This document shows, one piece after another, positions 1 to 64,000 of a stretch of DNA of 64,000 bases. The DNA is from an uncultured bacterium. GTDB lineage: Bacteria > Patescibacteriota > Minisyncoccia > Phycocordibacterales > Phycocordibacteraceae. The position numbers and the translations under genes were made by a program. The stretch is from the NCBI GenBank assembly GCA_947085985.1, contig CAMTYL010000003.1, positions 137,239 to 201,238 on the forward strand, given 5' to 3'. The notes below the pieces were generated by a model, which was not told where the DNA came from, searched no databases, and worked only from the letters and a program-made list of their open reading frames with translations. How positions within the stretch are numbered: the stretch's first letter is position 1; the number at the start of each line of letters is the position of its first letter.

Positions 1-379
1 CCGACTCATGAATGATAATTGGAATGCGCAGTAGGTGTGCGGCAAGTACTACCGGCACACTCGCATAGCTTCCCTTTGATATGACAACGTCCGGATAAAT
101 ACGAAAGAGCGTGAAGAGTGCTACAAAAAAACCGTGCAGCGTGACAAATAGGTCGGTGAAGTTCTTTACGGTGAAGTAGCGGCGCATGCGTCCCGCTGGA
201 ATACGCACAAAGGTCAGGTTGCTGGCAAAGAGTGTCTGCTCGTCGTTGGGCTGGTCTGAAAGATAAAACATCTGTGGAGACACGAGTCTGCGTTCAAGGA
301 CGATTTCCTCTAGGGCTTCAGCTATCGCGATAAGCGGATAGAAGTGCCCCCCTGCAGCCCCCGTGAATACAACTTTCAT
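1..379 (-). CDS. murG: MurG (undecaprenyl-PP-MurNAc-pentapeptide GlcNAc transferase), N-terminal part only; the gene runs off the window start
   Basis: The reverse translation from the ATG at 377-379 reads MKVVFTGAAGGHFYPLIAIAEAL...RIPIIIHES. This matches the MurG N-terminal G-loop and HE(Q)N region. It sits immediately downstream of ftsW, as in dcw clusters. Confidence 0.6.
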   Translation of the reverse strand, partial: MKVVFTGAAGGHFYPLIAIAEALEEIVLERRLVSPQMFYLSDQPNDEQTLFASNLTFVRIPAGRMRRYFTVKNFTDLFVTLHGFFVALFTLFRIYPDVVISKGSYASVPVVLAAHLLRIPIIIHES

Positions 380-410
380 AGCCTAAGTATTTGGTATTTT
401 ACCACACAAG

Positions 411-1526
411 CTAGGCGTGCGCTTTACGCTTTGGCCGATGCGCAGCTACGTTCAAAATGATGCCCACTGAGGCAAGTGCCGCTAGAAGGGCCGTTCCTCC
501 GTGAGACACAAATGGGAGCGGAAGGCCGGTGAGCGGCATGATGCCAAGCATGGCGCCAATGTTCATAAATGCTGACACGGTTATAAGGAGCGTGAGACCG
601 GTCGCGGCAAGTGAGCCGAAACTAGTAGCAGCACCCGCCGCAATAGCGAATCCGCGCGCAGCAAACCCTGTAAACAAAAGCACGAGAATCACGGTACCGA
701 TGAAGCCAAACTCCTCTGCGTATACGGCAAATACCGAGTCCCCCACCGGCTCTGGCAGGTAGTTAAACTTTTGCACGCTTTGCCCAAACCCGCGCCCCAT
801 CATGCCACCCGACCCGACCGCAATGAGAGACTGCTGAATCTGGTACCCCGTTGAAAGCGAGTTCAGTTCAGGATTAAAGAATGTCTGCACTCGATTCATC
901 AGGTACGGACGGGTAGCAACGAGCGCGCCTGCCCCAATAACTGCGATGCAGAGCAAAATCGCAAAGTCACGCAGCGGAGCACCTGCAACAAAGTAGAGTG
1001 CTGCCGCCGTAAATCCAATGACAAGGGTTGTGGAGGTGTTTGGCTGCGCCAAAAGTAACAGCGCAGGAACCCCTACAATCACGCAGAACCCAAGTAGGCC
1101 GTAGCGCATATCTGAGAGCTTCGTGCGCATCTTTGCCAGATACGCCGCCAACATGAGAATAGTTGCTATTTTCAGAAACTCCGCAGGCTGCACCGTGAAC
1201 GGGCCAATAGCTATCCAGCGCGAGGCGCCATTTGCATGGTGGCCAATGCCCGGAACAAACACCAGGACTGTCGCAAGGAGCGCAAGCACAAACACCGGCA
1301 CCACCGCCTTCTCAATCCACGCAGGGGGCGCAAAGCGGAGAAACACGAGCGCTAGTAAGCCAGGTACAAGACCGAGCGCTAGCTGGGTGAGCGCAATATG
1401 GCCAATAGAGCCTCCTTCTCGCGCAAGGAGTCCAAGAGCTGCTGAGAAAAATACGCTTGTACCCCCCACAACGAGAATCGCCACAATAAGGGCGAATATT
1501 CTATCTCCAAAAAATTTTGATGACAT
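411..1526 (-). CDS. ftsW: FtsW/RodA/SpoVE-family lipid II flippase / peptidoglycan glycosyltransferase
   Basis: 371 aa polytopic membrane protein with the SEDS-family C-terminal motif ...PLPFVSHGGTALLAALASVGIILNV. It lies between mraY and murG. Confidence 0.75.
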   Translation of the reverse strand: MSSKFFGDRIFALIVAILVVGGTSVFFSAALGLLAREGGSIGHIALTQLALGLVPGLLALVFLRFAPPAWIEKAVVPVFVLALLATVLVFVPGIGHHANGASRWIAIGPFTVQPAEFLKIATILMLAAYLAKMRTKLSDMRYGLLGFCVIVGVPALLLLAQPNTSTTLVIGFTAAALYFVAGAPLRDFAILLCIAVIGAGALVATRPYLMNRVQTFFNPELNSLSTGYQIQQSLIAVGSGGMMGRGFGQSVQKFNYLPEPVGDSVFAVYAEEFGFIGTVILVLLFTGFAARGFAIAAGAATSFGSLAATGLTLLITVSAFMNIGAMLGIMPLTGLPLPFVSHGGTALLAALASVGIILNVAAHRPKRKAHA

Positions 1527-1589
1527 GGTTCCCCTCTATTCTAGCGCACCAACCGCAGTTCCCTTCCCTTCTACGTATGGATTGTGTCT

Positions 1590-2651
1590 CTATTTCAAAA
1601 GAGCGATAGCAAGGCCCATAATTCCCGCGATGATGGTGATGACCCAGTAGCGCATAGTCACCTTGTAGGCAGGCCAGCCAATAGCTTCAAAATGATGGTG
1701 AATAGGTGCAATACGGAACAACTTCTTCTTGAACACTTTCTTAGACACTGTCTGCATAATGCTGGTAATCACCGTGACGGTGAGTGGAAGCGCAATAATA
1801 GGAAGTACGGCCACCCCTACCCCGTCGCCAAGTACGTCTGCGGAGAATGCGGTGACCGCGAGCGCCATCGTGAGCGCCATGGTGCCCGTTTCAGAGAGAT
1901 AGAAACGTGCAGGTGGAATATTGAACCAAAGGAAGGCAAAGAGTGCGCCCGCAACCGTTGCGGCGAAGGCAGCAAGCGCAATCTGGTTCTGTGCAAAGGC
2001 AATACCCGCGTACGTCATAAAAATGAACGCGAAGACACCCCCCGCCAGTCCATCAATGCCATCAATGACTCCGCCCGCGTAAAGAGCAAGTGCTACCAGT
2101 ATGAAAAAGGGAACAAAGAACCAGCCAAGCGCAATAGTTCCGACAAACGGAATGCCTACGGCGGCCACACCGAGCTTTGCGAAGAACCACCACCCTATAA
2201 ACCCGGAGAGAGTGGCAACCACTGCAAGGCGCCAGCGCAAGCGTAGGCCGCCCGAGCTCTTAGTAATTTCAAGCACGTCATCAATTGCACCGAAGAACGC
2301 ACCAACCATAAGTGCAAAAAGTGGCAGCCACGTTTGTCCACGATTCACAAAGTCAAACTGCGCCACGCTTTCACCAAAGACGCTGCCAAGAACAAGAAGC
2401 AGACCAGCCGTTATCGCCACCGAGCCCCACACGAGTATGCCGCCCATACGAGGGGTGGAGACTTCGCGCTCCTTATGAAGCTCGTCAAAAAGCGGAGTGC
2501 CTGCGTCGTCTCCCATTCCCTTCCCTTTCCCACCCTTCTTCTTCCATGCACGGAATGTGTAGAGGTGGTGCGCGAGTACCGGTGCTAGCCCGATACCAAT
2601 AACGAAGGCAATGACAGAGGGAATTAGGACTCGCGCGGCATCAAGAAGCAT
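1590..2651 (-). CDS. mraY: Phospho-N-acetylmuramoyl-pentapeptide transferase MraY
   Basis: 353 aa, multi-TM, with the PIHHHFE motif and the GIDGLAGG loop. Confidence 0.85.
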   Translation of the reverse strand: MLLDAARVLIPSVIAFVIGIGLAPVLAHHLYTFRAWKKKGGKGKGMGDDAGTPLFDELHKEREVSTPRMGGILVWGSVAITAGLLLVLGSVFGESVAQFDFVNRGQTWLPLFALMVGAFFGAIDDVLEITKSSGGLRLRWRLAVVATLSGFIGWWFFAKLGVAAVGIPFVGTIALGWFFVPFFILVALALYAGGVIDGIDGLAGGVFAFIFMTYAGIAFAQNQIALAAFAATVAGALFAFLWFNIPPARFYLSETGTMALTMALAVTAFSADVLGDGVGVAVLPIIALPLTVTVITSIMQTVSKKVFKKKLFRIAPIHHHFEAIGWPAYKVTMRYWVITIIAGIMGLAIALLK

Positions 2652-2657
2652 AAAGTA

Positions 2658-3644
2658 TTACGGGGCAGACGTGTAAGGAATGCCGGCAAAATGATTGCGA
2701 GTGAGCGAAAGCAGCTTTGAGACGTCGGAGAATCTGCCTTCCACAGAAGAACCAAGCACGACGATAGCCACTGGGTGACCAATGCCCGCGTCGTACACAA
2801 TGGCAAGGTTGCCCCCCGCCAGGTCTGTATAGCCTGTTTTTGATAGGAGTAAGTTTGGTACACGAGCGGCGCCCTGGTTAGTGTTCTTGAGCGTGTGGGT
2901 AACACCTGCCTTAGAAGATACGCTCACACTATGTTCTGCAGTAGCGCGCGCAATATCTGGAGCAACAGCAACGAGTGCGCCCGCCAACTGAGCCACATCG
3001 TATGCGGAGCCGTACCCCCCTGAGAGCGTCGTGTTTACATCAAGGCCAGTTCCATTTACTGCGTAGGTTTGAGGAAGACCCAGTGCAGAGGCCGCTGAAG
3101 CCATAAGGTTCTTCTTGCTTGTCGCTGCCTTTGCTTCCGCAGCTTCCGTAATAGCAGCAGCAGCGTCGTTAGACGAGGCAACGAGCGCGAGCTTTGCTGC
3201 GCTTGCGAGCGTGAACTGTTCGCCTATGGAAAACCCACTCTCACCCTCCACCGCTTCAGCTGATGCAGTGATAGTGACCGTGCCATCCTCTCCGAGTGTC
3301 GTGGCGCCAACATATGCAGTGAGCAGCTTAGTAAGTGACGCGAGGGGAAGCTGCGCTTTAGCGTTCTTTTGGAACAGCACTTCATTGGTGGAGAGGTCGT
3401 ACACAATCGCAGCCCTCCCTTCAATTCGTGTGGACCCGTACGCGTCCACAGGGGCTACTGTTACAACTTCAGGCTCAGTGACGGCAATCCCCTTTTCTTC
3501 CCTTGGTAGCAAGGGCGAGACGAGTACCAGCAGGCCGAGCACCGCTGAGCCCGCGATAATAACGCGTGCAGCCTGGCGCTCTTTGTTGCGCTTATCAAGC
3601 TTTTGTATGAGCACTTTTAAATCAGGATACTGAGCGGGCTTCAT
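2658..3644 (-). CDS. D-alanyl-D-alanine carboxypeptidase (S11 / PBP5-like serine peptidase)
   Basis: N-terminal TM anchor, SxxK (ASLTKLL), SxN (SSND) and KTG (SKTGYT) motifs. Confidence 0.65.
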   Translation of the reverse strand: MKPAQYPDLKVLIQKLDKRNKERQAARVIIAGSAVLGLLVLVSPLLPREEKGIAVTEPEVVTVAPVDAYGSTRIEGRAAIVYDLSTNEVLFQKNAKAQLPLASLTKLLTAYVGATTLGEDGTVTITASAEAVEGESGFSIGEQFTLASAAKLALVASSNDAAAAITEAAEAKAATSKKNLMASAASALGLPQTYAVNGTGLDVNTTLSGGYGSAYDVAQLAGALVAVAPDIARATAEHSVSVSSKAGVTHTLKNTNQGAARVPNLLLSKTGYTDLAGGNLAIVYDAGIGHPVAIVVLGSSVEGRFSDVSKLLSLTRNHFAGIPYTSAP

Positions 3645-4195
3645 ACGTCTGTTTCTGCTAACTCCTTACGTGCCTCCCCTTCGGCTATCGCTCCTGCAAG
3701 CTCACTGTAGCGCGGCAAATCCTCTCGGCGGCTCACGCCAAGGTGTGCGAGCGCGTCCACGGTAGCGCGGTAGCGTGCGCGTCGCTTGTCTGCCTCGTCT
3801 TCGCCGCGCTCAATGAGTCCACGAAGCAGAAGTGCACGAAGTGCGGCTGCAGAGTTAACCCCACGTACCCAATCAATGTCGGTGCGTGTTGCCGTGCCTC
3901 GGTACAAAATAATGGCGAGTGTTTCTAGGGACGCCTTTCCAAGGTCGCGTGAGAGCTCGCTCTCTCGTAGCTTCTTCACGATGTCTGCTGCCCACGGGCT
4001 GGTACGAAGCTCCAGCTCTGATTCTGTTTCAACGACGGCCAGACCGCGCGCTGCAAGCGAAACTACCAAATCATCCACGGCAAGCACGAGGGTGTGTGCA
4101 GAAAAATCCAGCAGAGCGCATATCTGCTTTTTGGTAAGCGGGCCCCCTTCTGCAAACAAGAGTGCTTCCAGCTGTGCCGAAGGAGAAAGTGTCAT
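3641..4195 (-). CDS. scpB: Segregation and condensation protein B (ScpB)
   Basis: SPSAQLEALLFAEGGPLTKKQICALL... is typical of the ScpB winged-helix N-terminus. It follows scpA. The start was trimmed to the internal Met to avoid overlap. Confidence 0.7.
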   Translation of the reverse strand: MTLSPSAQLEALLFAEGGPLTKKQICALLDFSAHTLVLAVDDLVVSLAARGLAVVETESELELRTSPWAADIVKKLRESELSRDLGKASLETLAIILYRGTATRTDIDWVRGVNSAAALRALLLRGLIERGEDEADKRRARYRATVDALAHLGVSRREDLPRYSELAGAIAEGEARKELAETDV

Positions 4196-4257
4196 AGGTA
4201 GATATAGAATACCGCACAGACCAAGGCTACGGAACCCGCCCACATGGGGACGCGGGG

Positions 4258-5025
4258 CTAGCCGTAGTGCGGCACAGAACTGCTCGTATTGGTAATACGT
4301 ATGTCAGAGAAGCTCTCGTGCTGAAGTGCGTCCACCGCGCCCTGCTTCACCAGTTCAAGAAGTGCGAGAAACGACACAATAACTTCAACACGTTCAACCT
4401 TGTCTCCAGAGAAATCCTTGAATGAAAGCGTCATTGCTTTCTGTACCCGCGTGAGTAGTGTATCCATCACTTCCTCAATAGAAATGAGAGTACGCACTTT
4501 TGCTTCAGGGAGTTTTTCCTGCGCCTTTTCAAGTGCTGCAAGTGCGGTAGCAAGCGCAAGCTCAAGACCAGGTACGGTGAGGTCGCGAGACGGAGCAAAG
4601 AACGGCTCGGGCACTCGCTCGCCAGCGGACACCATCACCTGCTTTCCAAAGAGTCTTGTAAGTTCGCGGGAGCATTCGCGCACACGCTCGTACTCTGCGA
4701 GTCGCTTCTTAAGGTCGTCCACATCCTCCTCTTCTTCTCCCGAGAGTTCAAGTTCTGGAATGAGTGACCTTGATTTAATAAGTAGGAGCGTGGCCGCTGT
4801 ACCAATAAAGTGCGCAGCTTCTTCCATGGGAAACTGCCCTTGCCCGCGCACAAACTGAATGTAGTCGTCGGTCACCTGTGCGAGCGACAACTCGTTCACT
4901 GAGAGCTTTCGCTTTTCAATCAAATCTAGAATCAATTCAAACGGACCTTCGTAGGTTGAGGTACGTATGGTGTAGCTCTGCTGTTGCTGAGAAGGAGGCA
5001 TATCTATCTTATGAGTATAGTACAA
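4258..5025 (-). CDS. scpA: Segregation and condensation protein A (ScpA kleisin)
   Basis: FEGPFELILDLIEKRKLSVNELSLAQVTDDYIQFV is the ScpA N-terminal signature. It is paired with scpB. Confidence 0.75.
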   Translation of the reverse strand: MYYTHKIDMPPSQQQQSYTIRTSTYEGPFELILDLIEKRKLSVNELSLAQVTDDYIQFVRGQGQFPMEEAAHFIGTAATLLLIKSRSLIPELELSGEEEEDVDDLKKRLAEYERVRECSRELTRLFGKQVMVSAGERVPEPFFAPSRDLTVPGLELALATALAALEKAQEKLPEAKVRTLISIEEVMDTLLTRVQKAMTLSFKDFSGDKVERVEVIVSFLALLELVKQGAVDALQHESFSDIRITNTSSSVPHYG

Positions 5026-5101
5026 AAAAACTGAGAGAAGGTGCGGATGAAGTGTTCTCTGAGTGCGTCAATCACTAGACCTCACGCACGAACTACCTTT
5101 T

Positions 5102-5147
5102 AAAGCAATCAAAACACTACCATATATGGTAGTGTTTTGATTGCTTT
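5102..5147. repeat. Perfect 46-nt palindrome (23-bp arms, no spacer) in the pepA-scpA intergenic region
   Basis: aaagcaatcaaaacactaccata|tatggtagtgttttgattgcttt is an exact inverted repeat. It has no clear U-tract on either strand. Confidence 0.8.
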
Positions 5148-5175
5148 AGTTTGCATAATTACACGCGAGGCTCGG

Positions 5176-6615
5176 CTACTTCTGCCACGATTCTATAAAT
5201 GTATATAGCAGTCGTACTGGTTCCCCAGCCGCACCCTTGGCAAGCTCGTCGCCAGGAGCGCTCGTCATGCGAGGAGCAATGTCCAAGTGTGCCCACGGAC
5301 ACCCAAGCTCCTTTGCAAACTGCCAGAGGAACATGCCGCCATTAGTAGCGCTCGCGTAGCGACCAGCTCCTCCTGATACGGAGTTAGCAACATCGGCAAC
5401 ACCACTTTTTACCGAATCCTCGTACACGTCCCACATAGGAAGACGCCAGAGGTAGTCCCCCGCTGTTTCAGAAAGTGTCAGAAGCTGATCGGCGAGTTTG
5501 TCGTCACGCGTCAACAGTCCGCTTGCGTACAGGCCAAGTGCTGAAAGCGAACCGCCGGTAAGCGTTGCCACATCAATCACTACAGAAGGAGCGAGACGCT
5601 TTGCATAGGTGAGTGCGTCAGCAAGTACGAGGCGCCCCTCTGCGTCGGTATTAATCACCTCAATAGTCTTGCCAGAAAGTGAGGTGAGAATGTCGTGCGG
5701 ACGTAGTGAATTGCCACCCGGCATATTCTCTGCAGCAGGGATAAGTCCGATGACGTGCTTCTCACTCTTCAGCTTAGCTGCAAGCGCAACAGCATGTATG
5801 ACAGAGGCAGCACCCGACATATCCATGTGCATTTCGTGCCCGTCGCCGTTCTTTAGGTTGATGCCTCCCGAGTCAAAGGTGATGCCTTTTCCAGCAAGCA
5901 CAATTGGCCCGCCTCGACTCGCCTTCTTCGGCGAGGCGGGCCGACCTGCCCCACCCTTGTACTCAAGAATGGTAAAAGTCGGCGCCTCTACCGAGCCCCG
6001 ACCCACCCCAAGAATTGCCCCCATACCGAGCTTTTTCATCTCGGGTACTCCCAGAGTGAGCACCGTCACGGGAAGGCCCGCTACGGCCAATTTAGCCGCC
6101 TTGGCGAGGCTTTTAGGGGTCATATCGCCGCCTGGCGTGTTCGCGAGCTCGCGGCAAGCATTTACTTCCTCACCTATCACCTGCCCCTTCTTAAACCCAC
6201 CCTGAACAGCCTTCGAAGTTGCTCCGCAGATGCATACGTCGGTGACTCCACGGAATCCGTCTTTGGGCTCCGTCTTGTACGTAGTGAACTCGTAGGTCGC
6301 CATTAGCAAGTTCTGCGCAATGAGCGAGGCGAGGTCGGGCGCCTCTATACTTTTCAGTTTTGGAAACACAGCGAGTGGAAAATCAAAAGCAATTTTCTTT
6401 ACGCGCTCCTTCTTTGCAGTTTGTGCAATAGAGCGCACGAGTGGCACAAAGGTGCGTAGTGCTATCTCGCTTCGCTTACCTGTTCCTATTTCCAAATATA
6501 CTTCACTCCCTTCGCGCACGAGGCGGCGCGTTCCCTTTTGGTCTTCGGTGAGTCGTACACGGGTGAATCCCTTCGGTGCTTTGGTAAGAGGCCCGCTCGT
6601 GAACGTGAACTTCAT
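5176..6615 (-). CDS. pepA: Leucyl aminopeptidase (M17 family)
   Basis: NTDAEGRLVLADAL active-site signature and M17 C-terminal domain; 479 aa. Confidence 0.85.
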   Translation of the reverse strand: MKFTFTSGPLTKAPKGFTRVRLTEDQKGTRRLVREGSEVYLEIGTGKRSEIALRTFVPLVRSIAQTAKKERVKKIAFDFPLAVFPKLKSIEAPDLASLIAQNLLMATYEFTTYKTEPKDGFRGVTDVCICGATSKAVQGGFKKGQVIGEEVNACRELANTPGGDMTPKSLAKAAKLAVAGLPVTVLTLGVPEMKKLGMGAILGVGRGSVEAPTFTILEYKGGAGRPASPKKASRGGPIVLAGKGITFDSGGINLKNGDGHEMHMDMSGAASVIHAVALAAKLKSEKHVIGLIPAAENMPGGNSLRPHDILTSLSGKTIEVINTDAEGRLVLADALTYAKRLAPSVVIDVATLTGGSLSALGLYASGLLTRDDKLADQLLTLSETAGDYLWRLPMWDVYEDSVKSGVADVANSVSGGAGRYASATNGGMFLWQFAKELGCPWAHLDIAPRMTSAPGDELAKGAAGEPVRLLYTFIESWQK

Positions 6616-6617
6616 AG

Positions 6618-7937
6618 TTATTCGGTTGGTGTGTCTGCTGATAGTCGGGTATCAATGCGGTTCATGTCGCGTGGGAATGCTGATGCTTCTTTGACGTTCG
6701 CGAGCTCGAGCATGCGTCCAGTGAGACGCTCAAGTCCGGTAGAGCAGCCTCCGTGCGGTGGTATGCCGTACTTGAAGGCCTGAAGGTAGAAGGAGAACTT
6801 CTTTGGATCCATGCCGCGATTTTCAATACGCGCGACCATTTCGTCGTAGTCGTGAATGCGCTGCGCACCACTGTTGATTTCCAGTCCGCGGAAGAGAAGG
6901 TCAAACCCGCGACTAAGTACAGGTCCGTCGCTCATGGTGTAAAAAGCACGAGACGCTACGGGGAATTTCGTTATGAATACAAAGTCGGAGCCGTGTTCTT
7001 TCTTTGCCCACTCGCAAATGTTGCGCTCGTGCTCTGGCTCCATGTCGTCTGCAGGTTCAACGCCAAGGATTTCATGCGCTTGCGCAAGTGTCAGCACCGG
7101 AAACTTTTCTCCAAGAAGCGGCACGCTTGTGCCAAGGCGTGGGAATACATCAGCATGCTTTTGCGCAACAGTATTTACGACATCGCGAATGACGGTCTCC
7201 AGTACTTCCATGACATCGTGTTCGTCCTTTACAAATCCCATCTCAAAGTCCATCTGCGTAAGTTCAGAGAGGTGTCGGGTGGTTGCACTCTTCTCCGCAC
7301 GGAAGATTTTTGCAATGGTGTAGGCGCGCTCAAAGGCGCCCACCATAATTTGCTTGTAGAGCTGGGGGCTGGTTGCAAGGTATGCGGTTTGGTCGTTGTA
7401 GTACTCCACCTTGAATACGGCTGAACCTCCCTCTGCATCACCCCCCACAAGTGCGGGCGCCTGGAAGTCCATGAAGCCTTGGCGTGCGAGCGAGTGCCGA
7501 TACGCCTCTACAATGGTTGCCTGCACGGTGAAGATATCGCGGTCGCGCTGGCTACGAAGCGTGTAGGGGCGGTAGTCAAAGCGAGTATCAATATTCAAAT
7601 CCGTATCCTTATCAAACGGAAGCTCAGCAGCCTTTGAAAGTATCTCAATACTAGTAACTTCAAGTTCAATGTTGCCGTTAACCTTGTCTGCTTGCACGTT
7701 TTTCTCCGGGCGCGCGTTCACGATTCCGGTGACGTTCACAACATACTCGTGACGCACGTCTTTGGCAGTTTCAAGCGCGGGAGAGTTCGGGAGCGTTACG
7801 CCCTGCACTACGCCCGAGCGGTCACGGAAATCAAAAAAGACCATTTTGCCCTGGTCGCGACGCACCTCAACAAAACCGCCAATAGTGACCGTTTCTCCAA
7901 TGTGTGCTCCAAGCTCCCCAATAAGTGTGCGTTCCAT
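6618..7937 (-). CDS. aspS: Aspartyl-tRNA synthetase, archaeal/non-discriminating type (class IIb)
   Basis: OB-fold N-terminus (GNIELEVTSIEIL). Class II motif 3 (...FKYGIPPHGGCSTGLERL). About 440 aa from the internal Met (MERTLIG). Confidence 0.7.
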   Translation of the reverse strand: MERTLIGELGAHIGETVTIGGFVEVRRDQGKMVFFDFRDRSGVVQGVTLPNSPALETAKDVRHEYVVNVTGIVNARPEKNVQADKVNGNIELEVTSIEILSKAAELPFDKDTDLNIDTRFDYRPYTLRSQRDRDIFTVQATIVEAYRHSLARQGFMDFQAPALVGGDAEGGSAVFKVEYYNDQTAYLATSPQLYKQIMVGAFERAYTIAKIFRAEKSATTRHLSELTQMDFEMGFVKDEHDVMEVLETVIRDVVNTVAQKHADVFPRLGTSVPLLGEKFPVLTLAQAHEILGVEPADDMEPEHERNICEWAKKEHGSDFVFITKFPVASRAFYTMSDGPVLSRGFDLLFRGLEINSGAQRIHDYDEMVARIENRGMDPKKFSFYLQAFKYGIPPHGGCSTGLERLTGRMLELANVKEASAFPRDMNRIDTRLSADTPTE

Positions 7938-8022
7938 ATAGCTATAAAATACCACGCCCCGCTGAGTTTTACCCAGCGGGGCGATTTGGGCGTTCTGCCC
8001 TGTTGTAAGATGGGCGCGACCT

Positions 8023-8349
8023 TCAGGCGGCTTCGGAAATAGCCGCACTTGCCGCAGCACCGGCGTCCTCCAGGAACTGGTCGGTGATGACCTTGAGCAG
8101 ACCGATCATGAGTAGTCGCTGGACCGGTTCTTCGTCGGCCATCTCTTGCACCAGTCTCACGGTGATCGTGAACAGCCCCGAGACGTCGAAGCTGTGGGTC
8201 AGCGTCTGGCGCTTGAACCCGAGTTCGTTGGTGAGGCAGATAATCAGCCCCTGCTGTTCGGCGAGTTTGAGCGGCCCGTTCTGAGCCGCCAAGTGTTCAA
8301 GGATGCGTTCGATGCTCGGCTCGTACGCGGCCTCAAGTTTTTCAGCCAT
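8023..8349 (-). CDS. Hypothetical small protein (108 aa) in a GC-elevated insert
   Basis: ORF with protein-like composition and local GC clearly above the flanks. No recognisable motif. Confidence 0.3.
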   Translation of the reverse strand: MAEKLEAAYEPSIERILEHLAAQNGPLKLAEQQGLIICLTNELGFKRQTLTHSFDVSGLFTITVRLVQEMADEEPVQRLLMIGLLKVITDQFLEDAGAAASAAISEAA

Positions 8350-8422
8350 TGGTGCCTCCCATTTCGTGTTGCCGGCGCGGCAACCCTGTGGCGATAGTAC
8401 AACCTTGTACTAATTGCGCAAT

Positions 8423-9376
8423 CTAGCGTACACCCACTGCCTTTCGTACCTGCTTCATTTTCTCTTCCGCTTTCTTGTTGGCCTTCTTACCCCCCTCGTT
8501 CAAAATCTTTAGAACCTTTTCTGGATTCTTCCCGAGTAGTTCATATCGCGCACGCATCGGTGCAATGAACGCGTCCAAATCTTCTACCAGCGCGTCTTTG
8601 AGCGCCTTGTAGCGTCCACGGTGCTCTTCATAGAGTGGCGCGAGTTGTTCCGCAGATTTCACCAGCTTGTGAATCGCGTACACGTTGGTTGGCACATCTC
8701 CGTCAGAGTCGGTGACAATACCCATAACTTTTTGAGTAATTTCTTCGCGGCTAGCGAACAGAGGAATGGTATTGCCGTAGCTCTTGCTCATCTTCTGCCC
8801 ATCTACTCCTGGCACAATAGCGACCTCGGGCACAATCATTTCTGCAGGAAGTCGGAACACTTCCTCATAGGTGCGGTTGAACTTCTCCGCAGCGTCACGC
8901 GCGTACTCTATGTGCTGCTTCTGGTCTTGCCCCACAGGCACCGTGGCCGTGTCGTAGAGCAGAATGTCGGCCGCCATCAGCATGGGGTAATTAAAGGTGC
9001 CCACGACAATTTCTTTATTCTTTGCTTCTGCGTCTTTAAAGGCGTGTGCGCGCATCAAGTACGGCATGGTGGTGATGGTGTCAAAAATCCACGCCAGTTC
9101 AGTGTGGGCAGAAACATCTGACTGCTTAAACATCACTGACTTCTTTGGGTCTATACCTATAGCCAAGAAGGTGCGAGCAAGCTCTAGCGTGAGTGCTCGC
9201 ATTTGCTCCCCATTCTGCACACTGTTGAGTGCGTGGTAGTCAGCAATCATAAAGAAGCACTCATGGGTGCCGCGATTCTGCATATCCACGAACTGCTTGA
9301 GTGCACCAAAATAGTTGCCAATGTGTGGCTCCCCTGTTGGCTTAATGCCAGAAAGTAGAATAGGCTTCTTGTTCAT
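8423..9376 (-). CDS. trpS: Tryptophanyl-tRNA synthetase (housekeeping copy)
   Basis: HIGH-region variant (KPTGEPHIGNYFGAL) and KMSKS; 317 aa class Ic. Confidence 0.85.
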   Translation of the reverse strand: MNKKPILLSGIKPTGEPHIGNYFGALKQFVDMQNRGTHECFFMIADYHALNSVQNGEQMRALTLELARTFLAIGIDPKKSVMFKQSDVSAHTELAWIFDTITTMPYLMRAHAFKDAEAKNKEIVVGTFNYPMLMAADILLYDTATVPVGQDQKQHIEYARDAAEKFNRTYEEVFRLPAEMIVPEVAIVPGVDGQKMSKSYGNTIPLFASREEITQKVMGIVTDSDGDVPTNVYAIHKLVKSAEQLAPLYEEHRGRYKALKDALVEDLDAFIAPMRARYELLGKNPEKVLKILNEGGKKANKKAEEKMKQVRKAVGVR

Positions 9377-9491
9377 GAAAATACGATAGCACGGCTCTGG
9401 TCAGGAATGTATGTGGGAACGCCGCCTCGCTTCTGCGGGGCGGCGCTTTCCTCATGTACTGCTTCGTCTGCAGCGATAGCCGCCAACTCGG

Positions 9492-10001
9492 CTACAGAAT
9501 CCTGATCAGCGTTACCTGCCGGACCTTGCCGTCGAGCTGAACGAGCTCTTTGGTGCCCGGTGCGGCCCCAAGAAACGCGATGGCGAACGGAAGCTCGTAG
9601 GAAACCCTACGAGGAACCGAATCGCAATCGCTGTCCTCGTATCCGGCGATCTCCACGACGCGTTGCACGCGACGGGATTTGCCTTTGCTGCGAGTCCAGT
9701 ATTGGAACACGCCGGCAAGTCCGATACGAAGCCGCGTACGCTCAGTCGGGACAGGCACAAGTTGCGCCTGTTTCCGAATGAGCGTGAGACGGTCGATGAG
9801 TCTGCGGTTCGACTCGTTCTCGCACGTGGCAGCGTCTTGCATACGCATTCCACCACCAGTGCTTCCTGAATCACGAGCCTGTCGGTCAGAGGATTCGCTC
9901 TGAAGCCGTTTCAGTCTCTTGGTCCAGTCCGCAATCTGTCGGTCGAGTCGATGTTGACCCGCTGCCGTAACAAACTTGTCCTTAAAGCATTGACACTGCA
10001 T
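9492..10001 (-). CDS. GreA/GreB C-terminal-domain protein (Rnk-like). The true start is probably an internal Met, giving about 120 aa.
   Basis: The C-terminus ...RRVSYELPFAIAFLGAAPGTKELVQLDGKVRQVTLIRIL fits the FKBP-like GreA C-terminal domain consensus (iS..SPlgrALlG..vGd.v.v..p.G...y.I..I). Lies in a high-GC region. Confidence 0.45.
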   Translation of the reverse strand: MQCQCFKDKFVTAAGQHRLDRQIADWTKRLKRLQSESSDRQARDSGSTGGGMRMQDAATCENESNRRLIDRLTLIRKQAQLVPVPTERTRLRIGLAGVFQYWTRSKGKSRRVQRVVEIAGYEDSDCDSVPRRVSYELPFAIAFLGAAPGTKELVQLDGKVRQVTLIRIL

Positions 10002-10205
10002 GTACTCCCCCTGTTGCTGGGTGGTTTCCTCGAGTAGTTTCTTGTTGGCCCAAATGTACAGAGCCTGGGTAGAAGCATACTCCTGTGAGTTTCAATAGCT
10101 AGAAGGACCTGTGTATAGAAATAGACACGCCGCGGACCCGGTGAAGGGTTCGCGGCGCTTGGAGCTTCTGCTCCAGTGACTCCACGCTTCAGCGTGTTGT
10201 CGGTA

Positions 10206-10766
10206 CTAGGCGGCCGCCACTTTCAGCGGCAGTTGACGTTGAGCGTCTTCCGCGTGGACTTCGTGGTCGGGCTCGGGGGTGTGCTCGATCGCGACGATGG
10301 TCGCGTCGTAGCTCTTGCCGCCGAGTTTGATCGTGAGATCGTCGCCGACGCGCTTGCCCACCAGGGCGGCGCCCAGAGGAGTTTCGTAGAAGATGACCCG
10401 TACACCCTGTTGGATGTAGAGTTGGGGCTCGTCTTCCCCGCCGACGACGTACTTCAGGGTTTTGGTTTCCCCCTCCTCGTCGTCGTACTCCAGCGTGACC
10501 ATGCGGTCCACGCAGGTCTTGTCGATCTCGGGCGAGACCATGGCCTGCACGTGCGAGGCGATGAACATGTTCAGGCGTGTCAGCGAAATGCTGCCCGTAG
10601 CCTCGGCGAGCAAGGTGTCATACAGTTCCCCCTTCTCGCCGTTTTTCACTGAGTTATTCCCCGTGCCGGTGAACGAGTTCATCGGCTCGCAGAGCGTGCT
10701 CTTCAGCAGGCTCCGCATGGTTTGGGCGGCCTTCATGCCGTTTCTTGTACAAACTTTCATGGACAC
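10206..10766 (-). CDS. greA: GreA-family transcript cleavage factor
   Basis: C-terminal ...LKYVVGGEDEPQLYIQQGVRVIFYETPLGAALVGKRVGDDLTIKLGGKSYDATIVAIEH matches the GreA C-terminal domain. The N-terminal coiled-coil-like half is more divergent. Confidence 0.6.
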   Translation of the reverse strand: MSMKVCTRNGMKAAQTMRSLLKSTLCEPMNSFTGTGNNSVKNGEKGELYDTLLAEATGSISLTRLNMFIASHVQAMVSPEIDKTCVDRMVTLEYDDEEGETKTLKYVVGGEDEPQLYIQQGVRVIFYETPLGAALVGKRVGDDLTIKLGGKSYDATIVAIEHTPEPDHEVHAEDAQRQLPLKVAAA

Positions 10767-10844
10767 TATATGTCCCCCTATTTCAATGATGAATGCGGCC
10801 GGTTGGCCGCATAAGTATCATACGACTAAAAATGTAAAACGCAA

Positions 10845-10871
10845 GGGCGAGCACGCTACACGTGCTCGCCC
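10845..10871 (-). terminator. Rho-independent terminator after the ClpX-ZBD gene
   Basis: gggcgagcacg-ctaca-cgtgctcgccc stem-loop. On the minus strand it is followed by ttgcgttttacattttt. Confidence 0.55.
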
Positions 10872-10880
10872 TGTGATGCC

Positions 10881-11462
10881 CTACTCGGCGTCGTCGCCTT
10901 TCGCTCTCAGCTGGGTCTCCACAGCCAGCTCCGGACCGGGGTCTTCACGCGGTTCGGGTGCAGGAAGCTCGGCCAGCTCGCCGCTCTTGGTGGTGGTGCC
11001 GAGGCGCAGAGCTTGAAGTTCGCTCTGTAGACCTTGGGTGTCCTCGTCAAACGCCCTTTGAACCGCGGTTCGTCGCTCTTCAATGAGAGTCTCGAGCTCC
11101 TTGATACGGGCGCGCACAGGAGCCGCGGTGTTGATGCGGTCCGAGGCGTTCGTCAGAATACTGCGCAAAAGCGCAGTGACGCTGACCGTTTCCCCGTCCG
11201 TAACGTACCCGCCCTCGGTCAGGATAGCCTCCACCGATTCCCCCTGCTCCTCGGCGAGCTTGTCCCAGATGTAGCCAGGAATCTTAGCGTTGAGGTCGAG
11301 AGTGCCAGTCGCCTGAATCTCTTCCTTGATGATTTCTTCGCAGAGGACGACGCACTCATCGCAGATGTTGACTGTGGGTCCGGCGATCAACTTGCGGACT
11401 TCGTGTTGGCTCTTACTGCAGAAAGAGCAGTACAAGGTAGTTCTGGCTTTGGCGTCGCTCAT
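10881..11462 (-). CDS. ClpX-type C4 zinc-binding domain protein with no AAA+ module
   Basis: N-terminus [37 protein letters not shown] is a near-consensus ClpX ZBD. The remaining ~140 aa is acidic/coiled-coil-like and has no Walker motifs. Confidence 0.6.
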
Positions 11463-11481
11463 GACGACATCCTCCATGACA

Positions 11482-13727
11482 TTACAATGAAACAAAAGGG
11501 CTCACCTTGTGTGAGCAACCAGTGGCAACCATACAAGCAGAATCGCTTAGTGTCTGCTGTCTAGCTTGGAGGGCTGCCAGTTGCGCGAGAAGTGCGGCAA
11601 GCTTAGCCTGCATGTCTGCCATAGATGGCGTAGGAGATACTGTCGCCACGGGCGTACCAGTCTGACCCTGATTCAGCAGTGCTCTGGTTTGTGGACCCGC
11701 TCTTCCGACTGACTGGAGTCCGCGCGCAGCCTGGAAAGCTGAAACAGCGCTTGCCGTGAGGGGGCCAAAGTAGCCTGTGATTGGCCCTGTATAAAATCCA
11801 AGAGAAGTGAGGGTGCGCTGTAACTCGGTCACGTCAGTTCCGGTGCTACCTACCGAAAGATCGCGAGCAAAGGTGTATGTCGCTGCACCAAGTACGCGCG
11901 GAGCCTCCTGTACCGCGGTAAGTGGTCGCGCAACAGATACAGGAGTCGTTGCACGGGTGATGGTTGAACTACCTCCCCCTCCACCACCACGAGACGATGA
12001 TGAACCTCCACCCCCGCCCCCTCCACCACCTCCCCCACTACTTACGACAGGTGCAGAGACTATAACGTTGCGCTCCGTTGTTGTTGCGATATTCCCCGCC
12101 GTGTCTGTCGCGTTATACAGGAGGGTGTATATGTTAGCAGCACTTGTATTCACATTACCTACTCCCATTATCGTGGTGGTCGCGTCTGTGTTATCGGTCA
12201 CGGTAGCGCCCGGGTCGGTGAACACGTCCCCGACGGTGAGATGCATGGGATTGCTACCAATGAGGGTGATGATGGGTGGTTCTGTGTCGGTGACTATTGG
12301 GGTGGTCGTTGCAACTACTGAGACAAGTGCATTGTATGCGTTGAGACGCTTTCCTGAGACGGTTTTTCCAGAAAGCGTTTCAAGCTCATCCCCGCTGTCC
12401 ATAAGTGCGGCTTTCACTTGTGCTGCACTGAGTGACGGATCATACGACCACAGCAGTGCCGCTACTCCCGAAACATAGGGGGCTGACATGGAAGTGCCAG
12501 TCTTATAGCTGTACCCGCCTAGCGGAATGGTGCTCCGGATGTTTGAGCCAGGAGCAGCTAAGTCCACACTCGTTGTTCCATAGTTGGAATAAGAGGTGAG
12601 GGAGTCAAAAGCGTCGGTCGCAGCAACACTTATGATGGCTGGCAAATCATAGCTTGCGGGGTACACCGGGTTTTCGGGGGCATCTAGATCTCTGCCGCCA
12701 TTACCCGCAGAAGCGACAAACAAGCCGCCCGAATTTTGGAATCGCTCTATAGCATCGTATTCAGCTTGCGAAAAACTGTCGCCTCCGAAGCTCGCGTTAA
12801 TAATCTTTGCGCCGTTTGCTATGGCAAAATCTATGGCTCGTATCTCGGTCACAGTATCAAGAGCAAAACGAAGCGCCATAATCTTTGCTCCATATGCAAT
12901 ACCAACCACACCCACGTCGTCATGCACTGCAGCAATAATGCCGGATACGTGTGTGCCGTGCGCGCTCGTGCTGTCGGTTGTGGTAGCGCGTGGGTCGCTG
13001 GTGCTGTATTCAAAGTCGTATCCGTGTATGCAGCTCCACGAAGTGGTGCCTGTCTCGCTCACGCAGGAACTTCCGTCCCACATGTTGTTCATGAGCTCTG
13101 GGTGCGTATAGTCAACGCCCGTATCAATCACAGCCACGGTTACGGCAGTCCCTGAAGCAATGTCCCATGCGGACAGTGCGTCAATATCAGCACCCAGGGT
13201 ACCCGTTATGCTGTTTACCGTCTGTCCTGTGTTGTAGAGTGCCCACGAGTTTGCAAGCTCCACACTCGTTGTCGCAAGCACCTCTACGGAGCGGATGTAG
13301 TTTGGCTCCGCATACTTCACTGCAGGGTTAGATTCAAGGTCAGCTATTGCTTGTGCCACTGATAACTGCGCAGTAGTTTTTACCACGGCCATGTTCATGC
13401 CGTGAATGATGTCAACAGTTTCCAAGGAAAGAGATTCCGTCACCGTTTCCGCCTTCTGCTGGTCTGCGTGGTCTGTCAGGTCTATACGGGATTCCTTGTA
13501 TTTTACAATCACCTCACCCTCCACATAGGTGCCAGAGAGCGGCTCTATCTTCTCAATAGGTTCGGTGGACGGTTCCAATACAATAGTCAGTATCTCTGTT
13601 GGGCTCGCAACTGGCTCAGTGGAAGTCTCTACAACGAGCGTTTGTTCGGGTGCCTCCTGAGCAACTGCGAAAGTTGGTGCGCTACTAAGTAGCACAATGA
13701 GCATGAGGGCGAAAGCGCGTCGCATAG
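11482..13727 (-). CDS. Secreted subtilisin-like serine protease (S8) with a poly-Gly linker and a C-terminal peptidoglycan-binding domain
   Basis: Signal peptide [25 protein letters not shown]. Catalytic D (VAVIDTGVD), H (HGTHVSG) and S ([11 protein letters not shown]). [24 protein letters not shown] linker. PG_binding_1-like ...[33 protein letters not shown]. Confidence 0.85.
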
Positions 13728-13790
13728 TATCTATAGTATAGCTGAGCTTGGGCGGGAAATGAAAAGACCCCTGACGGGGTTTTTCAGTTG

Positions 13791-13873
13791 TGCGCCGGGA
13801 AGGATTCGAACCTTCGTAGGCCGAAGCCGCGGGATTTACAGTCCCGTTCAATTGACCGCTCTGACACCGACGC
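13791..13873 (-). tRNA. tRNA-Tyr (anticodon GTA), type II with a long variable arm
   Basis: Reverse complement GCGTCGG-TG-TCAGAGCGGTCAATTGAAC-GGGACTGTAAATCCC-GCGGCTTCGGCCTACG-AAGGTTCGAATCCTT-CCCGGCGCA. It has a 7-bp acceptor stem (one G-U), anticodon loop CTGTAAA, long variable arm, and GTTCGAATC T-loop. Confidence 0.8.
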
Positions 13874-14648
13874 TTTCAATATGTCTATACCTCCGAAGGT
13901 GCTTTGTGTTGGCAGGTTCTATCTCCTGAAAGAACCTTTTAATGTCTGGTCTTCTTGTTAGATACACCCTCCACGAACCAACTTCGGATGGTGTGTATTG
14001 TAGCGTAAGTAGCATCCTCCGTAAAGAATGAAGTAAGGGTAAGGATTTATTTGTCAGGGAGACCTGTATACCGTGACGGATTCTATATATGGAACCGTCT
14101 GTGTCAAAAAATCCCCGCAGAAAAGCAGTCATATATTCCCTCTCCTTAAACACCCAGGAAGGCACGTCCACCTGCAGAGCAACCTTGTTTCGCACTAACC
14201 CTTCATTCTCGAGCCAAGAGGTTAGAGCTACTGAGCCAATGTAGACATCTCTGTACCCGTCCTGCCGTACAAGAATAGTTGCCTCTACACCAAACAAAGA
14301 CTGCATAAGCGAAGCAACATACTCAACGTACTCAAGCTCCTTTGTGCCAAGAGTAACGATAGTTTGAAAGCGTGATATGTGCCCGTCACCAAGCATAATT
14401 CCAAAGAACTCTGCCAAAGGTGCGGAGTACTCGGTGGGTATTCGAATGTCTCGCCTCATATTTCGGAAGCCTTTCTTTAGTTCGGGAGAGCTCTGAATGT
14501 TTAATCTTCTAAGTCGCAGAAAAACCGAACTCTGTGCTATGCCCAGAATATGTGCAACTTCAGAAATTGATTTATTTTCGCGCACGTACAAACGCTCAAG
14601 CTCAGTTCTGTACGTCTTCTCTTCTGCTGCGTTCCAGCGTCTGGCCAT
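13848..14648 (-). CDS. Free-standing LAGLIDADG-type homing endonuclease (two motifs) with an N-terminal sigma-70 region-4-like HTH
   Basis: Two LAGLIDADG motifs (GIMLGDGHI and GFFDTDGSI). N-terminal HTH ...KSISEVAHILGIAQSSVFLRLRRL. Its last ~8 codons overlap the 5' half of tRNA-Tyr. Confidence 0.65.
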   Translation of the reverse strand: MARRWNAAEEKTYRTELERLYVRENKSISEVAHILGIAQSSVFLRLRRLNIQSSPELKKGFRNMRRDIRIPTEYSAPLAEFFGIMLGDGHISRFQTIVTLGTKELEYVEYVASLMQSLFGVEATILVRQDGYRDVYIGSVALTSWLENEGLVRNKVALQVDVPSWVFKEREYMTAFLRGFFDTDGSIYRIRHGIQVSLTNKSLPLLHSLRRMLLTLQYTPSEVGSWRVYLTRRPDIKRFFQEIEPANTKHLRRYRHIESVGVRAVN

Positions 14649-14717
14649 TAGTACATTATACAGCTATTCTATGTTAACCACTTTTGTACTTGTGAATAAA
14701 TAATTCTCCCTGTACTT

Positions 14718-15977
14718 TTACTGCGCTCGTGAAAGAAGTGCAGTCTGCTTTCCCTTGCGTAGGAGTGCCACCCCGCCTGCAAACTGACTCTCCGAGAGCG
14801 TTGCTTCGGCCGAATCCACTGTTGTTCCACTTACGGATACCCCACCCCCCTCAATAAGCCGACGCGCATCTCCCTTTGACTTTGAAAGCCCCGACGCAAT
14901 GAGTGCATCAACGACGCTCATGCTCACGGATACCGTTGCACTCGGTACTTCCTTGCGAACAGTCGCTAATGTCGCAGCTGGCAGCTCAGCTAACGGTGTG
15001 GATCCGTACACTGCCTCTGATGCTGCCTCAACCCGTAGCGCGGTTTCAGTGCCGTGGACAATCTCTGTAACGAGGCGCGCAAGCATCTTCTGGGCCTCGC
15101 GCTTCCCTGGGTTTCTGCCGTGGAGTACCATCATGGTTTCAATTTCAAATGTAGACATGAACGTGAAGAACTTCAGGTACTTCTCCACCATCTCGTCCGG
15201 CTGATTGAGCCAGAATTGGTAGAACTGGTACGGGCTGGTCTTGGTAGCGTCCAACCACACCGCGTTCCCTTCAGACTTTCCAAACTTCTTTCCATTTGCC
15301 TCAGTCACGAGCGGACAGGTTATGGCAAATGCCTCCTTCCCTTCCTTGCGGCGGATAAGCTCCACGCCAGAGAGAATGTTGGTCCACTGGTCGCTTGCTC
15401 CAATTTGTAGGTCAACGCCGTACTTCTTATTGAGTACAAGATAGTCGTAGCCTTGGAGGAGTGAGTACGCGAACTCGGTGTATGAAATGCTGTCGTTGGG
15501 GTCCTCTATACGGCGCTTAATGATGTCGCGCTTGATAAGTTCGTTTACCGTGAAGTGTTTGCCAATGTCGCGTAGGAAATCCACGAGCGGCACCTTTAGG
15601 AGCCAATCGGCATTGTCCACCACGCGCACCTTTACGCCTACGATGCGTTGCATCTGTGCTTTGAGTGCTTTCTTGTTCTTCTCCACGAGCTTCTTGTCAG
15701 CAAGGGTGCGCTCACCGCTCTCACGAGGGTCTCCAATCATGCCCGTCCCTCCTCCAACAAGCAAAATGATGGTGTGACCCGCTTGTGCGAGACGACGCAT
15801 GAACAAGACCACGAGCAGGTTCCCTGCGTGCATAGAGTCTGCGGACGGGTCCACGCCCAAGTACACCGTACGCTTGGCGCCGAGAATCTTCTCAATATCT
15901 GCTGACGTGTGCTCTACGAGCCCGCGTGCCTGTAGGTCCTTTGCTAAATCCATGTGTGTGAGTATACCAGAGCTCAA
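14718..15977 (-). CDS. tyrS: Tyrosyl-tRNA synthetase with a C-terminal S4 domain
   Basis: GVDPSADSMHAGNLLV (HIGH region), KFGKS (KMSKS) and a C-terminal S4-like RNA-binding domain; 419 aa. Confidence 0.85.
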   Translation of the reverse strand: MSSGILTHMDLAKDLQARGLVEHTSADIEKILGAKRTVYLGVDPSADSMHAGNLLVVLFMRRLAQAGHTIILLVGGGTGMIGDPRESGERTLADKKLVEKNKKALKAQMQRIVGVKVRVVDNADWLLKVPLVDFLRDIGKHFTVNELIKRDIIKRRIEDPNDSISYTEFAYSLLQGYDYLVLNKKYGVDLQIGASDQWTNILSGVELIRRKEGKEAFAITCPLVTEANGKKFGKSEGNAVWLDATKTSPYQFYQFWLNQPDEMVEKYLKFFTFMSTFEIETMMVLHGRNPGKREAQKMLARLVTEIVHGTETALRVEAASEAVYGSTPLAELPAATLATVRKEVPSATVSVSMSVVDALIASGLSKSKGDARRLIEGGGVSVSGTTVDSAEATLSESQFAGGVALLRKGKQTALLSRAQ

Positions 15978-15983
15978 TTACAC

Positions 15984-16616
15984 CTACCCCAAGTGAGCGT
16001 GGTCATTCCAAGAAATTACTTGCCATGGTGCAGACCGCTCACGATCATATGTTAGTACGGTAACTCCGGTATTGCTTGCCACAAATACTTCTAGAATCGC
16101 GGTGCACTCTGGTCCGGTAAGGTTTCTGCCAAAGATAACACGCGCCAACAAATTTCGCAGGAATACTCCATGACTGACTACTATCAGTGAATCAGCGGAG
16201 TGACCCTCAAGAAAAAGAAGAGCCTCGTTAGTTCTTGCCTTTAAATCATCAAAGTTCTCTTCATCAGAATGACGGTACCCAGAGATTCCAGAGCTTTTCA
16301 TAATCTCTTGTTCCGCAGCTATGACCTCAGGACTGTCTTTCAAATTGTCTACCTGAATGGAAGGTCTCTTTCGTTCTACAAAAAGCGCAGACGTTTCAAT
16401 AGATAGTCCAGTCGCGTCAGCAATACAGCTCGCGGTTTGTTGCGCCCGCAATAGCGGGCTTGCGACAAGTGCTGACACATCAAGCTTCTGAGCTCTTTCT
16501 GCAATGAACTTTGCCTGCTGTAGTCCTCTTTCGGTCAGTGGTGCCGTGTCTCCCTGGTAACGAGCTCCGACGTTGCCCTCGCTTTCCCCGTGACGCACAA
16601 GGTAGATAGTCTTCAT
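15984..16616 (-). CDS. Histidine phosphatase family protein (phosphoglycerate mutase-like)
   Basis: IYLVRHGESEGN is the RHG catalytic signature; 210 aa. Confidence 0.7.
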   Translation of the reverse strand: MKTIYLVRHGESEGNVGARYQGDTAPLTERGLQQAKFIAERAQKLDVSALVASPLLRAQQTASCIADATGLSIETSALFVERKRPSIQVDNLKDSPEVIAAEQEIMKSSGISGYRHSDEENFDDLKARTNEALLFLEGHSADSLIVVSHGVFLRNLLARVIFGRNLTGPECTAILEVFVASNTGVTVLTYDRERSAPWQVISWNDHAHLG

Positions 16617-16635
16617 ACATAAACTATACCAAACA

Positions 16636-16664
16636 TTGACAAGTATGGCATAATATTATATATA
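16636..16664 (+). promoter_or_regulatory. Sigma-70-like promoter for the GNAT gene
   Basis: TTGACA (16636-16641), 17 nt, TATATA (16659-16664). AAGGAG RBS at 16704-16709, 7 nt before the GTG start at 16712. Confidence 0.4.
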
Positions 16665-16711
16665 GTTTCTGACTAGGACATTCACAGAACATTCAGATAA
16701 GGAGTCGATCA

Positions 16712-17371
16712 GTGACCGGTCAACCAGCCACGCACTACCCGGTTCACACGAGCCCCTGTGGCCGCGTGCAACTGGGCGCCATGAAGCGCGAGTACCTGGA
16801 CAAGTTCATCCCCTGGGCCAACAATCTCGAAACCACCGCCGGCCTGCGTCTCTCGGCGCCGATTACATACGAAGCCGAGGTGGAGTGGTATGAATCGCTC
16901 CCCAAGGCGCACAACCGGGAAGTCTTCGCCATCCTGGTGAAGGACGACCCGGTGGACAGTGAATATCAGTACGTGGGCCACACCGGCCTGCACAACATCC
17001 ACTTCCCCTCGGCACACGCGACCTCGGGCACCATCATTGGCGACCCGAAAGCGCGCGGACGTGGCATCGGCAAGATCGCAAAGCTTCTGCTGCTACAGCA
17101 TGCGTTCCGCTACACCGGTCTGCGTAAGGTGGTCTCGGACGTGAAGTCCTTCAACCTCGCCAGCATCGGTCACCTGGTCGCCTGTGGCTACAAGGTGGTG
17201 GGTGTGCAGAGGGATCACTTCTTCCACGAGGGAGCCTTTGTCGACAAAGTGCTTCTCGAAGTTCACCGCGCCGATTTCGAACCGATCTGGGAGAAGTACA
17301 AAAGGACCGGAAAGGTTCCGACGCTCTCCGACAAGCAGCGCAAGCGCATCGGCAAACTCCACCGCACGTAG
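16712..17371 (+). CDS. GNAT-family N-acetyltransferase (RimL/RimJ-like)
   Basis: Acetyl-CoA binding loop GDPKARGRGIGKIAKLLLLQHAFRYTGLRKV. High-GC (about 60%+) gene in a lower-GC context. Confidence 0.6.
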   Translation: MTGQPATHYPVHTSPCGRVQLGAMKREYLDKFIPWANNLETTAGLRLSAPITYEAEVEWYESLPKAHNREVFAILVKDDPVDSEYQYVGHTGLHNIHFPSAHATSGTIIGDPKARGRGIGKIAKLLLLQHAFRYTGLRKVVSDVKSFNLASIGHLVACGYKVVGVQRDHFFHEGAFVDKVLLEVHRADFEPIWEKYKRTGKVPTLSDKQRKRIGKLHRT

Positions 17372-17399
17372 CGCGAGCCTCGTGTGCGTTCAGAAACTC

Positions 17400-17428
17400 A
17401 GCCACCCCACCCGGGGTGGCTTTCTTCT
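17400..17428. terminator. Bidirectional rho-independent terminator between the convergent GNAT and histidine-kinase genes
   Basis: agccacccc-accc-ggggtggct perfect stem followed by ttcttct. It lies between the GNAT stop (17371) and the HK stop (17427). Confidence 0.55.
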
Positions 17429-19076
17429 ATACCGGAAGCTCCACGATGAAGCGACTGCCCTTACCTTCGCCTTCTGATTCAGCCCAAACTCGGCCCTTGT
17501 GGGCCTCAATGATATTCTTCACGATGTAGAGACCAAATCCGGTTGACTCCACGTTAATCTTCTGCGAATTCTTACCATGCCCTCCTTCGGTAAACAGGTT
17601 CTTCATATCGTCGGTACCAATTCCCACACCGGTGTCAGTAATTTCAAAACGCACTGCTTTGTCAGTCTTTGCGAGCGATACGTTCACACTTCCCTTCGGT
17701 GTGTACTTGATGGAATTATCAATCAAGTTCTTGAAAGCGTTCACAAGCTGCCCCTTGTCGCCTGTGAAGGTGACTTGTTCAAGGGTGCTCGTTAGCGCCA
17801 GCGACTTCTTGTCAGCGTGAGGCTTTAGATCCGCCACTATGCCCTCAATAAGCTCCTTCATATCAATTGGGGTCATGGTGTAAGCCACCTTTCCGCTCTT
17901 TATGTTGGCGGCGTTTAGAATCTCGGCAATAGTCTCCGCTCCCTTGGTGTCTGAACGGAATCCTTCCTCAACCATCGGTAGCATCTGCGGAGGCACTGGC
18001 CCGTACTCTCCCTCCTTAATCATGGCGAAGATATTGCGCGACTTCGCCACAAATCCCTTAATCTGGTGCGTAATGAAGTGAATAAGTATCACTTGCTGCC
18101 GGTTTGATTCCTCGAGTTCATTTGCAAGGCGCTGAGTTTGAATCCTTTGCTCAATCTCGCGCTGCACGCTTTTAATGAGTAGGTAGCCAAAGCCAATTGC
18201 AAGCACGAGCGTAATGGCGTTCAGCACTTTATTGATCGGGTTTCGAATAAAGAAGAACTGCGAGCCAATCAATATAACCAGAGCGACTACAAGAGCCTGG
18301 GCCGCGATTAGCTTAATGTTGAACGCTTTGTACTTGACGATGATATACGTGAGTACGGCAATGAATATGGTCATCCCGAAGTACCCGTACTGTTCAAGAT
18401 TAAATGTGTCCGGCTCACTTCCAAAGAAATTAGCAATACTTGCCACGTATGTGCTCGCAGAGAACGTGACTAGGAACGCAGTGATCCCGAAGGTTGAAAG
18501 AAGATTCTGCTTACTCCCCCCATTATTCTTGCTTGCAAGCGATGCTCTAATTCCCAGGAGAGCCGTAAGAACAAGAATCACAAAAGATAATCCGAATACA
18601 ATGTTAAGCACCCAGATTCCTTCAACTGCACTACAGTTATACAAGTCAAATGCAGTGAGGTTGTAATGTGAAGCTGATAAAAATAGCACACCCGTTAACA
18701 GAGCTACACCTAACGCTTTAAAGGGAAAGCTCACGTCTCGCTTTGAAATAAATGCGTACAGGAAGTATGCACTCAGTACATAGGTAGTTATGAACAGAAA
18801 TAGCCAGAATGACCACAAAAACATCACAACTCGAGCGTCAACTTGAGTCCAAAGAAGAATATCAAGCACAGAAAGTGCTGAGAATATAAGGGAAATTGTT
18901 ACAAGTATGCGCGCCGGAAGTGTACGGTTGTTGAGAATGATAAAGAAACTAAGTACGAGCGATACAACGAGCGCCGTAAGGTGCGAGTAGTACACAAGAA
19001 CGGGCACGCCTTCAGAAAAAAGACCGAACTGAAGTCCTTGGTAAATGGTCGTAGATAGTTCGTCGTAGCAGAACAT
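17427..19076 (-). CDS. Sensor histidine kinase with a multi-TM N-terminal sensor domain
   Basis: At least 6 TM helices. HisKA H-box (ILIHFITHQIKGF). HATPase_c G-boxes (DTGVGIG..., GTGFGLYIVKNIIEAHKGRVW). Confidence 0.75.
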   Translation of the reverse strand: MFCYDELSTTIYQGLQFGLFSEGVPVLVYYSHLTALVVSLVLSFFIILNNRTLPARILVTISLIFSALSVLDILLWTQVDARVVMFLWSFWLFLFITTYVLSAYFLYAFISKRDVSFPFKALGVALLTGVLFLSASHYNLTAFDLYNCSAVEGIWVLNIVFGLSFVILVLTALLGIRASLASKNNGGSKQNLLSTFGITAFLVTFSASTYVASIANFFGSEPDTFNLEQYGYFGMTIFIAVLTYIIVKYKAFNIKLIAAQALVVALVILIGSQFFFIRNPINKVLNAITLVLAIGFGYLLIKSVQREIEQRIQTQRLANELEESNRQQVILIHFITHQIKGFVAKSRNIFAMIKEGEYGPVPPQMLPMVEEGFRSDTKGAETIAEILNAANIKSGKVAYTMTPIDMKELIEGIVADLKPHADKKSLALTSTLEQVTFTGDKGQLVNAFKNLIDNSIKYTPKGSVNVSLAKTDKAVRFEITDTGVGIGTDDMKNLFTEGGHGKNSQKINVESTGFGLYIVKNIIEAHKGRVWAESEGEGKGSRFIVELPV

Positions 19077-19086
19077 AGTATGTGAA

Positions 19087-19623
19087 TTAATCAGCGTTAT
19101 TGCGGATCAAGTCCTCTACATATCGAGAGAAATACCCAGCATATTTTTCACGAATTTCCGGAAGCTTCCAATCAGAACCTGTTATGTTGCCTCGACACGA
19201 GGTAGTTCCGCATAAACATGGCATAGGTTCCCATAGCTCCTCTGCTCGCTCTACGTCAGTCATGGCGTAGTCAAAAGTAATTTGCTCCCCTGCAGCAATG
19301 TCACGCAGTGCAACCATCGATATCTGCCCACGGAAACCACAGGTTGGCTCACATGAGTGATTTACATTGAAAACGCCGTCCGCTATTTCACGCACAGGTT
19401 CTATTGGGCATATATATTGATTACGTTCAACTTGGAAACAGTGATACCCGTAGGGCTCGTATTGAGGCAGGTCTAATTCAGGTGACGCAAGAATGCGGCC
19501 TCCTTGTACAATAACCAGGTCATTCTTCGGTATTGGATCCTTGGTGAAGGTTCCAATACCGATTCCTGGAACGTCCCGGAATTCTAGTGAGGGGTGCACC
19601 CAAGAGTATGTAGTCATTTTCAT
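19087..19623 (-). CDS. SET-domain protein (putative lysine methyltransferase)
   Basis: NHSCEPTC (NHSCxPN), EQITFDYA (ELTFDY) and a post-SET Cys cluster (CLCGTTSCRG). Confidence 0.65.
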   Translation of the reverse strand: MKMTTYSWVHPSLEFRDVPGIGIGTFTKDPIPKNDLVIVQGGRILASPELDLPQYEPYGYHCFQVERNQYICPIEPVREIADGVFNVNHSCEPTCGFRGQISMVALRDIAAGEQITFDYAMTDVERAEELWEPMPCLCGTTSCRGNITGSDWKLPEIREKYAGYFSRYVEDLIRNNAD

Positions 19624-19633
19624 AAGCCAATAG

Positions 19634-20032
19634 TTATTCAGTAATCTCTTCAGCAGAGGGTTCGCTCGTCTCTGACATTGGCTCATAAACACAAATTTCT
19701 CCCTCTTCCAGGGTGTCTTCGGAACAGAGAGTTAGTACACAATCTGGCTCGTTTACCTCGCAGGTAAGAGCAGGACACTGATCCAGTAGGTAGTTAGGAC
19801 ACAGGGTAATATACGCTGCGCTCTTCTCAATTCGCTTGTAGGGCTCTGTGTCGCACTCAGCATCTATAGGGTCGCAGTCTTGCACAAAGCATGATTCTGC
19901 AGAAGGGTCGCATGGAACATGATCAGTGATTAAAAAATTCCGCTCTAAAAAGTACACGGAGTACTTCCACGCAACTGCACTTACAAGAAGCGCAATAAAC
20001 ACAAACAAAAGCCACTTAGAGTTCTTTTTCAC
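19634..20032 (-). CDS. Small membrane-anchored Cys-rich acidic protein (hypothetical)
   Basis: N-terminal TM/signal (KWLLFVFIALLVSAVAW). 14 Cys in about 100 residues, with an acidic tail. Confidence 0.35.
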   Translation of the reverse strand: MKKNSKWLLFVFIALLVSAVAWKYSVYFLERNFLITDHVPCDPSAESCFVQDCDPIDAECDTEPYKRIEKSAAYITLCPNYLLDQCPALTCEVNEPDCVLTLCSEDTLEEGEICVYEPMSETSEPSAEEITE

Positions 20033-20129
20033 GTACTACTATTGTAGCCCACGCCATGCGCCGATTTCTACACTACTCCACAGACGCAAAAAGGGCCGCT
20101 GGTGAATACCAGCGGCCCCGCCATGATGG

Positions 20130-20759
20130 CTAGAGAAAGGACGCGAGTTGCTGAAGCAGAGCTTCAAGCCACTCGATTGTGTGGACAACCCACTGCCACT
20201 CGGGCTGGGTGAGACAGGTCTCGCCAGCGCACCCAGCCAGACGCTCGAACCAGTGGGTTGCGTAGGTCAACGTGAGCCAGTACAGCGCAGTCCAGACACC
20301 CACCCCCCACAATACCGACGGAATCATCACGCGAAAGACGACCGACAGCCGCCCCTCACCCTTCTTGCGAAGGAATAGGGTGACGTAGTCACATTCCAGG
20401 TAAACGACACTGCCGATAAGCATCATGGTCCAGTACGAGTGGCTCAAGAAGCGCAGAAGCGCCTTGGTCGTCATGGTCATGATACGGCCGACCCAGGACC
20501 CCTTGCGGGAAGTGGGCTCGAACGCCCACTTCTTGAGGTCGTCCACGCCGGTGATGTCGAACCCGCGCTTTGACGTCTGCAGATGGAGTTCAAGTACCCC
20601 CAAACTGAAGACAAACGAGAGGCCGACGCCTACGGCGAAAGCGTGGAGCGGACCCCACTTAATGAGGCAGATGATGATGGCCGCATCAATGAGTTTGTCC
20701 AAAAAGGACAGAAAGCGCTCAACGGTGAGCGCGCTCGCAATTCGAGCTTCGTTTCGCAC
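20130..20759 (-). CDS. Hypothetical polytopic membrane protein (high-GC gene)
   Basis: About 5 predicted TM segments. GC is clearly higher than the flanks. No motif assignment. Confidence 0.35.
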   Translation of the reverse strand: MRNEARIASALTVERFLSFLDKLIDAAIIICLIKWGPLHAFAVGVGLSFVFSLGVLELHLQTSKRGFDITGVDDLKKWAFEPTSRKGSWVGRIMTMTTKALLRFLSHSYWTMMLIGSVVYLECDYVTLFLRKKGEGRLSVVFRVMIPSVLWGVGVWTALYWLTLTYATHWFERLAGCAGETCLTQPEWQWVVHTIEWLEALLQQLASFL

Positions 20760-20845
20760 CGGAGTCTCCTTTCCTTTCTATGGGAGCGCACAGAGCAACT
20801 ACCTGTATATATTATACAGGTACAGCGTAATTTGTCAAGTATTTA

Positions 20846-21940
20846 CTACCCTTTCGCAGAGCCGTATATGAAAACGTTCTCTTCAAGGAAGCTTGGAATA
20901 AACTCCTTTTTCTCTGTCACATTCTGGAGATGCTTCTTGAACAAGGGCATAAGCACGTCGTACGTAGTGATTAGTGGAGCCTTTGCCTTTGGTACTCCCG
21001 CCTGAGAGCTCATCCAGCCGTCTTCCTTGAGAATAGGCACCGCAAGACGCATAAGCTCGTCATAGAATGCCGAAAGTCGAGTGAGGGCCTTACCGCTTCC
21101 TACAGGTTCATCGGTGAGGTCTATGATGATGCCGTCAAACTTCATGCAACGGTCCTTTGCCATGCGTAGGTACTGCATCGCGTCGCCCACGGACACCATG
21201 ACGTTCGGGTTACCGAACAATTTGTTCTGGTCAAAGTAGGTGCGAGCGCAGTAGATAACTTCCAGATCAAGCTCGGCAATAGTGATGCGAGCATTCGGGT
21301 TCTTCTCTAGTACTTTAGCCGCAACAAATCCGTCTCCTCCACCGAGAATAAGAATCTCTTTATCAGTAGGACGAAGCTCTTTGGTAATCGCTTCATCATA
21401 GATGTGCGTGTCACTCACTGACACCTGGGTGATGCCGTCAATAAGCATGGTCTTTCCAAACTTCTCCAAATCAAGCACCTGAATTTCCTGGAACGGACTC
21501 TTAATCTCTGCAAGTTTACGATGGACTGTTACGGTCTGCTTGGTGTTGTCCTTGTAAATAGGAATAGTGATGGTCTTTAGTTCAGCATAGCCACGATCAA
21601 CATCGTGAATCTTCTTGCGGGTGTGAGCCAGATGCTTTACCACGTGCTCAACAGCTAGATAGGTTTGCGATTCATTGGAACAGCTAAATACGTCAAACGC
21701 GGCGTAGCCATACTCGGGCCATGTGTGTACAGAAATGTGGGAGGTAGAAAGGACCAATACTCCCGTTACGCCGTGGGGCTCAAATTTATGGAAATGCGAG
21801 TGGAGAATCTCCATTTTGGCAGCATGCGCTGCACCCTCTAGAAGCTTCTTAAGCTCCGCCGCGTCGTCTAGGTCGTGGTAGTCACACCCGTATAGGTCAA
21901 ACAAATAGTGTTTTCCCTTGATTTTCTTAACTTTAATCAT
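20846..21940 (-). CDS. Fusion of S-adenosylmethionine decarboxylase proenzyme (SpeH-type) and spermidine synthase (SpeE)
   Basis: N-terminal GKHYLFDLYGC...GVTGVLVLSTSHISVHTWPEYGYAAFDVFSC is AdoMetDC with the self-cleavage Ser. The C-terminus has the spermidine synthase fold (ILILGGGDGF, ...ITIAELD...). Confidence 0.7.
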   Translation of the reverse strand: MIKVKKIKGKHYLFDLYGCDYHDLDDAAELKKLLEGAAHAAKMEILHSHFHKFEPHGVTGVLVLSTSHISVHTWPEYGYAAFDVFSCSNESQTYLAVEHVVKHLAHTRKKIHDVDRGYAELKTITIPIYKDNTKQTVTVHRKLAEIKSPFQEIQVLDLEKFGKTMLIDGITQVSVSDTHIYDEAITKELRPTDKEILILGGGDGFVAAKVLEKNPNARITIAELDLEVIYCARTYFDQNKLFGNPNVMVSVGDAMQYLRMAKDRCMKFDGIIIDLTDEPVGSGKALTRLSAFYDELMRLAVPILKEDGWMSSQAGVPKAKAPLITTYDVLMPLFKKHLQNVTEKKEFIPSFLEENVFIYGSAKG

Positions 21941-22109
21941 GAAAGTTGTATGTGGTTTAAGTATACCACGTATTTCTAGACTGACAAGCTATCGTGAACT
22001 CCCGCTTGCTAACGGGTTCCCTTCTTCACTCCCCTTTCCGCCTGGCACCGCACAGGTCTTTGGAAAGATAATAGCACCCCTTTCCCTGTTGCTGACGCTT
22101 CCTTACTGA

Positions 22110-22190
22110 TTAAAGGGTTTCGTCCGCGAGGAACGAACCAGCCTGGATGCTCCAGAGTTTGTGGTAGAGGCCGCCCTCTTGTTTCAGTAA
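22110..22190 (-). pseudogene. Orphan 3' fragment (about 26 codons) of an MsbA-like ABC exporter gene; repeat copy a
   Basis: It encodes ...GLLKQEGGLYHKLWSIQAGSFLADETL*, matching the C-terminus of the intact ABC gene (…DDLLKQEGGLYHKLWSIQAGSFIKDSEE*). About 50 of 57 nt are identical by eye to 37259-37315. Confidence 0.6.
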
Positions 22191-22194
22191 GCCT

Positions 22195-22223
22195 TTGACA
22201 AACACTAAATAAGTCTGTATTTT
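22195..22223 (+). promoter_or_regulatory. Promoter-like element upstream of trpS2
   Basis: TTGACA, 17 nt, TATTTT. AAGGAG lies 6 nt before the ATG at 22257. The element sits immediately after repeat copy a. Confidence 0.35.
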
Positions 22224-22256
22224 GCACTCAGACACCAATTCTTTAAGGAGAGCATT

Positions 22257-23255
22257 ATGCTCGAACAAACGGTTCTGTCGGGCATTCGGGCAACCGGGCG
22301 CCTTCACTTCGGAAACTACATTGGCGCGGTGCTCCAGTTTCAGAGACTGCAGCGTGTGAACAATCTGTCGATGTACTTCATCGCGGACTGGCATACACTC
22401 ACCACGCTTCGGAATCCAGATGAACTGCGCGGGAATGTGATCGAGATTGTGAAGGACTATCTGGCCGCTGGCCTTAACCCTGAGCTCTCGACCATCTACG
22501 CTCAGTCAAGTGTGCCCGAAATCGCTGAGCTGTCGCTGTACCTTTCAATGTTTCAGCCACTCGGTGAGCTCGAGCGCGTCCCAACGTTCAAGGATCTGGT
22601 TCGCAAGAACCCCGACAACGTTACGTTGGGACTGGTTACCTATCCAGTTCTGATGGCGGCCGACATCTTGGGCGTGCAAGCTACACTTGTCCCTGTCGGC
22701 GAGGATCAGATACCAAATGTAGAGCTTGCTCGGAATTTGGCTCAACGTTTCAATCATCAGTTCGGAGAGACGTTCACCTTGCCCGAAATGCTGAGTGAAA
22801 TGGTCAAGGTGCCTGGTCTCGATGGCGACAAGATGGGAAAATCGGACGCCAACAACGCGGTCGACATAAACTCCCCTATTAGCGAAATACGAGAGCGGTA
22901 TCTGAAGCGAGGAGCCAGCGACCCTGCGCGAAAACTGCGGACCGATCCCGGGAATCCGTACACCAAATGCCCGGCCATCTATCCGTTGCACGAGATCGTT
23001 ACTGATGGTGAGACGCAGACACGAGAAATCGCGAAACTCTGCCAAACTGCCGGCATCGGTTGTCAAGACTGCAAGAATCGGTTAGTGGACAGTATCGCTA
23101 CGGTCCTTGAGCCATTTCAGGAACGTCGTCGTGAGTTGACCGATAAAGACGACTACGCCAAGGAAGTCCTGCACGAGGGAGGGAAAAAAGCTAGGGCGCG
23201 AGTTGCCGAAACTCTTGCTCTCGTGCGCGATAAAGTTGGCATCATCATCTACTAG
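22257..23255 (+). CDS. Second tryptophanyl-tRNA synthetase paralog
   Basis: GIRATGRLHFGNYIGAV (HIGH-type) and KMGKS; 332 aa. It has clearly higher GC and lower identity to the first trpS. It lies in the accessory block. Confidence 0.8.
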   Translation: MLEQTVLSGIRATGRLHFGNYIGAVLQFQRLQRVNNLSMYFIADWHTLTTLRNPDELRGNVIEIVKDYLAAGLNPELSTIYAQSSVPEIAELSLYLSMFQPLGELERVPTFKDLVRKNPDNVTLGLVTYPVLMAADILGVQATLVPVGEDQIPNVELARNLAQRFNHQFGETFTLPEMLSEMVKVPGLDGDKMGKSDANNAVDINSPISEIRERYLKRGASDPARKLRTDPGNPYTKCPAIYPLHEIVTDGETQTREIAKLCQTAGIGCQDCKNRLVDSIATVLEPFQERRRELTDKDDYAKEVLHEGGKKARARVAETLALVRDKVGIIIY

Positions 23256-23311
23256 ATGCTGGAATCAAATTGGGGCCCGGTCATCTTGACCGGGCCCCTC
23301 TTGCTGATTGT

Positions 23312-24271
23312 CTACGCGCTCAGCTCACTTATTGCTCTTAGTGAGTCACGTTGCTCCGTGGGGAGTACGTTGCCAAGCACGTTGTTAAGAAGTGTAATTA
23401 CCCCTTGTGGAGGTTCAAGTGGATCGATGCACAGTACATATCCTTTTGGGCACCGGGCGATTTGTATCGATTTGGCCCGTTCGGAACCAAAAGCCCAGGT
23501 GACCATTTCGCGAAAGTTTTTTTCCACAAACCAGTGTGAGAGGAAGAAACCGTCACGGTTTGGATCTTGTCCTACAACCCTGATTGCACCAGTGCTATCA
23601 CTCGCGAGACAGGTGCCGAGAACCTTCTGAACCGTCTCCTGCCACAGCGGAGAAGGATGTGTGTGGAGAACAGCTCCAACACCAAGGTCGCGATACGTTC
23701 CAGCATTTAGGCTAACGGCGTCAAAGTTGAACTGCGACCCCAGCACCTTTCCATTCTTGAGATACTCATCGATACCGCTACCGTTGTGTCCATCCTCCTC
23801 GTATCGGCTTATAAGTGCTTGCGCACGGTATACGCCAATAATGACCCGGCGTGGTGCCTTAGGAATAAGCGAGACAGCTTGGAGGATCGATCCAGAAATC
23901 ACGTCGACTTCCACCCCTTGTTTCTGATAGTGGCTGAGCGAGAATTCCTTCGCGTACTGTGTCATAACCTTCGAGAGATCATTGAAGATCACGCGCTCAA
24001 CCGAGCGCCCCTCTGCGTGTAGAACATCAGTAACTACGCGTGGATCACGACAACCGTTAGCGCCACCAAGCGTGATAACGTCCCGAGCGACATAACCAGA
24101 GGCTGCGTAATTCTTGCAGAACTCTGTGACGGCATTGAGTTCGCCCTGATTGTCCTTTGTCATTGGCGCCTTCTGATATCCGGGCGCTTGTCTGTCCCAA
24201 AATACTACCTGACCCTCTGTGGTAAGGGTAGGAATAGGGAGCCAGCCTGAGTCGTTTTGGTTCTGCGTCAT
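23312..24271 (-). CDS. Hypothetical protein, possibly a Rossmann-fold SAM-dependent methyltransferase
   Basis: VITLGGANGCRD (motif I-like) followed by ERVIFNDLS (acidic post-I). Weak; 319 aa. Confidence 0.3.
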   Translation of the reverse strand: MTQNQNDSGWLPIPTLTTEGQVVFWDRQAPGYQKAPMTKDNQGELNAVTEFCKNYAASGYVARDVITLGGANGCRDPRVVTDVLHAEGRSVERVIFNDLSKVMTQYAKEFSLSHYQKQGVEVDVISGSILQAVSLIPKAPRRVIIGVYRAQALISRYEEDGHNGSGIDEYLKNGKVLGSQFNFDAVSLNAGTYRDLGVGAVLHTHPSPLWQETVQKVLGTCLASDSTGAIRVVGQDPNRDGFFLSHWFVEKNFREMVTWAFGSERAKSIQIARCPKGYVLCIDPLEPPQGVITLLNNVLGNVLPTEQRDSLRAISELSA

Positions 24272-24385
24272 CGAATGTATCCCTTTAATTACCGAGCTCG
24301 AATGAGCTGTTCTGCAGGGATCATACCTGTATTATACATTCCCGCAAGGTAAGTTGTCCCGCTAAGAAGTGAGCACACTAAGCTC

Positions 24386-25390
24386 CTATACTCTGCGCTC
24401 TATTACTGGAAGCGAGAGAAACATTGCTTCCTCGAGCAGGCTAGTCTTGCTCACTGGGTTAGTCATCATAATCGGGTGTGTATCGAATGGCGCAAGAATA
24501 GGATCGAGGCCAATACTGCTGATACCGAGCGGCGTGCCTTTCCTGACAAGTTGGAAATCTCTAACTTCTTCTGGGTCCGGGATTTTATACGACATATCTG
24601 GAAAAAGAATAGATCCTTCTATGAAGTACTCTTTGTACGTTCTTTCGGTTCTATTGGGAGCTCCTGCAATCATGCCCAAGTTTTGGAGCACCACAGTAGC
24701 CGTATCGATGGCGCACTTGAAAGACTCAGGTCTTTTATGAGAACCTGCTTCGATAGCAAAAACATCCGCGTCCTTGTCTGGTGAACCGTAAAAGGCGAAT
24801 GCTGGCTTTCCAACCTGCGCATTCTCAATATTGAGCAGTATGGTTTCGATGGGAATTCCGTGCAGAAGTTCGTCAGGCAATCCATCGCTGCGAGAGATAA
24901 TCATCGGAGACATTTCAGTAAGCGTGCTGTGCACATCTAGGGCGTGCGTAAACTCCTCCCACACTGACTGAAGTTCCTTGGCTCTACGGACCTCGCTTCG
25001 GGTATCGTCGCTAAGAGAGAGAACATTGGGCGGCAGTCTGTTCATGTTTACATCGACAAACCTTGCAAGTCGTTCTTCTGTTTCAGATTGAGCGCCCATA
25101 TACCTATCAGTCGCATCTATGTTGTTTAGAACCAAAAAAAGCTTTCCTTTTAAAAGTTGACTACCCTCGCTCAATCTATCAAAAAGGTTGTGGATTACAG
25201 CTAGGCCGCTTGGTTCATTTCCGTGCGTACAGGCAGTAATACCCAAGACAGGGCCAGAAACTCCACTCTCAATGCAGTAGACTCCTGGCACATTACGATA
25301 GTAAGAGCTTCTTATGCGCGTGAAAGTTTCAAGAAGCTCCCCATGAGATGGAACCTCATCAATAGTAGCTATCATAAGATTTAAGTACAC
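24386..25390 (-). CDS. Succinylglutamate desuccinylase / aspartoacylase (AstE/AspA) family zinc deacylase
   Basis: GITACTHGNEPSG (the family's H-G-N-E zinc-binding signature); 334 aa. Confidence 0.55.
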   Translation of the reverse strand: MYLNLMIATIDEVPSHGELLETFTRIRSSYYRNVPGVYCIESGVSGPVLGITACTHGNEPSGLAVIHNLFDRLSEGSQLLKGKLFLVLNNIDATDRYMGAQSETEERLARFVDVNMNRLPPNVLSLSDDTRSEVRRAKELQSVWEEFTHALDVHSTLTEMSPMIISRSDGLPDELLHGIPIETILLNIENAQVGKPAFAFYGSPDKDADVFAIEAGSHKRPESFKCAIDTATVVLQNLGMIAGAPNRTERTYKEYFIEGSILFPDMSYKIPDPEEVRDFQLVRKGTPLGISSIGLDPILAPFDTHPIMMTNPVSKTSLLEEAMFLSLPVIERRV

Positions 25391-25458
25391 TATACCTTAG
25401 AAAAATTTGGAATTAAAAGCGGGGGCTTGTGGCCCCCGCTCTCAAACAACAACTGTCC

Positions 25459-26166
25459 TCAGAATTTTCCAACAAAGAGGAAACCGTCGTTTGATTGACC
25501 ATCCTTGATATTGAGCTGATGCTCAAACCAGGAGGAAATGGCAGTGTCGGCGCACGAGGGTATTCTCTCGTACAAACACTGCCTGTACAGACCTTTACTC
25601 ACTCCAGTCACTGGATCGAATACTCCTTCCCTTTCGCTCATAAGCCTCGCGGCCTGACCACGAAGTTGCTCTGGAATACCCTCGAGTGGATTAGGCCAAA
25701 GTGACGAGGAAAAGCTTTTTGCGAGGCAGTACATCACCGGATTCTGGGTGGTGAAGGCTACTGTGTCCAGGGAACTTCTCTCACGAAGTGCTCCGACTAG
25801 GCGTGCGGCGGCCCGTTGCCCTTTGACTTTTGGCGACAAGGCTATTCCGTGAAGGTACATATAGCCCTCTCTCGGAAATAGACCAGACGCAAAGCCCAGA
25901 GCTTCTTCGTCAGTATGAAGGATCGCCAGAGCTGAGGCTCCGCTCAGATGCTGTTTCGTTCCGTCCCCAGAATCTTCATTCAAAGGGGTCCCGAAACTAT
26001 CAGCAGTGAGCTGTGTCAGATGGCTGATGAGTAGCTGTACACAGCTTTCATTCTCGTCGAGAGATACCGGGCTGTCCGTGGTGCCAAGAATGGATACTTG
26101 GAGCCCGGCGCTTTGCCCACACCGCTCGGCGTCTTGTAGCTTAAGGAAGTCCGCGAGGTAGGTCAT
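25459..26166 (-). CDS. Putative GNAT-like acyltransferase
   Basis: YMYLHGIALSPKVKGQRAAARLVGAL resembles the GNAT motif A acetyl-CoA loop. Weak. Confidence 0.35.
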   Translation of the reverse strand: MTYLADFLKLQDAERCGQSAGLQVSILGTTDSPVSLDENESCVQLLISHLTQLTADSFGTPLNEDSGDGTKQHLSGASALAILHTDEEALGFASGLFPREGYMYLHGIALSPKVKGQRAAARLVGALRERSSLDTVAFTTQNPVMYCLAKSFSSSLWPNPLEGIPEQLRGQAARLMSEREGVFDPVTGVSKGLYRQCLYERIPSCADTAISSWFEHQLNIKDGQSNDGFLFVGKF

Positions 26167-26298
26167 GCAAGGCCCCTTTCGTGGCTGTGCTGGTTCAGTC
26201 TGGAACAAGAGTACCAGGTACCCCAATCCTGTCAAACGTATACACAAAGCAGCGCCGCTTAGGAATAGCTTCCCAAGCGGCGCAATCTCCTCGTGTTC

Positions 26299-26736
26299 TT
26301 AGTAGATCATCCCGGTTATTTCAGCGATGCATTCAACCGTTCGCCAAGGCTTGTCGCAATCTGTTTCCTCGAGCAGTCCAGCAAATTTTCCTCTCTTAAG
26401 CCAAACTGTCTTCGCGCCGCACTGATTACCAAAGCGGATTTCCTCGTGCAGATAGTCGCCGATAACATACACAGAGTTGTGTCCCTCTCCTGTGCGCTCA
26501 ACTAACTCCGCGAACATCTCTCTAGTCTTCTCCTCTACAAACGAAACAGAGGAAAAGAAGCTCAAGATACCGTGGGATTCAAGGATGTGTTCACGACCCG
26601 GTTCCTTGCGAGAGACAAGGTGCATTTCAGCACCGGACCCTCTTAGCCAGGTGAGCATCTCTAGGACGCCGGGAAGGAGACTGTTTGTGTCGGGGTCGTA
26701 CAAGGTACGGTTAAGATCAAATATCACACAAGTCAT
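26299..26736 (-). CDS. HAD-superfamily hydrolase
   Basis: N-terminal DxN nucleophile motif (CVIFDLNRTL) and C-terminal VIGDxxxxD motif (VYVIGDYLHEEI). Confidence 0.55.
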   Translation of the reverse strand: MTCVIFDLNRTLYDPDTNSLLPGVLEMLTWLRGSGAEMHLVSRKEPGREHILESHGILSFFSSVSFVEEKTREMFAELVERTGEGHNSVYVIGDYLHEEIRFGNQCGAKTVWLKRGKFAGLLEETDCDKPWRTVECIAEITGMIY

Positions 26737-26809
26737 TCTTCTCGCCCTTTTGTTGCTCTCGTCTAAGCCTACGATATCTGTGCTCTTACGCAACTAGGTA
26801 GATAAGATT

Positions 26810-26849
26810 CGTCGGTAAGGAACGAACCAGCCTGGATGCTCCAAAACCT
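26810..26849. repeat. Repeat copy b: ABC-exporter 3'-end-derived direct repeat
   Basis: tcgtcggtaaggaacgaaccagcctggatgctccaaaac. Read on the minus strand it gives WSIQAGSFLTDE, the ABC C-terminal motif. It is in the same orientation as copies a, c and d. Confidence 0.6.
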
Positions 26850-26867
26850 ATAGCTTTTCTTACATAT

Positions 26868-26896
26868 TTGACAAAAATTGGAGCTACAGTATCATA
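26868..26896 (+). promoter_or_regulatory. Promoter-like element after repeat b, upstream of the GCS2 gene
   Basis: TTGACA, 16-17 nt, TATCAT. Followed by a GC hairpin (agccccctc-tcatgt-gagggggct at about 26995-27025) and AAGGAG 7 nt before the ATG at 27071. Confidence 0.3.
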
Positions 26897-27070
26897 TTTA
26901 TATGTACGCGTATTTCGGCCAGCATCATCACATCAATGCACTCTCGTTGAGAGAGGATTGCTTTGATGTTGCGTAGGCTTAGATACCCGCTCCCCCACCA
27001 AAGTAGCCCCCTCTCATGTGAGGGGGCTTTTGCGTTGCAAAAGTACGGTTCTTTAACAAGGAGCACGCAC

Positions 27071-27961
27071 ATGCGTGAAGAACTTCGTTCGTACTTCACT
27101 GATGGACTGCGTCGTCGCGCAGGACATACGGTTGGAGTTGAAGCGGAAACGTCATTTCTCGATGGCGATTCTCAACTTCCCATTTCGCTTGCCACGTCTC
27201 AGAACATGTTCTCTGAGCTTGCGCAACGTAACTGGCATATCGAAAGTACTCGCGGGGGATTGATTACTAGCCTGCGAAGTGAGCGTGGAGATATGCTCAA
27301 CTACGAGCTCGGCAGACAGAATCTTGAGATATCGGCGGCGCCTGGCATTGATGGAGCGTCGGGAATCATGAGTGCGCAAGTGGCGCTCTCTGAACTGTAT
27401 GAGGTAGCACGGCTCTTTGGTGCCGCCCCCTCGTTCTCTCCCATGCTTAGTACTAAAGAGGACTTGCTGGTGATTCCTGACGAGCGTGATGCTATTTGGC
27501 TTCAACTTGATGGGCGTGAGGCTCTTATGCCTCTCGCCACAATCTCTTCGGTCCAGTTCACTGTTGAGGTTTCGCTTGAAAACGCCATTCCTGCTATCAA
27601 CCGCTTGAATGAGGTGTTGCCGGATTTCCTCCGCGAGTATCCTCAAGAGAAGGTGTGGCGAGAGTACATAGCGCAATCGAAAGCTGGGTACGAGGAATCG
27701 CGCTACGGCGGCCCCCGTTACTTCAAGTCGCTTGATGACTACATTGAGCAGCTTGGAAAGTACAGGGTCGTCGCAGGCGCCTGTCTTACTCGGCAAGTTC
27801 CGATTGAGAATGTCTCTCTCTTCATTCGTTCAGTCTGGTGGTACTTCCGACTTCGCCGGTACGGCGACCGCATGTGCATCGAGGTGCGCCCGATTGCTCG
27901 GGTGCATGATGCTGATATCGCGGATAAGCTCGAAATGGTGTTGAACATCATTCACTCGTGA
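27071..27961 (+). CDS. Carboxylate-amine ligase, glutamate-cysteine ligase family 2 (GCS2/YbdK-like)
   Basis: N-terminal GHTVGVEAETSFLD resembles the GCS2 TVGVEEE motif. About 300 aa, the typical size. Paired with a GGCT gene. Confidence 0.45.
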   Translation: MREELRSYFTDGLRRRAGHTVGVEAETSFLDGDSQLPISLATSQNMFSELAQRNWHIESTRGGLITSLRSERGDMLNYELGRQNLEISAAPGIDGASGIMSAQVALSELYEVARLFGAAPSFSPMLSTKEDLLVIPDERDAIWLQLDGREALMPLATISSVQFTVEVSLENAIPAINRLNEVLPDFLREYPQEKVWREYIAQSKAGYEESRYGGPRYFKSLDDYIEQLGKYRVVAGACLTRQVPIENVSLFIRSVWWYFRLRRYGDRMCIEVRPIARVHDADIADKLEMVLNIIHS

Positions 27962-28048
27962 TACCTGAGGGGAGTGCGCTCCCCTCTTTCATCGAGCATT
28001 TCAGGTTCACTGAAATGTTCGACAAAAGATTACTAAGTATCAAAGTGT

Positions 28049-28528
28049 ATGAACAAAAGTGTACTAGTGTTTGGGTACGGTTCCCTCATGAATCCTAGAA
28101 GCCTAGCGCTGACCTTGCCAGGAAAACGCACAGTGACCCCCGCAGTTCTGCAGGGTTACCGACGAGTGTGCAACGTCCCAGTAAATGGTTACGCCTATCT
28201 TAATCTTGAGGCATGTGAAGGGTTTAGTGTAGAGGGTGTGCTTGTTCAGGTGTGGCAAGACGAACTGCCTGCACTGTTTAAGCGCGAGGAGGGATACGAG
28301 TTTGTAAATGTAACTTCTGCGATAGAAGGCATTGTGAGCAAGACGTTTGCCTTTATTGCAAAGTCCGGATGTAGAGAAGATCTCGCTGTCCCAAGAAGTT
28401 ACCTACAAACATGCTTTGCCAAAATGGAGCCCACAAAAAACGAACAGACTTTCCTGGAATTAAGAATGCCCGGAGGAGTATATGAAGACCTAGATAATCC
28501 CGTTTATCAGAACTATGTTCTGGACTAA
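28049..28528 (+). CDS. Gamma-glutamyl cyclotransferase (GGCT/AIG2-like)
   Basis: VLVFGYGSLMNP is the YGSL signature with a catalytic Glu further on; 159 aa. Confidence 0.65.
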   Translation: MNKSVLVFGYGSLMNPRSLALTLPGKRTVTPAVLQGYRRVCNVPVNGYAYLNLEACEGFSVEGVLVQVWQDELPALFKREEGYEFVNVTSAIEGIVSKTFAFIAKSGCREDLAVPRSYLQTCFAKMEPTKNEQTFLELRMPGGVYEDLDNPVYQNYVLD

Positions 28529-28530
28529 AC

Positions 28531-28568
28531 CTCTTCGTCGGTAAGGAAGGAGCCAGCCTGGATGCTCA
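28531..28568. repeat. Repeat copy c: ABC-exporter 3'-end-derived direct repeat
   Basis: tcgtcggtaaggaaggagccagcctggatgctcaaaag begins 3 nt after the GGCT stop. It encodes (minus strand) LSIQAGSFLTDEE. Confidence 0.6.
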
Positions 28569-28821
28569 AAAGTTGTTAAGGTTTTGCGCGAGTTTGATAA
28601 ATTAGAGAGTCGCAGTATGAAATAAGTATGTTCGCGTAGTTTGCAAGTGCTCGGTACCGTTTACCTTAAGGCGCCAAGATAGAACCACTCCCCTCCTGCC
28701 TTGACGTAAGTCTTGGGGAATAGAATGACCCCCTCTCTATAGTGTAAGAGTATGTACTGCAGTAACCGCAAGCGTCCCCGCACGTAGTTAGTGCCCCTCA
28801 GATAGTGCTATCCTGTGATAT

Positions 28822-29685
28822 ATGAAAAAGCGTCTTTCAATCAATTTGCTTACTTCCAGAGTCTTTTGGGAAAGTATGCCACTGATCATCGCCGAAATAG
28901 CGGAAAGAGAGCATTATCTTTCCATATTCGACGACAGACATATGCCTACCCTTGAGGGTTTGTTCGATTGTGATGTTCTCATCGACATGAGTGCAATTAC
29001 TGATGTGGAGTTCTACGAGAAATTGAAGACTGAATCTCTACGGAGAAAGATGGCTGGACAGAAAATTCCTCTCATGGTCGACAGTCCTGAGGCAGTAATG
29101 AATTCCATGGATAAAAGAAAAACACATGCGCTTATGCCGGATCTGGTTCCAGAATCCTATGACTTAGATGGTGTTAATAACGAGAGTATGATTGCCAAAT
29201 TCTTTGATGACGAATACCTTCTTATAAAAGACCCCTTCGGATGGCAAGCGAGGGGAATAGACCGACTATCACCAAAAGCAGCACTCGAAAAGTACCGAGT
29301 CTCAAAGGGGCTAATCGCTCAAAAATATATTCCATTCACGGACGGTGTAGGAAGAGTCCTTACCTTGAATCATGCTTCTGATTTTGAGATCATGTGCGCC
29401 TATTTACGAATACCGGACTCGTGGAGAACTGGTGAAGGTACTGAATCTCAATACAAATTGGTAGAAATTGACGAAAAACTCCGAGACTTTGCGAAAACTG
29501 CCGCAATACGGTCTGGGCTTTATTTAAACGGTATCGATTACATTTACAAAGATGGACAGTATGTTCTTTTAGAAGTGAACGCCGCGGCAGGACTCCGCGA
29601 TCCTTATGATGAGTTCAAAATAGATACTCCAAAGATTTTTCTTGATCACATCGAAAGAAACTCCAGAGTCGCTCTTGGTGATTAG
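28822..29685 (+). CDS. ATP-grasp ligase (RimK-like small amino-acid ligase)
   Basis: C-terminal ...YVLLEVNAAAGL (E-x-N catalytic loop) and a central nucleotide-binding region; 287 aa. Low-GC gene. Confidence 0.6.
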   Translation: MKKRLSINLLTSRVFWESMPLIIAEIAEREHYLSIFDDRHMPTLEGLFDCDVLIDMSAITDVEFYEKLKTESLRRKMAGQKIPLMVDSPEAVMNSMDKRKTHALMPDLVPESYDLDGVNNESMIAKFFDDEYLLIKDPFGWQARGIDRLSPKAALEKYRVSKGLIAQKYIPFTDGVGRVLTLNHASDFEIMCAYLRIPDSWRTGEGTESQYKLVEIDEKLRDFAKTAAIRSGLYLNGIDYIYKDGQYVLLEVNAAAGLRDPYDEFKIDTPKIFLDHIERNSRVALGD

Positions 29686-30497
29686 TAGGTTCTTAAAGTA
29701 GATTTCTGAAACAGCGTATACCTGGTTTTGCCGTAAAAGTCGTAAAACGGAAAATACTCTGCGAGAACTGCACTGGCCCCAAAGTCCAGTAGCTGTTGGC
29801 CAAAATTTGAACCTGTTTCCATATACATTATTAAGTTCACCTCGTTTTCGATTGCCAAACTGAATACTACATCCGCAGTGTTCGACACAAAGATCATTCC
29901 TGTTGCAATAATGTACTGAGCCGACTTGATACGTTCTGTTATGTCGGACCCTGCTCCGTGTTCAATAGTCTTGCTACTAATCTGCAAGCCTATTTTTTGA
30001 GGTTCCAAATCGAGCACGGACAAATCGATATCTCGCGCAGCAGCCTCTTCTATGATTTCAGTTGCTGCACCAATTAACAGCACACTAGAGCCTGATGGAA
30101 TTTGATCCATTAACTTGCTAGCTCGCTGGCGTGCTTTTTCTCGCAGATTACCTACTAAGAAAGAGGGTACGTGTTCGATATCTTCTTCATTAAGGAGGCA
30201 GTACATGGCATCAGCAAGTGCTACGCGCATGTAAAGAGGAATGTCTTCTTTCAGAATATCTGGAATTTCATTATTAACAAATTTGCTTAAGCCATAATCG
30301 ATTTCCTCTTGGAAATATGAAAATCCATACGCATTCTCAAGAAGCACGAGACAGAAATTCATGTCAGTGAAAACTGAATCGCAATTCTTAATAGTATACA
30401 GTGACTTACCAAGAATGATGTTGTCGATACGGAGGTTCTCGGTTTTCTGGGCCAAGGAATGAGTCCCCTTGCTGAGCAGAGTTTCGAGTATGCTCAT
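29682..30497 (-). CDS. Hypothetical Rossmann-like protein (DUF364-like?)
   Basis: Central SSVLLIGAATEIIEEAAARDIDLSVLDLEP beta-alpha-beta signature. Translationally coupled with the upstream ATP-grasp gene (4-nt overlap). Confidence 0.3.
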   Translation of the reverse strand: MSILETLLSKGTHSLAQKTENLRIDNIILGKSLYTIKNCDSVFTDMNFCLVLLENAYGFSYFQEEIDYGLSKFVNNEIPDILKEDIPLYMRVALADAMYCLLNEEDIEHVPSFLVGNLREKARQRASKLMDQIPSGSSVLLIGAATEIIEEAAARDIDLSVLDLEPQKIGLQISSKTIEHGAGSDITERIKSAQYIIATGMIFVSNTADVVFSLAIENEVNLIMYMETGSNFGQQLLDFGASAVLAEYFPFYDFYGKTRYTLFQKSTLRTY

Positions 30498-31873
30498 ACG
30501 GAAGTTAGTGCGTGATTTCGTACACTGGCAATTAGTTCTCCGGCCCAGGGTTCAATTTCATACTTTTCTCTTGCGATAATCGTCTTCTTCAGAATAATTC
30601 TTGCTACAATTCCTCCTGGGGGTAGTTCGCGACCAGTGTGCGCACTGTAGGTTACTAATATTTCTCCGTCCTTCAAGTCTTTAACTCGAAGCAAGAAATT
30701 TACTTTTCTGAACGCATCGTTTTCTAGATGGTAGATTCCAGGCTCTAGGTATCCAGCAACAGTAACTGTGGAATGCGAATTATTATAGACGATGACTTGC
30801 GCATAATCATGTTCAGACAAGTCTATCTCTCCGTTAAGAAACTCCAGTCCATCTACATAATCTAGCACAGAAAATTCTTCGAGATGCTTTATTATGTCGG
30901 GGAGCAGACCTTGGTCTTTCTGCATACCAGTCAGCAAGCGCGTTAGACCCACAAGTCTGGTATTTAATTCTTGAACATATACGATGTTAGTTTCTTTGTC
31001 CCAGAGAAAGTCAACCCCGAGTATGCCCCTGTAACCCTTGCCTCTCGCGTGCTCCGCTATTTTCTCGCACATACTCCGCACGGTTTTCACGAGTGAGGCA
31101 CTGAACAAGCTCTGGTTGGTGTCATTTCCTGCAAACTTGAAAGGCATTGATGTCAGCTCAGGAAATCCTACTAGTTGTAAAAAAGGACCCCGAATTAGTG
31201 TTTTTTCTTCAAGCACGGTTAGATGAACAGAAATTGGTATGTTATTTCTCAAATACTTTGTTGCCTTAAATACACCCCGCAGGCCCTGTGCCTTTTCAAA
31301 AATATCTTCGATTGAACCAACTAAGAATGTGTCTTCACCAGAAACACCCAAGGAGCCTTGCAGGATGAAGGGCACCCCCAAGCCCTCTTTACATTCTTCA
31401 AATGCCATTTCGAGATCTGTCGACACGTCTTTGAAGACCAGGGAGGAGTTACATGGCAAAGCCAGTTCTTGGCAAATAGAGGGCAGATTCAGTTTATCGC
31501 CAAGAACTTCTTGGAGCCGATATGGTGCAAGCGACATTTGAATCTCCGCTGTGTGGAGAAGCTCGTCGATATTGTGGTTCATAAAGAAAAAAAGCACCGT
31601 AGAATTGACTCTATCGGGAAGCGCACGGGACAGAAATTCCTGATCAGCAAGCATAATCTCAACGGCTTTGTCACTATCGATGTCCTTTGCCAAGTCCTTA
31701 TTAAGGTACGAGTCAATATTCCATGCTTGCCTCAAGTGCCGGTATAAAGAATCGTCATCATAGGTGACTATCTTAAAATTCTGCAGCAAGTCCAAAAGTT
31801 CTACCGACATAAATGGAGTTTTCTCAAAAAAGATAACTTGGCAATCTGGCGAACTGGACCCCTCCGTGTTCAT
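30494..31873 (-). CDS. Large ATP-grasp domain protein
   Basis: GILGVDFLWDKETNIVYVQELNTRL (ATP-grasp E-x-N Mg-binding loop); 459 aa with N-terminal pre-ATP-grasp region. Confidence 0.5.
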   Translation of the reverse strand: MNTEGSSSPDCQVIFFEKTPFMSVELLDLLQNFKIVTYDDDSLYRHLRQAWNIDSYLNKDLAKDIDSDKAVEIMLADQEFLSRALPDRVNSTVLFFFMNHNIDELLHTAEIQMSLAPYRLQEVLGDKLNLPSICQELALPCNSSLVFKDVSTDLEMAFEECKEGLGVPFILQGSLGVSGEDTFLVGSIEDIFEKAQGLRGVFKATKYLRNNIPISVHLTVLEEKTLIRGPFLQLVGFPELTSMPFKFAGNDTNQSLFSASLVKTVRSMCEKIAEHARGKGYRGILGVDFLWDKETNIVYVQELNTRLVGLTRLLTGMQKDQGLLPDIIKHLEEFSVLDYVDGLEFLNGEIDLSEHDYAQVIVYNNSHSTVTVAGYLEPGIYHLENDAFRKVNFLLRVKDLKDGEILVTYSAHTGRELPPGGIVARIILKKTIIAREKYEIEPWAGELIASVRNHALTSV

Positions 31874-33330
31874 GGACGTGGGCGCATAAGTGGAAAAATC
31901 TGGGCTTCACGAATGCTTTTTCCAGCAAGGAAGCTGAATAAACGCTCGGAAACACCGAAACCAAACGTTGGTGGCATACCATACTCCATGGCTTCGACAT
32001 ACTCAAAGTCAGCCATCTGCGCTTCTTCGTCCCCAGCATCTCGCAGTGTTTGCTGGTCCTCAAATCGCTTGCGCTGGTCAGCGGGATCGTTTAATTCGTT
32101 GAATGCTTTTCCGAGTTCGCTACCCCCAATCAAAATTTGAAAGCGGTCAACGACACGAGAGTCGCCCATGGACTTTTTTGCTAAAGGTTCAAGGTACACA
32201 GGCATGCCGGTCATTATCGCTGGGCCACCGATAGTCTTACGAATCTTCTTCCATAAAAGGTCTATACCACGACCTGTATCAATGTTTGACTCATAAGGAA
32301 TACCATGTTCTTGCAAAAGAGAAACTACATTTTCGAGCTCAACGTCCCTCGGATCGATTCTGTACTCTTTCTGCATAAGCTCGTTAAAATCATACCTTTT
32401 CCATTCGGAGTTCAGATCAACATCGAAATCATTAATCTGGAAACGGGACGTACCAAACGTGGACTCCGCGACAGTTCGGTAAAGCTCGATAAGCATTGGT
32501 ACACCTGCGCGTGCATCCTGATACGCTTCGTAAAACTCGAACGAAGTATAGTCATTGGCGTGCTCGTACGACATGCCTTCATTTCTAAATATGCGGCCTA
32601 TTTCAAAGGTCTTTGGAAGTCCACCAATCATCAGCTTCTTTTGCCATAACTCTCCTACTGATATGCGAAGGAAAACATCAATGTCTAATGAGTTGTGATG
32701 GGTAACAAACGGCCGCGCCTCAGCTCCACCGGTCATGGTTTCAAGAACTGGGGTCTCGACTTCAATAAAATCCCTCTCAAGCATAAAGGTTCTGACTGCA
32801 TTCCAAAAGACCGAGCGCTTCTTAATAAGTTCAGTCACATCGGAATCTAGCAGCATGTCGATGTAACGTTTTCGGTAGCGTTCATCCTCATCCTTTAGCC
32901 CAAACCATTCGTCCGGAATAGGCCTTAAACTTTTTGCAAGCATGCGCCACTCGGCTACCATGAGAGAATTCACCCCACGTTTCGTAGTGAAAGCAGTTCC
33001 AGAGACTTCAATAAAATCACCATTGTCTACAACATCCATAAAAAGACCCGTACTCTCATTACCGAGCGCATCCTTTTTAATAAGCACTTGAACACGCCCA
33101 CTGCCGTCAAATATGTCAAGAAAGATAATTCCTCCTTGATTTCTGAGGGCCATAATTCGACCAGCAATTGTTACGTGCTCTTCGGAAGAAACGAGCAAGC
33201 TGAAGGACTCCAAAAATTTAGCATTATCATGCGTACGTTTTGACTCGGCCGGATACGGGTCAATTCCTTGCTGCCTAAGCAAGTCGAGTTTCTTGAACCG
33301 TTCGGCCCGGACATCGTCTAGAAAAGCCAT
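31870..33330 (-). CDS. lysS: Lysyl-tRNA synthetase, class II
   Basis: OB anticodon-binding N-terminus. Motif 2 (FEIGRIFRNEG), motif 3 (EYGMPPTFGFGVSERL); 486 aa. Low-GC (about 40%) gene. Confidence 0.85.
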   Translation of the reverse strand: MAFLDDVRAERFKKLDLLRQQGIDPYPAESKRTHDNAKFLESFSLLVSSEEHVTIAGRIMALRNQGGIIFLDIFDGSGRVQVLIKKDALGNESTGLFMDVVDNGDFIEVSGTAFTTKRGVNSLMVAEWRMLAKSLRPIPDEWFGLKDEDERYRKRYIDMLLDSDVTELIKKRSVFWNAVRTFMLERDFIEVETPVLETMTGGAEARPFVTHHNSLDIDVFLRISVGELWQKKLMIGGLPKTFEIGRIFRNEGMSYEHANDYTSFEFYEAYQDARAGVPMLIELYRTVAESTFGTSRFQINDFDVDLNSEWKRYDFNELMQKEYRIDPRDVELENVVSLLQEHGIPYESNIDTGRGIDLLWKKIRKTIGGPAIMTGMPVYLEPLAKKSMGDSRVVDRFQILIGGSELGKAFNELNDPADQRKRFEDQQTLRDAGDEEAQMADFEYVEAMEYGMPPTFGFGVSERLFSFLAGKSIREAQIFPLMRPRP

Positions 33331-33450
33331 ATACTAGTATTGTTTATTATACCAGAAACTGAATGTTTATCTAATTTAACCTGCTCGTCTTGTAGGCCTA
33401 GACATCGAGTCGTGTATCATTACTCGTGAATACTTTTTACTCAATCCCCT

Positions 33451-34698
33451 ATGAATACTAAAAGAATACCTTTTTCGCTCGACCAAATCCAGGCACTCGC
33501 GCGCGAGCACGCAACACCATTTTATGTATACGATGAAGCTGGAATTAGAAGTTCCGTCCGAACGCTGTTTAAGCTCTTTTCGTGGAATGCGGGCTTTAGA
33601 GAGTATTTTCCGATAAAGGCAACGCCAAACCCTGCGATTCTGAAGATTCTGGCAGAGGAGGGTTGTGCCGCTGATTGCTGCTCAGTGCCGGAGCTCCTGA
33701 TTGCCGAACAAGTCGGACTAATAGGAGAGTCAGTCATACTTACATCAAACTTTACCGGGCCAGAAGAGTTCAAGAAAGCTAGAGAAATGGAAGCGATAAT
33801 AAACCTTGATGATCCAAATCACCTGCCCTATCTCGACGACTTGGCGGGTCTGCCAGAGGTATTGTGCCTCCGATACAATCCCGGACCGTTTGGCCAAGGC
33901 GGCTCAGAGACATGGGCACATCTGACTGAAGACAAATTCGGTATGAAAAAAGATCAGTTGTTTGAAACGTATATTCGTGCGAGAGAGAATGGAATCCGTC
34001 GATTCGGACTGCACATGATGATCATGTCCAACGATCTTGATGGCGAGCATTTAGTAGAGACTGCCCGAATTTGTTTCGAGACTGCTGTGGAATTGCGACG
34101 AATCTTCGGAATCAATCTTGATTTTATTGACTTGGGAGGCGGTGTCGGGATACCGTATCGACCCGACCAGGAAGCAATCGATATGGCGACCGTCGTTGAG
34201 AGAATTCGTACCATGTATGAAGAACACCTATATAGTGGAAATTTAGAACCTTTGCGACTTTTCACGGAATTTGGTCGATTTGTGGTCGGACAGCATGGCT
34301 ATCTTGTCGCCACTGTTAGGCACATAAAAGAAAGTTATAAACATTTTGCTGGATTAAACGCGACCATGGCAGACCTTATGCGACCTGGAATGTACGGCTC
34401 GTATCACCACATCAGCATTCTAAATAAATTGGGAGAGAAATCAGAAGTAATGTATGACGTGGTGGGTTCGTTGTGCGAAAATAACGATAAATTTGCGATT
34501 GATCGTCAACTCCCACGGCTTGATCCGGGTGATGTGGTAGTTATTCACGACGCTGGGGCGTACGGTCGCGGAAAAGGCTTTAATTTCAATGGAAAATTAC
34601 GTCCAGCTGAATTTTTATTTGAGAAAGACGGTGTATCCTTCAAAAAAATCCGCCGAGCTGAGACGTCCGAAGACTATTTGTCGACTCTTCGAGTGTGA
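33451..34698 (+). CDS. PLP-dependent fold-III decarboxylase (Orn/DAP/Arg decarboxylase family; LysA- or carboxynorspermidine-decarboxylase-like)
   Basis: FYVYDEAGIR...PIKATPNPAILKILAEEGCAADCCSVPEL (PLP-Lys region), GGGVGIPY, EFGRFVVG; 415 aa. Confidence 0.7.
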   Translation: MNTKRIPFSLDQIQALAREHATPFYVYDEAGIRSSVRTLFKLFSWNAGFREYFPIKATPNPAILKILAEEGCAADCCSVPELLIAEQVGLIGESVILTSNFTGPEEFKKAREMEAIINLDDPNHLPYLDDLAGLPEVLCLRYNPGPFGQGGSETWAHLTEDKFGMKKDQLFETYIRARENGIRRFGLHMMIMSNDLDGEHLVETARICFETAVELRRIFGINLDFIDLGGGVGIPYRPDQEAIDMATVVERIRTMYEEHLYSGNLEPLRLFTEFGRFVVGQHGYLVATVRHIKESYKHFAGLNATMADLMRPGMYGSYHHISILNKLGEKSEVMYDVVGSLCENNDKFAIDRQLPRLDPGDVVVIHDAGAYGRGKGFNFNGKLRPAEFLFEKDGVSFKKIRRAETSEDYLSTLRV

Positions 34699-34890
34699 CT
34701 ACAGGCTATATAATTGTCTGACTTAATAGCGCGGTTAAGATAAGAAATTAGTCTCTAGGGATGATTTCAAAGTCCGAGATTTTGAAATATGTTACGTTTT
34801 GAAAATCTCAAAAACTATACAAAAAATGCTAGTAGTCGGGTTCGTAAGTTAACATACTTGCATATACTCTCAATAATGATGGCAGATGAA

Positions 34891-36039
34891 CTAAAAAAAT
34901 CTTGCTAGCTTAAATCCGTCTATGTCGATAGTGCTGATACCATCAATTACGAGTTCAGCAAGTATCTCACCGACTGCTGCAGAGTGCTTGAAGCCATGAC
35001 CGGAACATGGAGATGCAAGAATTACTGAAGGGTGTTCCGGGTGTTGATCGATCACAAAGTCATGATCAGGTGTGAGAGTGTAGAGACATGGAACCGCCCT
35101 TACGCAGCGACTGCTCAATCCTCTAATGTTTGGAGCTATGAAAGTGTCATAGGCGGATTGTTTCTCTTCCTCACTGACATCTCGACTAGTCTCGTCAACA
35201 GACGAGACTAGTTCGTCATCCGCACACGCTATTTTTAGCCCGCCGTGCGGACCGTCCAAGGCCGGGAATCCATTCAAGTGCCAGATAAAGATTGGGAATT
35301 TGTCAGGAAGAAAACTTTCTACCGGTCCGTCAATATCAAACCAGTACATCACCTGACGGTGTACAGTAAAAAGCTTTTGATATTTCTCCTCGAGAAGTCG
35401 CGAGAGCCAAGGGCCAGCGCTGATTATAAGCCTATCAGCAGTGTACTCTCCCAAATTCGTCTTTACTGTTACTCCGTCACGGCCTTCTGAAAAACTCACC
35501 ACTCTCTCATTCATGTTTATTTGAGCGGCATATTTTGCAGCAAGAGAAAGTTGAGCAGTCAGACATTCTTCAGCACGGAGAAACCCAGCATTAGGCTCAT
35601 AATAACCAATATCGCCGTCTCGTATAATAAATTGTGGAAATCGTTCTCGAAGCTCCATTGTGTCTAGTATTTCATGGTCAATCTGATATTTCTTCGCCGC
35701 CGCTACTGTTGCACTGAAGAAATTATTTACTGCGTCCTTCTCCTGCTTACCTATGTTTGAAATAATAATTCCACCCGTAATTGACAATATTTTTTTTCCA
35801 GTCTCCTTCTCTATCTCTTCCCACAACTTATAAGAACGAAGCGACAGTGGAGTATAGTGCTCACCTTCCCCGATTGCTTGACGTGTGATGCGAGTGTCTC
35901 CGTGTGATGATCCGTAGGCGTGTGGGGTCGAAAATTGCTCGATGCCCAATACTCTATTACCTTTCTTTGCTAATTGATACAAAGCTGCGGACCCAGTAGC
36001 TCCTAGACCTACGACAATGGTATTAAACTTAGTAGTCAT
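34891..36039 (-). CDS. FAD-dependent amine oxidase of the monomeric sarcosine oxidase / N-methyltryptophan oxidase (MSOX/MTOX) family
   Basis: VVGLGATGSAALYQL (GxGxxG). HGYGSSHGDTRITRQA (MSOX signature). C-terminal CSGHGFKHS (covalent-FAD Cys region). Confidence 0.65.
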   Translation of the reverse strand: MTTKFNTIVVGLGATGSAALYQLAKKGNRVLGIEQFSTPHAYGSSHGDTRITRQAIGEGEHYTPLSLRSYKLWEEIEKETGKKILSITGGIIISNIGKQEKDAVNNFFSATVAAAKKYQIDHEILDTMELRERFPQFIIRDGDIGYYEPNAGFLRAEECLTAQLSLAAKYAAQINMNERVVSFSEGRDGVTVKTNLGEYTADRLIISAGPWLSRLLEEKYQKLFTVHRQVMYWFDIDGPVESFLPDKFPIFIWHLNGFPALDGPHGGLKIACADDELVSSVDETSRDVSEEEKQSAYDTFIAPNIRGLSSRCVRAVPCLYTLTPDHDFVIDQHPEHPSVILASPCSGHGFKHSAAVGEILAELVIDGISTIDIDGFKLARFF

Positions 36040-36052
36040 ACATGAAGCAGCG

Positions 36053-37099
36053 TCAGGCGAGTGGGTCAGGATACATGCTGTGAACATCGTCAATTTCGGC
36101 AAGTACTTCTGGGGAAAGTACTAAGTCAGTAGCCGCAATATTTGCACGCAAATGTAAACTGCTGGTTGCTCCAACAATCGTACTTGTAACGAATGGGCGT
36201 GAGAGGACAAAAGCAATTGCCATGGTTGCCGGATCGAGATCGTGCTTTTTGGCAATCTGCACGTAGCGTAATACAGCTGCCTGGGCGGCTACAGGATTAT
36301 ACCTATCGCGATTGCGAGCAAAGAGTGAGAAGCGGGCTCCGGGTGGAAGTGCGCCGTCCAAATATTTACCTGTCAGAACACCCATAGAAAGGGGCGCGTA
36401 AGCGAGGAGACCTATTTTCTCCCGTGCTGCAAATTCGCCCAATCCTATTTCAAATGTTCTATTTATAAGCGAGTATTGATTCTGGATCGTTGATATGTGC
36501 GCGAGACCTTTCTCACGTGATGCCCGAAGATACTCTGAAACACCCCACGGAGTTTCGTTGGATATTCCAATGAGTCGTGTTTTCCCCTCTCTTATTAATT
36601 CAGTAAGCGCATCAAGCGTCTCTTCAATTGAAGTCGATACATCTTCGGGATTGTGTGCATATCCACGAGCCCCAAAAAAGTTAGCTTCACGCTCTGGCCA
36701 GTGAATTTGGTAGAGGTCAAGATAATCAGTGCCAAGACGGAGAAGCGTTCCGTTTATCGCTTCGCGTATGCTTGTACGATCCAAATGCGATTGCCCGTCA
36801 GCTGAAGGCGCGCGCGTACGCATAATTGATGAGGGAGCTACCTTACTTGCAAGAACAAGAGTGTCGCGTCGCCCATGCCGCTTAAGCCAAGAACCAATGT
36901 ATTCTTCAGTCAATCCCTGTTTCTTGTGCTCTGGCGGAACAGGGTATATTTCTGCAGTATCTATAAAATTAACTCCTTTGGAAATAGCATAGTCAAGTTG
37001 TTCGTGTGCTTCGTTCTCTGTATTCTGCTGACCCCAATTCATTGAGCCGAGACAAATAGCCGATACACGCACGTCGCTATTAGGAATCATCTTGTACAT
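36053..37099 (-). CDS. Aldo/keto reductase (AKR superfamily, Tas-like)
   Basis: ICLGSMNWGQQNTENEAHEQLDYAISKGVNFIDTAEIYP with catalytic D/Y/K/H context; about 349 aa. Confidence 0.7.
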   Translation of the reverse strand: MYKMIPNSDVRVSAICLGSMNWGQQNTENEAHEQLDYAISKGVNFIDTAEIYPVPPEHKKQGLTEEYIGSWLKRHGRRDTLVLASKVAPSSIMRTRAPSADGQSHLDRTSIREAINGTLLRLGTDYLDLYQIHWPEREANFFGARGYAHNPEDVSTSIEETLDALTELIREGKTRLIGISNETPWGVSEYLRASREKGLAHISTIQNQYSLINRTFEIGLGEFAAREKIGLLAYAPLSMGVLTGKYLDGALPPGARFSLFARNRDRYNPVAAQAAVLRYVQIAKKHDLDPATMAIAFVLSRPFVTSTIVGATSSLHLRANIAATDLVLSPEVLAEIDDVHSMYPDPLA

Positions 37100-37236
37100 C
37101 ATAGACAAGCGAATAGTACAATGAAAAAGAAACACATTCTAGCCAATCGACACGCCCGTAGCGACGTCTTGTGTCTTAATGATTGGAGGAAGTCCGTACG
37201 CACCTTCTATAGTTTGCAGGAGTTCTGGGTCCATGG

Positions 37237-39030
37237 CTATTCTTCTGAATCCTTTATAAACGAACCAGCCTGAATGCTCCAGAGTTTGTGGTAAAGGCCG
37301 CCTTCCTGCTTCAAGAGGTCGTCGTGGGTGCCGTCCGCAGCAATCTTTCCGTCTTCAATCACAATGATGCGGTCCATCTTCATGATGGTTGAGAGTCGGT
37401 GCGCAATTACGATAACCGTCTTCCCTTCCATAAGCGTCTTCAGCGCGTCTTGAATGAGCGACTCGCTCTCGGAGTCTAGTGCTGAGGTGGCTTCGTCCAG
37501 CACTAGGATAGGCGCGTTCTTTAGAATGGCACGTGCGATAGCAACGCGCTGGCGCTCACCACCAGAGAGTTTTACGCCGCGCTCACCCACGTGGGTGTCG
37601 TACCCTTCTGCAAGCTTAGAAATAAACTCGTGGCAGTGAGCCTTCTTTGCCGCTTCCATAATCTCCTCGTCTGTCGCGTCCGGCTTGCCGTACGCGATGT
37701 TTTCTTTCAGCGAACGGTGGAATAGTGTGGACTCCTGCGGAACAAAGGCAATGGCACGGCGTAGGCTTTGCTGTGTGACTGTCTTGATATCGGTACCATC
37801 AATAGTGATGCTGCCGCTGGTGACGTCGTGAAGGCGAAGCAAAAGCTTAGTGATAGTAGTCTTACCTGCTCCTGAGGGACCTACAAGCGCAACACGTTGC
37901 CCTGGCTGTATGGCAAGGTTGAAGTCACTGAGAACCTCACTTTTGTCTGCAAAAGCAAAGCCAACATTGTTAAAGGAAATGGTGCCCCTAGAGACAGAAA
38001 GCTCTGACGCCCCCTGGATATCCTGAATTGCATGCGGCTCCTCCATAACTTCAATCATCTCGTGGGCTTCAGAAAGTGCGTCAAATAATTGGCGCAGATT
38101 CCCGCTGACGCTTCCTATTTGGTCTATAAGGGATATGGCATATATTTGAATCAAGACAAGAGATCCTACAGTGATACTCCCCTGCCACCAGAGGTAAAAT
38201 CCTACTAAGAGAAGTGCTACCTGTGCAAAGCGGGTAAGAAAACCTTGAATGCCATATACGAGAACATCAGAATTCCAAGAGCGAGTGGTGGCTTGATACC
38301 AGTCGTACACCACGCTTGCGAAGTGTTTTGACTCGCCTACTTCTGCCGCAAACAGTGTGACTGCAGAATGATTCCCTACTGTATCTGAGAGCACACCAGT
38401 TAGACGACTGTCCTGTGCTGCGCGCGCAAGTTTATACTTGTAGCGCCATACGGTTAGAAAGTACATCAAGAGTACAAATAATATGGTCCACGTCAGCAGC
38501 CCAACTCCCAGATAGATGTTTTGAGTAAAGAGCACCACAATGACTCCAGTAGTAAACAGGAAGGTTGGAACCATGCCCTCCATGACACTATTGAAGATTT
38601 GTTGGTATGCGTGAGAGTATCTGCTTACACGACGCGTCAAAGTACCGGCGAAGTTATTTATGAAGAAATCATGACCGTGTCCAATGAGATAGCTAAATCC
38701 GCGAGTGAAAAGGTCGCGCGCAACACGGGCCTCTAGCTGCGTGACAGTCCACATTTGAATACGGACGCCAATCCAGTTCCCGGTCACTGCTAATGTGTAG
38801 AGGCCAAGCGCAAGAAGCATTACATGCAAATACTGCTGATCAACGCCGATGGTCGTCACCAGGTCAATAAAGTGTTTGAGAAAAAGCGGAGCAGCGATGC
38901 TGGTGCCAACGGTAGTAGCAATGCCAAGAAGTACACCAAGAAAGAACCACGGATACTTTGCCGTAGCGCGAGCATAATCTTTCAGCACTGACCACGCGTG
39001 GCCAGTCTTTTTGCCCTTAGCCTTCTTCAT
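37237..39030 (-). CDS. MsbA-like ABC exporter (fused permease and ATPase)
   Basis: 6-TM N-terminal domain. Walker A (GPSGAGKTT), LSGGERQRVAIARA, Walker B ILVLDEATSALD; 597 aa. Its last about 20 codons form repeat copy d (37259-37315). Confidence 0.85.
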   Translation of the reverse strand: MKKAKGKKTGHAWSVLKDYARATAKYPWFFLGVLLGIATTVGTSIAAPLFLKHFIDLVTTIGVDQQYLHVMLLALGLYTLAVTGNWIGVRIQMWTVTQLEARVARDLFTRGFSYLIGHGHDFFINNFAGTLTRRVSRYSHAYQQIFNSVMEGMVPTFLFTTGVIVVLFTQNIYLGVGLLTWTILFVLLMYFLTVWRYKYKLARAAQDSRLTGVLSDTVGNHSAVTLFAAEVGESKHFASVVYDWYQATTRSWNSDVLVYGIQGFLTRFAQVALLLVGFYLWWQGSITVGSLVLIQIYAISLIDQIGSVSGNLRQLFDALSEAHEMIEVMEEPHAIQDIQGASELSVSRGTISFNNVGFAFADKSEVLSDFNLAIQPGQRVALVGPSGAGKTTITKLLLRLHDVTSGSITIDGTDIKTVTQQSLRRAIAFVPQESTLFHRSLKENIAYGKPDATDEEIMEAAKKAHCHEFISKLAEGYDTHVGERGVKLSGGERQRVAIARAILKNAPILVLDEATSALDSESESLIQDALKTLMEGKTVIVIAHRLSTIMKMDRIIVIEDGKIAADGTHDDLLKQEGGLYHKLWSIQAGSFIKDSEE

Positions 39031-39086
39031 GAATGACTACTATACCACAGACGCTTGACGCGGCCCAAAAATGTTATGAAGCGTAC

Positions 39087-39590
39087 CTAGCGAATGAGTA
39101 CAAAAAATGCGACAAGCGGCGCAATAAGCCAGTAGAACAAGAACTGTTCTGGCACTACATAGGCTGCAATGGGAGGCGTTGCTGGGAGAATCCTGGCGAG
39201 GTTTAGGAAGTGATAGGAGACGGCTAGCAGTGCCCCTGCAGAAAGTCCCGAGAGCACAAAGAGCGGGAGCGGATGGATACTCATAAGTCCCATAGTGTTT
39301 ACACGACGAAGCACCAGGAACGGAAGTGCTGAGAGGAGTGCGTAGAGCAAAAGTGCTACCACTGCCTTGGTCATGCCATCGCCCACCATGAGATGCTCCT
39401 TCCAAGGGAATACGGTAAAGAGTCCAAAGCCAATATAGAACGAAAGCACGAGTGAGATGAAGGCGGGCCGTCCTGCACGAAGCGCAAACACAAACAGCAC
39501 TGCCGTAAGCACAATAAGTGCGAGGAAGTTCATAAGTATCGGAACCACTCCTGAGGCTCCGGTGTTTGCGAGTGCGGTCACTTGATCCAT
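39087..39590 (-). CDS. Hypothetical polytopic membrane protein
   Basis: 167 aa with 5-6 hydrophobic helices and no motif. Confidence 0.4.
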   Translation of the reverse strand: MDQVTALANTGASGVVPILMNFLALIVLTAVLFVFALRAGRPAFISLVLSFYIGFGLFTVFPWKEHLMVGDGMTKAVVALLLYALLSALPFLVLRRVNTMGLMSIHPLPLFVLSGLSAGALLAVSYHFLNLARILPATPPIAAYVVPEQFLFYWLIAPLVAFFVLIR

Positions 39591-39606
39591 GTGTACCTAG
39601 TATAAG

Positions 39607-39637
39607 CGAACGCGCGCCCGTTTCGGGCGCGCGTTCG
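39607..39637. terminator. GC-rich hairpin downstream of dnaJ
   Basis: gaacgcgcgcccg-ttt-cgggcgcgcgttc perfect 13-bp stem. The U-tract is weak. Confidence 0.4.
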
Positions 39638-39650
39638 TTGCATCTGTGTA

Positions 39651-40721
39651 CTACAGACCCTCGCTCTTCAACTCTTCAATCAGTTTCTTAGTCTTACCAG
39701 AGAGTTTCTTCGGCATAGTGATGGAAAGCTTGATGAGCAGGTCACCACTATGTCCCTCCATCTGCACACCTTTACCGCGCAGACGTATGGTTTCCTCTGG
39801 TGCGGTCATTGGTGGAATCTTTACTTCCAGTTTCTTGCCATCAATAGTCTCTATGGTCACGGTGGTACCGACAAGTGCATCGGTGAGCTTCATCGGCATG
39901 CTCATCACGAGGTTCACCCCATCCTTGCGGTACACTGCGTGCGGCTTTACGTGCACTTTGATATAGAGGTCGCCTGAAGCGCCACCCTTGATTGCTTCGC
40001 CTTGTCCTGGCATGCGAAGCATCTCCCCGCCATCTATTCCTGCTGGTACCGGAATGGTGATCTCTTGCTCGCGCTTTAGTACGCCGTGACCAGAACAGGT
40101 AGCGCACTTCTCTTTTGGAATCTGGCCGGTGCCGTCGCACGCAGAACACGGCCTGACACTTGAGAACGCACCGAGCGGTGAATTGCGCGTCTCGTGCACA
40201 CGACCCTGGCCGTTACAGGTGCTACAGGTCTTCATCTCGGTGTTTGGCTTTGCACCCGAGCCATGACAAACGTCACACTTTGCTACCTTCGTGATGAGCA
40301 CCTGACGGCGGGTACCCTCTACGGACTCCTTGAATGAGATCTCAACGTCCATGGAGATGTCCCGGCCGCGCTTTGTGCGTGTTCGTCCGCCACCAGCGCC
40401 ACTGAACAAATCGCCAAACAAGTCGGAGAAATCAAACTCTACTCCTCCGTTGCCAAAGCCGCTGAACTGCGACGGGTCAAAGCCATTGAAGCCGCCGGCA
40501 CCTGCGCCTCCTCCATTGAAACTCTGTCCGTACGCATCGTACTCCCGGCGCTTCTTGTCGTCGGAAAGGATGCTGTACGCTTCAGTGATTTCCTTAAACT
40601 TCGCTTCCTCGCCCCCCTTGTCTGGGTGGTGCTTCTGCGCAAGCTTTCGGAACGCCTTCTTTATGTCGTCTGAGGTGGCCTTCTTATCCACCCCGAGTGT
40701 TTCGTAGTAGTTTTTAGCCAT
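39651..40721 (-). CDS. dnaJ: Chaperone DnaJ
   Basis: J domain ([31 protein letters not shown]), G/F-rich region, four CxxCxGxG zinc-finger repeats. Confidence 0.9.
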
Positions 40722-40801
40722 GTATTAAAACACTATACACCACTCAGTTTTTGTATCAAAAGCGAAGGGGCGGCCGTATGTTTACGTGCCGCCCCCGTGT
40801 G

Positions 40802-41044
40802 TTACGCCGTCCTGCTGATGACAAGACGGAGTGTAGGCTGCCGGCACCGTTTCAGGTGCGGGTGCGATTCCTGCAAATCGTGGATGCAGGACCGCACTGT
40901 GGTCAACTTCGGAAAATGGACACCCCGAACTCGTCCGGCTGCGACGACGCGGTCGCTGTAGACCGCGCACGCAACTTGGAAGGGGTTGAAGGTCCTGTGA
41001 GGACTCGCCCGAAAGACAGCGAGAATCTCTTCCTTGAGCGCCAT
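40802..41044 (-). CDS. Hypothetical small protein (80 aa) in a GC-rich insert between dnaK and dnaJ
   Basis: An ORF from MALKEEILAVF... The surrounding ~350 bp are markedly GC-rich relative to the flanks. A longer ORF version overlaps the dnaK 3' end and is rejected. Confidence 0.2.
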   Translation of the reverse strand: MALKEEILAVFRASPHRTFNPFQVACAVYSDRVVAAGRVRGVHFPKLTTVRSCIHDLQESHPHLKRCRQPTLRLVISRTA

Positions 41045-41119
41045 GTGGTGTTCCTCCCTAAACGGCGAACCCGAGGTCAGCTTACCCCCAATTTTTAGAC
41101 TGTCTAGAGGATGCTGTGC

Positions 41120-41155
41120 AAAACAAAGCGCGGCCTGGTGGCCGCGCGTTGTTTT
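41120..41155 (-). terminator. Rho-independent terminator of dnaK
   Basis: aaaacaaagcgcggcc-tggt-ggccgcgcgttgtttt. On the minus strand the stem is followed by a tttgtttt U-tract. Confidence 0.55.
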
Positions 41156-41174
41156 CCTCTCGTATAATTTCTGC

Positions 41175-43061
41175 TTACTCAGCTGGCTTCTCGGTGAACT
41201 CAGCGTCGGTAGCGCCAGCTTCAGGGGCTGCTCCTTCTGCGGGAGCACCTTCCGCCTGCTTCTTTTGCATAGCCTCACCAATCTTTTGCATAGATGCGCT
41301 CAGCGCTTCACTTGCGGCCGTGATAGCTGCCATGTCGTCACCCTCGCGCGCGGTCTTTAGAGCGGCAATCTTCTCGTTGACTTCCGCGACGACTTCCTCG
41401 CCTGCAGCTTCGCCGTTGTCCTTCACGGCTTTCTCTGCGGTGTAGACAAGCTGCTCAGCAATGTTCTTTGCATCAATCAGCTCCTTCTTCTTTGCGTCCT
41501 CTGCAGCGTGCACATCCGCGTCAGCCTTCATCTTCTCAATATCCTCCTTGGAAAGTCCGGTGGAGCCTTCAATGCGAATGCTTTGCTCCTTGCCGCTGGT
41601 CTTCTCTACGGCCTTTACGGTGAGAATACCGTTTGAGTCCACATCAAAGGATACTTCTACCTGTGGCATGCCACGCGGTGCTGGAGGGATACCCTCTAAC
41701 ATGAAGCGACCGAGTGACTTGTTATCGGCGCTCATCGCGCGCTCTCCCTGGGTGATGTGAATGTCCACGCCGGTCTGGTTATCCGAGGCAGTGGAGAACG
41801 TCTGCGAGCGAGAGGTTGGAATGGCGGTGTTGCGCTCAATAAGCTTGGTAGCAACACCCCCCATAGTCTCAATAGAGAGTGAGAGCGGGATAACGTCCAC
41901 AAGAAGAATATCCTTTACGTCGCCCTGAAGAATTCCGGCCTGAATAGCAGCGCCAATGGCTACCACTTCGTCCGGGTTCACGGTGAGGTTTGGCTCTCTT
42001 CCAAATAGCTTCTTCACCTCTTCCTGAATCTTGGGCATGCGTGTCTGACCACCGACGAGGATTACCTCGTTGATATCGGACGGCTTTAGGTTCGCCGCTT
42101 CAAGTGCGCGCTTGGTGATATCGAGTGCGCGGGTGACAAACTCATCAGAAAGCGACTCAAGGGTAGCGCGTGAGAGCTTCACCAACAGGTGCTGCGGCGC
42201 GCTGTCTGCTCCTACAGTGATGAATGGAATGTTCACCTCAGTTTCAGAAGAGCTTGAGAGCTCGTGCTTTGCCTTCTCTGCTCCCTCGTCGAGGCGCTGA
42301 AGTGCGAGAGGGTCCTTTGTTACATCAATACCCGTCTCTTTCTTAAACTCATCCGCAAGGTAGCGAACAATCTTCTGGTCGATATCGCGACCACCCATGT
42401 GTGCGTCTCCGTCGGTACTCTTTACCTCAACCACATCGTCACCTACTTCAAGGATAGACACGTCAAAGGTTCCTCCGCCGAAGTCAAACACTGCAATCTT
42501 CTCTTCCTTCTTCTTGTTGAAACCGTATGCGAGTGCTGCTGCGGTTGGCTCGTTGATGATGCGCATCACCTTAAGTCCTGCTACTTCTCCTGCTGCCTTG
42601 GTAGCGGCGCGCTGTGAGTCGTCAAAGTATGCTGGCACGGTGATGACCGCTTCAGTGATTTTCTCTCCAAGCTTTGCCTCTGCGTCGGTCTTGAGCTTTG
42701 TAAGAATCATTGCTGACACTTCCTCTGGGCGGTAGTCCTTGTCTCCAAGGTGCACCTCGACGCCACCGGTTGCTCCAGCCTTAATTTCGTACGGCACGAC
42801 GGTCTTGTCGTTCTGCACATCCTTGTCACTAAAACTGTGACCCATGAAGCGCTTGATACCGTAGATGGTGTTCTTTGGGTTGGTCACTGCCTGGCGCTTT
42901 GCAAGCGTTCCCACAAGGCGCTCACCGTTCTTGGCAATTGCCACTACTGACGGCGTGGTGCGCTGTCCTTCTGCGTTTTCTAGCACGCGTGGCTCGCCTC
43001 CCTCCATGATAGCCATGGCGGAGTTTGTGGTGCCGAGGTCAATACCGAGAATTTTTGCCAT
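41175..43061 (-). CDS. dnaK: Chaperone DnaK (Hsp70)
   Basis: [17 protein letters not shown], Hsp70 signatures throughout; 628 aa. Confidence 0.95.
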
Positions 43062-43172
43062 AGTGTTTGCAATTACTACTGTAATAAAAGTGGATGTATA
43101 TCCATTCTGTTCGCCCCGATTCGCCCAAGTACTACCAGTTTACACCCGCCCGTTTTTAGGTTCAAGTAGGGG

Positions 43173-43724
43173 CTAGCTTGCCGAGCCAACGCGCACCTTT
43201 GCTGCGCGAATGACAGTGTCGCCTGCCTTCCAACCTTGCTCCAGTACGGCGGTGACGGTGTCGTCGAGTAGTATGTCGGCAACGACGTCCTGTCCAAGTG
43301 CCTCGTGCTGCTCTGGGTTGAATGCCTCGCCTACTTCTCCAAAAGGCGCCAAGCCGAGTGACGTCGCTGCAGCATGTATCTGCTTTGCAATGGCCTGGAA
43401 TGCCTCTGGAACCTCTCCTGCGGCCTCTGCGCGCGTGAGAGAGTCCAACACACCAATGAAAGCCTTTGCTGCCTTTACGGTGCCCTTACCCTCGGCCTGC
43501 TTCTTCTCGTCCTCTGTGCGGGTGAGCACGTTTACATAGTCGGCTTTAGCGCGCTGCCAGCCGTCCATGTACTCTTGGCGCTCTGCCTTGCAGGCCTCAA
43601 GCTCTTTTTTAATCTTTGCTACCTTTGCGCCCTCGCGAGATTCGGTTGCTTCAAGCTCTTCTTCGCTCATACCAATCTCTTCTGCTCCATCTGCCTCAAT
43701 GTTGATGTCATCGTGGTCGTTCAT
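43173..43724 (-). CDS. grpE: Nucleotide exchange factor GrpE
   Basis: Acidic N-terminus, long helix (…RAKADYVNVLTRTEDEK…) and C-terminal beta-domain. Position upstream of dnaK. Confidence 0.75.
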   Translation of the reverse strand: MNDHDDINIEADGAEEIGMSEEELEATESREGAKVAKIKKELEACKAERQEYMDGWQRAKADYVNVLTRTEDEKKQAEGKGTVKAAKAFIGVLDSLTRAEAAGEVPEAFQAIAKQIHAAATSLGLAPFGEVGEAFNPEQHEALGQDVVADILLDDTVTAVLEQGWKAGDTVIRAAKVRVGSAS

Positions 43725-43776
43725 GTATAGAATATGCCTGAACTTTTGACCCGCGTCAAAATGTCCGTACCCTGCG

Positions 43777-44253
43777 CTATGAGATGAGTTCGTAGTTCGT
43801 TATCTGCCAGCCGTCCGGTCCCTGAGCCACGGTCAGCATAACGGGAAACCAAGTAGTAGGGGCCGTCGGACTGTAATCCTTCTCCTTCGTAATTACCCAG
43901 GCCTCTACCAAGTATGTGCCGTCTGACTGCTTGTCAATTTTCTGAATCTCCATACGGTCAGGCCACACGTCTTCTGTTCTGCCTGGAGCTGTTGCTGGGT
44001 TTGCCTTCCACGCATCGAGCAGGTCGGGGCGCACGTACAGCGCGTAACGAGCATCAATATTTTTTGCAATATTCTCCTTCGTGTCGTTGAGGCGAACCTG
44101 ACTAAGTTCATCACCGAAGTAGGTCACCACTGCTCTTACCTGCACATCATTTGAATATACTTTGGCGGGTGGGTTAAGAAAGAAATACAGTACGAGACCA
44201 ACAATGATGAGTCCTACTGCTGCTGCTGCGATATAGAGTGGGCGTTTTTTCAT
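43777..44253 (-). CDS. Hypothetical membrane-anchored periplasmic protein
   Basis: N-terminal TM (LYIAAAAVGLIIVGLVLYFF), 158 aa. Confidence 0.35.
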   Translation of the reverse strand: MKKRPLYIAAAAVGLIIVGLVLYFFLNPPAKVYSNDVQVRAVVTYFGDELSQVRLNDTKENIAKNIDARYALYVRPDLLDAWKANPATAPGRTEDVWPDRMEIQKIDKQSDGTYLVEAWVITKEKDYSPTAPTTWFPVMLTVAQGPDGWQITNYELIS

Positions 44254-44278
44254 ATATCTCTATAGTACCAAATATCTA

Positions 44279-44854
44279 CTAACTCCGTACGAATAGGGAC
44301 GCCACCCAGTTCCTGATTGAGGTCCACATACGAGCAAAGAATCCGGGATTCTCTTGTTCTGTTTCAGTAACAATCTGCTGGGGTATGGCACTAGGGCTTT
44401 CCACCGGAGCTTCTGAAGTCACTACTGGCGCAGGCGCAGGCGGTTTTGTGGGCGAAGCTGCGGCGTACTCTGTGCAGTATCCAGCTGCTGGCTCGTTCAT
44501 GCAGGCTCTCAAGGTACACATGGACTGGCCCTGCGAGTTTCTGCTACAGCTATTACAGCCATCAAACCAGGCAACGCACGTCGCTGGCGGTACGTACGGC
44601 TGCGTTTGTGGCTTCACCGGTCCGGATTCTGTCGCTGTGCACTCTCCATCGTGAATAAAAGTGCCCTTTTCAACCCCAAGGACGCAGGAGTTTCCATACG
44701 TATGGTATACGGGGTAGCACGGCGCACTTACGCACTGTACGGGCTTAGCGCCACATACAGGCTGGTACTGCATGGTGCACATAGTAGTTTCCGCCGCCTG
44801 CACAGACAGTGGTGAAAGTAGAACGGTAATGGCAAGCACAAGGTATATGGGCAT
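44279..44854 (-). CDS. Secreted Cys-rich protein with a Kazal-like protease-inhibitor module
   Basis: Signal peptide. C-x-QPVCGA-x-C-x-TYGNSCVL-x-C spacing resembles Kazal (…PVCG…TY.N.C…C). A second Cys-rich module and a Pro/Ala-rich tail follow. Confidence 0.4.
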   Translation of the reverse strand: MPIYLVLAITVLLSPLSVQAAETTMCTMQYQPVCGAKPVQCVSAPCYPVYHTYGNSCVLGVEKGTFIHDGECTATESGPVKPQTQPYVPPATCVAWFDGCNSCSRNSQGQSMCTLRACMNEPAAGYCTEYAAASPTKPPAPAPVVTSEAPVESPSAIPQQIVTETEQENPGFFARMWTSIRNWVASLFVRS

Positions 44855-44938
44855 GGATTGTACAGGTACAGACGGTGGTGAGGGGCTTCTATTACAAGAA
44901 GCGGCCCCGTACGGGGCCGCTTCTCATTTCTTTGAAAA

Positions 44939-45343
44939 CTAACGCTTAGACCACTGTGGAGCCTTGCGAGCCTTGCGAAGTCCTGGCTTCTTACGCTCCT
45001 TGGCGCGAGGGTCGCGAGTAAGAAGACCTGCCTTCTTTAGTGCACCGCGCTGGTTCTCCTCTGCCTTGATAAGTGCGCGCGCGATAGCGTGACGGACAGC
45101 ACCAGCCTGAGCTGCGATACCTCCTCCTGCTACCTTTGCGAGGATCTCGTAGTCCTGCTTCGCCTCTACCGTCTTAAACACGTCGCCGGTGACAGCTTCA
45201 CGCTGTGCTGTCTTGAAGTACTCAAGTGCGCTCATGCCGTTTACAGTCACGGTTGTCTTTGCAGCCGGAGTCATCTTCACGCGTGCAGACGCAGTCTTGC
45301 GACGGCCTACAGCAACTACGAAATTATCTTTGGTCTCTGGCAT
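44939..45343 (-). CDS. rpsI: 30S ribosomal protein S9
   Basis: GRRKTASARV... and C-terminal ...PQWSKR. Confidence 0.9.
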   Translation of the reverse strand: MPETKDNFVVAVGRRKTASARVKMTPAAKTTVTVNGMSALEYFKTAQREAVTGDVFKTVEAKQDYEILAKVAGGGIAAQAGAVRHAIARALIKAEENQRGALKKAGLLTRDPRAKERKKPGLRKARKAPQWSKR

Positions 45344-45348
45344 ACAAA

Positions 45349-45726
45349 TTAATCAGTGATAGTAAGACGCTTCATGCGCTCCTTGCGGAGCTTGTTGCGT
45401 GGAATCATGCCGTCCACAGCCTTCTCAACTGCAGCACGAACACCCTTGTTCTCAATAAGGCGTGCAAGCGGTGTGATACGAAGACCACCTGGGTAGCCAG
45501 TGTAGCGTGCGTACTCCTTGCCCTTGATGCGCTTCTCAGTCATAAGAAGCTGGTTTGCGTTCTCAATGGTGACTTCAACCTCAGATACCTCGTTCTTCAT
45601 GAACTGAGCTGAGTGCTTGCCAAGAAGGCGAGATGCAGCCTCTGAAGCAACACGACCAAGTGACTGGCCTGCCGCATCAATAGCGTAGTGTGTGCGATCT
45701 CCCTTCTGTGTCTTAGTGATATTCAT
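45349..45726 (-). CDS. rplM: 50S ribosomal protein L13
   Basis: L13 fold signature (…GRLASEVAS..LLGKH…), directly upstream of rpsI. Confidence 0.9.
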   Translation of the reverse strand: MNITKTQKGDRTHYAIDAAGQSLGRVASEAASRLLGKHSAQFMKNEVSEVEVTIENANQLLMTEKRIKGKEYARYTGYPGGLRITPLARLIENKGVRAAVEKAVDGMIPRNKLRKERMKRLTITD

Positions 45727-45737
45727 GGTCGGCAGGA

Positions 45738-46088
45738 TTATACGAATGCGATGTAGGCGTTCTTCTTGCCGTCCACGCTGATAGCACGCTTCACGATGCG
45801 GGTGTAGCCACCTGGGCGCTCGGTGTAGCGAGGAGCAATAGCGGTGAAGAGCTTCGCGGTAGCCTCGTCATCGTTTCCAAGACGAGCTGCTACTAGACGG
45901 CGGTTAGCTACATTGTCTACGCGAGCGTGAGACACGAGCTTCTCAATCACAGGGCGGAGTTCCTTAGCCTTAGCCTCGGTCGTCGAAATACGCTCATGAA
46001 TGATGAGCGAACGCATGAGGCCACGCAAGAGCGCTACGCGCTGGTCGTGCGTGCGGCCGAAAGTCCTACCTTTGTGATGATGACGCAT
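45738..46088 (-). CDS. rplQ: 50S ribosomal protein L17
   Basis: MRHHHKGRTFGRTHDQRVALLRGL... is the L17 N-terminus. Follows rpoA. Confidence 0.9.
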   Translation of the reverse strand: MRHHHKGRTFGRTHDQRVALLRGLMRSLIIHERISTTEAKAKELRPVIEKLVSHARVDNVANRRLVAARLGNDDEATAKLFTAIAPRYTERPGGYTRIVKRAISVDGKKNAYIAFV

Positions 46089-46124
46089 ATATCTGTTTTA
46101 ACACGAATTCCTAATCCCGTCTAT

Positions 46125-47078
46125 TTACTCGCCTTTTAGCTCGAGTCCAAGCTTATCAAGAGCCTCAGAGATCTCTGCGACTGCCTTGTCTCCAACGCCA
46201 TCAAGCTCAAGAAGTGCTGATGCAGTCTTCTTTACAAGTCCTGCAACGGTCTTGATACCAGCGTCAGTAAGAGCGGTGGTAACGCGAGCGCCAAGCTCTA
46301 GCTCCTCAATCTTCATCTTTGAAGCGTCCTTTCCGGCTGCTGCCTTTGGGGCTGCTTCAAAGCCAGTAGTCTCTCCGTCCATTTCAGACTCCTCCTGGAA
46401 TCCAACGATAGCCTTGAGCTGGTGAATCATCACTTCAATAGAGCGCTCAAGAGCCTCGCGAGGAGTGATAGTGCCGTTGGTCTCAATCAAAATACGTAGA
46501 CGGTTGAAGTCGGTGCGGTCTCCAACGCGCATGTTCTCTACTTCGTAGTTCACACGGCGAATTGGGGTGAAGGTTGCGTCTAGTGCAATGGTACCAATGT
46601 CTACCTTCTCCTTGGTAAGCATCTCGCGGGGCACGTAGCCAAGTCCGCGCTCAATAGTAGCTTCTATCTCAAGCCCCGCCTTCCCTGCGATGTCAGCAAT
46701 GTGCATCTCTGGGTTTGCAATCTGAACCTGTGAAGGAAGCTGGAAGTCTGCAGCAGACACCTGCTTTGGGCCCTTTACCGAAAGACGAATAGTCTGAGCC
46801 TCCTCTCCATGAAGCACAAAGTGCACACGCTTTAGGTTAAGGAGAATCTCCATAACGCTCTCGTGAACGCCCTCAATAGTAGCGAACTCGTGAGAAACGC
46901 CATCAATCTTTACGCTCGTGACGGTAGCGCCAGGAAGTGAAGCGTGAATAATACGGCGAAGTGAGTTGCCGAGTGTGTGGCCGTAGCCTGGGTATAGAGA
47001 ATCAATCTCGTATACGCCCTGTACGCCCTCCTCAGAAACGATGCGAGGCTTAGACGGTAGTGTGATGTGGTATTCCAT
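46125..47078 (-). CDS. rpoA: DNA-directed RNA polymerase alpha subunit
   Basis: N-terminal dimerisation domain and C-terminal alphaCTD (…VEELELGARVTTALTDAGIKTVAGLV…); 317 aa. Confidence 0.9.
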   Translation of the reverse strand: MEYHITLPSKPRIVSEEGVQGVYEIDSLYPGYGHTLGNSLRRIIHASLPGATVTSVKIDGVSHEFATIEGVHESVMEILLNLKRVHFVLHGEEAQTIRLSVKGPKQVSAADFQLPSQVQIANPEMHIADIAGKAGLEIEATIERGLGYVPREMLTKEKVDIGTIALDATFTPIRRVNYEVENMRVGDRTDFNRLRILIETNGTITPREALERSIEVMIHQLKAIVGFQEESEMDGETTGFEAAPKAAAGKDASKMKIEELELGARVTTALTDAGIKTVAGLVKKTASALLELDGVGDKAVAEISEALDKLGLELKGE

Positions 47079-47111
47079 AACTCAATCAATTAACCAACAG
47101 TAATAATGAAA

Positions 47112-47726
47112 CTAGCGGCTGTAGAACGAGAGCACGGACACGAGGTCGCCCGCAGTGTCTGCGGTCTCGTCGGTCGGTAGCTCAAGCACGCCTCCCTCCA
47201 TAGTCTTCGCGTTCCATGTAAGCCAACGTGGAAGCGGAGTCTCAGCAAACTTCTCTGCAAAGCCCTCGAACAGACGAGCGTCCTTGCTACCAGGGCGTAC
47301 CCCGATAACGTCGCCAATGCGCATTGCGCGAGAAGGAATCGTCGTCTTCACACCGTTAATAACGATGTGTCCGTGCGATACCATCTGGCGAGCTGCGCGG
47401 CGGCTCGGTGCGAGACCGAGTCGGTAGATGATGTTATCAAGACGCATTTCAAGCTGGCGGTGGAGCATGTCTACAGGACGAGCGCCGTGGGTAGAAGTGG
47501 CTACACTCACGTACTTTGCGAACTGGCGCTCAGAGAGGCCGTAGGTAAGGCGAACCTTCTGCTTCTCAAGAAGCTGGCGACCGAACTCGGTCTGCTGGTT
47601 GCGACGTCCACTCTTCTTGGTGCGCGCTGAGCGCTCCTGGGCAAGCGCAAACTTTGCAGTCTGGGTCTTTGGGAAGACTGAAGCGCCGAGACGCTTCGCA
47701 ATCTTGTACTTAGGGCCGATGATCAT
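47112..47726 (-). CDS. rpsD: 30S ribosomal protein S4
   Basis: S4 domain (…RLDNIIYRLGLAPSRRAARQMVSHGHIVINGVKT…). Start trimmed to the internal Met (MIIGPKYK). Confidence 0.85.
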   Translation of the reverse strand: MIIGPKYKIAKRLGASVFPKTQTAKFALAQERSARTKKSGRRNQQTEFGRQLLEKQKVRLTYGLSERQFAKYVSVATSTHGARPVDMLHRQLEMRLDNIIYRLGLAPSRRAARQMVSHGHIVINGVKTTIPSRAMRIGDVIGVRPGSKDARLFEGFAEKFAETPLPRWLTWNAKTMEGGVLELPTDETADTAGDLVSVLSFYSR

Positions 47727-47745
47727 ACGTAGTAAAGAAGAAGGA

Positions 47746-48180
47746 TTAAACGCGACGAGGCTTAGGTGGACGCGGGCCGTTGTGCGGCACCGGCGTTGCA
47801 TCCTTAATAGCGCTGATAGTGATGCCCTTGCCGGCGAATGAGCGAAGTGCAGACTCGCGACCAGCACCAATACCACGGATAACTACCGCAGCCTCCTTTA
47901 GGCCGATAGCAAGTGCCTTGTCGCCAAGAAGCTCACCCACCTTTGCAGCTGCGTAGGGGGTAGACTTGCGAGCGCCAGAGAATCCAAGTGCGCCTGCAGA
48001 AGAGGAGATAACCGCGTTGCCTTTCTCGTCAGTGAGTACTGCCTTGGTGTTGTTGAAGGTGGCCTCAACGTGTAGCACGCCGCGTTCAATGCGCTTCTTA
48101 GCAATCTTTGCGAGTGCACGCTCCTTGCGACCCTGGTCGAGTCCGCGTCCGCTCTTCTTGATGATTCGTTTCTTACCCAT
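47746..48180 (-). CDS. rpsK: 30S ribosomal protein S11
   Basis: …HVEATFNNTKAVLTDEKGNAV… and a C-terminal …RPPKPRRV. Confidence 0.9.
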   Translation of the reverse strand: MGKKRIIKKSGRGLDQGRKERALAKIAKKRIERGVLHVEATFNNTKAVLTDEKGNAVISSSAGALGFSGARKSTPYAAAKVGELLGDKALAIGLKEAAVVIRGIGAGRESALRSFAGKGITISAIKDATPVPHNGPRPPKPRRV

Positions 48181-48207
48181 AGGAAATTAAAGTGGTTAGC
48201 GCAAGGA

Positions 48208-48588
48208 TTATGTCTTCTCAAGCGTACGACGACCGCTACCCATCGTCTTACGAGTGTTGCCACGCACGGTACGTGAATTTGTCTTGGTGCGCTGCCCCTT
48301 AACAGGTAGACGGCGCTCGTGACGAATACCGCGGTATGAGCGGATATCCTTCAAGCGCTTTACGTTCTGACCGATCTCGCGCTTAAGCTCTCCCTCAATA
48401 GTGAAGGCCTCAGCAAGAAGACGAATCTTCTGCTCGTCCTCAGGAGTGATGTCCTGGGCCTTGGTGGTGTATGCAATACCTGCTTCGTCCAAAATCTTAC
48501 GCGCACGCGTAGGACCGATACCAAAGATAAGCGGCAGCGCGTATGCGAGCTGCTTGTCGTCTGGAAGTGTTACACCGGCGATACGCAT
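48208..48588 (-). CDS. rpsM: 30S ribosomal protein S13
   Basis: MRIAGVTLPDDKQLAYALPLIFGIGPTRARKIL... Confidence 0.9.
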   Translation of the reverse strand: MRIAGVTLPDDKQLAYALPLIFGIGPTRARKILDEAGIAYTTKAQDITPEDEQKIRLLAEAFTIEGELKREIGQNVKRLKDIRSYRGIRHERRLPVKGQRTKTNSRTVRGNTRKTMGSGRRTLEKT

Positions 48589-48634
48589 GACAGTAGTGGT
48601 TACAAGAGGTTAATGACGAAACGAATGAAAAATT

Positions 48635-48751
48635 CTAGCCCTGGCGAGCCTTGCGGCGAGGATTGCGCTTGTTAATACGGTACAGGCGTCCACGACGGCG
48701 GACGATGATGTCCCCCGGTTCCTGAACCTTGATTGATGCGCGTACTTTCAT
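48635..48751 (-). CDS. rpmJ: 50S ribosomal protein L36
   Basis: Not in the ORF track because it is under 60 aa. The reverse translation is [38 protein letters not shown], sitting between rpsM and infA. Confidence 0.85.
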
Positions 48752-48810
48752 GAAAATTAATTAAGATACCCTTTTGGTAAGCTAGCTCGGAGTCGCTGTG
48801 CTTCTCCTAT

Positions 48811-49029
48811 CTAGCTAAGTCTCCTCACAACGCGTGCTCGACCCCCGTATGGATCAAGAACCAGCTCAACGCGGTCCCCCACCAATACACGGATACGATG
48901 CAATCGCATCTTGCCTGCAAGGTACGCAAGAAGAAGATTACCATCTGGCATCCTCACCCGAAATAACGAGTTAGGAAGCACCTCTTCTACGGTGCCAGTG
49001 GTTGGATCCCCTTCTGTACTTTCCTCCAT
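48811..49029 (-). CDS. infA: Translation initiation factor IF-1
   Basis: S1-like OB fold (…GTVEEVLPNSLFRVRMPDGNLLLAYLAGKMRLHRIRVLVGDRVELVLDPY…). Confidence 0.85.
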   Translation of the reverse strand: MEESTEGDPTTGTVEEVLPNSLFRVRMPDGNLLLAYLAGKMRLHRIRVLVGDRVELVLDPYGGRARVVRRLS

Positions 49030-49084
49030 GTGAAGCTTCCCTATCTTAACAGGGTAGTGTTAGAGCGTCAAATGGGTACTGGGA

Positions 49085-50383
49085 CTAAGTCTTGGAACTA
49101 GGCTCCAAAACGACCACTTCAATCTTGCTTGGGTCTGACGGGAAGGAAGAGCTCCAGAATGGGCGGATCAGAATGTGCACTTTTTCTACCTCTGGGAAGC
49201 CCGTAAGAGCGGTTTCAGCAGACTCGCGATTCTTGCCCGCAACGGCGCCCGCAATGCGATCCCCCTCTACTACCCACAAAATAGAAGCATTTCCCTCCAA
49301 GGTAAACGCGAATTCTTGGTCAGTAGCTGACGGCGCTGCGCCTGTCTTTGCGGTTACCTTTAGACCGCTCTCCTTTTTAAGGGTTACCGCCTGGCCATTG
49401 TAGGTGCCATCGTTTGCGTACGCGATAGCTGAAGCAATCGCCTGGCGAGGGAAGACCACTGCAGTAGCACTTGCCTTTTGACTAAGCGAAACTGCGCCGC
49501 CCGCTGCTGGAGCATCTGGCTCGCTTACATAGGTTACGAAGCTTGCTCCTGGGAGTAGCACGTAGCCCTCAGGAACTTTTGCCTGTATGGCCGCATCTAT
49601 CCCGTCAGTGAGTTCTTGCTTCAGTGTGGCATAGGTCTTGTCCTTGGTTGCTTGGGACACTGTTGGGCGGACACCCGAGAAGCCGCCAGTCATGGGCCCC
49701 TCTGACTTAGCGGTCACCTGCTCAAACGCCTTACTTCCCTTCAGTCCTGGTAGGGTGAATGTGGTTGCAGGAATGTTGAAGGATTCACCCGTTGCGTCAG
49801 CGTAGACCGTCACCGTGAGCGTTCCAGGGCCTCCCTGGCTGGCCGGAACCGTGATTGAGTCTCGGATACGATAAATTTTACCGTCCGGGGTCTCAAAACG
49901 TGTGTTTTTTATGAGTTGCTGGGGGACGGCTTGGGTGTTTGAGATAACAATGCTGCCCTGCGCCGCCTGCTGCACGTTCTCTGTGCCCTCGCTCTTCACC
50001 TCCGCAGTCGCTACCTTTTCCACCGACACCACTGCAAATGGAAGTGTTCCGCCACCTGCGGTTGCGAGCATGTCGCCTGCCATCATGATGTCCTTTTGCA
50101 TAGGAGTGATCGTGACCTTTGCTTTTGAAAATGCGAAGAGTGCTCCTGCTGAAGCCGCAATAACAATGAGCGCCACCACGGCAGTCCCTACGGGAAATTT
50201 ACCGCCAGTGCGCGGCACGCGCTGCTGCCTTGCTGGTTTCGGTGGCTTTGGTGCCCGGCCGTACTGTGTGGGGAGCGGTGGAGTTACCGGCGGAGTGTAC
50301 GGTACTCCCTCTGTGCCGAGCATTGCCCTGCGACGTGACGGCGGAATGATATCGTTTAAGTTTCTGTCCATACGTAAAGGCAC
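49085..50383 (-). CDS. Hypothetical bitopic membrane protein (Pro-rich cytoplasmic N-terminus, one TM, large periplasmic domain); possibly a PilN/PilO-like partner of the upstream actin-like ATPase
   Basis: The Pro-rich N-terminus is followed by a TM (VVALIVIAASAGALFAF) and about 330 aa of periplasmic region. Operon position after the PilM/FtsA-like gene. Confidence 0.3.
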   Translation of the reverse strand: MPLRMDRNLNDIIPPSRRRAMLGTEGVPYTPPVTPPLPTQYGRAPKPPKPARQQRVPRTGGKFPVGTAVVALIVIAASAGALFAFSKAKVTITPMQKDIMMAGDMLATAGGGTLPFAVVSVEKVATAEVKSEGTENVQQAAQGSIVISNTQAVPQQLIKNTRFETPDGKIYRIRDSITVPASQGGPGTLTVTVYADATGESFNIPATTFTLPGLKGSKAFEQVTAKSEGPMTGGFSGVRPTVSQATKDKTYATLKQELTDGIDAAIQAKVPEGYVLLPGASFVTYVSEPDAPAAGGAVSLSQKASATAVVFPRQAIASAIAYANDGTYNGQAVTLKKESGLKVTAKTGAAPSATDQEFAFTLEGNASILWVVEGDRIAGAVAGKNRESAETALTGFPEVEKVHILIRPFWSSSFPSDPSKIEVVVLEPSSKT

Positions 50384-50458
50384 TCCATTGCGCTTACCGA
50401 ATATGGGGTAAGTATAGCAGTACGGAGGCCCTCCACCAGCCCCTTGGTGGATAGAAAT

Positions 50459-51580
50459 CTAGCCTTTACGTAAGCGGTCTTGGTAAAAGAGAGCCAGTAT
50501 GGAGAGAAATATGTCGCCCTCTGCCAGACCGCGGGCTCGCACTACGCTTGTGGTGTGTTCTGGAGCAAGCGCTATGACTGACAGCGGTTCTTCCGATAGC
50601 CAGAGGGTTCGCAGGGTGCTCTCATCTATCAGGCGCTTCAAGAATGGGCGCACACCTTCGTCCGCCAACAGAAACACGGTATGGGGAAGTGGGTGCTCGC
50701 CTGCAAACGTAGCAAGCATTCCTTTTACTCCTTCTAACCAGGCGGCCTCGGCCGCAGCAACCTTTGGGCCAAACGTTGCGTTACGATTAGGGTCAATTGC
50801 TCCGAGACCTGCGCCGCCTCGCGCAGCACCTCTCCCAGCCGCTAGTAGATCATGGACCCCTTGCGAAAGTGTCGTGACGCCAGCCAGCACACCCTTCTTC
50901 ACGATAAGTGCGCCTGTAGCAGAACCAGAGACGTCAAGCAGTATGTACTCCTTTTGTAGTGGGTAGAGGTTGGACAGAACCGCGTACGCCACCGGCGCGA
51001 AGGCAACCATTTCAATGCTGTGTGAGTGAAATGCTTTGCGCAGCTCGGTGTTTATGGTCTTTGCCACGCTCTTTTCCAGAGTACTTGTGAGCACGGTGAG
51101 CTCTGCTTTATGAGCGCGCTTACCCCAGGGCTCTGCTGTCTCGTAGCCATTAAGGACGGTGGAGATGACGGAAGTATCAGAAACGATGCGGTCTGGTGAC
51201 GGTGACGTTGCCGTCACTGCCTTTTGCATAAGTGCACGAGTAAACACAAAGGAGTGCTCTTCAGCAAGCGTGACGGTCTGAATGGATGTCTCTTGCCACG
51301 GTGCTGCCACAGAAACGAGCACCATATCAATACGCCCGTCTCCTGCCTCGCGACTATACGCTGGCGCACCTTCCCGTACTAGTTGTATGCAAACGGCTTC
51401 AAGCGTGCGAAGCATGCCCTGCTCAACGGTCTCGCCGTCTCTAGACTCAACGTCTATGCGTGTTGAATAGCATATGATGGGCGCATCCCCTTTCTTCTGA
51501 AACATCCACGCTCCAGCAACTGAGGCCGAGCCTATATCAACAAGAATCACTCCTTTGGAAGTGGTGCCGAAAAGTCCCAT
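50459..51580 (-). CDS. Actin-like ATPase of the FtsA/PilM family
   Basis: Two phosphate-binding-like loops (ILVDIGSASVAGA and YILLDVSGSATGALIVKKG) at the expected spacing of the actin/Hsp70 fold. Confidence 0.4.
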   Translation of the reverse strand: MGLFGTTSKGVILVDIGSASVAGAWMFQKKGDAPIICYSTRIDVESRDGETVEQGMLRTLEAVCIQLVREGAPAYSREAGDGRIDMVLVSVAAPWQETSIQTVTLAEEHSFVFTRALMQKAVTATSPSPDRIVSDTSVISTVLNGYETAEPWGKRAHKAELTVLTSTLEKSVAKTINTELRKAFHSHSIEMVAFAPVAYAVLSNLYPLQKEYILLDVSGSATGALIVKKGVLAGVTTLSQGVHDLLAAGRGAARGGAGLGAIDPNRNATFGPKVAAAEAAWLEGVKGMLATFAGEHPLPHTVFLLADEGVRPFLKRLIDESTLRTLWLSEEPLSVIALAPEHTTSVVRARGLAEGDIFLSILALFYQDRLRKG

Positions 51581-51628
51581 AGATACACTCAGTATACACG
51601 CACTCTTGCGTGCTGGACGTGGAGTTAT

Positions 51629-53542
51629 CTACGCGATAACTGCTTTGATGCGACGAATGCCTGAAGCGACCGCTTCTTCCTTCTGAATCTTAAACGTTCC
51701 AGCTGCGGCAATCTCGCTGGTGTTTGCAACGTGTGGCCCGCCACAGAATTCAAGTGAGAACGCGTGTGCAATGTCTGGAGCGTCCTGTGTTGCGTGAATC
51801 GGTCCTACTGAGTACACCGACACCATATCAGGGTACTTCACTCCAAATTCCATTTCGGCGCCCAGCTTCTCTGCTTCCTCGCGTGGCATGACGGTGCGGG
51901 TGACAGGAAGGTTCTGCGAAACTACGTCGTTCACAATTCGCTCTACCTCCGCCTTCTGCTCGTCGGTCATTTTGCCCGGGGATGAGAAGTCTATGCGTAG
52001 GCGCTCACTCGTGATGTTGCTTCCCCGCTGTTTTACCTCGGGCCCCAGCACCATTTGGAGGGCCTTCAGGAGGATGTGATGGGTTGTGTGGTAACGCACG
52101 GTTGCTTCTGCATGGTCAGCGAGACCTCCAGCAAAGCGCTGCGCGCCCCCGGCACGAGAGGTGTCCTGGTGCTCCTTCATGCGTGCTGCAACAGCGTCCT
52201 GGTCAAGCGTAATACCGCGCTCCTTTGCAAGTTCTTCGGTTAGCTCCACTGGGAATCCATAGGTGGTAAAGAGAATGAACGCGTCCTCTGCGCTCACTTC
52301 GCGCTTTGCAGCAAGCTTTTCAAACTCTTTGAGTCCTTGTTCAAGTGTTTTGCGGAATTTCTCTTCCTCTTTCGCAAGCTCGTCCGCAATCTTTGTAGCC
52401 GCAGCTTGTACGTGCGGATAGTGATCCTCGTAAGTACGCGCATAGCTCTCCGCTACTGCTGGCAAAATGGCCTCCTTCACCCCAAGGCGGTCTGCCTCGC
52501 GAATGGCGCGGCGGATAAGGCGGCGCAGGACGTAGCCAGCTTCAGAGTTTGCAGGCACAACGCCCTCAGCAAGCATAAAGCTCGCTGCGCGCATGTGGTC
52601 CAAGATGATACGGAACGCGCGGGTTACCTCCTCGCTCTCGCCATATCTCTTGCCAGAACGTTCTTCGAGTACAGCACGAGGCCCTTCAAACACATCAATG
52701 TCAAAAACATCGGAGCTGTTGATGGTGGTTGCTACAAAACGCTCCAAACCGCCACCAAAGTCTACGTTCTGCTTTGGAAGGTTGGAGAATGAGCCGTCAG
52801 CATTCTTTACGTACTGCATGAACACTGAGTTGCAAATCTCAACAAAACGTCCGCAATCACAATTTACGTGACACTCCTTGCCCCACTTCGGGTCATGGGG
52901 CGTTCCGAAGTCATAAAACATCTCCGCATCAGGTCCTCCAGGCTCTCCTGGCGGCATATTTCCGGGCACTCCAGAGCGGCTCCACCAATTTTTCTTGGAG
53001 CCATAGGCAAAAATCCTGCCACCCTGCATTCCCTGCTCGTAGCCATTCTCTTCTGTATCAAGCACAACCAATTTGGCATCAATTCCTTTGGTGGCAAAAA
53101 GTGCCTTCCAAATATCAACCGCCTCTGTGTCTAGCTCCATGCCAGCTTCTTCATCACCAGAATATACGGTTACGTAGATTCGGTTTGGATCAAATCCAAG
53201 ACCTGTCTCGGCACTAGTCATAAACTCAAAAATCCACGGAAGCTGCTCCTTCTTGAAATAGTCGCCAAGCGACCAGTTCCCAAGCATTTCAAAGAAGGTG
53301 GTGTGGCGGTTGTCGCCCACTTCTTCAATGTCGCCCGCACGGAAACTCATTTGTGAATTTGCAACGCGCACTCCTTCCGGGTGCTCCTGTCCAAGTAGGT
53401 ACGGCACCAAGGGCTGCATTCCTGAGGAGGTAAAGAGCGTGGTGGGATCGTTCCCCGGCACAATAGGCGCGGACGGAATAATGGCGTGGCCACGGGCCTT
53501 ATAAAACGCGAGGAAGCGGCTGCGTACTTCAGAGACTGTCAT
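51629..53542 (-). CDS. alaS: Alanyl-tRNA synthetase lacking the C-terminal C-Ala domain
   Basis: N-terminal catalytic core (FLAFYKARGHAIIPSAPIVPGNDPTTLFTSSGMQPL…TTFFEMLGNWSLGDYFK). Editing-domain end (…CGGPHVANTSEIAAAGTFKI…RIKAVIA). Length about 640 aa versus about 870 for canonical AlaRS. Confidence 0.85.
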   Translation of the reverse strand: MTVSEVRSRFLAFYKARGHAIIPSAPIVPGNDPTTLFTSSGMQPLVPYLLGQEHPEGVRVANSQMSFRAGDIEEVGDNRHTTFFEMLGNWSLGDYFKKEQLPWIFEFMTSAETGLGFDPNRIYVTVYSGDEEAGMELDTEAVDIWKALFATKGIDAKLVVLDTEENGYEQGMQGGRIFAYGSKKNWWSRSGVPGNMPPGEPGGPDAEMFYDFGTPHDPKWGKECHVNCDCGRFVEICNSVFMQYVKNADGSFSNLPKQNVDFGGGLERFVATTINSSDVFDIDVFEGPRAVLEERSGKRYGESEEVTRAFRIILDHMRAASFMLAEGVVPANSEAGYVLRRLIRRAIREADRLGVKEAILPAVAESYARTYEDHYPHVQAAATKIADELAKEEEKFRKTLEQGLKEFEKLAAKREVSAEDAFILFTTYGFPVELTEELAKERGITLDQDAVAARMKEHQDTSRAGGAQRFAGGLADHAEATVRYHTTHHILLKALQMVLGPEVKQRGSNITSERLRIDFSSPGKMTDEQKAEVERIVNDVVSQNLPVTRTVMPREEAEKLGAEMEFGVKYPDMVSVYSVGPIHATQDAPDIAHAFSLEFCGGPHVANTSEIAAAGTFKIQKEEAVASGIRRIKAVIA

Positions 53543-53573
53543 AAGATTGAAGATAGCATTATACTGCCCGTAT

Positions 53574-55541
53574 ATGAAGCCTAAACACTGGGGTTTTGAC
53601 GTGAACGACTTGGAGCCAAGCATTCGCCCGCAAGATGATTTTTTTCATCATGTGAACAAGCGCTGGATGGACACTAACGAGATTCCAGATAACGAGGCGC
53701 GTTGGGGCAGCTTTATGAAATTGCGTCACGATAGTGACCAAAAATTGCATGCCATTTTGAAGGAGCTGGAAACAAAGCGGAACCTTCCTGTCGGCTCCCC
53801 CGAGCGACTCATTCGCAATTTCTACCGCTCTGGTATGGACATGAAGCGTAGGAATGCGCTTGGCCTTACTCCCCTTGCTCCCTTTCGCGAGCTCATTGCA
53901 AAGATTGATTCAACCGAGCGCCTGCTTGCGGTCATTGCAAAACTACATCGCGTTGGGGTCGGCGTTGCCTTTGGCGTTGGTATGGACCAGGACGCCAAGA
54001 AGAGTACGCGCTACCTACTCCACGTTCATCAAGATGGCATTGGTATGCCCGACCGCGACTATTATTTGAACGACGATGCTGAGTCTGTGCGCGTACGCAC
54101 TGCGTATGTCACACACGTCACCAAGCTGTTTGAACTCATGGGTCGTACTAAGAAGGAAGCCGTAGAGGATGCTGAAGTCGTGCTTGCGCTTGAAACGAAG
54201 CTTGCGAAAGCAATGATGAAGAAGGAGGACTCGCGCGACATGGAGAAGACCTATCATAAGATGACGCTTGCATCGCTGAAGCGCGAGGCAGTGAATATTG
54301 ATTGGGACCAGTACTTGAAACTCTCCTCCGCAAAGGAGGTGAGGGAACTTATTGTCATGCAACCCAAGTTCCTGCAGGCAGTAGACCGCATGCTCTCCTC
54401 GGTTCCCCTTTCTGATTGGAAGACGTATATGGAGTATCACGTAGTGAATGATTTCTCTGCGGCACTATCTGACACGTTCATAAAGCATAGTTTTGTGTTC
54501 TATGGGACCGTCCTTTCGGGAACGAAAGTGATGAAACCACTGTGGAGGCGCGTGCTTGGCGTGGTAAATGGTCAGGTGGGCGAGTTGCTGGGTCGCATCT
54601 ATGTAAAAAAGCACTTCACGCCTGAAGCAAAGAAGAAGATGAACATCCTGGTGGATGATTTGTTTACCGCGTATGAAGCAAGGCTGAAGTCGCTTGAGTG
54701 GATGACGCCCGCAACTAAAAAGAAGGCGCTGCGTAAACTGTACGCCATTAATCGGAAGATTGGCTACCCAGACAAGTGGAAGAGCTATGCGGGGCTTGAG
54801 ATAGAGAGCGACGACTACGTGGGCAACATCATCCGCGCAAACGAGCACGAGCACATGCGCACCATGAAGAAGTTGCGCGGGCCCGTTGATCGCGGCGAGT
54901 GGTTCATGTATCCGCAGACGGTGAATGCGTACTTCAGTGGCAGTCTAAACGACATCGCCTTCCCTGCCGCTATTCTGCAGCCACCCTTCTTTAGCCTTAC
55001 CGCGGACGACGCAGTGAACTATGGCTGTATTGGCGCCGTGATTGGACACGAGATTACGCACGGCTTTGACGACCAGGGTTCCAAGATGGATCACAATGGC
55101 AATTTGGTAAGTTGGTGGACGAAAGAGGATAAGAAGCGGTTTGACGCAAAAGCAAAGAAGGTGGAGAAGCAGTTTAACCAGTACGAAGTAGCTGACGGCT
55201 TGAAAGTAAATGGAAAGCTTACCTTGGGTGAGAATATCGCCGACCTTGGCGGTCTCTCTATTGCGTTTGACGCGTACCAGATGGCACTTCTACGCACGGG
55301 CCGAAAAGATATTGATGGGATGACTCCTGAACAGCGATTCTTTGCAGCGTTTGCAGTGTTTGAGCGCGAAAATGTGCGCCCTGAGTTTGAAAAAATGCAG
55401 GTGTTGAACGACCCGCACTCGCCAGGCAAGTTCCGTATCAATGGCCCGGTATCAAACTACGATGAGTTCTACAAAGCATACGGAGTGGTTAAAACGGACA
55501 AGCTCTACCGCGCACCAAAGGACAGAGAGATGGTGTGGTAA
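53574..55541 (+). CDS. pepO: M13-family zinc metalloendopeptidase (PepO/neprilysin-like)
   Basis: HExxH (VIGHEITHGF), ENIADLGG, C-terminal …YRAPKDREMVW. Start trimmed to avoid the alaS 5' end. Confidence 0.8.
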   Translation: MKPKHWGFDVNDLEPSIRPQDDFFHHVNKRWMDTNEIPDNEARWGSFMKLRHDSDQKLHAILKELETKRNLPVGSPERLIRNFYRSGMDMKRRNALGLTPLAPFRELIAKIDSTERLLAVIAKLHRVGVGVAFGVGMDQDAKKSTRYLLHVHQDGIGMPDRDYYLNDDAESVRVRTAYVTHVTKLFELMGRTKKEAVEDAEVVLALETKLAKAMMKKEDSRDMEKTYHKMTLASLKREAVNIDWDQYLKLSSAKEVRELIVMQPKFLQAVDRMLSSVPLSDWKTYMEYHVVNDFSAALSDTFIKHSFVFYGTVLSGTKVMKPLWRRVLGVVNGQVGELLGRIYVKKHFTPEAKKKMNILVDDLFTAYEARLKSLEWMTPATKKKALRKLYAINRKIGYPDKWKSYAGLEIESDDYVGNIIRANEHEHMRTMKKLRGPVDRGEWFMYPQTVNAYFSGSLNDIAFPAAILQPPFFSLTADDAVNYGCIGAVIGHEITHGFDDQGSKMDHNGNLVSWWTKEDKKRFDAKAKKVEKQFNQYEVADGLKVNGKLTLGENIADLGGLSIAFDAYQMALLRTGRKDIDGMTPEQRFFAAFAVFERENVRPEFEKMQVLNDPHSPGKFRINGPVSNYDEFYKAYGVVKTDKLYRAPKDREMVW

Positions 55542-55567
55542 GGCGAGTAGTCCCTCAAGATCTCCTT

Positions 55568-56182
55568 CTACTCAGTCGATTTGCGAGCAAGCACGCTAAT
55601 CGTGTGCCAGTGCTTGTGAGAGTCTGGCTCTTCCGCTGTGCCGCTATCGCTCTCGCGCTCCTCAAGCGATATAAGATCAAAGTCATCAAGCAGGTCGCGA
55701 ACAAACGAGCTATTCTGAGTATATTTACCGTGTGTGCCGTCCCAGTCATCGTTAGGACCGAGGAATTGAGCTGAAAAAACTCCTCCTGACTTGAGTGCGT
55801 TATGAATCCTGGCGACAAGTGCGGAGAGGTCAGTAGTTGGTACAAAGAATAGCGAGAACTGAGCGCTTACTAAGTTATAGCTATTTGGTTCGAGTGGAAC
55901 ATCCTGCATGTCTCCAATCCGAATCTCAAGACGCGCGTCTCCTATCTGTAGCGCTCTCTCTTTCACTGACGGTGCTGAATCTACAGCGACAACCCGAGCG
56001 AATCCTTGTTCAAGCAAGAAGCGAGCGTCGTTTAGAGCGCCTGCACCTAAGTCGACCACTGCCTCGCGTTCGGGAGTAAGCTCCAGTGCAGAAACAAGAC
56101 CTGGTCGCGGGCCGTAGCCTTCAGTCTTCTTGTAGTAAGCGTCCCAATCAGGTCCTCTCCGTCGATTTGGTATCCTTTCCAT
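55568..56182 (-). CDS. Class I SAM-dependent methyltransferase
   Basis: Motif I VVDLGAGALNDARFL, motif post-I RVVAVD; 204 aa. Confidence 0.6.
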   Translation of the reverse strand: MERIPNRRRGPDWDAYYKKTEGYGPRPGLVSALELTPEREAVVDLGAGALNDARFLLEQGFARVVAVDSAPSVKERALQIGDARLEIRIGDMQDVPLEPNSYNLVSAQFSLFFVPTTDLSALVARIHNALKSGGVFSAQFLGPNDDWDGTHGKYTQNSSFVRDLLDDFDLISLEERESDSGTAEEPDSHKHWHTISVLARKSTE

Positions 56183-56188
56183 ACTGTA

Positions 56189-56863
56189 TTAGCTCCAGTC
56201 TAACTCACCCAAACCGCACTTCATTAAATACTCATTCGTCTTACTAAACGGCTTACTTCCGAAAAAGCCAGAGTGAGCGGAAAATGGTGAGGGGTGCGGG
56301 GACTCAATCACCAAATGCTTTGAGCGGTCTATATGTGCACCCTTTGCCTTTGCATAGTTGCCCCACAGGACAAACACCAGGTGCTCGCGCTTATCAGAGA
56401 GTGCTTTGATAGCTGCGTCGGTAAACTGCTCCCACCCTTTTCCTTGATGCGAGCCTGGCGTGTTTGCTCGCACGGTGAGTGTTGCGTTTAAGAGTAGTAC
56501 GCCCTGCTTTGCCCAACGGGTTAAGTCTCCACTCTTGGTATCAACTGGTATGCCCAAATCACTCTCTAGTTCCTTGTAGATATTCTGCAGTGATGGTGGA
56601 TTACGCACACCCTCTACTACAGAAAAGGAGAGTCCGTGCGCCTGCCCTACTCCGTGGTACGGGTCCTGGCCAAGTATCACTACGCGCACATCATTAAACG
56701 GCGTGAGCTCAAACGCAGTAAAAATGCTCTTGGGGTGCGGATAGACAGTGCCTGTCTCGTACTCGCTTCTCACAAACGTCGTAAGCTCCTTGAAGTACGA
56801 CTCCTCAAACTCGTCTTTAAGCACTTCCTTCCACGATTCCTCAATCCGCACGTCCATACTCAT
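56189..56863 (-). CDS. ung: Uracil-DNA glycosylase (family 1)
   Basis: GQDPYHG, water-activating loop, LLLNATLTV, HPSPFSA leucine-intercalation loop. Confidence 0.85.
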   Translation of the reverse strand: MSMDVRIEESWKEVLKDEFEESYFKELTTFVRSEYETGTVYPHPKSIFTAFELTPFNDVRVVILGQDPYHGVGQAHGLSFSVVEGVRNPPSLQNIYKELESDLGIPVDTKSGDLTRWAKQGVLLLNATLTVRANTPGSHQGKGWEQFTDAAIKALSDKREHLVFVLWGNYAKAKGAHIDRSKHLVIESPHPSPFSAHSGFFGSKPFSKTNEYLMKCGLGELDWS

Positions 56864-57123
56864 ATAGCTACTCCCTCAGCGCGCAAGAGTGCGCGCTTCT
56901 TTTCCGGTCCGCCTCGGTTGTACTCACCAATCTTGCCACCTGCGCACACCACACGGTGGCAGGGCACGGTAGGGTCGTAGTTATCGCGCATAATAGTGCC
57001 CACGGCGCGTGCGGCACCCGGGTGCCCAATAGCTGCCGCCACTTCTCCGTAGGTGCGTGTCTCGCCCTTTGGAATCTGGCGCACTGCTTCTCGCACATGC
57101 TCTGCGAACACTTTGCTCTGCAT
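56860..57123 (-). CDS. ogt: Methylated-DNA-protein-cysteine methyltransferase, C-terminal catalytic domain only
   Basis: …TYGEVAAAIGHPGAARAVGTIMRDNYDPTVPCHRVV… with the PCHRV active-site Cys. There is no N-terminal domain. Confidence 0.7.
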   Translation of the reverse strand: MQSKVFAEHVREAVRQIPKGETRTYGEVAAAIGHPGAARAVGTIMRDNYDPTVPCHRVVCAGGKIGEYNRGGPEKKRALLRAEGVAI

Positions 57124-57124
57124 A

Positions 57125-57910
57125 CTATTTCTTATTCGCTCGGTGCATTGCAAGTAGCTTCTTTCCGGAGGCTTCGCGGTAGGTACAGAAATCACAGTTC
57201 TTGCCTACAGGCGGTATCGCATCGCTTTCAAGGGTCTTCTTTATTTCAGGAAGCACATCGTCAATCCACTGTGATTCCCCCTCGCACGGGACCACCGTCA
57301 CCTCAAACTCAAGCTTTGCATCAAAGGCTTCCTTGTCGTCGTGAGCGTTCGCGTACACGAGGTAGCCAAGCGAGGACACCTCAAATCCGTTATTACGAAG
57401 GAGCCACTGGTACACACCCATCTGGCGCTGGTACTGTGCGTCCCACGAAGAGTCGCCAAGCTTGGTGATGCTGCCAGGCTTGCTGGTTGATTTGTAATCA
57501 ACAACAGTGAGCTCCCCTTTTGGGTTCACCCAAATATCGTCTACCGCTCCTGATATCGTGAATCCTGTTTCTTTGTGCTTGAACTCAACACCTTCAAAAT
57601 TTTCGCGCCAGGTATCAATCTGTGGGTGTGAGAAGGGTACGGCGTCTATTCCGTATGTTGTCATAAGGGGATGCGGTGACCCGTCTTTTCGATGCATATC
57701 AAACTCCTTCTTAAACAGTTGGTCCACCGCCTTGTTTAGATTGAATTCAGGACCACGCGGACGCGCTGTGCCTAGTTTGTTGTCCAAATAGAAACAACGC
57801 GGGCACTCCACAAACAATTCAATTTTGGAGCGTGATAGACGCCATTTTGCACCACCGTAATTCCAGTCGGTGCTTCGGTTCGGGTTATATCGTTTTACGA
57901 AGTCAGCCAT
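57125..57910 (-). CDS. PD-(D/E)xK nuclease of the Cas4/RecB-like family with a 4-Cys cluster
   Basis: N-terminal CPRCFY, D…ExK (DDIWVNPKGELTVVDYKS), QxxxY (QYQRQMGVYQWL), C-terminal CDFCTY. No cas genes or CRISPR array in the window. Confidence 0.5.
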   Translation of the reverse strand: MADFVKRYNPNRSTDWNYGGAKWRLSRSKIELFVECPRCFYLDNKLGTARPRGPEFNLNKAVDQLFKKEFDMHRKDGSPHPLMTTYGIDAVPFSHPQIDTWRENFEGVEFKHKETGFTISGAVDDIWVNPKGELTVVDYKSTSKPGSITKLGDSSWDAQYQRQMGVYQWLLRNNGFEVSSLGYLVYANAHDDKEAFDAKLEFEVTVVPCEGESQWIDDVLPEIKKTLESDAIPPVGKNCDFCTYREASGKKLLAMHRANKK

Positions 57911-57913
57911 AGA

Positions 57914-58780
57914 CTATTTCTGTACTGAGCCCGCTTCTCCATAGCTGTCGCGAGGCGAGCACAGAGTGCCTGCTTCTGCGAGAATGGCTCCAATACGATC
58001 GGGTGGAATACCAAGCTGGCGCAGAGCTTCGCGGTGTGCACGAATCTGTGCACAGGTGACGATTCCCTCATCAATAAGGAGTCGCTTCTCTGATTTCTTA
58101 AGAAGCGTGAGTGCCGTGACTGGATACAGGCCCGCTGCCACTATGCGGTCGTACAGGTTCCCCTCGTTGGGGTACGTCCACCCAAGAAGCCCGAGCCCAG
58201 AGCAGGTAGCGTACTGAATAGCATCGCGCGTGAACTTAGTGTTCGTAATCAAAAAGCCGGTTCCTACTTCACACACACCTTTTGCCTTTGGATCGCAGCC
58301 CCAAATATCATCAAAACGTGCCTTCACGTAGAGTGAGACCTTTACATCCGTCTTATAGCCCGGGTCATTGTGATACTTAAGCTCCGCAGCAAGTGTCTCG
58401 CCGTTTCTTGTGGCGTAGACGTCCACCTCGTGGGTGACGCACTTACCCGGAATGAGCTTTCGGTCTTCCACCGTCCAACCCTCAGCGCGAAAAAGTTCTG
58501 TAACAAAGTCTTCAAACGGGTGTCCTGAAGGACCAAGTTCAAAGAGTGCGCGGCGAAGGCTATAGCGAGCAGCTGATGGACGGCTGTCTTGGCGTAGCAT
58601 TTGAAACGCACGGCGATAGATTTCTGTTGATTGCGTGGACGGGCCCATGGAGGACTGAATGGTAAGACGGATGCGCTCAGCGGTGCGCTCAGTAGCCCCG
58701 GCGCGCATAAGCGACATCTCAAGCTTAGAGCCATCAAAGGGCTCTACCGTACCGTCTGCTTTTATAATCTCGGGAGTCAT
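57914..58780 (-). CDS. ATP-cone domain protein fused to a restriction-endonuclease-like (Mrr_cat) domain
   Basis: N-terminal ATP-cone (IIKADGTVEPFDGSKLEMSLMRAG…). Central Mrr-like core with D/E…K residues (…THEVDVYATRNGETLAAELKY…). Confidence 0.45.
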   Translation of the reverse strand: MTPEIIKADGTVEPFDGSKLEMSLMRAGATERTAERIRLTIQSSMGPSTQSTEIYRRAFQMLRQDSRPSAARYSLRRALFELGPSGHPFEDFVTELFRAEGWTVEDRKLIPGKCVTHEVDVYATRNGETLAAELKYHNDPGYKTDVKVSLYVKARFDDIWGCDPKAKGVCEVGTGFLITNTKFTRDAIQYATCSGLGLLGWTYPNEGNLYDRIVAAGLYPVTALTLLKKSEKRLLIDEGIVTCAQIRAHREALRQLGIPPDRIGAILAEAGTLCSPRDSYGEAGSVQK

Positions 58781-59818
58781 TTATGCAATGATACCACCCC
58801 CAAGCACCTGCTCTCCTCGGTAGATAACAAGCGACTGCCCCGCGGCAAGCGCCTCCTGGAACGACTGTGTGGGCGTAAAGAGCGAGCGGCTGGTATCAAT
58901 AGTGCCTTCAACGCTTGGTCCATGGTAGCGATACTGCGCCACTACCCTTTCATGAGCCGCAACATCCTCCAACCAGTTTGTCTCCGACAATGAAACAGGT
59001 CCAGCACTATTCCTGGTATGCGGCGTATGCGACACCGTGAGTATGTTGCTCGCCATGTCCTTCTTTACGACATACCAAGGCCCTGGGTGCTTGCCGATAA
59101 TGGCGACACGTTCTCCTAGGGTCGCTAACACCGCACCCTCGTGTATACCAACTTCATCGCCCCTTTCATCCACTGCGGCCCCGGGAGTTGAGCCCAGCTC
59201 ACTTCGCAAGAAGTCGTCCACTGAAATGGAACCGAGGAAGCAAATGCCTTGACTGTCGCGCTTGGTAGCCTGAGGAACACCAAACTCTAGAGCCAGCTCT
59301 CGTGTGCGCTCCTTTGGCATACTACCGACAGGAAACAGCGTGCGTGCAATTGCCTCTTTAGGCACAGCCCACAAGAAGTAGCTCTGATCCTTTGCCGTGT
59401 CTACTCCACGAGAAAGTACTCCACCCTCCTGCCTAGCATAGTGACCAGTGGCAATGAAGTCTGCTCCGTTTTTGTTTGCAAATCTCCAGAAGGCGCCAAA
59501 CTTCACCTCACGATTACACATCACGTCGGGATTCGGCGTTCTGCCTGCAGCATACTCTCTCAACAAGTAATCAATGACGCCTTGTTTGTATTCGGTTGAA
59601 GCGTCCAGCGTGTAGAACGGAATGCGCAGGTGGGCAGCTGCACGCATGGCGTCAGCTCGGTCCTCGCTCCATGTGCAGGGCATGCCGGGCGGATACCAGC
59701 CTTTTATAAATACGCCCGTGACGTCAGCCCCTTCCTGTTGGAGTAGTGCGGCAGAAACAGCTGAGTCAACGCCGCCAGACAATCCTACAAATACACGCTT
59801 GCCGCGTAGGTTTTCCAT
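58781..59818 (-). CDS. mnmA: tRNA-specific 2-thiouridylase MnmA
   Basis: PP-loop (VFVGLSGGVDSAVSAALL), catalytic Cys residues; 345 aa. Confidence 0.85.
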   Translation of the reverse strand: MENLRGKRVFVGLSGGVDSAVSAALLQQEGADVTGVFIKGWYPPGMPCTWSEDRADAMRAAAHLRIPFYTLDASTEYKQGVIDYLLREYAAGRTPNPDVMCNREVKFGAFWRFANKNGADFIATGHYARQEGGVLSRGVDTAKDQSYFLWAVPKEAIARTLFPVGSMPKERTRELALEFGVPQATKRDSQGICFLGSISVDDFLRSELGSTPGAAVDERGDEVGIHEGAVLATLGERVAIIGKHPGPWYVVKKDMASNILTVSHTPHTRNSAGPVSLSETNWLEDVAAHERVVAQYRYHGPSVEGTIDTSRSLFTPTQSFQEALAAGQSLVIYRGEQVLGGGIIA

Positions 59819-59864
59819 ACACTAAGATATAGCACCAAGCCTGAACGCTGGCGAGGACTGCAGA

Positions 59865-61259
59865 CTACGTAGGCAGATTGGACGGTGCAGCCGAAGTCGC
59901 AGAAGGAATACGCGGGAGTCCTGGCGTGGTAATACCTCCCGTAGGTACATGGAAGATGGTGGCGAGTTCCTCGGTGCTCATGGTCATCCAATCACCCTCG
60001 TACGGAGGATGATAGAACGCACGCCTACGATAGAAATCCAGTGCCTGGTGCATAACGTGCGCATGGTGATGTCCATGACGGTCTTCCCATGGATAATCAT
60101 TGAATCCTACATGCCAGCGGGTCCACTTAATTCCATTTAATGCTTCAGAGTTAAACGGATACCACAGTCCGCCTAGTAGGCCGGGCATTGAGCCGTGAAA
60201 ATGTCCCTCCTCGGCCATATATATGCCACGCATACCAACATCAAAGGGAAGTTTTGACACGTTACGCTCAATGGCATTAATGACCTCTTGTTCACCCTTG
60301 GTTGGATTCGGGAATCCGTCTTCTTCGTACGGAATACCGGTTTCCTTATTCATCTTTTTCACCTTACGCACCGCGCTCTCGCGAATCTTCTCAATCTCCT
60401 CTTTCGCTTCGTCGCGCCAGGTAAACGGCTTACCACCAGCATTCATGCGGCCCGCATACTTCTCACCCTTTGAAACGCGGATGATTATCTGCACCCACAT
60501 TTGTTCGTGAGGGCCAATAGACGCCATCGTTTCAAGCACTTGCGCAAACGGGTCCATTTGCTCCTCGGGCTTTGGCATTGGCTGTTTATCAAGTCCAAAA
60601 TCAACGTACGTTTTAATAGGATACGCATCAGGCTTACTGTGTCTGAATTCGCAGGCAAAGCCCGACCACGGTGCGTGCCCTGGCTCTGTTAGAAGACTGT
60701 AGTCCACTGCTTCAACAATCTCAACACCCGGGTACTGCGAGTAAAACGAGGACTCTAGAAGTCGACGATACACTTCACGCGTCCAAATGTAGAAGTGGAT
60801 ACGACCCCCAAGCGAGACTATTTCAAACGACCACCACGGCCGTACACTTCCGTTCCAAAACAGCTTGAACCAGTTTGACTCTCCCGGAGCGTGGTGCAGG
60901 TTCGCAAAGATGCCCTCCATAGAAAGGGGCGACTTGCGCGTGTCGCGTGGCATGCGTATCTCAAGGAGAATATACTTCTGCTTCGCATTGAACGCTCGGC
61001 GACGGTACTGCACCCACCGCACCCACGAAAACTTCAACAGTGTAATGGGCACCCAGAGTGGGGAGAGGTACACAAGTAGCTCAAAGTTTCTAAGACTTTG
61101 TGCCGGACTTGTGATGAAAAAAGCAATGAGTGCCGTACCAAACGCAATTAAAAGCGCTCGCTCGGTAATACTGGCACCACCCTTTTCCCACGAACTGTGT
61201 AGCATTCCCTCTATGGCTGCTAGACCAGGCAGACCGCCTCCATGACCAGATGATGACAT
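59865..61259 (-). CDS. Hypothetical membrane protein (464 aa)
   Basis: Two N-terminal TM helices and a large soluble domain rich in W/Y/H. No motif recognised. Confidence 0.35.
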   Translation of the reverse strand: MSSSGHGGGLPGLAAIEGMLHSSWEKGGASITERALLIAFGTALIAFFITSPAQSLRNFELLVYLSPLWVPITLLKFSWVRWVQYRRRAFNAKQKYILLEIRMPRDTRKSPLSMEGIFANLHHAPGESNWFKLFWNGSVRPWWSFEIVSLGGRIHFYIWTREVYRRLLESSFYSQYPGVEIVEAVDYSLLTEPGHAPWSGFACEFRHSKPDAYPIKTYVDFGLDKQPMPKPEEQMDPFAQVLETMASIGPHEQMWVQIIIRVSKGEKYAGRMNAGGKPFTWRDEAKEEIEKIRESAVRKVKKMNKETGIPYEEDGFPNPTKGEQEVINAIERNVSKLPFDVGMRGIYMAEEGHFHGSMPGLLGGLWYPFNSEALNGIKWTRWHVGFNDYPWEDRHGHHHAHVMHQALDFYRRRAFYHPPYEGDWMTMSTEELATIFHVPTGGITTPGLPRIPSATSAAPSNLPT

Positions 61260-61340
61260 GTAAACAGTATAGCAAGCACAACGAGAGCGCAGGCCACATT
61301 GACCTGCGCTCTCGTGTATAGAGTCCCTGTCTCTCGTTTG

Positions 61341-62414
61341 TTAGGCAACCGTGTAGGTGCCGTCCTTTGCGCGCTTGAAGTAGCGAGTGTCGCCAAGGTT
61401 TACCAAAATGGTGTTGTCCTTTACGTAGCGCACCTTCTTCACTGCAGCGATTACCTCCTCGCGCGTAAGTGGCTTCTTTGCGAGCGCCTCCTTGATAACG
61501 TCGCGCACAACGCCTGGCTGGAAGCCCCACTCAGACAAAGCGTAGAGTCCGCGACCTACGAGCACAAAGCGAGAATCCTTGATGAGCTCGTTATGCGTGG
61601 TTGCAACGTGCGCCTTCTTGCCAAATAGCGACACGATAGACTTTGCAACGTCAGCAAAGTGCATTGGCTCACCCTTCTGCTTGATAACAAGGTATGCGTA
61701 GTCACGAATACCCTTGGTGCGAATAGCAGGAGTGTCCACACGTCCCCATTCTGAAAGAGGGTTCTTGGAAATAGTCTTTGAAATAGAGAGCCAGCGCTTC
61801 AAAATCTCCTCGTTTTGGTATGCGGCGTTCACACCCTTCAACTCATCAAGGAAACGATTGATGATGTCTCCTTCGGAGAGCACCTCAGCATCGTCGAGCG
61901 TGCTGTACAGGCGAGAGAGTGCACCATGCACAAGTTCTGCGGTCTTCTGGTCTACGTGCCAGCGGGCATAAAAGTCATCGGTCTCGCGCTCACGGAAGAA
62001 CTCGCTACCAACCACCAACAGGAAGCGGAAACGATTGCGCGACTTCTCATCAGTTGCAAGTCCAGAAAGGAGTACGTCCTCTGGTACTACACCACCAAGT
62101 GATTCAATGTGTGCAGCAAGTTCGCTGAACGCAGCACCAGAGGTTTTGAACGCAGCACCAGCGCGAACTGCCTCAATTCCAGAAGCCTCAATCTGACGGA
62201 CACGCTCACGGGTGATACCCCAGCGCTCGCCAATAGCCTCAAGGGTCTGGCGCTCACTTGAAGTGCCAAGCCCGAAACGAAGTGAGAGCACCTCACGAGC
62301 GCGCTCAGGCACCTCAGCAAGGAGTTTCTTTACCAGAACCGCAGAGTCAAAGGAAAGAGCTGCGACAGATTTCGCAGGAGCTTTCTTTGCTGATTTCGCC
62401 ACAGATTTAGCCAT
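61341..62414 (-). CDS. Protein with an N-terminal sigma-70 region-4 HTH and a C-terminal domain of unknown function
   Basis: …REVLSLRFGLGTSSERQTLEAIGERWGITRERVRQIEASGIEAVR… is a near-consensus sigma70_r4. No region 2 (-10 recognition) is detectable; 357 aa. Confidence 0.45.
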   Translation of the reverse strand: MAKSVAKSAKKAPAKSVAALSFDSAVLVKKLLAEVPERAREVLSLRFGLGTSSERQTLEAIGERWGITRERVRQIEASGIEAVRAGAAFKTSGAAFSELAAHIESLGGVVPEDVLLSGLATDEKSRNRFRFLLVVGSEFFRERETDDFYARWHVDQKTAELVHGALSRLYSTLDDAEVLSEGDIINRFLDELKGVNAAYQNEEILKRWLSISKTISKNPLSEWGRVDTPAIRTKGIRDYAYLVIKQKGEPMHFADVAKSIVSLFGKKAHVATTHNELIKDSRFVLVGRGLYALSEWGFQPGVVRDVIKEALAKKPLTREEVIAAVKKVRYVKDNTILVNLGDTRYFKRAKDGTYTVA

Positions 62415-62467
62415 ATGTTTTGTTGTATTCTTATACCAGATACCTGCAAATGAGTCAACTATTCCCT

Positions 62468-64000
62468 TTACACACCCCCTGCCGTGTTATCTGCTACCAG
62501 GTTTAGTATACGGCCTGGTACATAGATGACGCGGGCTGGAGGCTGATTACCGAGCGCTGCTTCTACTGCCGGAACGGCCCTAGCAGCAAGCACCGCTGCC
62601 TCCTCCTCAGCCTCCGGCGAGACCGTGATTTCACCACGTTTCTTACCGTTTACTTGCACTCCTATGGTCACTTCGGTCACCACCTCTTCAACCACTTCGG
62701 GCCACGGAGCTTGGTGCACGCTACCCGCACCACCCTGTTCCTGCCACAAGTGATCGCTCAAGTGAGGAGCGTAGGGCGCCAGGATAACGAGGAACTGCTT
62801 AAACGCAGTACGCGGCACCACCGCAAGCCCCTCAAGTTCACGTACCAACACCATAAGTGCCGCTACGGCCGTGTTCATTTTGAAGCGTTCAGTGTCCTCG
62901 GTCACCTTGTTTGTGGCTCGTACGAGAGCACGTGCAAGCTCTGCTGATACTTCTGCTTCACCCACCTTCTCTCGGAGCTGATACACGCGGTCCAAGAATT
63001 TGCGCGTACCTTGCACACCATCCAACTTCCACGGATAGTTCCCTGGTTCGTTGTATGGGCCAATGAAGGCCAAGTACATGCGCACGGCGTCAGCTCCAAA
63101 CTTCTCAACCATTTCGTCTGGGTTCACCACATTCCCCCAGCGCTTACTCATCTTCTGGCCATCTGTTCCAAGAATAAGTCCGCGATTGAATCGTTCCACG
63201 TACGGCTCTGCGGTTGGCACGAGCGCCAGGTCGTGAAGCGCTTTGTAGAAGAAGCGTGAGTAGAGCAAGTGCACGGTGGTGTGTTCGGCACCGCCCGAGT
63301 AGCGGTCTACCGGAAGCCACTTCTTCATAAGGGCTGGGTCTGAGAACGCTGTCTCGCTATTGGGGCTCAGGTAGCGCGTGAAGTACCAGGAAGAATCAAC
63401 AAACACGTCCAGGGTATCGTACTCTGGCGTCCATCCCTCACCAAAAATACGTGTTACGCGGTCCCGCAGCTCATCTGAACCTGCAAGCGGCGATTGTCCG
63501 TCAGCTCGTGTCCCACTGGTGACATCCGTTGGTAGAAGCCACGGCAAATGTTCAGGTGGGACGGGGTGTGCAACACCCTCTGGGTCGTAGACGATAGGAA
63601 TTGGGCAGCCCCAATAGCGCTGGCGAGACACAAGCCAGTCGCGGATACGATAATTAGTAACCATCTCACCTCCTGCAAAGGCGACAATGTCTTCAAGTGC
63701 TTCGCGGTTGCCGCGGCCAGAGAACTCACCTGAATTCACCAGCACACCGTCCTCGGTCATTGCCGTCTCGCCCTTGAAGAGACGCTCAAGAATGAGGTCC
63801 ATTTCTGCATGCTGCAGTCCGTCGTTGCGTATCTCGTCAGCAGTTCGCCACACGAGTGTGTGCAAGGCATTCTCTTCTTCTGTAAGTGGCTCCTGGGTGT
63901 CATTTAGAAGCTCAAACAGCACCGTCGTTGCATGATTGTAACGATTAACACCCTTGTGTGCTGCGTAGAACTCGGACTGCGTAGGGCCACCAAGTATCCG
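62468..64000 (-). CDS. leuS: Leucyl-tRNA synthetase, C-terminal roughly 510 codons; the gene continues beyond the window end
   Basis: KMSKRWGNVVNP (KMSKS) and the anticodon-binding/C-terminal domains. The reading frame is open to position 64000. Confidence 0.8.
   Translation of the reverse strand, partial: RILGGPTQSEFYAAHKGVNRYNHATTVLFELLNDTQEPLTEEENALHTLVWRTADEIRNDGLQHAEMDLILERLFKGETAMTEDGVLVNSGEFSGRGNREALEDIVAFAGGEMVTNYRIRDWLVSRQRYWGCPIPIVYDPEGVAHPVPPEHLPWLLPTDVTSGTRADGQSPLAGSDELRDRVTRIFGEGWTPEYDTLDVFVDSSWYFTRYLSPNSETAFSDPALMKKWLPVDRYSGGAEHTTVHLLYSRFFYKALHDLALVPTAEPYVERFNRGLILGTDGQKMSKRWGNVVNPDEMVEKFGADAVRMYLAFIGPYNEPGNYPWKLDGVQGTRKFLDRVYQLREKVGEAEVSAELARALVRATNKVTEDTERFKMNTAVAALMVLVRELEGLAVVPRTAFKQFLVILAPYAPHLSDHLWQEQGGAGSVHQAPWPEVVEEVVTEVTIGVQVNGKKRGEITVSPEAEEEAAVLAARAVPAVEAALGNQPPARVIYVPGRILNLVADNTAGGV

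Follow-up and report, generated by a model that had tools for sequence, protein, structure and literature searches.

A SET-domain methyltransferase gene, apparently active, in a genomic context that points to a sensor kinase and polyamine genes

What does a small SET-domain gene do in an uncultured bacterium, and on which class of substrate would its product act? The question is raised by a 64,000-nucleotide stretch of DNA, hereafter the window, in which a sequence-only reading had recognized a SET protein by three motifs (NHSCEPTC, ITFDY and CxCxxxxC). The identification was borne out. The product matches the Pfam SET model (PF00856) at 47 bits against a gathering cut-off of 22.4 (E=3.9e-12, residues 22-119, profile positions 1-104 of 105), which is far above chance level, and all three motifs are present. 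The N-H pair and the pseudoknot tyrosine, on which the sequence-only reading had staked its assignment, are both in place in a residue-by-residue alignment to MLL1/SET1, as are the GxG motif and the post-SET cysteines, and the family profile matches MLL1 at E=9e-24. The predicted structure is a SET (beta-clip, pseudoknot) fold that matches MLL1/SET1. As for the signal or secretion motif that the same reading had envisaged, the protein has no hydrophobic N-terminus, signal peptide or TM-like segment (maximum KD19 0.58), and we keep it as a soluble, cytoplasmic, stand-alone SET-fold enzyme.

The gene starts at an ATG at 19623 and ends with the stop codon at 19087-19089. The longest mechanical frame begins at a GTG at 19692 and its extra stretch overlaps the upstream gene; because this extension is not conserved even in a 98%-identical relative (P0001) and the M..SW position is where more divergent homologues begin, the shorter frame is the best gene model. 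Conservation was read from an alignment of 23 diverse homologues (A1). Residues N88, H89, S90, C91 and P93 of the first motif, which aligns to NHSCEPNC of MLL1, are invariant, as are D118 and Y119 and the three post-SET cysteines, C136, C138 and C143, aligned to PCLCGAPSCKG of SET1. By alignment, the N-H pair would bind SAM, Tyr119 is the predicted catalytic residue, Phe117 occupies the Phe/Tyr-switch position, and the post-SET cluster together with C91, the predicted fourth ligand, forms a putative zinc site. The domain is followed by a subfamily-specific tail in which D151, W152, Y161, G163 and F165 are at least 90% conserved. Its helices (155-160 and 167-176) are predicted at pLDDT 92-95, and the tail alone matched nothing among PDB sequences. 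We conclude that this is a real SET-domain methyltransferase gene, and the protein is apparently active.

Table 1. Features of the SET locus, in window coordinates
Feature	Position	Strand	Remarks
SET-domain methyltransferase gene	19087..19623	minus	178 aa, stop codon included
GxG (G22-I-G24), N-terminal SAM-binding motif	19552..19560	minus	aligned to HGRG of MLL1; G22 and G24 at least 90% conserved
NHSCEPTC, residues 88-95	19339..19362	minus	coordinates verified base by base
ITFDY, residues 115-119	19267..19281	minus	coordinates verified base by base; aligned to LTYDY of MLL1/SET1
Post-SET CxCxxxxC (C136-L-C138-GTTS-C143), then invariant R144	19195..19218	minus	span computed from residue numbers of the translation
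Subfamily-specific C-terminal tail, residues 147-178	19090..19185	minus	consensus ITGxDWKLPELQxKYxGYFSxY; two predicted helices
Orphan sensor histidine kinase gene	17427..19076	minus	549 aa; N-terminal domain with about 8-9 TM; 10 nt downstream of SET
GC-rich hairpin	17400..17421	plus	between convergent kinase and GNAT genes; candidate terminator for both
Cys-rich membrane-anchored protein gene	19634..20032	minus	132 aa, 10 Cys, one N-terminal TM (hydrophobic segment); 10 nt upstream of SET
Weak promoter-like site	20041..20070	minus	9/12; upstream of Cys-rich gene; consensus scan only
209-aa multi-TM membrane protein gene	20130..20759	minus	flanked by promoter-like site and terminator
AdoMet decarboxylase-spermidine synthase (AdoMetDC-SpdS) fusion gene	20846..21940	minus	364 aa; 1.2 kb upstream of SET; same strand

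Among known systems, the protein has GxG, NHSCEP, (F/Y)DY, post-SET CxCxxxxC and the predicted zinc site in common with SET1/MLL (KMT2) and ASH1L (PDB 6chg, 7u5v, 2w5z, 4ynm). Unlike these, it stands alone, lacks WRAD partner-binding elements and chromatin-reader domains, carries a conserved 30-residue tail (DW...Y.GYFS) that has no PDB counterpart, and belongs to an organism without histones. It also resembles BurB of Burkholderia thailandensis (PDB 9l4t/9l4v), a SET-domain methionine S-methyltransferase that acts on the sulfur of free methionine in the DMSP/malleicyprol pathway. BurB is likewise a stand-alone bacterial SET protein of similar size (172 aa), and in structure it is as close to the window protein as any KMT, including MLL1. 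The sequence match covers only query residues 83-150 or 88-151 (E=1e-6 with a single sequence, E=1.2e-14 with a profile); closeness over the whole length was not found, and KMT2 proteins score better, at full length. In contrast to BurB, the window protein has a complete set of lysine-methyltransferase motifs and is not part of a DMSP/malleicyprol pathway. It shares its operon with a kinase and a Cys-rich protein, AdoMetDC-SpdS lies 1.2 kb away, and relatives occur in polyamine operons and fusions. Go1-SET of Methanosarcina mazei, cpnSET/NUE of Chlamydia, BaSET, LegAS4/RomA and BtSET are also prokaryotic SET-domain enzymes; LegAS4 is only 14% identical to the window protein, and Go1-SET, NUE, BaSET and BtSET were compared by description.

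Both neighbours named by the sequence-only reading, a sensor histidine kinase and a small Cys-rich anchored protein, do flank the gene (Table 1). The Cys-rich protein has no match in Pfam, NCBIfam or PADLOC; its homologues adjoin SET or the kinase in L058 and lie near both in L039 and L101-L103. The kinase (HATPase_c, E=1.6e-24) shows an H-box, FITHQIKG, and N, G1 and G2 boxes in its translation, and CheY and PhoB queries against all ORFs of the window found no receiver domain. Farther upstream, the gene for the 209-aa membrane protein, for which NCBIfam has no model, lies between a perfect TTGACA-16-TATAAT (20811-20838) and a terminator with a 12-bp stem (20092-20119). This bracketing, together with the 10-nt gaps, indicates that the Cys-rich, SET and kinase genes form one unit, for which the weak promoter-like site is a candidate start judging from its sequence; it also argues against co-transcription of SET with AdoMetDC-SpdS (PF02675, E=3.5e-36; PF01564, E=1.6e-22). 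SET would thus be expressed as the middle gene of three, between a Cys-rich exoprotein and an orphan multi-TM kinase, and the activity of its product is probably coupled to this membrane-borne signalling module as well as to the gene for polyamine synthesis next to it. An Rfam scan of the window found one tRNA only, so no riboswitch or other RNA element is tied to the locus. A role in defence was dropped, PADLOC having returned only a generic HATPase match.

The five genes for SET, kinase, Cys-rich protein, 209-aa membrane protein and AdoMetDC-SpdS persist together in relatives, in shuffled order, down to 52% identity. In the window's clade, SET and the kinase are adjacent in L005, L094, L095 and L101-L103 (52-71% SET identity), the 209-aa gene is co-conserved with SET in L001-L006, L094, L095 and L100-L103, and AdoMetDC-SpdS, co-conserved down to 52% SET identity, stays 0.8-3.3 kb from SET despite the reshuffling. 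The stop and start of the SET-kinase pair overlap in L039 (Moraniibacteriota), the order is SET-CysRich-kinase in L058, and in L079 the kinase lies about 2 kb from SET on the opposite strand; these three kinases are multi-TM orthologues (35-41% identity over full length), and within the SET tree the three CPR lineages group in a clade of their own. In L013 and L021 (Peribacteria), SET and kinase are divergently oriented. AdoMetDC or SpdS occurs within 10 kb of SET at 2 of 80 GTDB loci, one of the two from the same lineage, and at none of about 60 further, more distant metagenome loci. Direct counting therefore rules out a general SET-AdoMetDC neighbourhood, and the link is clade-restricted, not universal.

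The family itself is far from sporadic, as such enzymes had been called in the sequence-only reading. A single-sequence search gave more than 100 homologues at 30-98% identity and a profile search at least 5,231 clusters at 90% identity; the SET subfamily has at least 690 representatives at 50% identity (E<=1e-30), and relatives were confirmed at at least 587 sites in GTDB species-representative genomes (587 of the 599 pattern matches listed). NCBI names the homologues automatically as 'SET domain-containing protein-lysine N-methyltransferase', and the window gene is one ordinary member of this very large prokaryotic family. Across Leptospirales, proteins of more than 70 clusters (90% identity) join a SET domain of this subfamily, with its tail, to an AdoMet_dc-family domain. 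NCBI names these fusions 'S-adenosylmethionine decarboxylase' (examples are P0195 of Leptonema illini and P0262 of Leptospira alexanderi), and their N-terminal SET domain, with the Y.GYFS tail, is 35-39% identical to the window protein; the link to the decarboxylase is covalent there, whereas in the window it is one of neighbourhood, and no histidine kinase is linked. In Leptonema/Leptospiraceae the SET domain is intact and a canonical AdoMet_dc gene precedes the fusion gene. A ydcS-potA-potB-potC operon ends with SET in 13 Anaerolineae genomes (same strand, gaps of 54-516 bp), and its PotA-like protein scores 382 bits against the TIGR01187 polyamine-ATPase cut-off of 355.6. In L049, a Myxococcales MAG, overlapping genes encode a GNAT protein, AdoMetDC-SpdS, Acetyltransf_6, SET, a flavin amine oxidase and an ATP-grasp protein; the oxidase beside SET is an LSD1/polyamine-oxidase-type enzyme. 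Genes for spermidine synthase and an Orn/Arg decarboxylase directly adjoin SET in L093. Other SET fusions (with a class-I methyltransferase, LPG_synthase_C, Kdo transferase, MFS and ABC_membrane) were set aside as weak, in clusters of one or two sequences each, several of them eukaryotic gene models. A literature search for SET with Patescibacteria/CPR or with Leptospira AdoMetDC returned nothing relevant on this subfamily.

By analogy with the established mechanism of SET enzymes, SAM would be held by G22xG24, N88-H89 and the pseudoknot region, and a Zn(Cys)4 site (C91, C136, C138, C143) would lock the post-SET segment over a narrow channel. Through this channel a lysine side chain, a terminal primary amine on a four-carbon chain, would reach the methyl group and Tyr119, and Phe117 at the switch position may allow more than one methyl transfer. 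We infer, with about even confidence, an endogenous, cytoplasmic, stand-alone and catalytically competent lysine-type N-methyltransferase whose substrate class is protein lysine within the cell; a protein of the Saccharibacteria cell itself would most likely be methylated, not a host histone. The prior for this comes from a 2014 review, in which every characterized prokaryotic SET enzyme listed methylates proteins (Go1-SET on MC1-alpha, BaSET, NUE, LegAS4) and most are effectors that pathogens secrete to modify host histones. The role proposed here is of the kind known for Go1-SET, whose target is an endogenous DNA-binding protein. Against the protein-lysine reading, no neighbour is an obvious methylation target, NCBIfam offers no specific model, and most family members have unrelated neighbours. 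Moreover, the gene context points to a sensor kinase and polyamine genes, away from the nucleoid proteins that the sequence-only reading had named for free-living lineages, and this repeated linkage suggests that something other than a histone-like protein may be the target. Across the family, context signals are strongest for small-molecule polyamine enzymes and importers, a pattern unusual for a protein-modifying enzyme. A serious rival, which we hold tentatively, is that SET methylates a polyamine or another lysine-like small amine: putrescine, spermidine or a related amine, produced by the neighbouring AdoMetDC-SpdS, would enter the lysine channel by its aminobutyl or aminopropyl end and be methylated on the terminal nitrogen, with SAM as donor. 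The Leptospirales fusions, the Anaerolineae Pot operons, L049 and L093, and the retention of AdoMetDC-SpdS near SET in the window's clade all favour it, the polyamine-linked cases being spread over four separate clades of an NJ tree, and BurB is a stand-alone SET protein that acts on a small molecule. In diatoms, a histone-methyltransferase domain is sometimes attached to AdoMetDC-aminopropyltransferase fusions (Michael 2011, as quoted in PMC3820600), and there are SET proteins specific to diatoms (Nemoto 2020, as cited in PMC11151724 and PMC11554505); as quoted there, SET/histone-methyltransferase domains are proposed to methylate long-chain polyamines. These systems, compared by description, differ in being eukaryotic and tied to silica deposition. 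However, in the window AdoMetDC-SpdS is set apart from the SET operon by a terminator and a strong promoter-like site, 78 of the 80 GTDB loci and all of the roughly 60 metagenome loci are without AdoMetDC or SpdS nearby, the Anaerolineae cases form one clade and may be a single event, and the adjacencies are individual cases and raw counts. We know of no report of N-methylated polyamines from these groups of bacteria, nor of a biochemical precedent for a SET enzyme acting on a polyamine. That the whole tail-bearing prokaryotic subfamily consists of N-methyltransferases of polyamines (lysine-mimic amines) or polyamine-pathway components, and not of protein methyltransferases, is to us a possible but somewhat doubtful extension; if so, SET, AdoMetDC-SpdS, two membrane/exo-proteins and the orphan sensor kinase would make up a five-gene polyamine/sensing module of Saccharibacteria-type CPR.

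The kinase suggests another, unlikely, reading, in which SET methylates a lysine of the histidine kinase, of its unlinked response regulator or of a partner and so tunes signalling, loosely as CheR does; CheR acts on chemoreceptors. Tight packing in the window and in L039, the orthologous multi-TM kinases that adjoin SET in L039 and L058 or lie near it in L079, all in a separate clade, and the orphan state of a kinase without a receiver domain across 64 kb are consistent with it. The argument is purely contextual, however; the family shows no link to this kinase beyond CPR, adjacency in compact CPR genomes can be inherited synteny, and no SET enzyme is known to us that methylates lysines of two-component proteins. 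The retention of a SET domain in the genus Leptospira fusions despite the loss of NHSC, the change of FDY to FHP and the disappearance of the entire post-SET Cys cluster shows that the fold can serve a non-catalytic role in this family. It is nevertheless very unlikely that the window protein only binds SAM or an amine in a regulatory or scaffolding role, as it retains every catalytic and zinc-binding residue, all invariant across the stand-alone family. Bacteria have no histones, and the host-histone targeting that the sequence-only reading had offered for symbiotic lineages found no support. The closest genome among the matches listed is a Candidatus Saccharibacteria MAG, and published work describes Saccharibacteria as episymbionts that live attached to other bacteria, that is, to hosts without histones. 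Pathogen SET proteins (NUE, RomA/LegAS4, BaSET) do methylate host histones or nucleoid proteins, and life on a host cell would offer the occasion. Yet, in contrast to these secreted nucleomodulins, the window protein lacks a signal peptide, TM segments and any additional targeting domain, its surroundings are of housekeeping type (tRNA synthetases) with no secretion genes near the locus, and close homologues are widespread in lineages without known symbiosis (among them Chloroflexota, Actinomycetota, Myxococcales and methanogens). A secreted effector, already disfavoured, is thus the least probable reading of all.

The gene itself is ordinary, and what could matter is the pattern of contexts across the subfamily: a fusion throughout Leptospirales, a polyamine-type ABC importer operon in Anaerolineae, a polyamine-modification operon in a Myxococcales MAG, and AdoMetDC-SpdS with an orphan kinase in CPR. 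Leptospirales include culturable and pathogenic species. If the substrate is a polyamine, no SET enzyme would have been shown to act on such a compound before, and the methylated long-chain polyamines proposed for diatoms would gain a bacterial model. The finding would also be relevant to how the lysine-methylation machinery of eukaryotes arose. The 'eraser' LSD1 is a homologue of polyamine oxidases, and the lysine-methylation 'writer' would then have roots in polyamine metabolism too. If the substrate is a protein, as in our preferred reading, the conserved SET-kinase operon would hint at lysine methylation in the signalling of ultra-small symbionts.

Translation of the SET gene is best placed at the ATG adopted in the sequence-only reading, since the mechanical ORF start, a GTG at 19692, extends the frame into the upstream gene, and this extension is unconserved even in a 98%-identical relative and missing from distant homologues, which start at the M..SW position. 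The product scores 47 bits against Pfam SET (PF00856; cut-off 22.4), and in a residue-level alignment G22xG24, N88-H89, F117-D-Y119 and the post-SET cysteines lie opposite their counterparts in yeast SET1 and human MLL1. Moreover, thirteen columns are invariant in an alignment of 23 sequences spanning 27-88% identity (G42, N88, H89, S90, C91, P93, G96, D118, Y119, C136, C138, C143 and R144). The three signatures by which the ORF had been recognised were thus confirmed, and the NH pair and the tyrosine, on which that recognition had been made to depend, are aligned and invariant. The protein agrees with PF00856 in all sequence and fold features, and carries an intact set of SET active-site motifs and predicted zinc ligands.

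The AlphaFold2 model built from the 23-sequence alignment (mean pLDDT 84, pTM 0.81) predicts a confident SET fold, and Foldseek matched it in the PDB to MLL1, ASH1L, NSD and SETD2 at E ~1e-9. The protein is nearest to KMT2/SET1-type SET domains, from which it differs in standing alone as a minimal enzyme and in having a C-terminal tail of its own. This tail, about 30 conserved residues after the post-SET motif (consensus ITGxDWKLPELQxKYxGYFSxY), is modelled as two confident helices, is at least 90% conserved at D151, W152, Y161, G163 and F165 in the same alignment, and has no match among PDB sequences. We regard it as the subfamily's hallmark. Fold and sequence establish a SET methyltransferase, but not by themselves a protein substrate.

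A Candidatus Saccharibacteria MAG gives the best genomic match, 98% identical in protein, and the close metagenomic copies occur in Hainich groundwater assemblies; Saccharibacteria live as episymbionts on other bacteria. A single-sequence search returned 108 homologues, a profile search no fewer than 5,231 clusters (90% identity), and an exhaustive HMMER scan 690 representatives (50% identity, E<=1e-30). In GTDB species-representative genomes, at least 587 relatives were confirmed among the 599 pattern matches listed; these relatives belong to Chloroflexota, Actinomycetota, Patescibacteria, Myxococcota, Bdellovibrionota, Spirochaetota and methanogens; DPANN archaeal members are present among the protein matches. 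Contrary to the sequence-only reading, the family is therefore not sporadic. Many homologues are already named 'SET domain-containing protein-lysine N-methyltransferase' by NCBI, and NCBIfam has no dedicated model for the protein. Many subfamily members are about 350 aa long and carry two SET domains in tandem (among P0311-P0326, P0315, P0338 and P0357), and a few of about 1,400 aa hold eight SET repeats; one of the latter, P0315, is a gene model of the eukaryotic alga Mesostigma.

Along the minus strand the SET gene is the fourth of five genes, separated by 10 nt each from the gene for a Cys-rich protein and the histidine kinase gene, so that the neighbours named in the sequence-only reading are indeed adjacent.

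Features of the SET locus, in window coordinates
Feature	Position	Strand	Details
AdoMet decarboxylase-spermidine synthase fusion gene	20846-21940	-	PF02675, E=3.5e-36; PF01564, E=1.6e-22
Promoter-like site upstream of 209-aa gene	20838-20811	-	Perfect TTGACA-16-TATAAT, 12 of 12 sigma-70 consensus; consensus scan
209-aa multi-TM protein gene	20130-20759	-	
Terminator after 209-aa gene	20119-20092	-	Strong, 12-bp stem; consensus scan
Cys-rich protein gene	19634-20032	-	132 aa; one N-terminal TM segment; 10 Cys
SET-domain methyltransferase gene	19087-19623	-	178 aa; ATG at 19623, stop 19087-19089
NHSCEPTC	19339-19362	-	Residues 88-95
ITFDY	19267-19281	-	Residues 115-119
C136-x-C138-xxxx-C143	19195-19218	-	Post-SET cysteines
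Histidine kinase gene	17427-19076	-	549 aa; ~8-9 TM-like segments; H-box FITHQIKG; N/G1/G2 boxes

Because a promoter-like site and a terminator bracket the 209-aa gene in the consensus scans, the Cys-rich, SET and kinase genes probably form one transcription unit apart from the decarboxylase-synthase gene. The 209-aa gene (20092-20838 with its signals) itself looks like an insulated, highly expressed monocistron inside a conserved block. No receiver domain or response regulator is detectable in the whole 64 kb, so the kinase is an orphan in the window; Pfam detects only its HATPase_c domain, and neither a sensor domain nor HisKA. The Cys-rich protein has no match in Pfam, NCBIfam or PADLOC, and a 319-aa protein (23312-24271, minus strand) none in Pfam. 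The spermidine synthase part of the fusion also matches PF17284, and the processing-site region of the fusion reads STSH where ESH is usual. Third-position GC is highly uneven across the window, with values between 0.39 and 0.79. A few short genes, among them the 209-aa gene and the GNAT gene adjoining the kinase, reach 0.70-0.79, whereas the Cys-rich-SET-kinase unit and the 28-37 kb region lie at 0.39-0.53. Intervals noted for this mosaic pattern are 8026-8409, 10209-11501, 16673-17368 and 20133-20777.

The five-gene set accompanies SET in relatives at 52-98% SET identity (97-98% in loci L001-L004 and L100, 71% in L101, 64% in L005 and L006, 59-60% in L094 and L102, 58% in L095 and 52% in L103). 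Gene order has changed in L103, where the Cys-rich gene stands 3 bp upstream of the decarboxylase-synthase gene and the membrane, SET and kinase genes form a second group 2.7 kb downstream. A multi-TM kinase orthologous to that of the window, 35-41% identical over its full length, lies at or near SET on a separate branch of the SET tree as well: stop and start overlap in Moraniibacteriota L039, L058 has the order SET-Cys-rich-kinase, and in Saccharibacteria L079 the kinase is encoded on the opposite strand at a distance of about 2 kb. In Peribacteria L013 and L021 a kinase adjoins SET divergently. This co-localisation outlasts reordering, which argues that SET, the polyamine enzyme, the kinase and both membrane or exo-proteins are functionally linked. 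Synteny by descent within CPR bacteria (Patescibacteria) may also account for it. Other CPR or DPANN loci (L007, L091, L066, L068 and L096) have neither these neighbours nor the kinase. The Cys-rich family is kept beside SET and kinase or the decarboxylase-synthase in several CPR lineages, and the latter fusion in all close relatives of the window lineage. In L001 (98% identity) the block is kept between rearranged flanks, with thymidylate synthase and kinase genes upstream where the window has TrpRS, and different genes downstream before TyrRS.

Links to polyamine genes were also found elsewhere in the family. A search seeded with homologue P0077 revealed an N-terminal SET domain of the same subfamily, tail included, fused to a C-terminal AdoMet_dc-family domain in more than 70 clusters at 90% identity, from Leptonema illini, Leptospiraceae MAGs, other Spirochaetia and several Leptospira species. 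Three loci (L008-L010) carry a canonical 143-aa AdoMet_dc gene directly upstream of the fusion. Leptonema-type fusions retain NHSC, (F/V/I)DY and CxCxxxxC, whereas those of the genus Leptospira (P0252, P0262, P0263 and P0270) have lost NHSC, changed FDY to FHP and deleted the post-SET cysteine cluster. The degenerate Leptospira proteins are annotated plainly as 'S-adenosylmethionine decarboxylase', the SET domain being intact in Leptonema and other Leptospiraceae; the fused AdoMet_dc-like domain is likewise atypical (ETS(L/C)xSxHFAN versus xESHxxxHTWPE). In 13 Anaerolineae genomes, SET closes a same-strand ydcS-potA-potB-potC operon (gaps 54-516 bp); the ATPase exceeds the TIGR01187 'polyamine ABC transporter' cut-off (382 versus 355.6 bits), while PotB and PotC are the nearest matches of the permeases and YdcS that of the binding protein. 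The Myxococcales MAG locus L049 (1574-7869) has an operon of overlapping genes for, in this order, GNAT, decarboxylase-synthase (a longer form, 475 aa), Acetyltransf_6, SET, flavin amine oxidase (PF01593, E=9e-46) and ATP-grasp, and in L093 SET abuts spermidine synthase and Orn/Arg decarboxylase genes. The L049 operon, with a FemAB-like Acetyltransf_6, an ATP-grasp ligase and SET adjoining an LSD1/PAO-type oxidase, resembles a pathway producing a modified polyamine or a conjugate of one. By raw locus counts the association is recurrent but clade-restricted. Other SET fusions, in clusters of one or two sequences (class-I methyltransferase, MprF-like LPG_synthase_C, an oomycete Kdo transferase, an MFS transporter), are singletons or eukaryotic gene models and were not relied on.

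What does the enzyme methylate? By established SET enzymology, GxG, NH and the pseudoknot region would hold SAM, and the substrate amine would enter by a narrow channel, which the Zn-stabilised post-SET segment closes, and be deprotonated and placed close to Tyr119; the Phe/Tyr-switch position is occupied by Phe117, which would allow multiple methylations. To such a channel, the aminobutyl terminus of putrescine or spermidine offers the same chemistry as the side chain of lysine. Weighing the prior that nearly all characterised SET enzymes have protein substrates against the fusions, the operons and a Burkholderia precedent, we give an even chance to an endogenous protein-lysine methyltransferase, predicted to be soluble and encoded in a putative operon tightly packed with the kinase gene; that its target lies in the kinase pathway specifically is improbable. 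N-methylation of a polyamine or small amine is a less probable alternative. It draws on the Leptospirales-type fusions and the Anaerolineae, L049 and L093 operons, which occupy four separate clades in an NJ tree, and on BurB (PMC12542666), the Burkholderia precedent, a SET enzyme of 172 aa that stands alone and methylates the sulfur of free methionine. BurB is not a close relative, its alignment being confined to the C-terminal half. Besides the protein-directed prior, this alternative must face the lack of AdoMet decarboxylase or spermidine synthase genes within 10 kb of SET at 78 of 80 GTDB loci and their absence at about 60 further metagenome loci, as well as several long contigs on which the neighbours are unrelated. 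A non-catalytic protein is very improbable. The secreted effector aimed at host histones, proposed for intracellular or symbiotic lineages, is unsupported and very improbable: no stretch of the protein is hydrophobic (Kyte-Doolittle mean over 19 residues at most 0.58), there is no sign of secretion, and the host would have no histones. Nor does it have the features of a secreted nucleomodulin. From the sequence-only reading, the ORF, its motifs and its neighbours thus stand, while the sporadic distribution does not and a host-histone target is unsupported.

In the literature searched, no paper ties SET domains to CPR bacteria or to the Leptospira fusion. Polyamine methylation by SET domains so far exists only as an untested suggestion for diatoms (Michael 2011, quoted in PMC3820600; Nemoto 2020, cited in PMC11151724 and PMC11554505). 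What is novel here is the pattern of genomic context, suggestive but unproven, and not the SET gene itself.

Follow-up and report, generated by a model that had tools for sequence, protein, structure and literature searches.

We analyzed a 64-kb window of DNA from the genome of an uncultured member of the Patescibacteria (CPR), in which an island lies between an ABC exporter gene and speHE. The exporter gene is intact (37237..39030, minus strand) and encodes a protein of 597 aa with ABC_membrane and ABC_tran domains (Pfam); dnaK-dnaJ-orf167 adjoin its orthologues in all relatives. The far side of the island is a conserved flank containing the speHE fusion gene, which encodes AdoMet decarboxylase and spermidine synthase (20846..21940, minus strand). 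Contigs from six sequencing runs, independently assembled, were 100% identical over every island junction, which rules out misassembly as the source of this gene order.

Four direct copies of the end of the ABC gene are found at this locus, all in one orientation with their coding sense on the minus strand, as a preliminary description of this DNA had reported with the same positions. When the 64-kb window was searched for the 20-nt core GAACCAGCCTGGATGCTCCA with up to 3 mismatches, there were 4 matches compared to 0.01 expected from 100 shuffles, none of which reached 4. The copies correspond to the final 13–27 codons of the gene. The live copy (37237-37317) is the last 27 codons of the intact gene (LLKQEGGLYHKLWSIQAGSFIKDSEE, then stop), with the tail SFIKDSEE before the stop. 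Orphan a (22110-22190, minus strand) contains 26 codons and the stop of an ABC allele (LLKQEGGLYHKLWSIQAGSFLADETL, then stop), the length previously ascribed to it, and adjoins the speHE-side flank. Orphan b (26808-26852, minus strand) retains 13–15 codons (YRFWSIQAGSFLTDE) and has lost the original stop codon. Orphan c (28525-28575, minus strand) consists of 15 codons and a stop (LLSIQAGSFLTDEEV, then stop) that overlaps the stop of a convergent GGACT gene, and is 92% identical to orphan b over 38 nt. All copies share a block of approximately 20 nt with short dyads (CCAGCCTGG; CTGGA-TGC-TCCAG). This shared block is the most conserved coding stretch of the ABC family, in which WSIQAG persists in proteins only 50% identical. 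Where diverged ABC alleles match exactly over long runs, they do so mainly in the last 250 nt, and a run of at least 17 nt spans the repeat core in 11 of 33 diverged allele pairs. Copies of the repeat were found at the ABC-speHE locus only, and it is not the generic dispersed repeat that would have spoken against the earlier account.

The differences among these copies bear on their origin. Across 19 codons, orphan a and the live end are separated by 7 synonymous and no non-synonymous changes. A related genome, L008, also carries an ABC orphan; the ratio of synonymous to non-synonymous changes is 6:0 between this orphan and the L008 live end, and again 6:0 between it and orphan a. Roughly one quarter of random substitutions are expected to be synonymous. 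Since every change separating orphan a or the L008 orphan from a live end is synonymous, these well-preserved orphans were the working ends of diverged alleles rather than decaying local copies. The two are orthologous, with the flank 92% identical from window position 22189 down. The preliminary description had noted an extension common to a, b, and c that the intact end lacks. The extension is real, but it is not new sequence: it encodes a tail of the form FL(A/T)DE that ends the live gene in L008 and L007, and judged from the coding sequence it is therefore an allelic tail type.

A promoter-like element had also been reported after each repeat. This was borne out for orphans a and b, beside which lie the top two sigma-70-type matches within 21.5–39.5 kb, although the total count of such matches is not above chance. 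The site next to a (22195..22223, plus strand; TTGACA-17-TATTTT) matches at 10 of 12 positions and reads into trpS2; that next to b (26868..26895, plus strand; TTGACA-16-TATCAT) matches at 11 of 12. The site by c is weaker (TTGATA-16-TATGAA, 28594-28621). The b-side site is the native promoter of a GCS2-like gene; L178 has conserved both this promoter and the leader, and there the promoter has no ABC orphan in front of it. Next to c lies a truncated copy of this promoter together with approximately 15 nt of the leader start (28594..28645, plus strand; TTGATA-16-TATGAA..ATGTTCGCGTAGTTT). The flanks of c and b align without gaps at equal offsets from the 38-nt core, a score reached by 5 of 500 shuffles, and collinearity of the c module with b and the GCS2-like promoter and leader start ends after about 110 nt. 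By this alignment c and its flank look like a truncated duplicate of b plus the native GCS2-like promoter; given the gapless collinearity of the two modules, b and c are not independent scars.

Proximity to promoter-like sites raises the possibility that the repeat is a selected cis-element (activator/operator, insulator, or terminator) whose likeness to ABC is incidental. A -35-like hexamer is indeed found 4–22 nt downstream of each orphan, sequence conservation is higher in the 38-nt core than around it, and a weak hairpin lies inside the core. We consider such a function highly improbable, because the copies keep the ABC reading frame and tail, and a and c also a stop codon, with variation at synonymous sites only, the native GCS2-like promoter is present in L178 without any such element, the L008 orphan has no outward promoter beside it, and no Rfam family matches the repeat.

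Three segments lie between the copies. Segment A (22191..26807) contains trpS2 on the plus strand and, on the minus strand, a 319-aa ORF and AstE-like, GNAT, and HAD genes; the trpS2 protein is 85.5% identical to that of L089 and 33% identical to the housekeeping TrpRS (8423-9376). Segment B (26853..28524) contains the GCS2-like ligase gene, with its true start at about 27071, and a GGACT-like gene; these have their own promoter and a leader of approximately 170 nt, and the pair adjoins speHE in L178. Segment C (28576..37236) contains RimK-like ATP-grasp and DAP-decarboxylase-like genes on the plus strand, and a 271-aa ORF with genes for a 459-aa ATP-grasp-like protein, LysRS, an amine oxidase, and an AKR on the minus strand. 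The 319-aa and 271-aa island ORFs have no recognisable fold or family. In six distant relatives ABC is immediately followed by lysS, which in the window belongs to segment C, indicating that segment C is not simply imported cargo. The G+C content of the segments differs, as previously proposed, but modestly (0.505 in A, 0.496 in B, and 0.445 in C, with flanks of 0.525 and 0.532).

These contents argue against an origin by local tandem duplication, in which slippage or unequal crossing-over followed by decay would have produced the array with no imported DNA. Direct repeats favor unequal crossing-over, and the b and c modules resemble copies of one unit of approximately 1.73 kb (orphan, promoter, GCS2-like, GGACT). 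The three segments, however, carry unrelated genes at different G+C, segment C and trpS2 are closer to other genomes than the backbone is, the tails belong to different allelic types, and the orphans differ from the live end at synonymous sites throughout. Local duplication accounts for the b/c pair at most; as a general explanation it is contradicted by these observations, and we regard it as very unlikely.

The preliminary description had proposed insertion at the end of the ABC gene and had pointed to empty or differently occupied sites in relatives as evidence. Both were found. L090 has an empty site, with speHE following ABC after 73 nt. The island is also absent from L180-L183, representing 15 contigs, which have the order dnaK-dnaJ-orf167-ABC-(one gene)-AdoMetDC..HK. 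In L008 a single unrelated cassette of 2.6 kb (NUDIX, deoxyribosyltransferase-like, ThyA-like, and Tmk genes) lies between the live end and an orphan of 102 nt, and further fillings of the island occur in other relatives. The ABC-speHE interval is thus a hypervariable island in one small Patescibacteria clade. Comparison of these gene orders supports the ABC 3' end as the place of insertion, with the gene end apparently rebuilt and the old end stranded; this part of the earlier proposal stands, while its three successive site-specific integrations are not supported, for the reasons considered below.

Junctions at this locus are not confined to ABC, since pieces of other genes are stranded as well: the 3' ends of two AstE-like genes and the 5' end of an APH gene. 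An AstE/AspA-like orphan 3' end of the L087/L172 type is found at 28667..28738 (minus strand; 24 codons and a stop; REGVILFPKTYVKAGGEWFYLGALR; blastx E 3e-8), its DNA 80–83% identical to L171 and L172 over 42–62 nt. A second, decayed and probable AstE-like 3' remnant (about 22020..22099, minus strand; ..GAIIFPKTCAVPGG..) lies in the gap that separates speHE from the orphan a stop, matches three homologues with blastx E values of 0.004–0.007, and is also present in L008. The 5'-end remnant of an APH-family kinase gene (about 37160..37234, minus strand; about 25 codons; MDPELLQTIEGAYGLPPII.. compared to MDLDLLQQVETVYGLSEIV..) begins just past the ABC stop and is joined to sequence upstream of AKR. 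This APH-family kinase gene follows ABC in L089 and L179, and the remnant is placed identically with respect to the ABC stop. The window's live tail belongs to the L087/L089/L179 type, which together with the APH remnant behind it indicates that the new end came with donor downstream DNA.

Sequence identity along the locus is also uneven. Compared to L090, the window is 94–99% identical through orf167 and the first approximately 150 nt of ABC, 54–67% identical in the ABC membrane domain, and 80–92% identical in the last 500 nt of the gene, a profile that points to homologous exchange within the ABC anchor itself. A 5.9-kb sub-block of segment C (28760-34696) is 88–91% identical to L171 and L172, for which backbone identity is 71–78%, and the ends of this sub-block are not at the repeats. 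By these identity profiles, the ABC gene and segment C are evidently mosaics with breakpoints away from the repeats.

No recombinase domain was found by Pfam in window ORFs of at least 150 aa, in agreement with the preliminary description. Nor was a tyrosine or serine recombinase found beside the 3' end of ABC, either in the window or in the loci of close relatives (L007, L008, L087/L171, L089, L090, L172, and L179-L183; Pfam and precomputed annotations), where the earlier account had suggested one might be encoded. The search covered a 64-kb window and 10-kb flanks. Viral contigs, phages, and plasmids gave no match.

These results can be set against a site-specific accretion array of decayed CIME-type elements, in which each block would have entered by integrase-catalysed recombination of the live gene end with an attP resembling it. 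The integrase would act in trans, from a helper element or from another part of the genome. We view this reading as unlikely, if still worth serious consideration. The gene-end repeats in direct orientation, the rebuilt gene, and the position of the newest block beside it match exactly the topology of tandem 3'-end accretion; relatives have empty and differently filled sites; and all copies share the block with short dyads. Arrays with members that lack an integration module are known (PMC5704250; PMC3146451). The boundaries of b and c are identical, and a fixed att site would produce this too. Against this, repeat length is not constant: orphan lengths are 38, 38, 78, and at least 102 nt (up to about 110 nt). 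The shared block is already the most conserved coding stretch of the ABC family, so its conservation needs no att function. An ABC-specific site leaves the AstE-like and APH scars and the truncated promoter copy unexplained, as it does breakpoints within ABC and within segment C. Among 80 species-level relatives, L008 alone has an ABC orphan. With the missing recombinase, the dependence of b and c, and the lysS-ABC adjacency in distant relatives, these findings leave three site-specific integrations unsupported.

We therefore lean toward repeated rebuilding of the island by general recombination with DNA of related genomes, rather than by a dedicated integrase, and hold this to be somewhat more probable than otherwise. 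The best reading, which we hold with only slightly better than even confidence, combines illegitimate joins with homologous crossovers in the strongly conserved 3' block of ABC. Incoming DNA would carry at least the final 25 or so codons of a diverged ABC allele, if not the whole allele, together with donor sequence downstream of ABC. One crossover would be homologous and would fall within the ABC gene, frequently in the final approximately 250 nt, which are extremely conserved, and the other join would be illegitimate or would use very short homology. The product would be a complete gene with a donor tail, followed by donor cargo and, beyond it, a stranded part of the resident gene's end; it could be obtained from a one-anchor linear event or from a single crossover of a circularised fragment. 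An existing orphan and the live gene would then serve as two homology arms, and through later crossovers in the 38-nt core, blocks could be stacked, exchanged, duplicated, or lost. Competent bacteria are known to undergo one-anchor recombination in which the distal join is illegitimate (PMC3240628 and work cited there). By analogy with Saccharibacteria, a lineage other than that of this island, in which natural competence has been demonstrated (PMC10633639), the DNA may have entered by natural transformation; we likewise infer in what order the events took place and whether a given join was homologous or illegitimate. Counting against recombination of this kind, all ABC orphans (the three in the window and that of L008) are confined to the last 38 to approximately 110 nt of a 1.8-kb gene, and purely random illegitimate joins would be expected to scatter orphan ends more widely. 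The clustering probably reflects the conserved 3' block and the re-use of orphans as arms. Note that the 38-nt core is far better conserved than its flanks, which could reflect either a recognition site or a hybrid origin or gene conversion.

The stranded copies look like ordinary recombination scars rather than a new mobile-element system, and several known systems share features with them. Tandem accretion of ICEs, IMEs, and CIMEs at the 3' end of a target gene, as for ICESt1-type elements at fda in Streptococcus thermophilus (PMC5704250), likewise involves repeats from the target-gene 3' end, a gene rebuilt by the incoming DNA, tandem blocks of which some have no integrase of their own, and relatives with empty or differently filled sites. 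Unlike these arrays, the island has no integrase in the window or in close relatives' loci, repeats of variable length, scars of other genes inside the array, one block in which lysS reflects old synteny, and small blocks (1.7–8.7 kb) without transfer or maintenance genes. The ssrA islands of Dehalococcoides are similarly tandem islands downstream of a single-copy gene, each bounded by a short direct repeat of its 3' end; the genome is small and the region highly plastic, and some of the islands lack an integration module. There, 16 have a conserved module with the serine recombinase DsiB, the repeat is a fixed 20 bp, and the insertion point is constant (PMC3146451). The ABC island differs in having no DsiB-type module, fixed repeat, or constant point, and its target is protein-coding. 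Integron cassette arrays resemble it in their ordered small blocks, recurring short sequence, and fixed anchor with the newest block nearest to it, but the island has no intI, its recurring sequence is a coding remnant rather than a folded attC, and its blocks are multi-gene, with their own promoters and on both strands. To our knowledge, the stacking of several events at one natural locus, with orphans serving again as homology arms, has not been described. Homology-facilitated illegitimate recombination and insertion of recircularised fragments share with the island a homologous anchor with a non-homologous join, foreign DNA placed beside the anchor with no dedicated recombinase needed, and a homologous end partly duplicated (by 109–950 bp after a single crossover of a recircularised fragment in E. 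coli) or resident genes truncated (PMC3240628). Those are low-frequency laboratory events, whereas the ABC island is a natural locus.

The intact ABC exporter gene occupies 37237-39030 on the minus strand, and the window contains four same-strand copies of its end. The live end, which is the intact gene's own (37237-37317), reads ..LLKQEGGLYHKLWSIQAGSFIKDSEE and stop. The three stranded 3' ends, or orphans, also on the minus strand, are copy a (22110-22190), which reads LLKQEGGLYHKLWSIQAGSFLADETL and stop, copy b (26808-26852), which reads YRFWSIQAGSFLTDE, and copy c (28525-28575), which reads LLSIQAGSFLTDEEV and stop. All of the direct copies listed in the preliminary description were located, and the 20-nt core, with up to three mismatches allowed, gave 4 matches in the window against 0.01 expected. 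About 20 nt are common to all copies, the orphans measuring 38, 38, 78 and at least 102 nt, the last of these at L008, a locus in a related genome. This shared block is the most conserved coding stretch of the ABC gene family. A generic dispersed repeat is ruled out, as a second copy of the ABC end was found only in L008 among 80 species-level relatives and the repeat core had 0 matches in viral contigs. The extension described as common to a, b and c is present and corresponds to a tail reading SFL[A/T]DE..; the promoter-like sites beside these three copies and the differences in G+C content between segments were likewise recovered. All junctions are 100% identical in contigs assembled independently from six sequencing runs, indicating that the arrangement is not an assembly artefact. 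Over 14.4 kb the window departs from the ERR4904395 contig at a single place, 18191-18196, where the histidine kinase gene has an in-frame indel of 6 nt.

A gene copy made in place and then decaying is expected to accumulate mostly non-synonymous changes. Over shared codons, the ratio of synonymous to non-synonymous differences was 7:0 between copy a and the live end of the window, 6:0 between the orphan and the live end of L008, and 6:0 between copy a and the L008 orphan. Differences confined to synonymous sites indicate that the orphans diverged while they were working gene ends and, judged from these codons, the orphans are alleles of different lineages placed side by side. L008 and L007 have, as their live tail, the type seen in a, b and c; the live end of the window closes with SFIKDSEE and stop, a type found at the loci L087, L089 and L179 (SFIxDExE and stop). 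Right after the ABC stop, at about 37160-37234 on the minus strand, a short ORF (MDPELLQTIEGAYGLPPII..) represents the 5' remnant, about 25 codons, of an APH-family kinase gene whose parent type is the gene after ABC in L089 and L179. The combination of an L089/L179-type tail with an adjoining APH remnant indicates that the newest gene end came with the downstream DNA of its donor. This result, together with the synonymous-only orphans, upholds the earlier suggestion that the gene end was rebuilt and the old end displaced.

The closest database genomes, which carry the labels Paceibacterota, Parcubacteria or 'Saccharibacteria', belong to uncultured Patescibacteria (CPR). The ABC gene is bordered on its right by orf167, dnaJ, dnaK, grpE and ribosomal genes, and on the left of copy a come the fused speHE gene, genes for a 209-aa protein and a SET-domain protein, the histidine kinase gene and tyrS. 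Relatives of the L180-L183 type (15 contigs, with an ABC protein approximately 73% identical) have the order dnaK-dnaJ-orf167-ABC-(one gene)-AdoMetDC..HK..tyrS, with both island and orphan absent. An empty site, foreseen in the preliminary description, was found at L090, where speHE begins 73 nt after the ABC stop; the ABC gene of this locus is 75% identical to that of the window and the upstream DNA 91-99% identical. Alternative occupancy was also found, with L008, L087, L089 and L179 each filled differently. In L008 (ABC 94%) one unrelated 2.6-kb block separates the live ABC end from a 102-nt orphan, past which the speHE flank is 92% identical to the window from 22189 down. The block (11800-14346) encodes a NUDIX hydrolase, a nucleoside deoxyribosyltransferase-like protein, a thymidylate-synthase-like protein (ThyA-like) and a thymidylate kinase (Tmk), a nucleotide modification or salvage gene set more typical of phage cargo. 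L179 has ABC-APH, and L089 has ABC-APH-methyltransferase-NUDIX-DXPS..trpS2. In L087/L171 and L172, GNAT-AstE-like is followed by the genes of segment C, the island block at 28576-37236, with ABC preceding in L087/L171; in L007, the genes after ABC are those for a membrane protein, SET and HK. A strain with fewer cassettes was not found in the same population by exact-protein look-ups, every contig having the full arrangement, and a metagenome scan with the speHE protein recovered distant relatives only (at most 65% identity), none with the ABC gene nearby.

The proposal that three successive site-specific integrations built the island proved too simple, because copies b and c are linked, scars of other genes are present, the ABC gene and segment C are mosaics, part of segment C is old synteny and the repeat lengths vary. 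The right flanks of b and c are in register and gap-free past the 38-nt core, with matches at offsets 22-30 (TTTGAcAAA), 42-49 (CAGTATnA) and about 57-70 (ATGTwCGCGTAkTT). At L178, a locus from which the ABC orphan is absent, the same promoter and a leader of about 170 nt stand directly upstream of a GCS2-like gene. The occurrence of this promoter without an orphan identifies the flank of b as the native promoter of the GCS2-like gene. By the same alignment the flank of c appears to be a copy of that promoter ending about 15 nt into the leader, so that copies b and c are apparently not independent. The alternative that these flanks represent further decayed ABC codons was rejected, as similarity to ABC beyond the W codon is at chance level and the flank matches the GCS2-like promoter.

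The promoter copy at c is cut off, and immediately beyond the cut an L087/L172-type AstE/AspA-like gene has left its stranded 3' end (28667-28738, minus strand; REGVILFPKTYVKAGGEWFYLGALR and stop). A second, more decayed AstE/AspA-like 3' remnant lies between copy a and speHE (about 22020-22099, minus strand) and also in L008 (about 14500-14600). The parent-type gene comes after ABC-GNAT in L087 and L172, and the two remnants, the second of them shared with L008, imply that the common ancestor had an older gene order, ABC-GNAT-AstE-speHE. The novel joints of the island thus comprise ABC 3' orphans, AstE-like 3' orphans, the APH 5' remnant and the truncated promoter copy. Within segment C, only one sub-block (28760-34696) is unusually similar to L171 and L172, at 88-91% identity; the DAO-AKR part reaches 77% and the genes of the backbone 71-78%. 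The ends of this sub-block fall away from the repeats. The class II synthetase of segment C (31870-33330, minus strand) is a LysRS, scoring above the NCBIfam equivalog cut-off. Six distant relatives (L010, L011, L014, L015, L017 and L023) have a LysRS gene immediately after ABC, indicating that part of C is old synteny. The other class II enzyme of the window (6618-8060) is AspRS, and the island may hold this genome's only lysS. Circular permutation, in which a circle carrying the AstE-like fragment was re-opened between that fragment and AKR to give segment C, was rejected since it requires the loss of approximately 220 nt of donor-type AstE-AKR spacer. The joint between APH and the region upstream of AKR can be placed within about 10 nt, and the 3-10 bp of microhomology expected at an illegitimate joint is ambiguous here, the parents being represented by diverged stand-ins only.

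The leader of the GCS2-like gene (26900-27070, plus strand; 4918-5088 in L178) lies between promoter b and the true start of the gene at about 27071, and is approximately 97% identical between the window and L178, compared to only 74% for the coding region. It is predicted to fold strongly, with a minimum free energy of -63.9 kcal/mol (z -4.4), and its 3' end has a hairpin (27005-27028) that, together with the U run after it, resembles a terminator. Rfam gave nothing credible on this leader or across 20-40 kb. The leader is a candidate cis-regulatory RNA and, the gene family being widespread in CPR, could be an undescribed riboswitch or attenuator. A second TrpRS is encoded by trpS2 (22257-23255, plus strand) and is only 33% identical to the housekeeping TrpRS encoded in the same window (8423-9376, minus strand). 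Its orthologue in L089 is 85.5% identical and belongs to an island that also has a Trp-repressor-like gene (L089 positions for these features, 2195-2515 and 11151-12149). Segment C encodes an N-methyl-tryptophan-oxidase-like enzyme. These predicted functions may point to a theme of tryptophan-analogue resistance or metabolism beside the exporter.

The ABC gene itself is a mosaic. When the window (37237-39030) was compared to L090 (10001-11770), identity was 94-99% through orf167 and the first 150 nt or so of ABC, fell to 54-67% across roughly 1 kb of membrane-domain sequence, and was 80-92% at the ATPase end. This pattern indicates that the substrate-facing part of the exporter was swapped by recombination between otherwise close genomes. 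Where diverged ABC alleles share runs of at least 17 identical bases, these are concentrated in the last 250 nt or so, and in 11 of 33 diverged ABC pairs such a run spans the repeat core; crossovers between diverged relatives are therefore expected at the 3' end.

The same topology, for which there is precedent (PMC5704250; PMC3146451), could also come from a CIME-like array on which a trans-acting integrase works; this would explain more directly why the joints cluster near the gene end and why b and c have identical boundaries. We consider this explanation rather unlikely, as a recombinase is absent from all of the loci seen (the 64-kb window and 10-kb flanks of relatives), the length of the repeat varies, scars of other genes are present in the island, and the presumed core is no more than the best-conserved part of the coding sequence. 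No recombinase domain was detected in window ORFs of at least 150 aa, in agreement with the preliminary description. None was detected in the L008 cassette or is annotated in L087, L089, L090, L171, L172 and L179-L183 (10-kb flanks), and none was found beside the ABC 3' end at any of the relative loci examined. Megablast of the 15-kb island against phage and plasmid collections gave no match. A novel recombinase could conceivably be hidden among the 319-aa and 271-aa ORFs of the island. Their products matched nothing in a PDB sequence search, PHROGs, Pfam or NCBIfam, and single-sequence AlphaFold models of both were unusable (pLDDT 38 and 33.5); the 271-aa gene, however, is part of a conserved lysS operon in orphan-free genomes. 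Elsewhere in the window are a free-standing LAGLIDADG homing-endonuclease-like ORF beside tyrS (13848-14648, minus strand; also L180 12428-13207) and a PD-(D/E)XK Cas4-like nuclease ORF (57125-57910).

The anatomy of the island, as read from its sequence, fits general recombination that used the conserved ABC gene as its anchor, and we infer from it in what order the events took place, who the donors were and of what kind each joint is. A linear fragment that recombined through a single homologous arm and was joined illegitimately at its distal end would leave a complete gene, its cargo and a stranded partial end. A single crossover of a recircularised fragment would give the same product, and in experiments with such crossovers 109-950 bp of the homologous end were duplicated (PMC3240628). 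Once an orphan was present, the unit of live gene, cargo and orphan would offer two homology arms. A crossover between a donor orphan and the live end of a recipient would then insert the donor block and turn the recipient live end into a new orphan, one having the donor proximal flank and the recipient tail and a core that looks fresh. Such crossovers would make b and c alike in their proximal boundary and decaying promoter remnant and unlike in their tails, with the core better conserved than the flank. The scheme assumes natural competence for this lineage; in Saccharibacteria, natural competence with homologous integration is documented (PMC10633639). In an extended version, the ultra-conserved final 40-80 nt or so of this housekeeping-like gene, once stranded, would move with its neighbours as a portable homology arm. 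A relative taking up the unit of ABC, cargo and orphan could then insert the cargo at its own ABC end through RecA crossovers, and repeated rounds would stack an ordered, integron-like array without a recombinase. This version is speculative and we think it improbable. If true, it would represent a general route for gain of accessory genes in competent CPR bacteria poor in mobile elements.

CPR/Patescibacteria have tiny genomes in which few mobile elements can be recognised, and to our knowledge very little is known of the ways in which they acquire and rearrange accessory genes. The locus provides a worked example with clear polarity, from empty site to single cassette to stacked mosaic, and the synonymous-only divergence of the orphans is a clock-like clue that new DNA came from diverged relatives and brought its own gene end. 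Should further genomes also prove integrase-free, the locus would exemplify island growth by recombination at a conserved gene end; should an integrase be found, it would be one more, ordinary accretion array at a target gene.

Accretion of ICEs, IMEs and CIMEs leaves repeats of the target-gene 3' end alongside an intact target gene, with empty and occupied sites among relatives, as at this ABC locus. Arrays of that class have a recombinase in the array or in arrays at the same site, whereas none was found here or at the loci of relatives. In an integron, intI lies beside attI, whereas here an integrase is absent and the neighbour of the array is an ABC exporter; the attC sites of integrons are imperfect inverted repeats that fold, whereas the repeats here are remnants of the ABC C-terminus that keep its reading frame, vary at synonymous sites only and contain just a 5-bp dyad. 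A new recombinase-free site-specific mechanism is not established. In homology-anchored recombination (HFIR or single crossover), the insertion abuts a mosaic homologous anchor, and the new joints leave resident genes truncated or part of the anchor duplicated; both are seen here. In structure the locus belongs to a known kind, the accretion-type arrays at target-gene 3' ends, and is unusual only in its CPR setting and in the possible re-use of orphans as homology arms, and by analogy the mechanism most resembles that behind laboratory products of homology-anchored recombination.

Follow-up and report, generated by a model that had tools for sequence, protein, structure and literature searches.

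The segment between positions 26850 and 28530 of the window (the whole 64,000-nt stretch of DNA that was analysed) is read here, with moderate confidence, as one regulated operon in which an 'amide make-and-break' gene pair is induced by histidine starvation under His attenuation. The operon would comprise, in order, a promoter, a 24-codon His-His-His leader, a three-way RNA switch, ORF A, a structured spacer and ORF B, and would presumably be controlled by classical his/trp-type attenuation. At low levels of charged tRNA-His, a ribosome stalled at the codons at 26923-26931 would cover region 1, region 2 (GAGAGAGG) would be freed to pair with the terminator 5' arm, the terminator at 27005-27028 would be blocked, and ORF A and ORF B would be transcribed. 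When histidine is plentiful, the ribosome would reach the leader stop just past region 2 and mask that region, so that the terminator would form and transcription would end. In many relatives the ribosome that completes hisR would read the switch; the ...LHHH... tail of the repressor would then take the place of the leader peptide, and HisR operators would add a further tier of control at the DNA level. ORF A and ORF B would carry out a transient acylation and de-acylation helping the cell to obtain or spare histidine.

The promoter, the structured leader, ORF A and ORF B lie between copies b and c of a repeat, and the mapped repeat positions place 26850-28530 exactly between these copies; a sequence-only reading of the same DNA had given these bounds and two genes, both of which proved real. 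A sigma-70-like promoter (26868-26895, plus strand; TTGACA-16 nt-TATCAT) agrees with the consensus at 11 of 12 positions and is conserved in the related loci L060, L061 and L062. The ATG of a putative 24-codon leader ORF (26902-26976, plus strand; MYAYFGQHHHINALSLREDCFDVA followed by a stop; peptide MYAYFGQHHH...) is situated 6 nt downstream of the -10 box, so the leader mRNA is probably leaderless. This ORF, which the sequence-only reading had missed, carries its three His codons at 26923-26931 and overlaps hairpin 1 (26921-26971, plus strand), which contains region 1 (CACUCUC, 26939-26945) and, in its 3' half, region 2 (26951-26958); the latter alternatively pairs with the terminator 5' arm to form an antiterminator. 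The intrinsic terminator (27005-27036, plus strand) has a 9-bp GC stem and a 6-nt loop followed by UUUUGCGUU; its hairpin, AGCCCCCTC-TCATGT-GAGGGGGCT at 27005-27028 and then TTTTGCGTT, was scored as terminator-like and is the GC hairpin of the earlier reading. A gap of 42 nt lies between the terminator and the ATG of ORF A, whose Shine-Dalgarno sequence AAGGAG (27058-27063, plus strand) follows a conserved GUUCUUUAA.

The attenuator features found were a putative short ORF that precedes the switch and carries tandem His codons, an intrinsic terminator between the leader and ORF A, and computed, mutually exclusive antiterminator and anti-antiterminator pairings (1:2, 2:3, 3:4), and the 181-nt leader folded with z = -4.1. 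The GC hairpin looks like the terminator of a ribosome-mediated-type attenuator by covariation, antiterminator pairing and folding, and the suggestion that it could attenuate was in that sense upheld. Searching the 64-kb window with Rfam at gathering scores gave a tRNA as the single passing match, and an E-value search of 26780-27100 gave a best E of about 3, with no T-box, His_leader (RF00514) or riboswitch.

Comparison was made with 62 related loci. The upstream gene in 33 of them belongs to TIGR02531 (YerC/YecD; 68-74 bits, cutoff 42.2), and in these the part of 'leader peptide' falls to the C-terminal tail of the HisR/YerC repressor gene. YerC is the histidine repressor HisR (Ashniev et al. 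2022, PMC9413887), and a 20-bp palindromic HisR operator consensus, cacTTTAnnnnnnTAAAgtg, has been published (PMC9413887). In most loci with hisR, the promoter of that gene carries the cacTTTAnnnnnnTAAAgtg consensus, implying that HisR would be autoregulated in the relatives, and at least 8 loci have a HisR operator immediately in front of the neighbouring AstE/AspA gene; hisR gene and operator occurred together in 27 related loci, including the sites before AstE/AspA. A candidate binding sequence for a CPR HisR is CACTTTAGTTTGATAAAGTG. Within the 64-kb window no TrpR-family ORF and no HisR operator, the marks of a HisR regulon, were detected, so the leader is the sole carrier of the histidine link here; judged from its sequence, the window has lost hisR and the operator. 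The histidine link, whose basis is the His-codon leader ORF together with the hisR genes and operators of the relatives, was missed in the sequence-only reading. Nothing of relevance to attenuators in CPR bacteria, to a patescibacterial HisR or to a GCS2/GGCT-histidine link came up in the literature searched.

The leader is nearly identical in the window, L060, L061 and L062, whereas their ORF A proteins share only 71-75% identity. Trained on 11 loci, a covariance model located the leader element immediately 5' of ORF A in about 47 of the 62 related loci, and in the window at 26925-27036 (27 bits, E 0.0017). Across 985 kb of sequence it gave one weak plus-strand match elsewhere, and its reverse-strand matches were lower-scoring and fell on the same elements. 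In an alignment derived from the covariance model, and hence fitted to the model's own structure, 89% of the pairs of hairpin 1 and the terminator were canonical (shuffles, mean 0.82 and maximum 0.83; slid controls, 0.45-0.57), with compensatory changes in 19 of 26 pairs. Pairing of the leader with its own terminator 5' half was computed at -15.3 kcal/mol, versus -11.0 with those of other loci (permutation p <= 1e-4). The N-terminal parts of the leader ORFs vary across loci and HH, HHH or HYH is retained; many of these ORFs appear leaderless, and a few loci (L015, L021) have one His codon or none recognisable.

Folding was evaluated on the nascent transcript with a ribosome mask, a proxy for co-transcriptional folding that was adopted after masking of region 1 in the full-length leader had left the terminator intact, the terminator forming regardless. 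With the ribosome at the His codons the leader captured the terminator arm in 40 of 40 loci, and with the ribosome at the stop codon in none of 40. In free-RNA minimum free energy (MFE) folds of truncated transcripts the antiterminator was already favoured in 30 of 40; the MFE results imply that the leader switch would have to be kinetic.

The leader could instead work as a riboswitch, or as an antiterminator that binds a protein (of the HutP or TRAP kind, or HisR itself at the RNA level), with the metabolite sensed directly and the small ORF incidental. This was judged unlikely. A conserved leader structure with a terminator expression platform would suit it, as would the nucleotide identity in the window group, which extends to the wobble positions of the mini-ORF; against it, no Rfam family matches the leader, and the hairpin-1 loop is unconserved and co-varies with the terminator loop, a behaviour that is attenuator-like rather than aptamer-like. 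Furthermore, an ATG ORF in the His frame, with its stop 5-45 nt before the terminator, was retained in 14 of the 15 non-redundant loci that lack hisR, compared with 0/15 and 0/15 for an equivalent ORF in the other two frames. U/C changes in His codons and UGA-to-UAA stop changes are synonymous yet disrupt outer-stem pairs, which points to a coding constraint and likewise argues against direct sensing.

ORF A (27071-27961, plus strand) encodes 296 aa, its ATG being located 7 nt after AAGGAG, and its start Met is shared by homologues. A 214-aa antisense ORF at 27152-27796 is also present in other loci because it is the opposite strand of the conserved ORF A. The ORF A family occurs almost exclusively in Patescibacteria MAGs (137 clusters at 50% identity), is annotated as 'hypothetical protein' and adjoins housekeeping genes in many Patescibacteria genomes. 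ORF A was without a match in Pfam (including PF04107) and NCBIfam at E <= 0.01 and in a PDB sequence search, and was therefore placed by alignment, profile and structure; a precomputed PF04107 match exists for 2 of 120 homologues. The family profile matched a plant GCL in the PDB (E 0.012) and, run against 1.84e9 proteins, reached P0260, P0249, P0246 and P0252, which score 142, 103, 54 and 61 bits with PF04107, respectively; hhalign of the family to P0260 gave a probability of 88% and E 3e-6. Both the GS/GCL catalytic fold and sequence homology to the GCS2 superfamily were recovered by structure and profiles, at an identity of about 15% to GCL/YbdK/GCS2.

Iyer et al. 2008 (PMC2588565) describe the Mg/ATP site of the superfamily as a strand-1 GhExE motif plus acidic residues contributed by strands 2 and 3. 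All of the 34 sequences compared share G22-V-E24-A-E26, E79 and E86 of ORF A, which align to the GCL motifs. The strand-4 motif [HQD]x[NH] reads Q162-F-T164, with Gln as in plant GCL and Thr replacing N/H, and of the strand-6 motif Ex[RK]x2D, E271-V-R273 is kept and the Asp is displaced to D280. On these sequence and model comparisons ORF A is a compact GCL-fold carboxylate-amine ligase homologue of a small family and most likely an active ATP/Mg-dependent ligase of GCL type. Of the YbdK/GCS2-like ligase proposed earlier, the GCL fold and most metal/ATP motifs stand, and the PF04107 match does not. His depletion as a starvation signature of ORF A was rejected, the His content (1.5% vs 2.4 +/- 1.45%) not differing significantly.

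A conserved double hairpin (27967-28022, plus strand; 27967-27986 and 27992-28022) occupies the spacer before ORF B (28049-28528, plus strand), which encodes a 159-aa GGACT/AIG2-like protein with VFGYGSLM, YGSL being residues 10-13. ORF B scored 29.1 bits against PF06094 (GGACT; cutoff 22.8) over residues 7-106. Y10-G-S-L13 does not vary among 13 operon-linked homologues, in which conservation of E80 (REEGY) is 92%; from the motif, we take E80 to be the equivalent of the catalytic Glu of human GGACT/GGCT. The assignment as a GGCT/AIG2-like cyclotransferase with YGSLM, made before any database search, is borne out by the PF06094 score and the conserved Glu80, and the enzyme would cleave a gamma-glutamyl-type amide to 5-oxoproline and a free amine. 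The His content of GGACT is very low (0.44%).

ORF A and GGACT occur together in 16 of the 62 related loci, in several Patescibacteria lineages and amid changing flanking genes. Loci without GGACT usually have AstE/AspA, M20 or a C26-type GATase beside ORF A, and a class-II GATase replaces GGACT in one locus; an amide-cleaving neighbour is present in 35 of the 44 loci with enough flank. These interchangeable amide-cleaving partners fit the make-and-break pairing that had been suggested, and for the ORF A/ORF B pair we can only infer a gamma-glutamyl substrate. An MR/MLE racemase was rejected as a conserved partner (a D-to-L N-acyl amino-acid route), being found in 2 loci only. Alternatively, ORF A could be a Dop-like ATP-dependent amidase that splits a gamma-glutamyl or acyl conjugate and sets free its amine, which might be His; ORF B and the other hydrolases would then work alongside ORF A instead of after it. 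This is distinctly unlikely.

The repeats were mapped as a 38-nt family at 22119, 26808 and 28534 with a weaker copy at 37246, and as a 33-nt pattern at 22120, 26809 and 28535 for which shuffles expect 0. Copy b (26808-26845, minus strand; ..FWSIQAGSFLTDES read on that strand) is what remains of the final ~14 codons of a gene for an MsbA-like ABC exporter and lies in the divergent spacer between a minus-strand HAD-GNAT-AstE gene row and the ORF A promoter. Copy c (28534-28571, minus strand; ..LLSIQAGSFLTDEEV with its stop), also an ABC-exporter 3'-end relic, starts 6 nt past the ORF B stop. Downstream of copy c, to ~28640, the copy-b promoter and first leader codons are duplicated in front of a RimK-like gene at 28822; this leader retains the promoter and ATGTTCGCGTAG only and has no unusual structure (z = -0.3). 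By their translation the repeats are relics of an ABC exporter's 3' coding end; on that ground, and with no match to it in any related locus, the 38-nt repeat was rejected as an operator or attC-like site.

It is quite improbable that repeats b and c are recombination sites by which ORF A-ORF B, as a mobile gene cassette, is excised and re-inserted, even with four same-orientation copies delimiting gene blocks within 15 kb, a gene order unlike that of L001 and L060, and a lower GC content in the c-d block (0.44). The repeat is coding and absent from 62 of 62 related loci, neither an integrase nor a transposase turned up between copies a and d, the 'cassettes' contain essential genes (TrpRS/TyrRS-type, LysRS), and the L001 pair directly adjoins an intact ABC gene; of the cassette described in the sequence-only reading, the gene pair is retained, and a recombination role for the bounding repeats is not supported. 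Very improbable is the view that the hairpin is a terminator left behind by an upstream hisR gene since lost and that ORF A is constitutive from its own promoter and unregulated: the hairpin does lie 19-30 nt past the hisR stop in 33/62 loci, like an ordinary terminator, but the only good promoter in the window is upstream of the leader with a mere 42 nt separating terminator and ATG, the mini-ORF, hairpin 1 and antiterminator complementarity are kept in hisR-lost lineages, and leader conservation exceeds that of the protein.

Patescibacteria are generally held to be without amino-acid biosynthesis. Under the favoured reading of a His-attenuated operon, two independent signals (hisR with its operators, and the His-codon attenuator) place the ORF A family in a histidine-starvation response, and in the loci examined ORF A and its partner are the only visible targets of both. 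A family previously without a functional handle thereby gains a testable hypothesis, one that concerns amino-acid limitation in reduced, host-dependent bacteria. That ORF A and an interchangeable amide-cleaving partner form an unrecognised route of histidine acquisition, by salvage or non-canonical synthesis, is offered tentatively, as less likely than not. As a counterpoint, the ligase would be induced at low His with no obvious route to His synthesis. Within the searched literature and Rfam, the attenuator would be an undescribed class of cis-regulatory RNA for the phylum, of unusual design in that the end of a repressor gene doubles as the attenuator leader peptide, and the partner-enzyme swapping amounts to a natural experiment on the pathway chemistry.

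Pairs for gamma-glutamylation and deglutamylation include PuuA/PuuD, IpuC/IpuF, BtrJ/BtrG, and GCL with GGCT of the gamma-glutamyl cycle. Like PuuA/PuuD-type pairs, the operon encodes a predicted ATP-dependent amide-forming ligase beside an acyl or gamma-glutamyl remover, an interchangeable one that differs from genome to genome (GGACT, C26 GATase, AstE/AspA, M20); unlike them, it has no conserved oxidoreductase or other 'middle' enzyme. We know of no PuuA/PuuD-type pair for which histidine regulation is known. ORF A, at 296 aa, is shorter than group-3 (plant/proteobacterial) GCL and YbdK (350-450 aa), and compared with GCS2 (PF04107) it forms a discrete family below the PF04107 and NCBIfam thresholds. 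ORF B resembles GGACT/AIG2 (PF06094) in its above-cutoff HMM score, YGSL and conserved Glu in RE(E)GY, and differs from other GGACT in being a short CPR form whose subfamily has conserved PRSY and NPVY motifs of its own.

As in the HisR (YerC) regulon, relatives encode a TIGR02531 protein and carry the consensus palindrome on the hisR promoter; the predicted targets, however, are ORF A and an AstE/AspA-type deacylase rather than the his operon, hisXYZ or yuiF, and the CPR HisR carries an HH(H) tail that is absent from the solved structures of Firmicutes HisR homologues. Candidate His attenuators have been described in the Bacillus cereus group, Peptostreptococcaceae and Erysipelotrichales, in a study outside which Patescibacteria lay (PMC9413887). 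With these candidates and with hisL of E. coli and Salmonella (RF00514) the leader shares tandem His codons, alternative hairpins and a Rho-independent terminator, and, as in his leaders, the antiterminator shares the terminator 5' arm and read-through is expected at scarce His-tRNA. It differs from them in matching no Rfam family, in having 2-3 His codons versus 7 in E. coli hisL, in preceding a GCL-fold ligase instead of his biosynthesis or transport genes, and in that about half of the loci would sense histidine via the C-terminal tail of a full-length HisR gene.

Within the promoter-to-ORF B segment, a strong sigma-70-like promoter (TTGACA-16-TATCAT, 26868-26895) is followed by a 170-nt leader, by ORF A (27071-27961; 296 aa, with AAGGAG 7 nt upstream), a homologue of the glutamate-cysteine ligase (GCL) fold, and, after an 87-nt spacer, by the GGACT cyclotransferase ORF B (28049-28528; 159 aa). 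The GC hairpin noticed in the sequence-only reading is present at 27005-27028, where it is followed by UUUUGCGUU and scored as terminator-like in a terminator scan. The ORF A-ORF B spacer carries two conserved hairpins (27967-28022; z = -6.4) that show compensatory changes in L001, the locus from the closest genome, and of which the first is directly followed by UUUCAU; partial termination, RNA processing and a second level of control are all possible roles for them. Comparisons were made with 62 related loci bearing ORF A homologues, 59 from a one-genome-per-species scan and 3 from closer metagenomic contigs. Nearly all of the 59 are labelled as Patescibacteria MAGs, and the few labelled Bdellovibrionales or Pseudomonadales probably reflect errors of binning or labelling.

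The leader emerged as the principal result of this analysis. Almost all loci have a recognisable version in front of ORF A, the whole leader folds better than its shuffles (z = -4.1), and the DNA from promoter end to ORF A start is near-identical in the window, L060, L061 and L062, for which the proteins are 25-29% diverged. It comprises, in order, the His codons (CAUCAUCAC), region 1 (CUCUC) and region 2 (GAGAGAGG-GUUG) on either side of a variable loop, then a stop codon and, after a spacer of 20-30 nt, a GC-rich terminator, which is followed by a small hairpin overlapping the terminator U-tract, by GUUCUUUAA and by the SD sequence. Within 27045-27063, the conserved GUUCUUUAA lies just 5' of the ORF A AAGGAG, the same place as in most loci, and this region may form an SD-sequestering helix, a translational control layer. 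A covariance model built from 11 loci and searched against 985 kb of fetched sequence placed the element upstream of ORF A in approximately 47 loci (window match 26925-27036, 27 bits, E 0.0017); elsewhere in the 985 kb, one weak plus-strand match and lower-scoring reverse-strand matches to the same elements were obtained. Among 46 distinct plus-strand rows, in an alignment fitted to the model, 89% of pair cells were canonical and 19 of 26 pairs showed double compensatory changes; in controls on this model-fitted alignment the canonical fraction was 0.82 (maximum 0.83) after column shuffling and 0.45-0.57 after sliding. The 5' arm and loop of the terminator are complementary to the loop of hairpin 1 (regions 1 and 2) and region 2, and the two loops covary between lineages. 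Leaders paired with their own terminator half at -15.3 kcal/mol, versus -11.0 kcal/mol with the halves of other loci (permutation p <= 1e-4, 32 non-redundant loci). The resulting arrangement, 1:2 / 2:3 / 3:4, is that of classical attenuators.

A His-frame ORF starting with ATG was found in 14 of the 15 non-redundant loci without an upstream hisR gene, placing 4-40 codons before the His codons and the stop 5-45 nt before the terminator; neither of the other frames held a comparable leader ORF in these 15 loci. The peptides (MYAYFGQHHH... in the window, MNLTFAKSYHH..., MNIRFSTNWHYH... and MKRLISNFCHH... elsewhere) vary at the N-terminus and retain HH, HHH or HYH, and where the outer stem is disrupted the changes are synonymous (CAU/CAC and UGA/UAA). 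The distance from the -10 box to the ATG is often 6-8 nt (in the window, -10 end at 26895 and ATG at 26902), which suggests that the leader mRNAs are leaderless. Nascent transcripts extending to the terminator loop were folded for 40 loci under two ribosome masks: the terminator 5' arm was predicted to sit in the antiterminator with a ribosome stalled at the His codons (40/40) and to be free with one at the stop codon (40/40). Full-length thermodynamic folds always preferred the terminator, and therefore the choice would have to be kinetic, as it is in the trp attenuator.

In 33 of the 62 related loci, a hisR-type gene lies immediately upstream of ORF A on the same strand, encoding a TrpR-family protein (PF01371) of approximately 100 aa that scores above the TIGR02531 YerC/YecD cutoff. 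YerC of B. subtilis is the histidine repressor HisR, with operator consensus cacTTTAnnnnnnTAAAgtg (Ashniev et al. 2022, PMC9413887). Sites like CACTTTAGTTTGATAAAGTG, sometimes in tandem, overlap the -10 region in most hisR-bearing loci, and the core CTTTA-N6-TAAAG was found at the hisR promoter in 27 loci. The CPR hisR genes extend beyond the TrpR domain (...(R/K)LHHH(N/D)...RRGLS*) into hairpin 1, with the stop codon just past region 2, so that the hisR end is the counterpart of the mini-ORF used in hisR-less lineages, including that of the window; the tail is absent from the solved Firmicutes homologues 3frw, 3g1c and 3kor. Neither hisR nor a HisR operator was found in the 64 kb of the window. 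In at least 8 loci (L004-L007, L017, L019, L020 and L026; e.g. L006 11745-11760), a convergent AstE/AspA deacylase gene also has a predicted operator 7-8 nt before its start, and the deacylase therefore appears, from these sites, to be under HisR control as well in Saccharibacteria-like genomes.

ORF A matched nothing in Pfam, NCBIfam or the PDB sequences, and the proposed confirmation of a GCS2 assignment with the PF04107 HMM therefore fails as stated. Its 348 homologues (approximately 295 aa each) are, where named, 'hypothetical protein' of Patescibacteria (Kaiserbacteria, Paceibacterota, Saccharimonadales and others). In the PDB, a profile of 34 homologues matched plant glutamate-cysteine ligase (E 0.012), and the GxExE and ExGxQxE motifs of the two lined up. 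Only 137 clusters among 1.84 billion representative proteins were matched by the profile, the weakest being genuine PF04107 proteins, one of which aligned with it in hhalign at 88% probability (E 3e-6). This shows relatedness to glutamate-cysteine ligase at the profile and structure level, and ORF A stands as its own family. Using the superfamily motifs of Iyer et al. 2008 (PMC2588565), GhExE was intact (G22, E24, E26), the strand-2 and strand-3 acids were retained (E79, E86), and the strand-4 metal position was Gln (Q162), matching the aligned plant GCL sequence, with Thr in place of N/H two residues further on; in strand 6, E271-x-R273 was retained and the Asp was shifted. ORF A is cytosolic and ligase-like; a Dop-like amidase role is the less probable one.

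ORF B scored 29.1 bits against PF06094 (GGACT), for which the curated cutoff is 22.8 bits; all of 13 operon-linked homologues share YGSL, and 92% have the Glu of RE(E)GY. Alignment with homologues supports the 159-aa start at 28049 over the 131-aa public gene call (P0124), which would lose YGSL.

Family-specific HMMs were used to count ORF A neighbours in the 62 loci. GGACT lies directly downstream on the same strand in 16 (17 with the window), an AstE/AspA-type deacylase within 3 kb in 14, usually convergent and 30-36 nt away (1.7 kb upstream in the window), a class-I GATase with a peptidase-C26 match downstream in 11, and an M20 peptidase adjacent in 8; one locus has an ATP-grasp protein and a class-II GATase instead. 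When the count was restricted to the 44 loci flanked by 1.5 kb or more on each side, one or more amide-cleaving neighbours were present in 35. In L060 and L061 (ORF A 71-74% identical), ORF A and GGACT remain paired with all flanking genes different, and the pair thus travels as a unit. The partner is functionally replaceable, which gives the earlier make-and-break idea its strongest support; the chemistry we infer.

Two further GCS2 proteins follow the class-I GATase in 7-9 loci. In L028, L031, L032, L037, L042, L045 and L052 this alternative operon (approximately 1-3.4 kb downstream of ORF A) runs ORF A, class-I GATase (peptidase C26-like), 256-aa GCS2, 470-aa GCS2, so that a leader of the same His type precedes three successive GCL-fold ligases. 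An enolase-superfamily MR/MLE gene is divergent from ORF A in L001 (8418-9521, minus strand) and was found in one other locus only, 6 kb away; N-acyl amino-acid racemases and dipeptide epimerases belong to this family. HisRS genes lie within approximately 1.3 kb of ORF A in L002, L008, L013, L021, L025 and L057 (Collierbacteria-/Kaiserbacteria-type); GlyRS and LysRS-like genes often occur nearby as well, and HisRS is therefore weak support for a histidine link. In the window, many genes of the surrounding 16 kb (20846-37135) encode enzymes of amide-bond or polyamine chemistry (a SAM decarboxylase-spermidine synthase fusion, AstE/AspA, GNAT, HAD, RimK-like ATP-grasp, a second, PRK06524-like ATP-grasp, LysA-like PLP decarboxylase, DAO-family FAD oxidoreductase, aldo-keto reductase), with TrpRS/TyrRS-type and LysRS genes in between.

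Copies of the 38-nt repeat lie at 22119 (a), 26808 (b), 28534 (c) and 37246 (d, weaker), copies b and c flanking the segment from promoter to ORF B as originally described; a 33-nt pattern had three matches in the window versus none in shuffles. Homology to an ABC exporter 3' end covers 22113-22193, 26805-26852, 28531-28575 and 37240-37323 (minus strand). Copy d encodes the true C-terminus of an MsbA-like exporter ORF (37237-39030, minus strand; ...LLKQEGGLYHKLWSIQAGSFIKDSEE*), of which copies a (GLLKQEGGLYHKLWSIQAGSFLADETL*), b (..FWSIQAGSFLTDES) and c (..LLSIQAGSFLTDEEV*) are, by their encoded fragments, relics (WSIQAGSFL..). The intact exporter gene of L001 ends (...LWSIQAGSFLTDTE*) 8 nt past the GGACT stop and copy c lies 6 nt past that of the window; copy c is therefore a relic of that junction, and a low-GC block (28.6-37.2 kb) now separates it from the intact exporter gene. 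Copies b and c also have the downstream promoter and first leader codons in common, which means that a 'relic + promoter' module was duplicated before the RimK-like gene at 28822. None of the related loci contains the repeats, and the stretch between copies a and d showed no recombinase; the repeats were therefore taken for rearrangement scars and not for established cassette sites.

Both regulators predict expression when histidine is scarce. Since ORF A is ligase-like and its partner amide-cleaving, it is proposed that they would act as a histidine-starvation-induced acylation/de-acylation pair on some amine or carboxylate. The His content of ORF A (1.5%) and GGACT (0.44%), versus 2.4 +/- 1.45% in neighbouring gene families, weakly backs this role. 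It is established that Patescibacteria generally lack amino-acid biosynthesis. The leader matched no Rfam family, and no description of the attenuator, or of HisR, in Patescibacteria was found in the open literature. A conserved Patescibacteria unknown thereby gains a concrete, testable function class. The GCL-fold family, the His attenuator architecture and the regulon content are rated as new; the attenuator and the ligase fold themselves are of known kinds. The proposed pair resembles PuuA/PuuD, and GCL with GGCT of the gamma-glutamyl cycle. The attenuator shares its mode of action with the his leader, but it controls another kind of gene and is often fused to the repressor gene.
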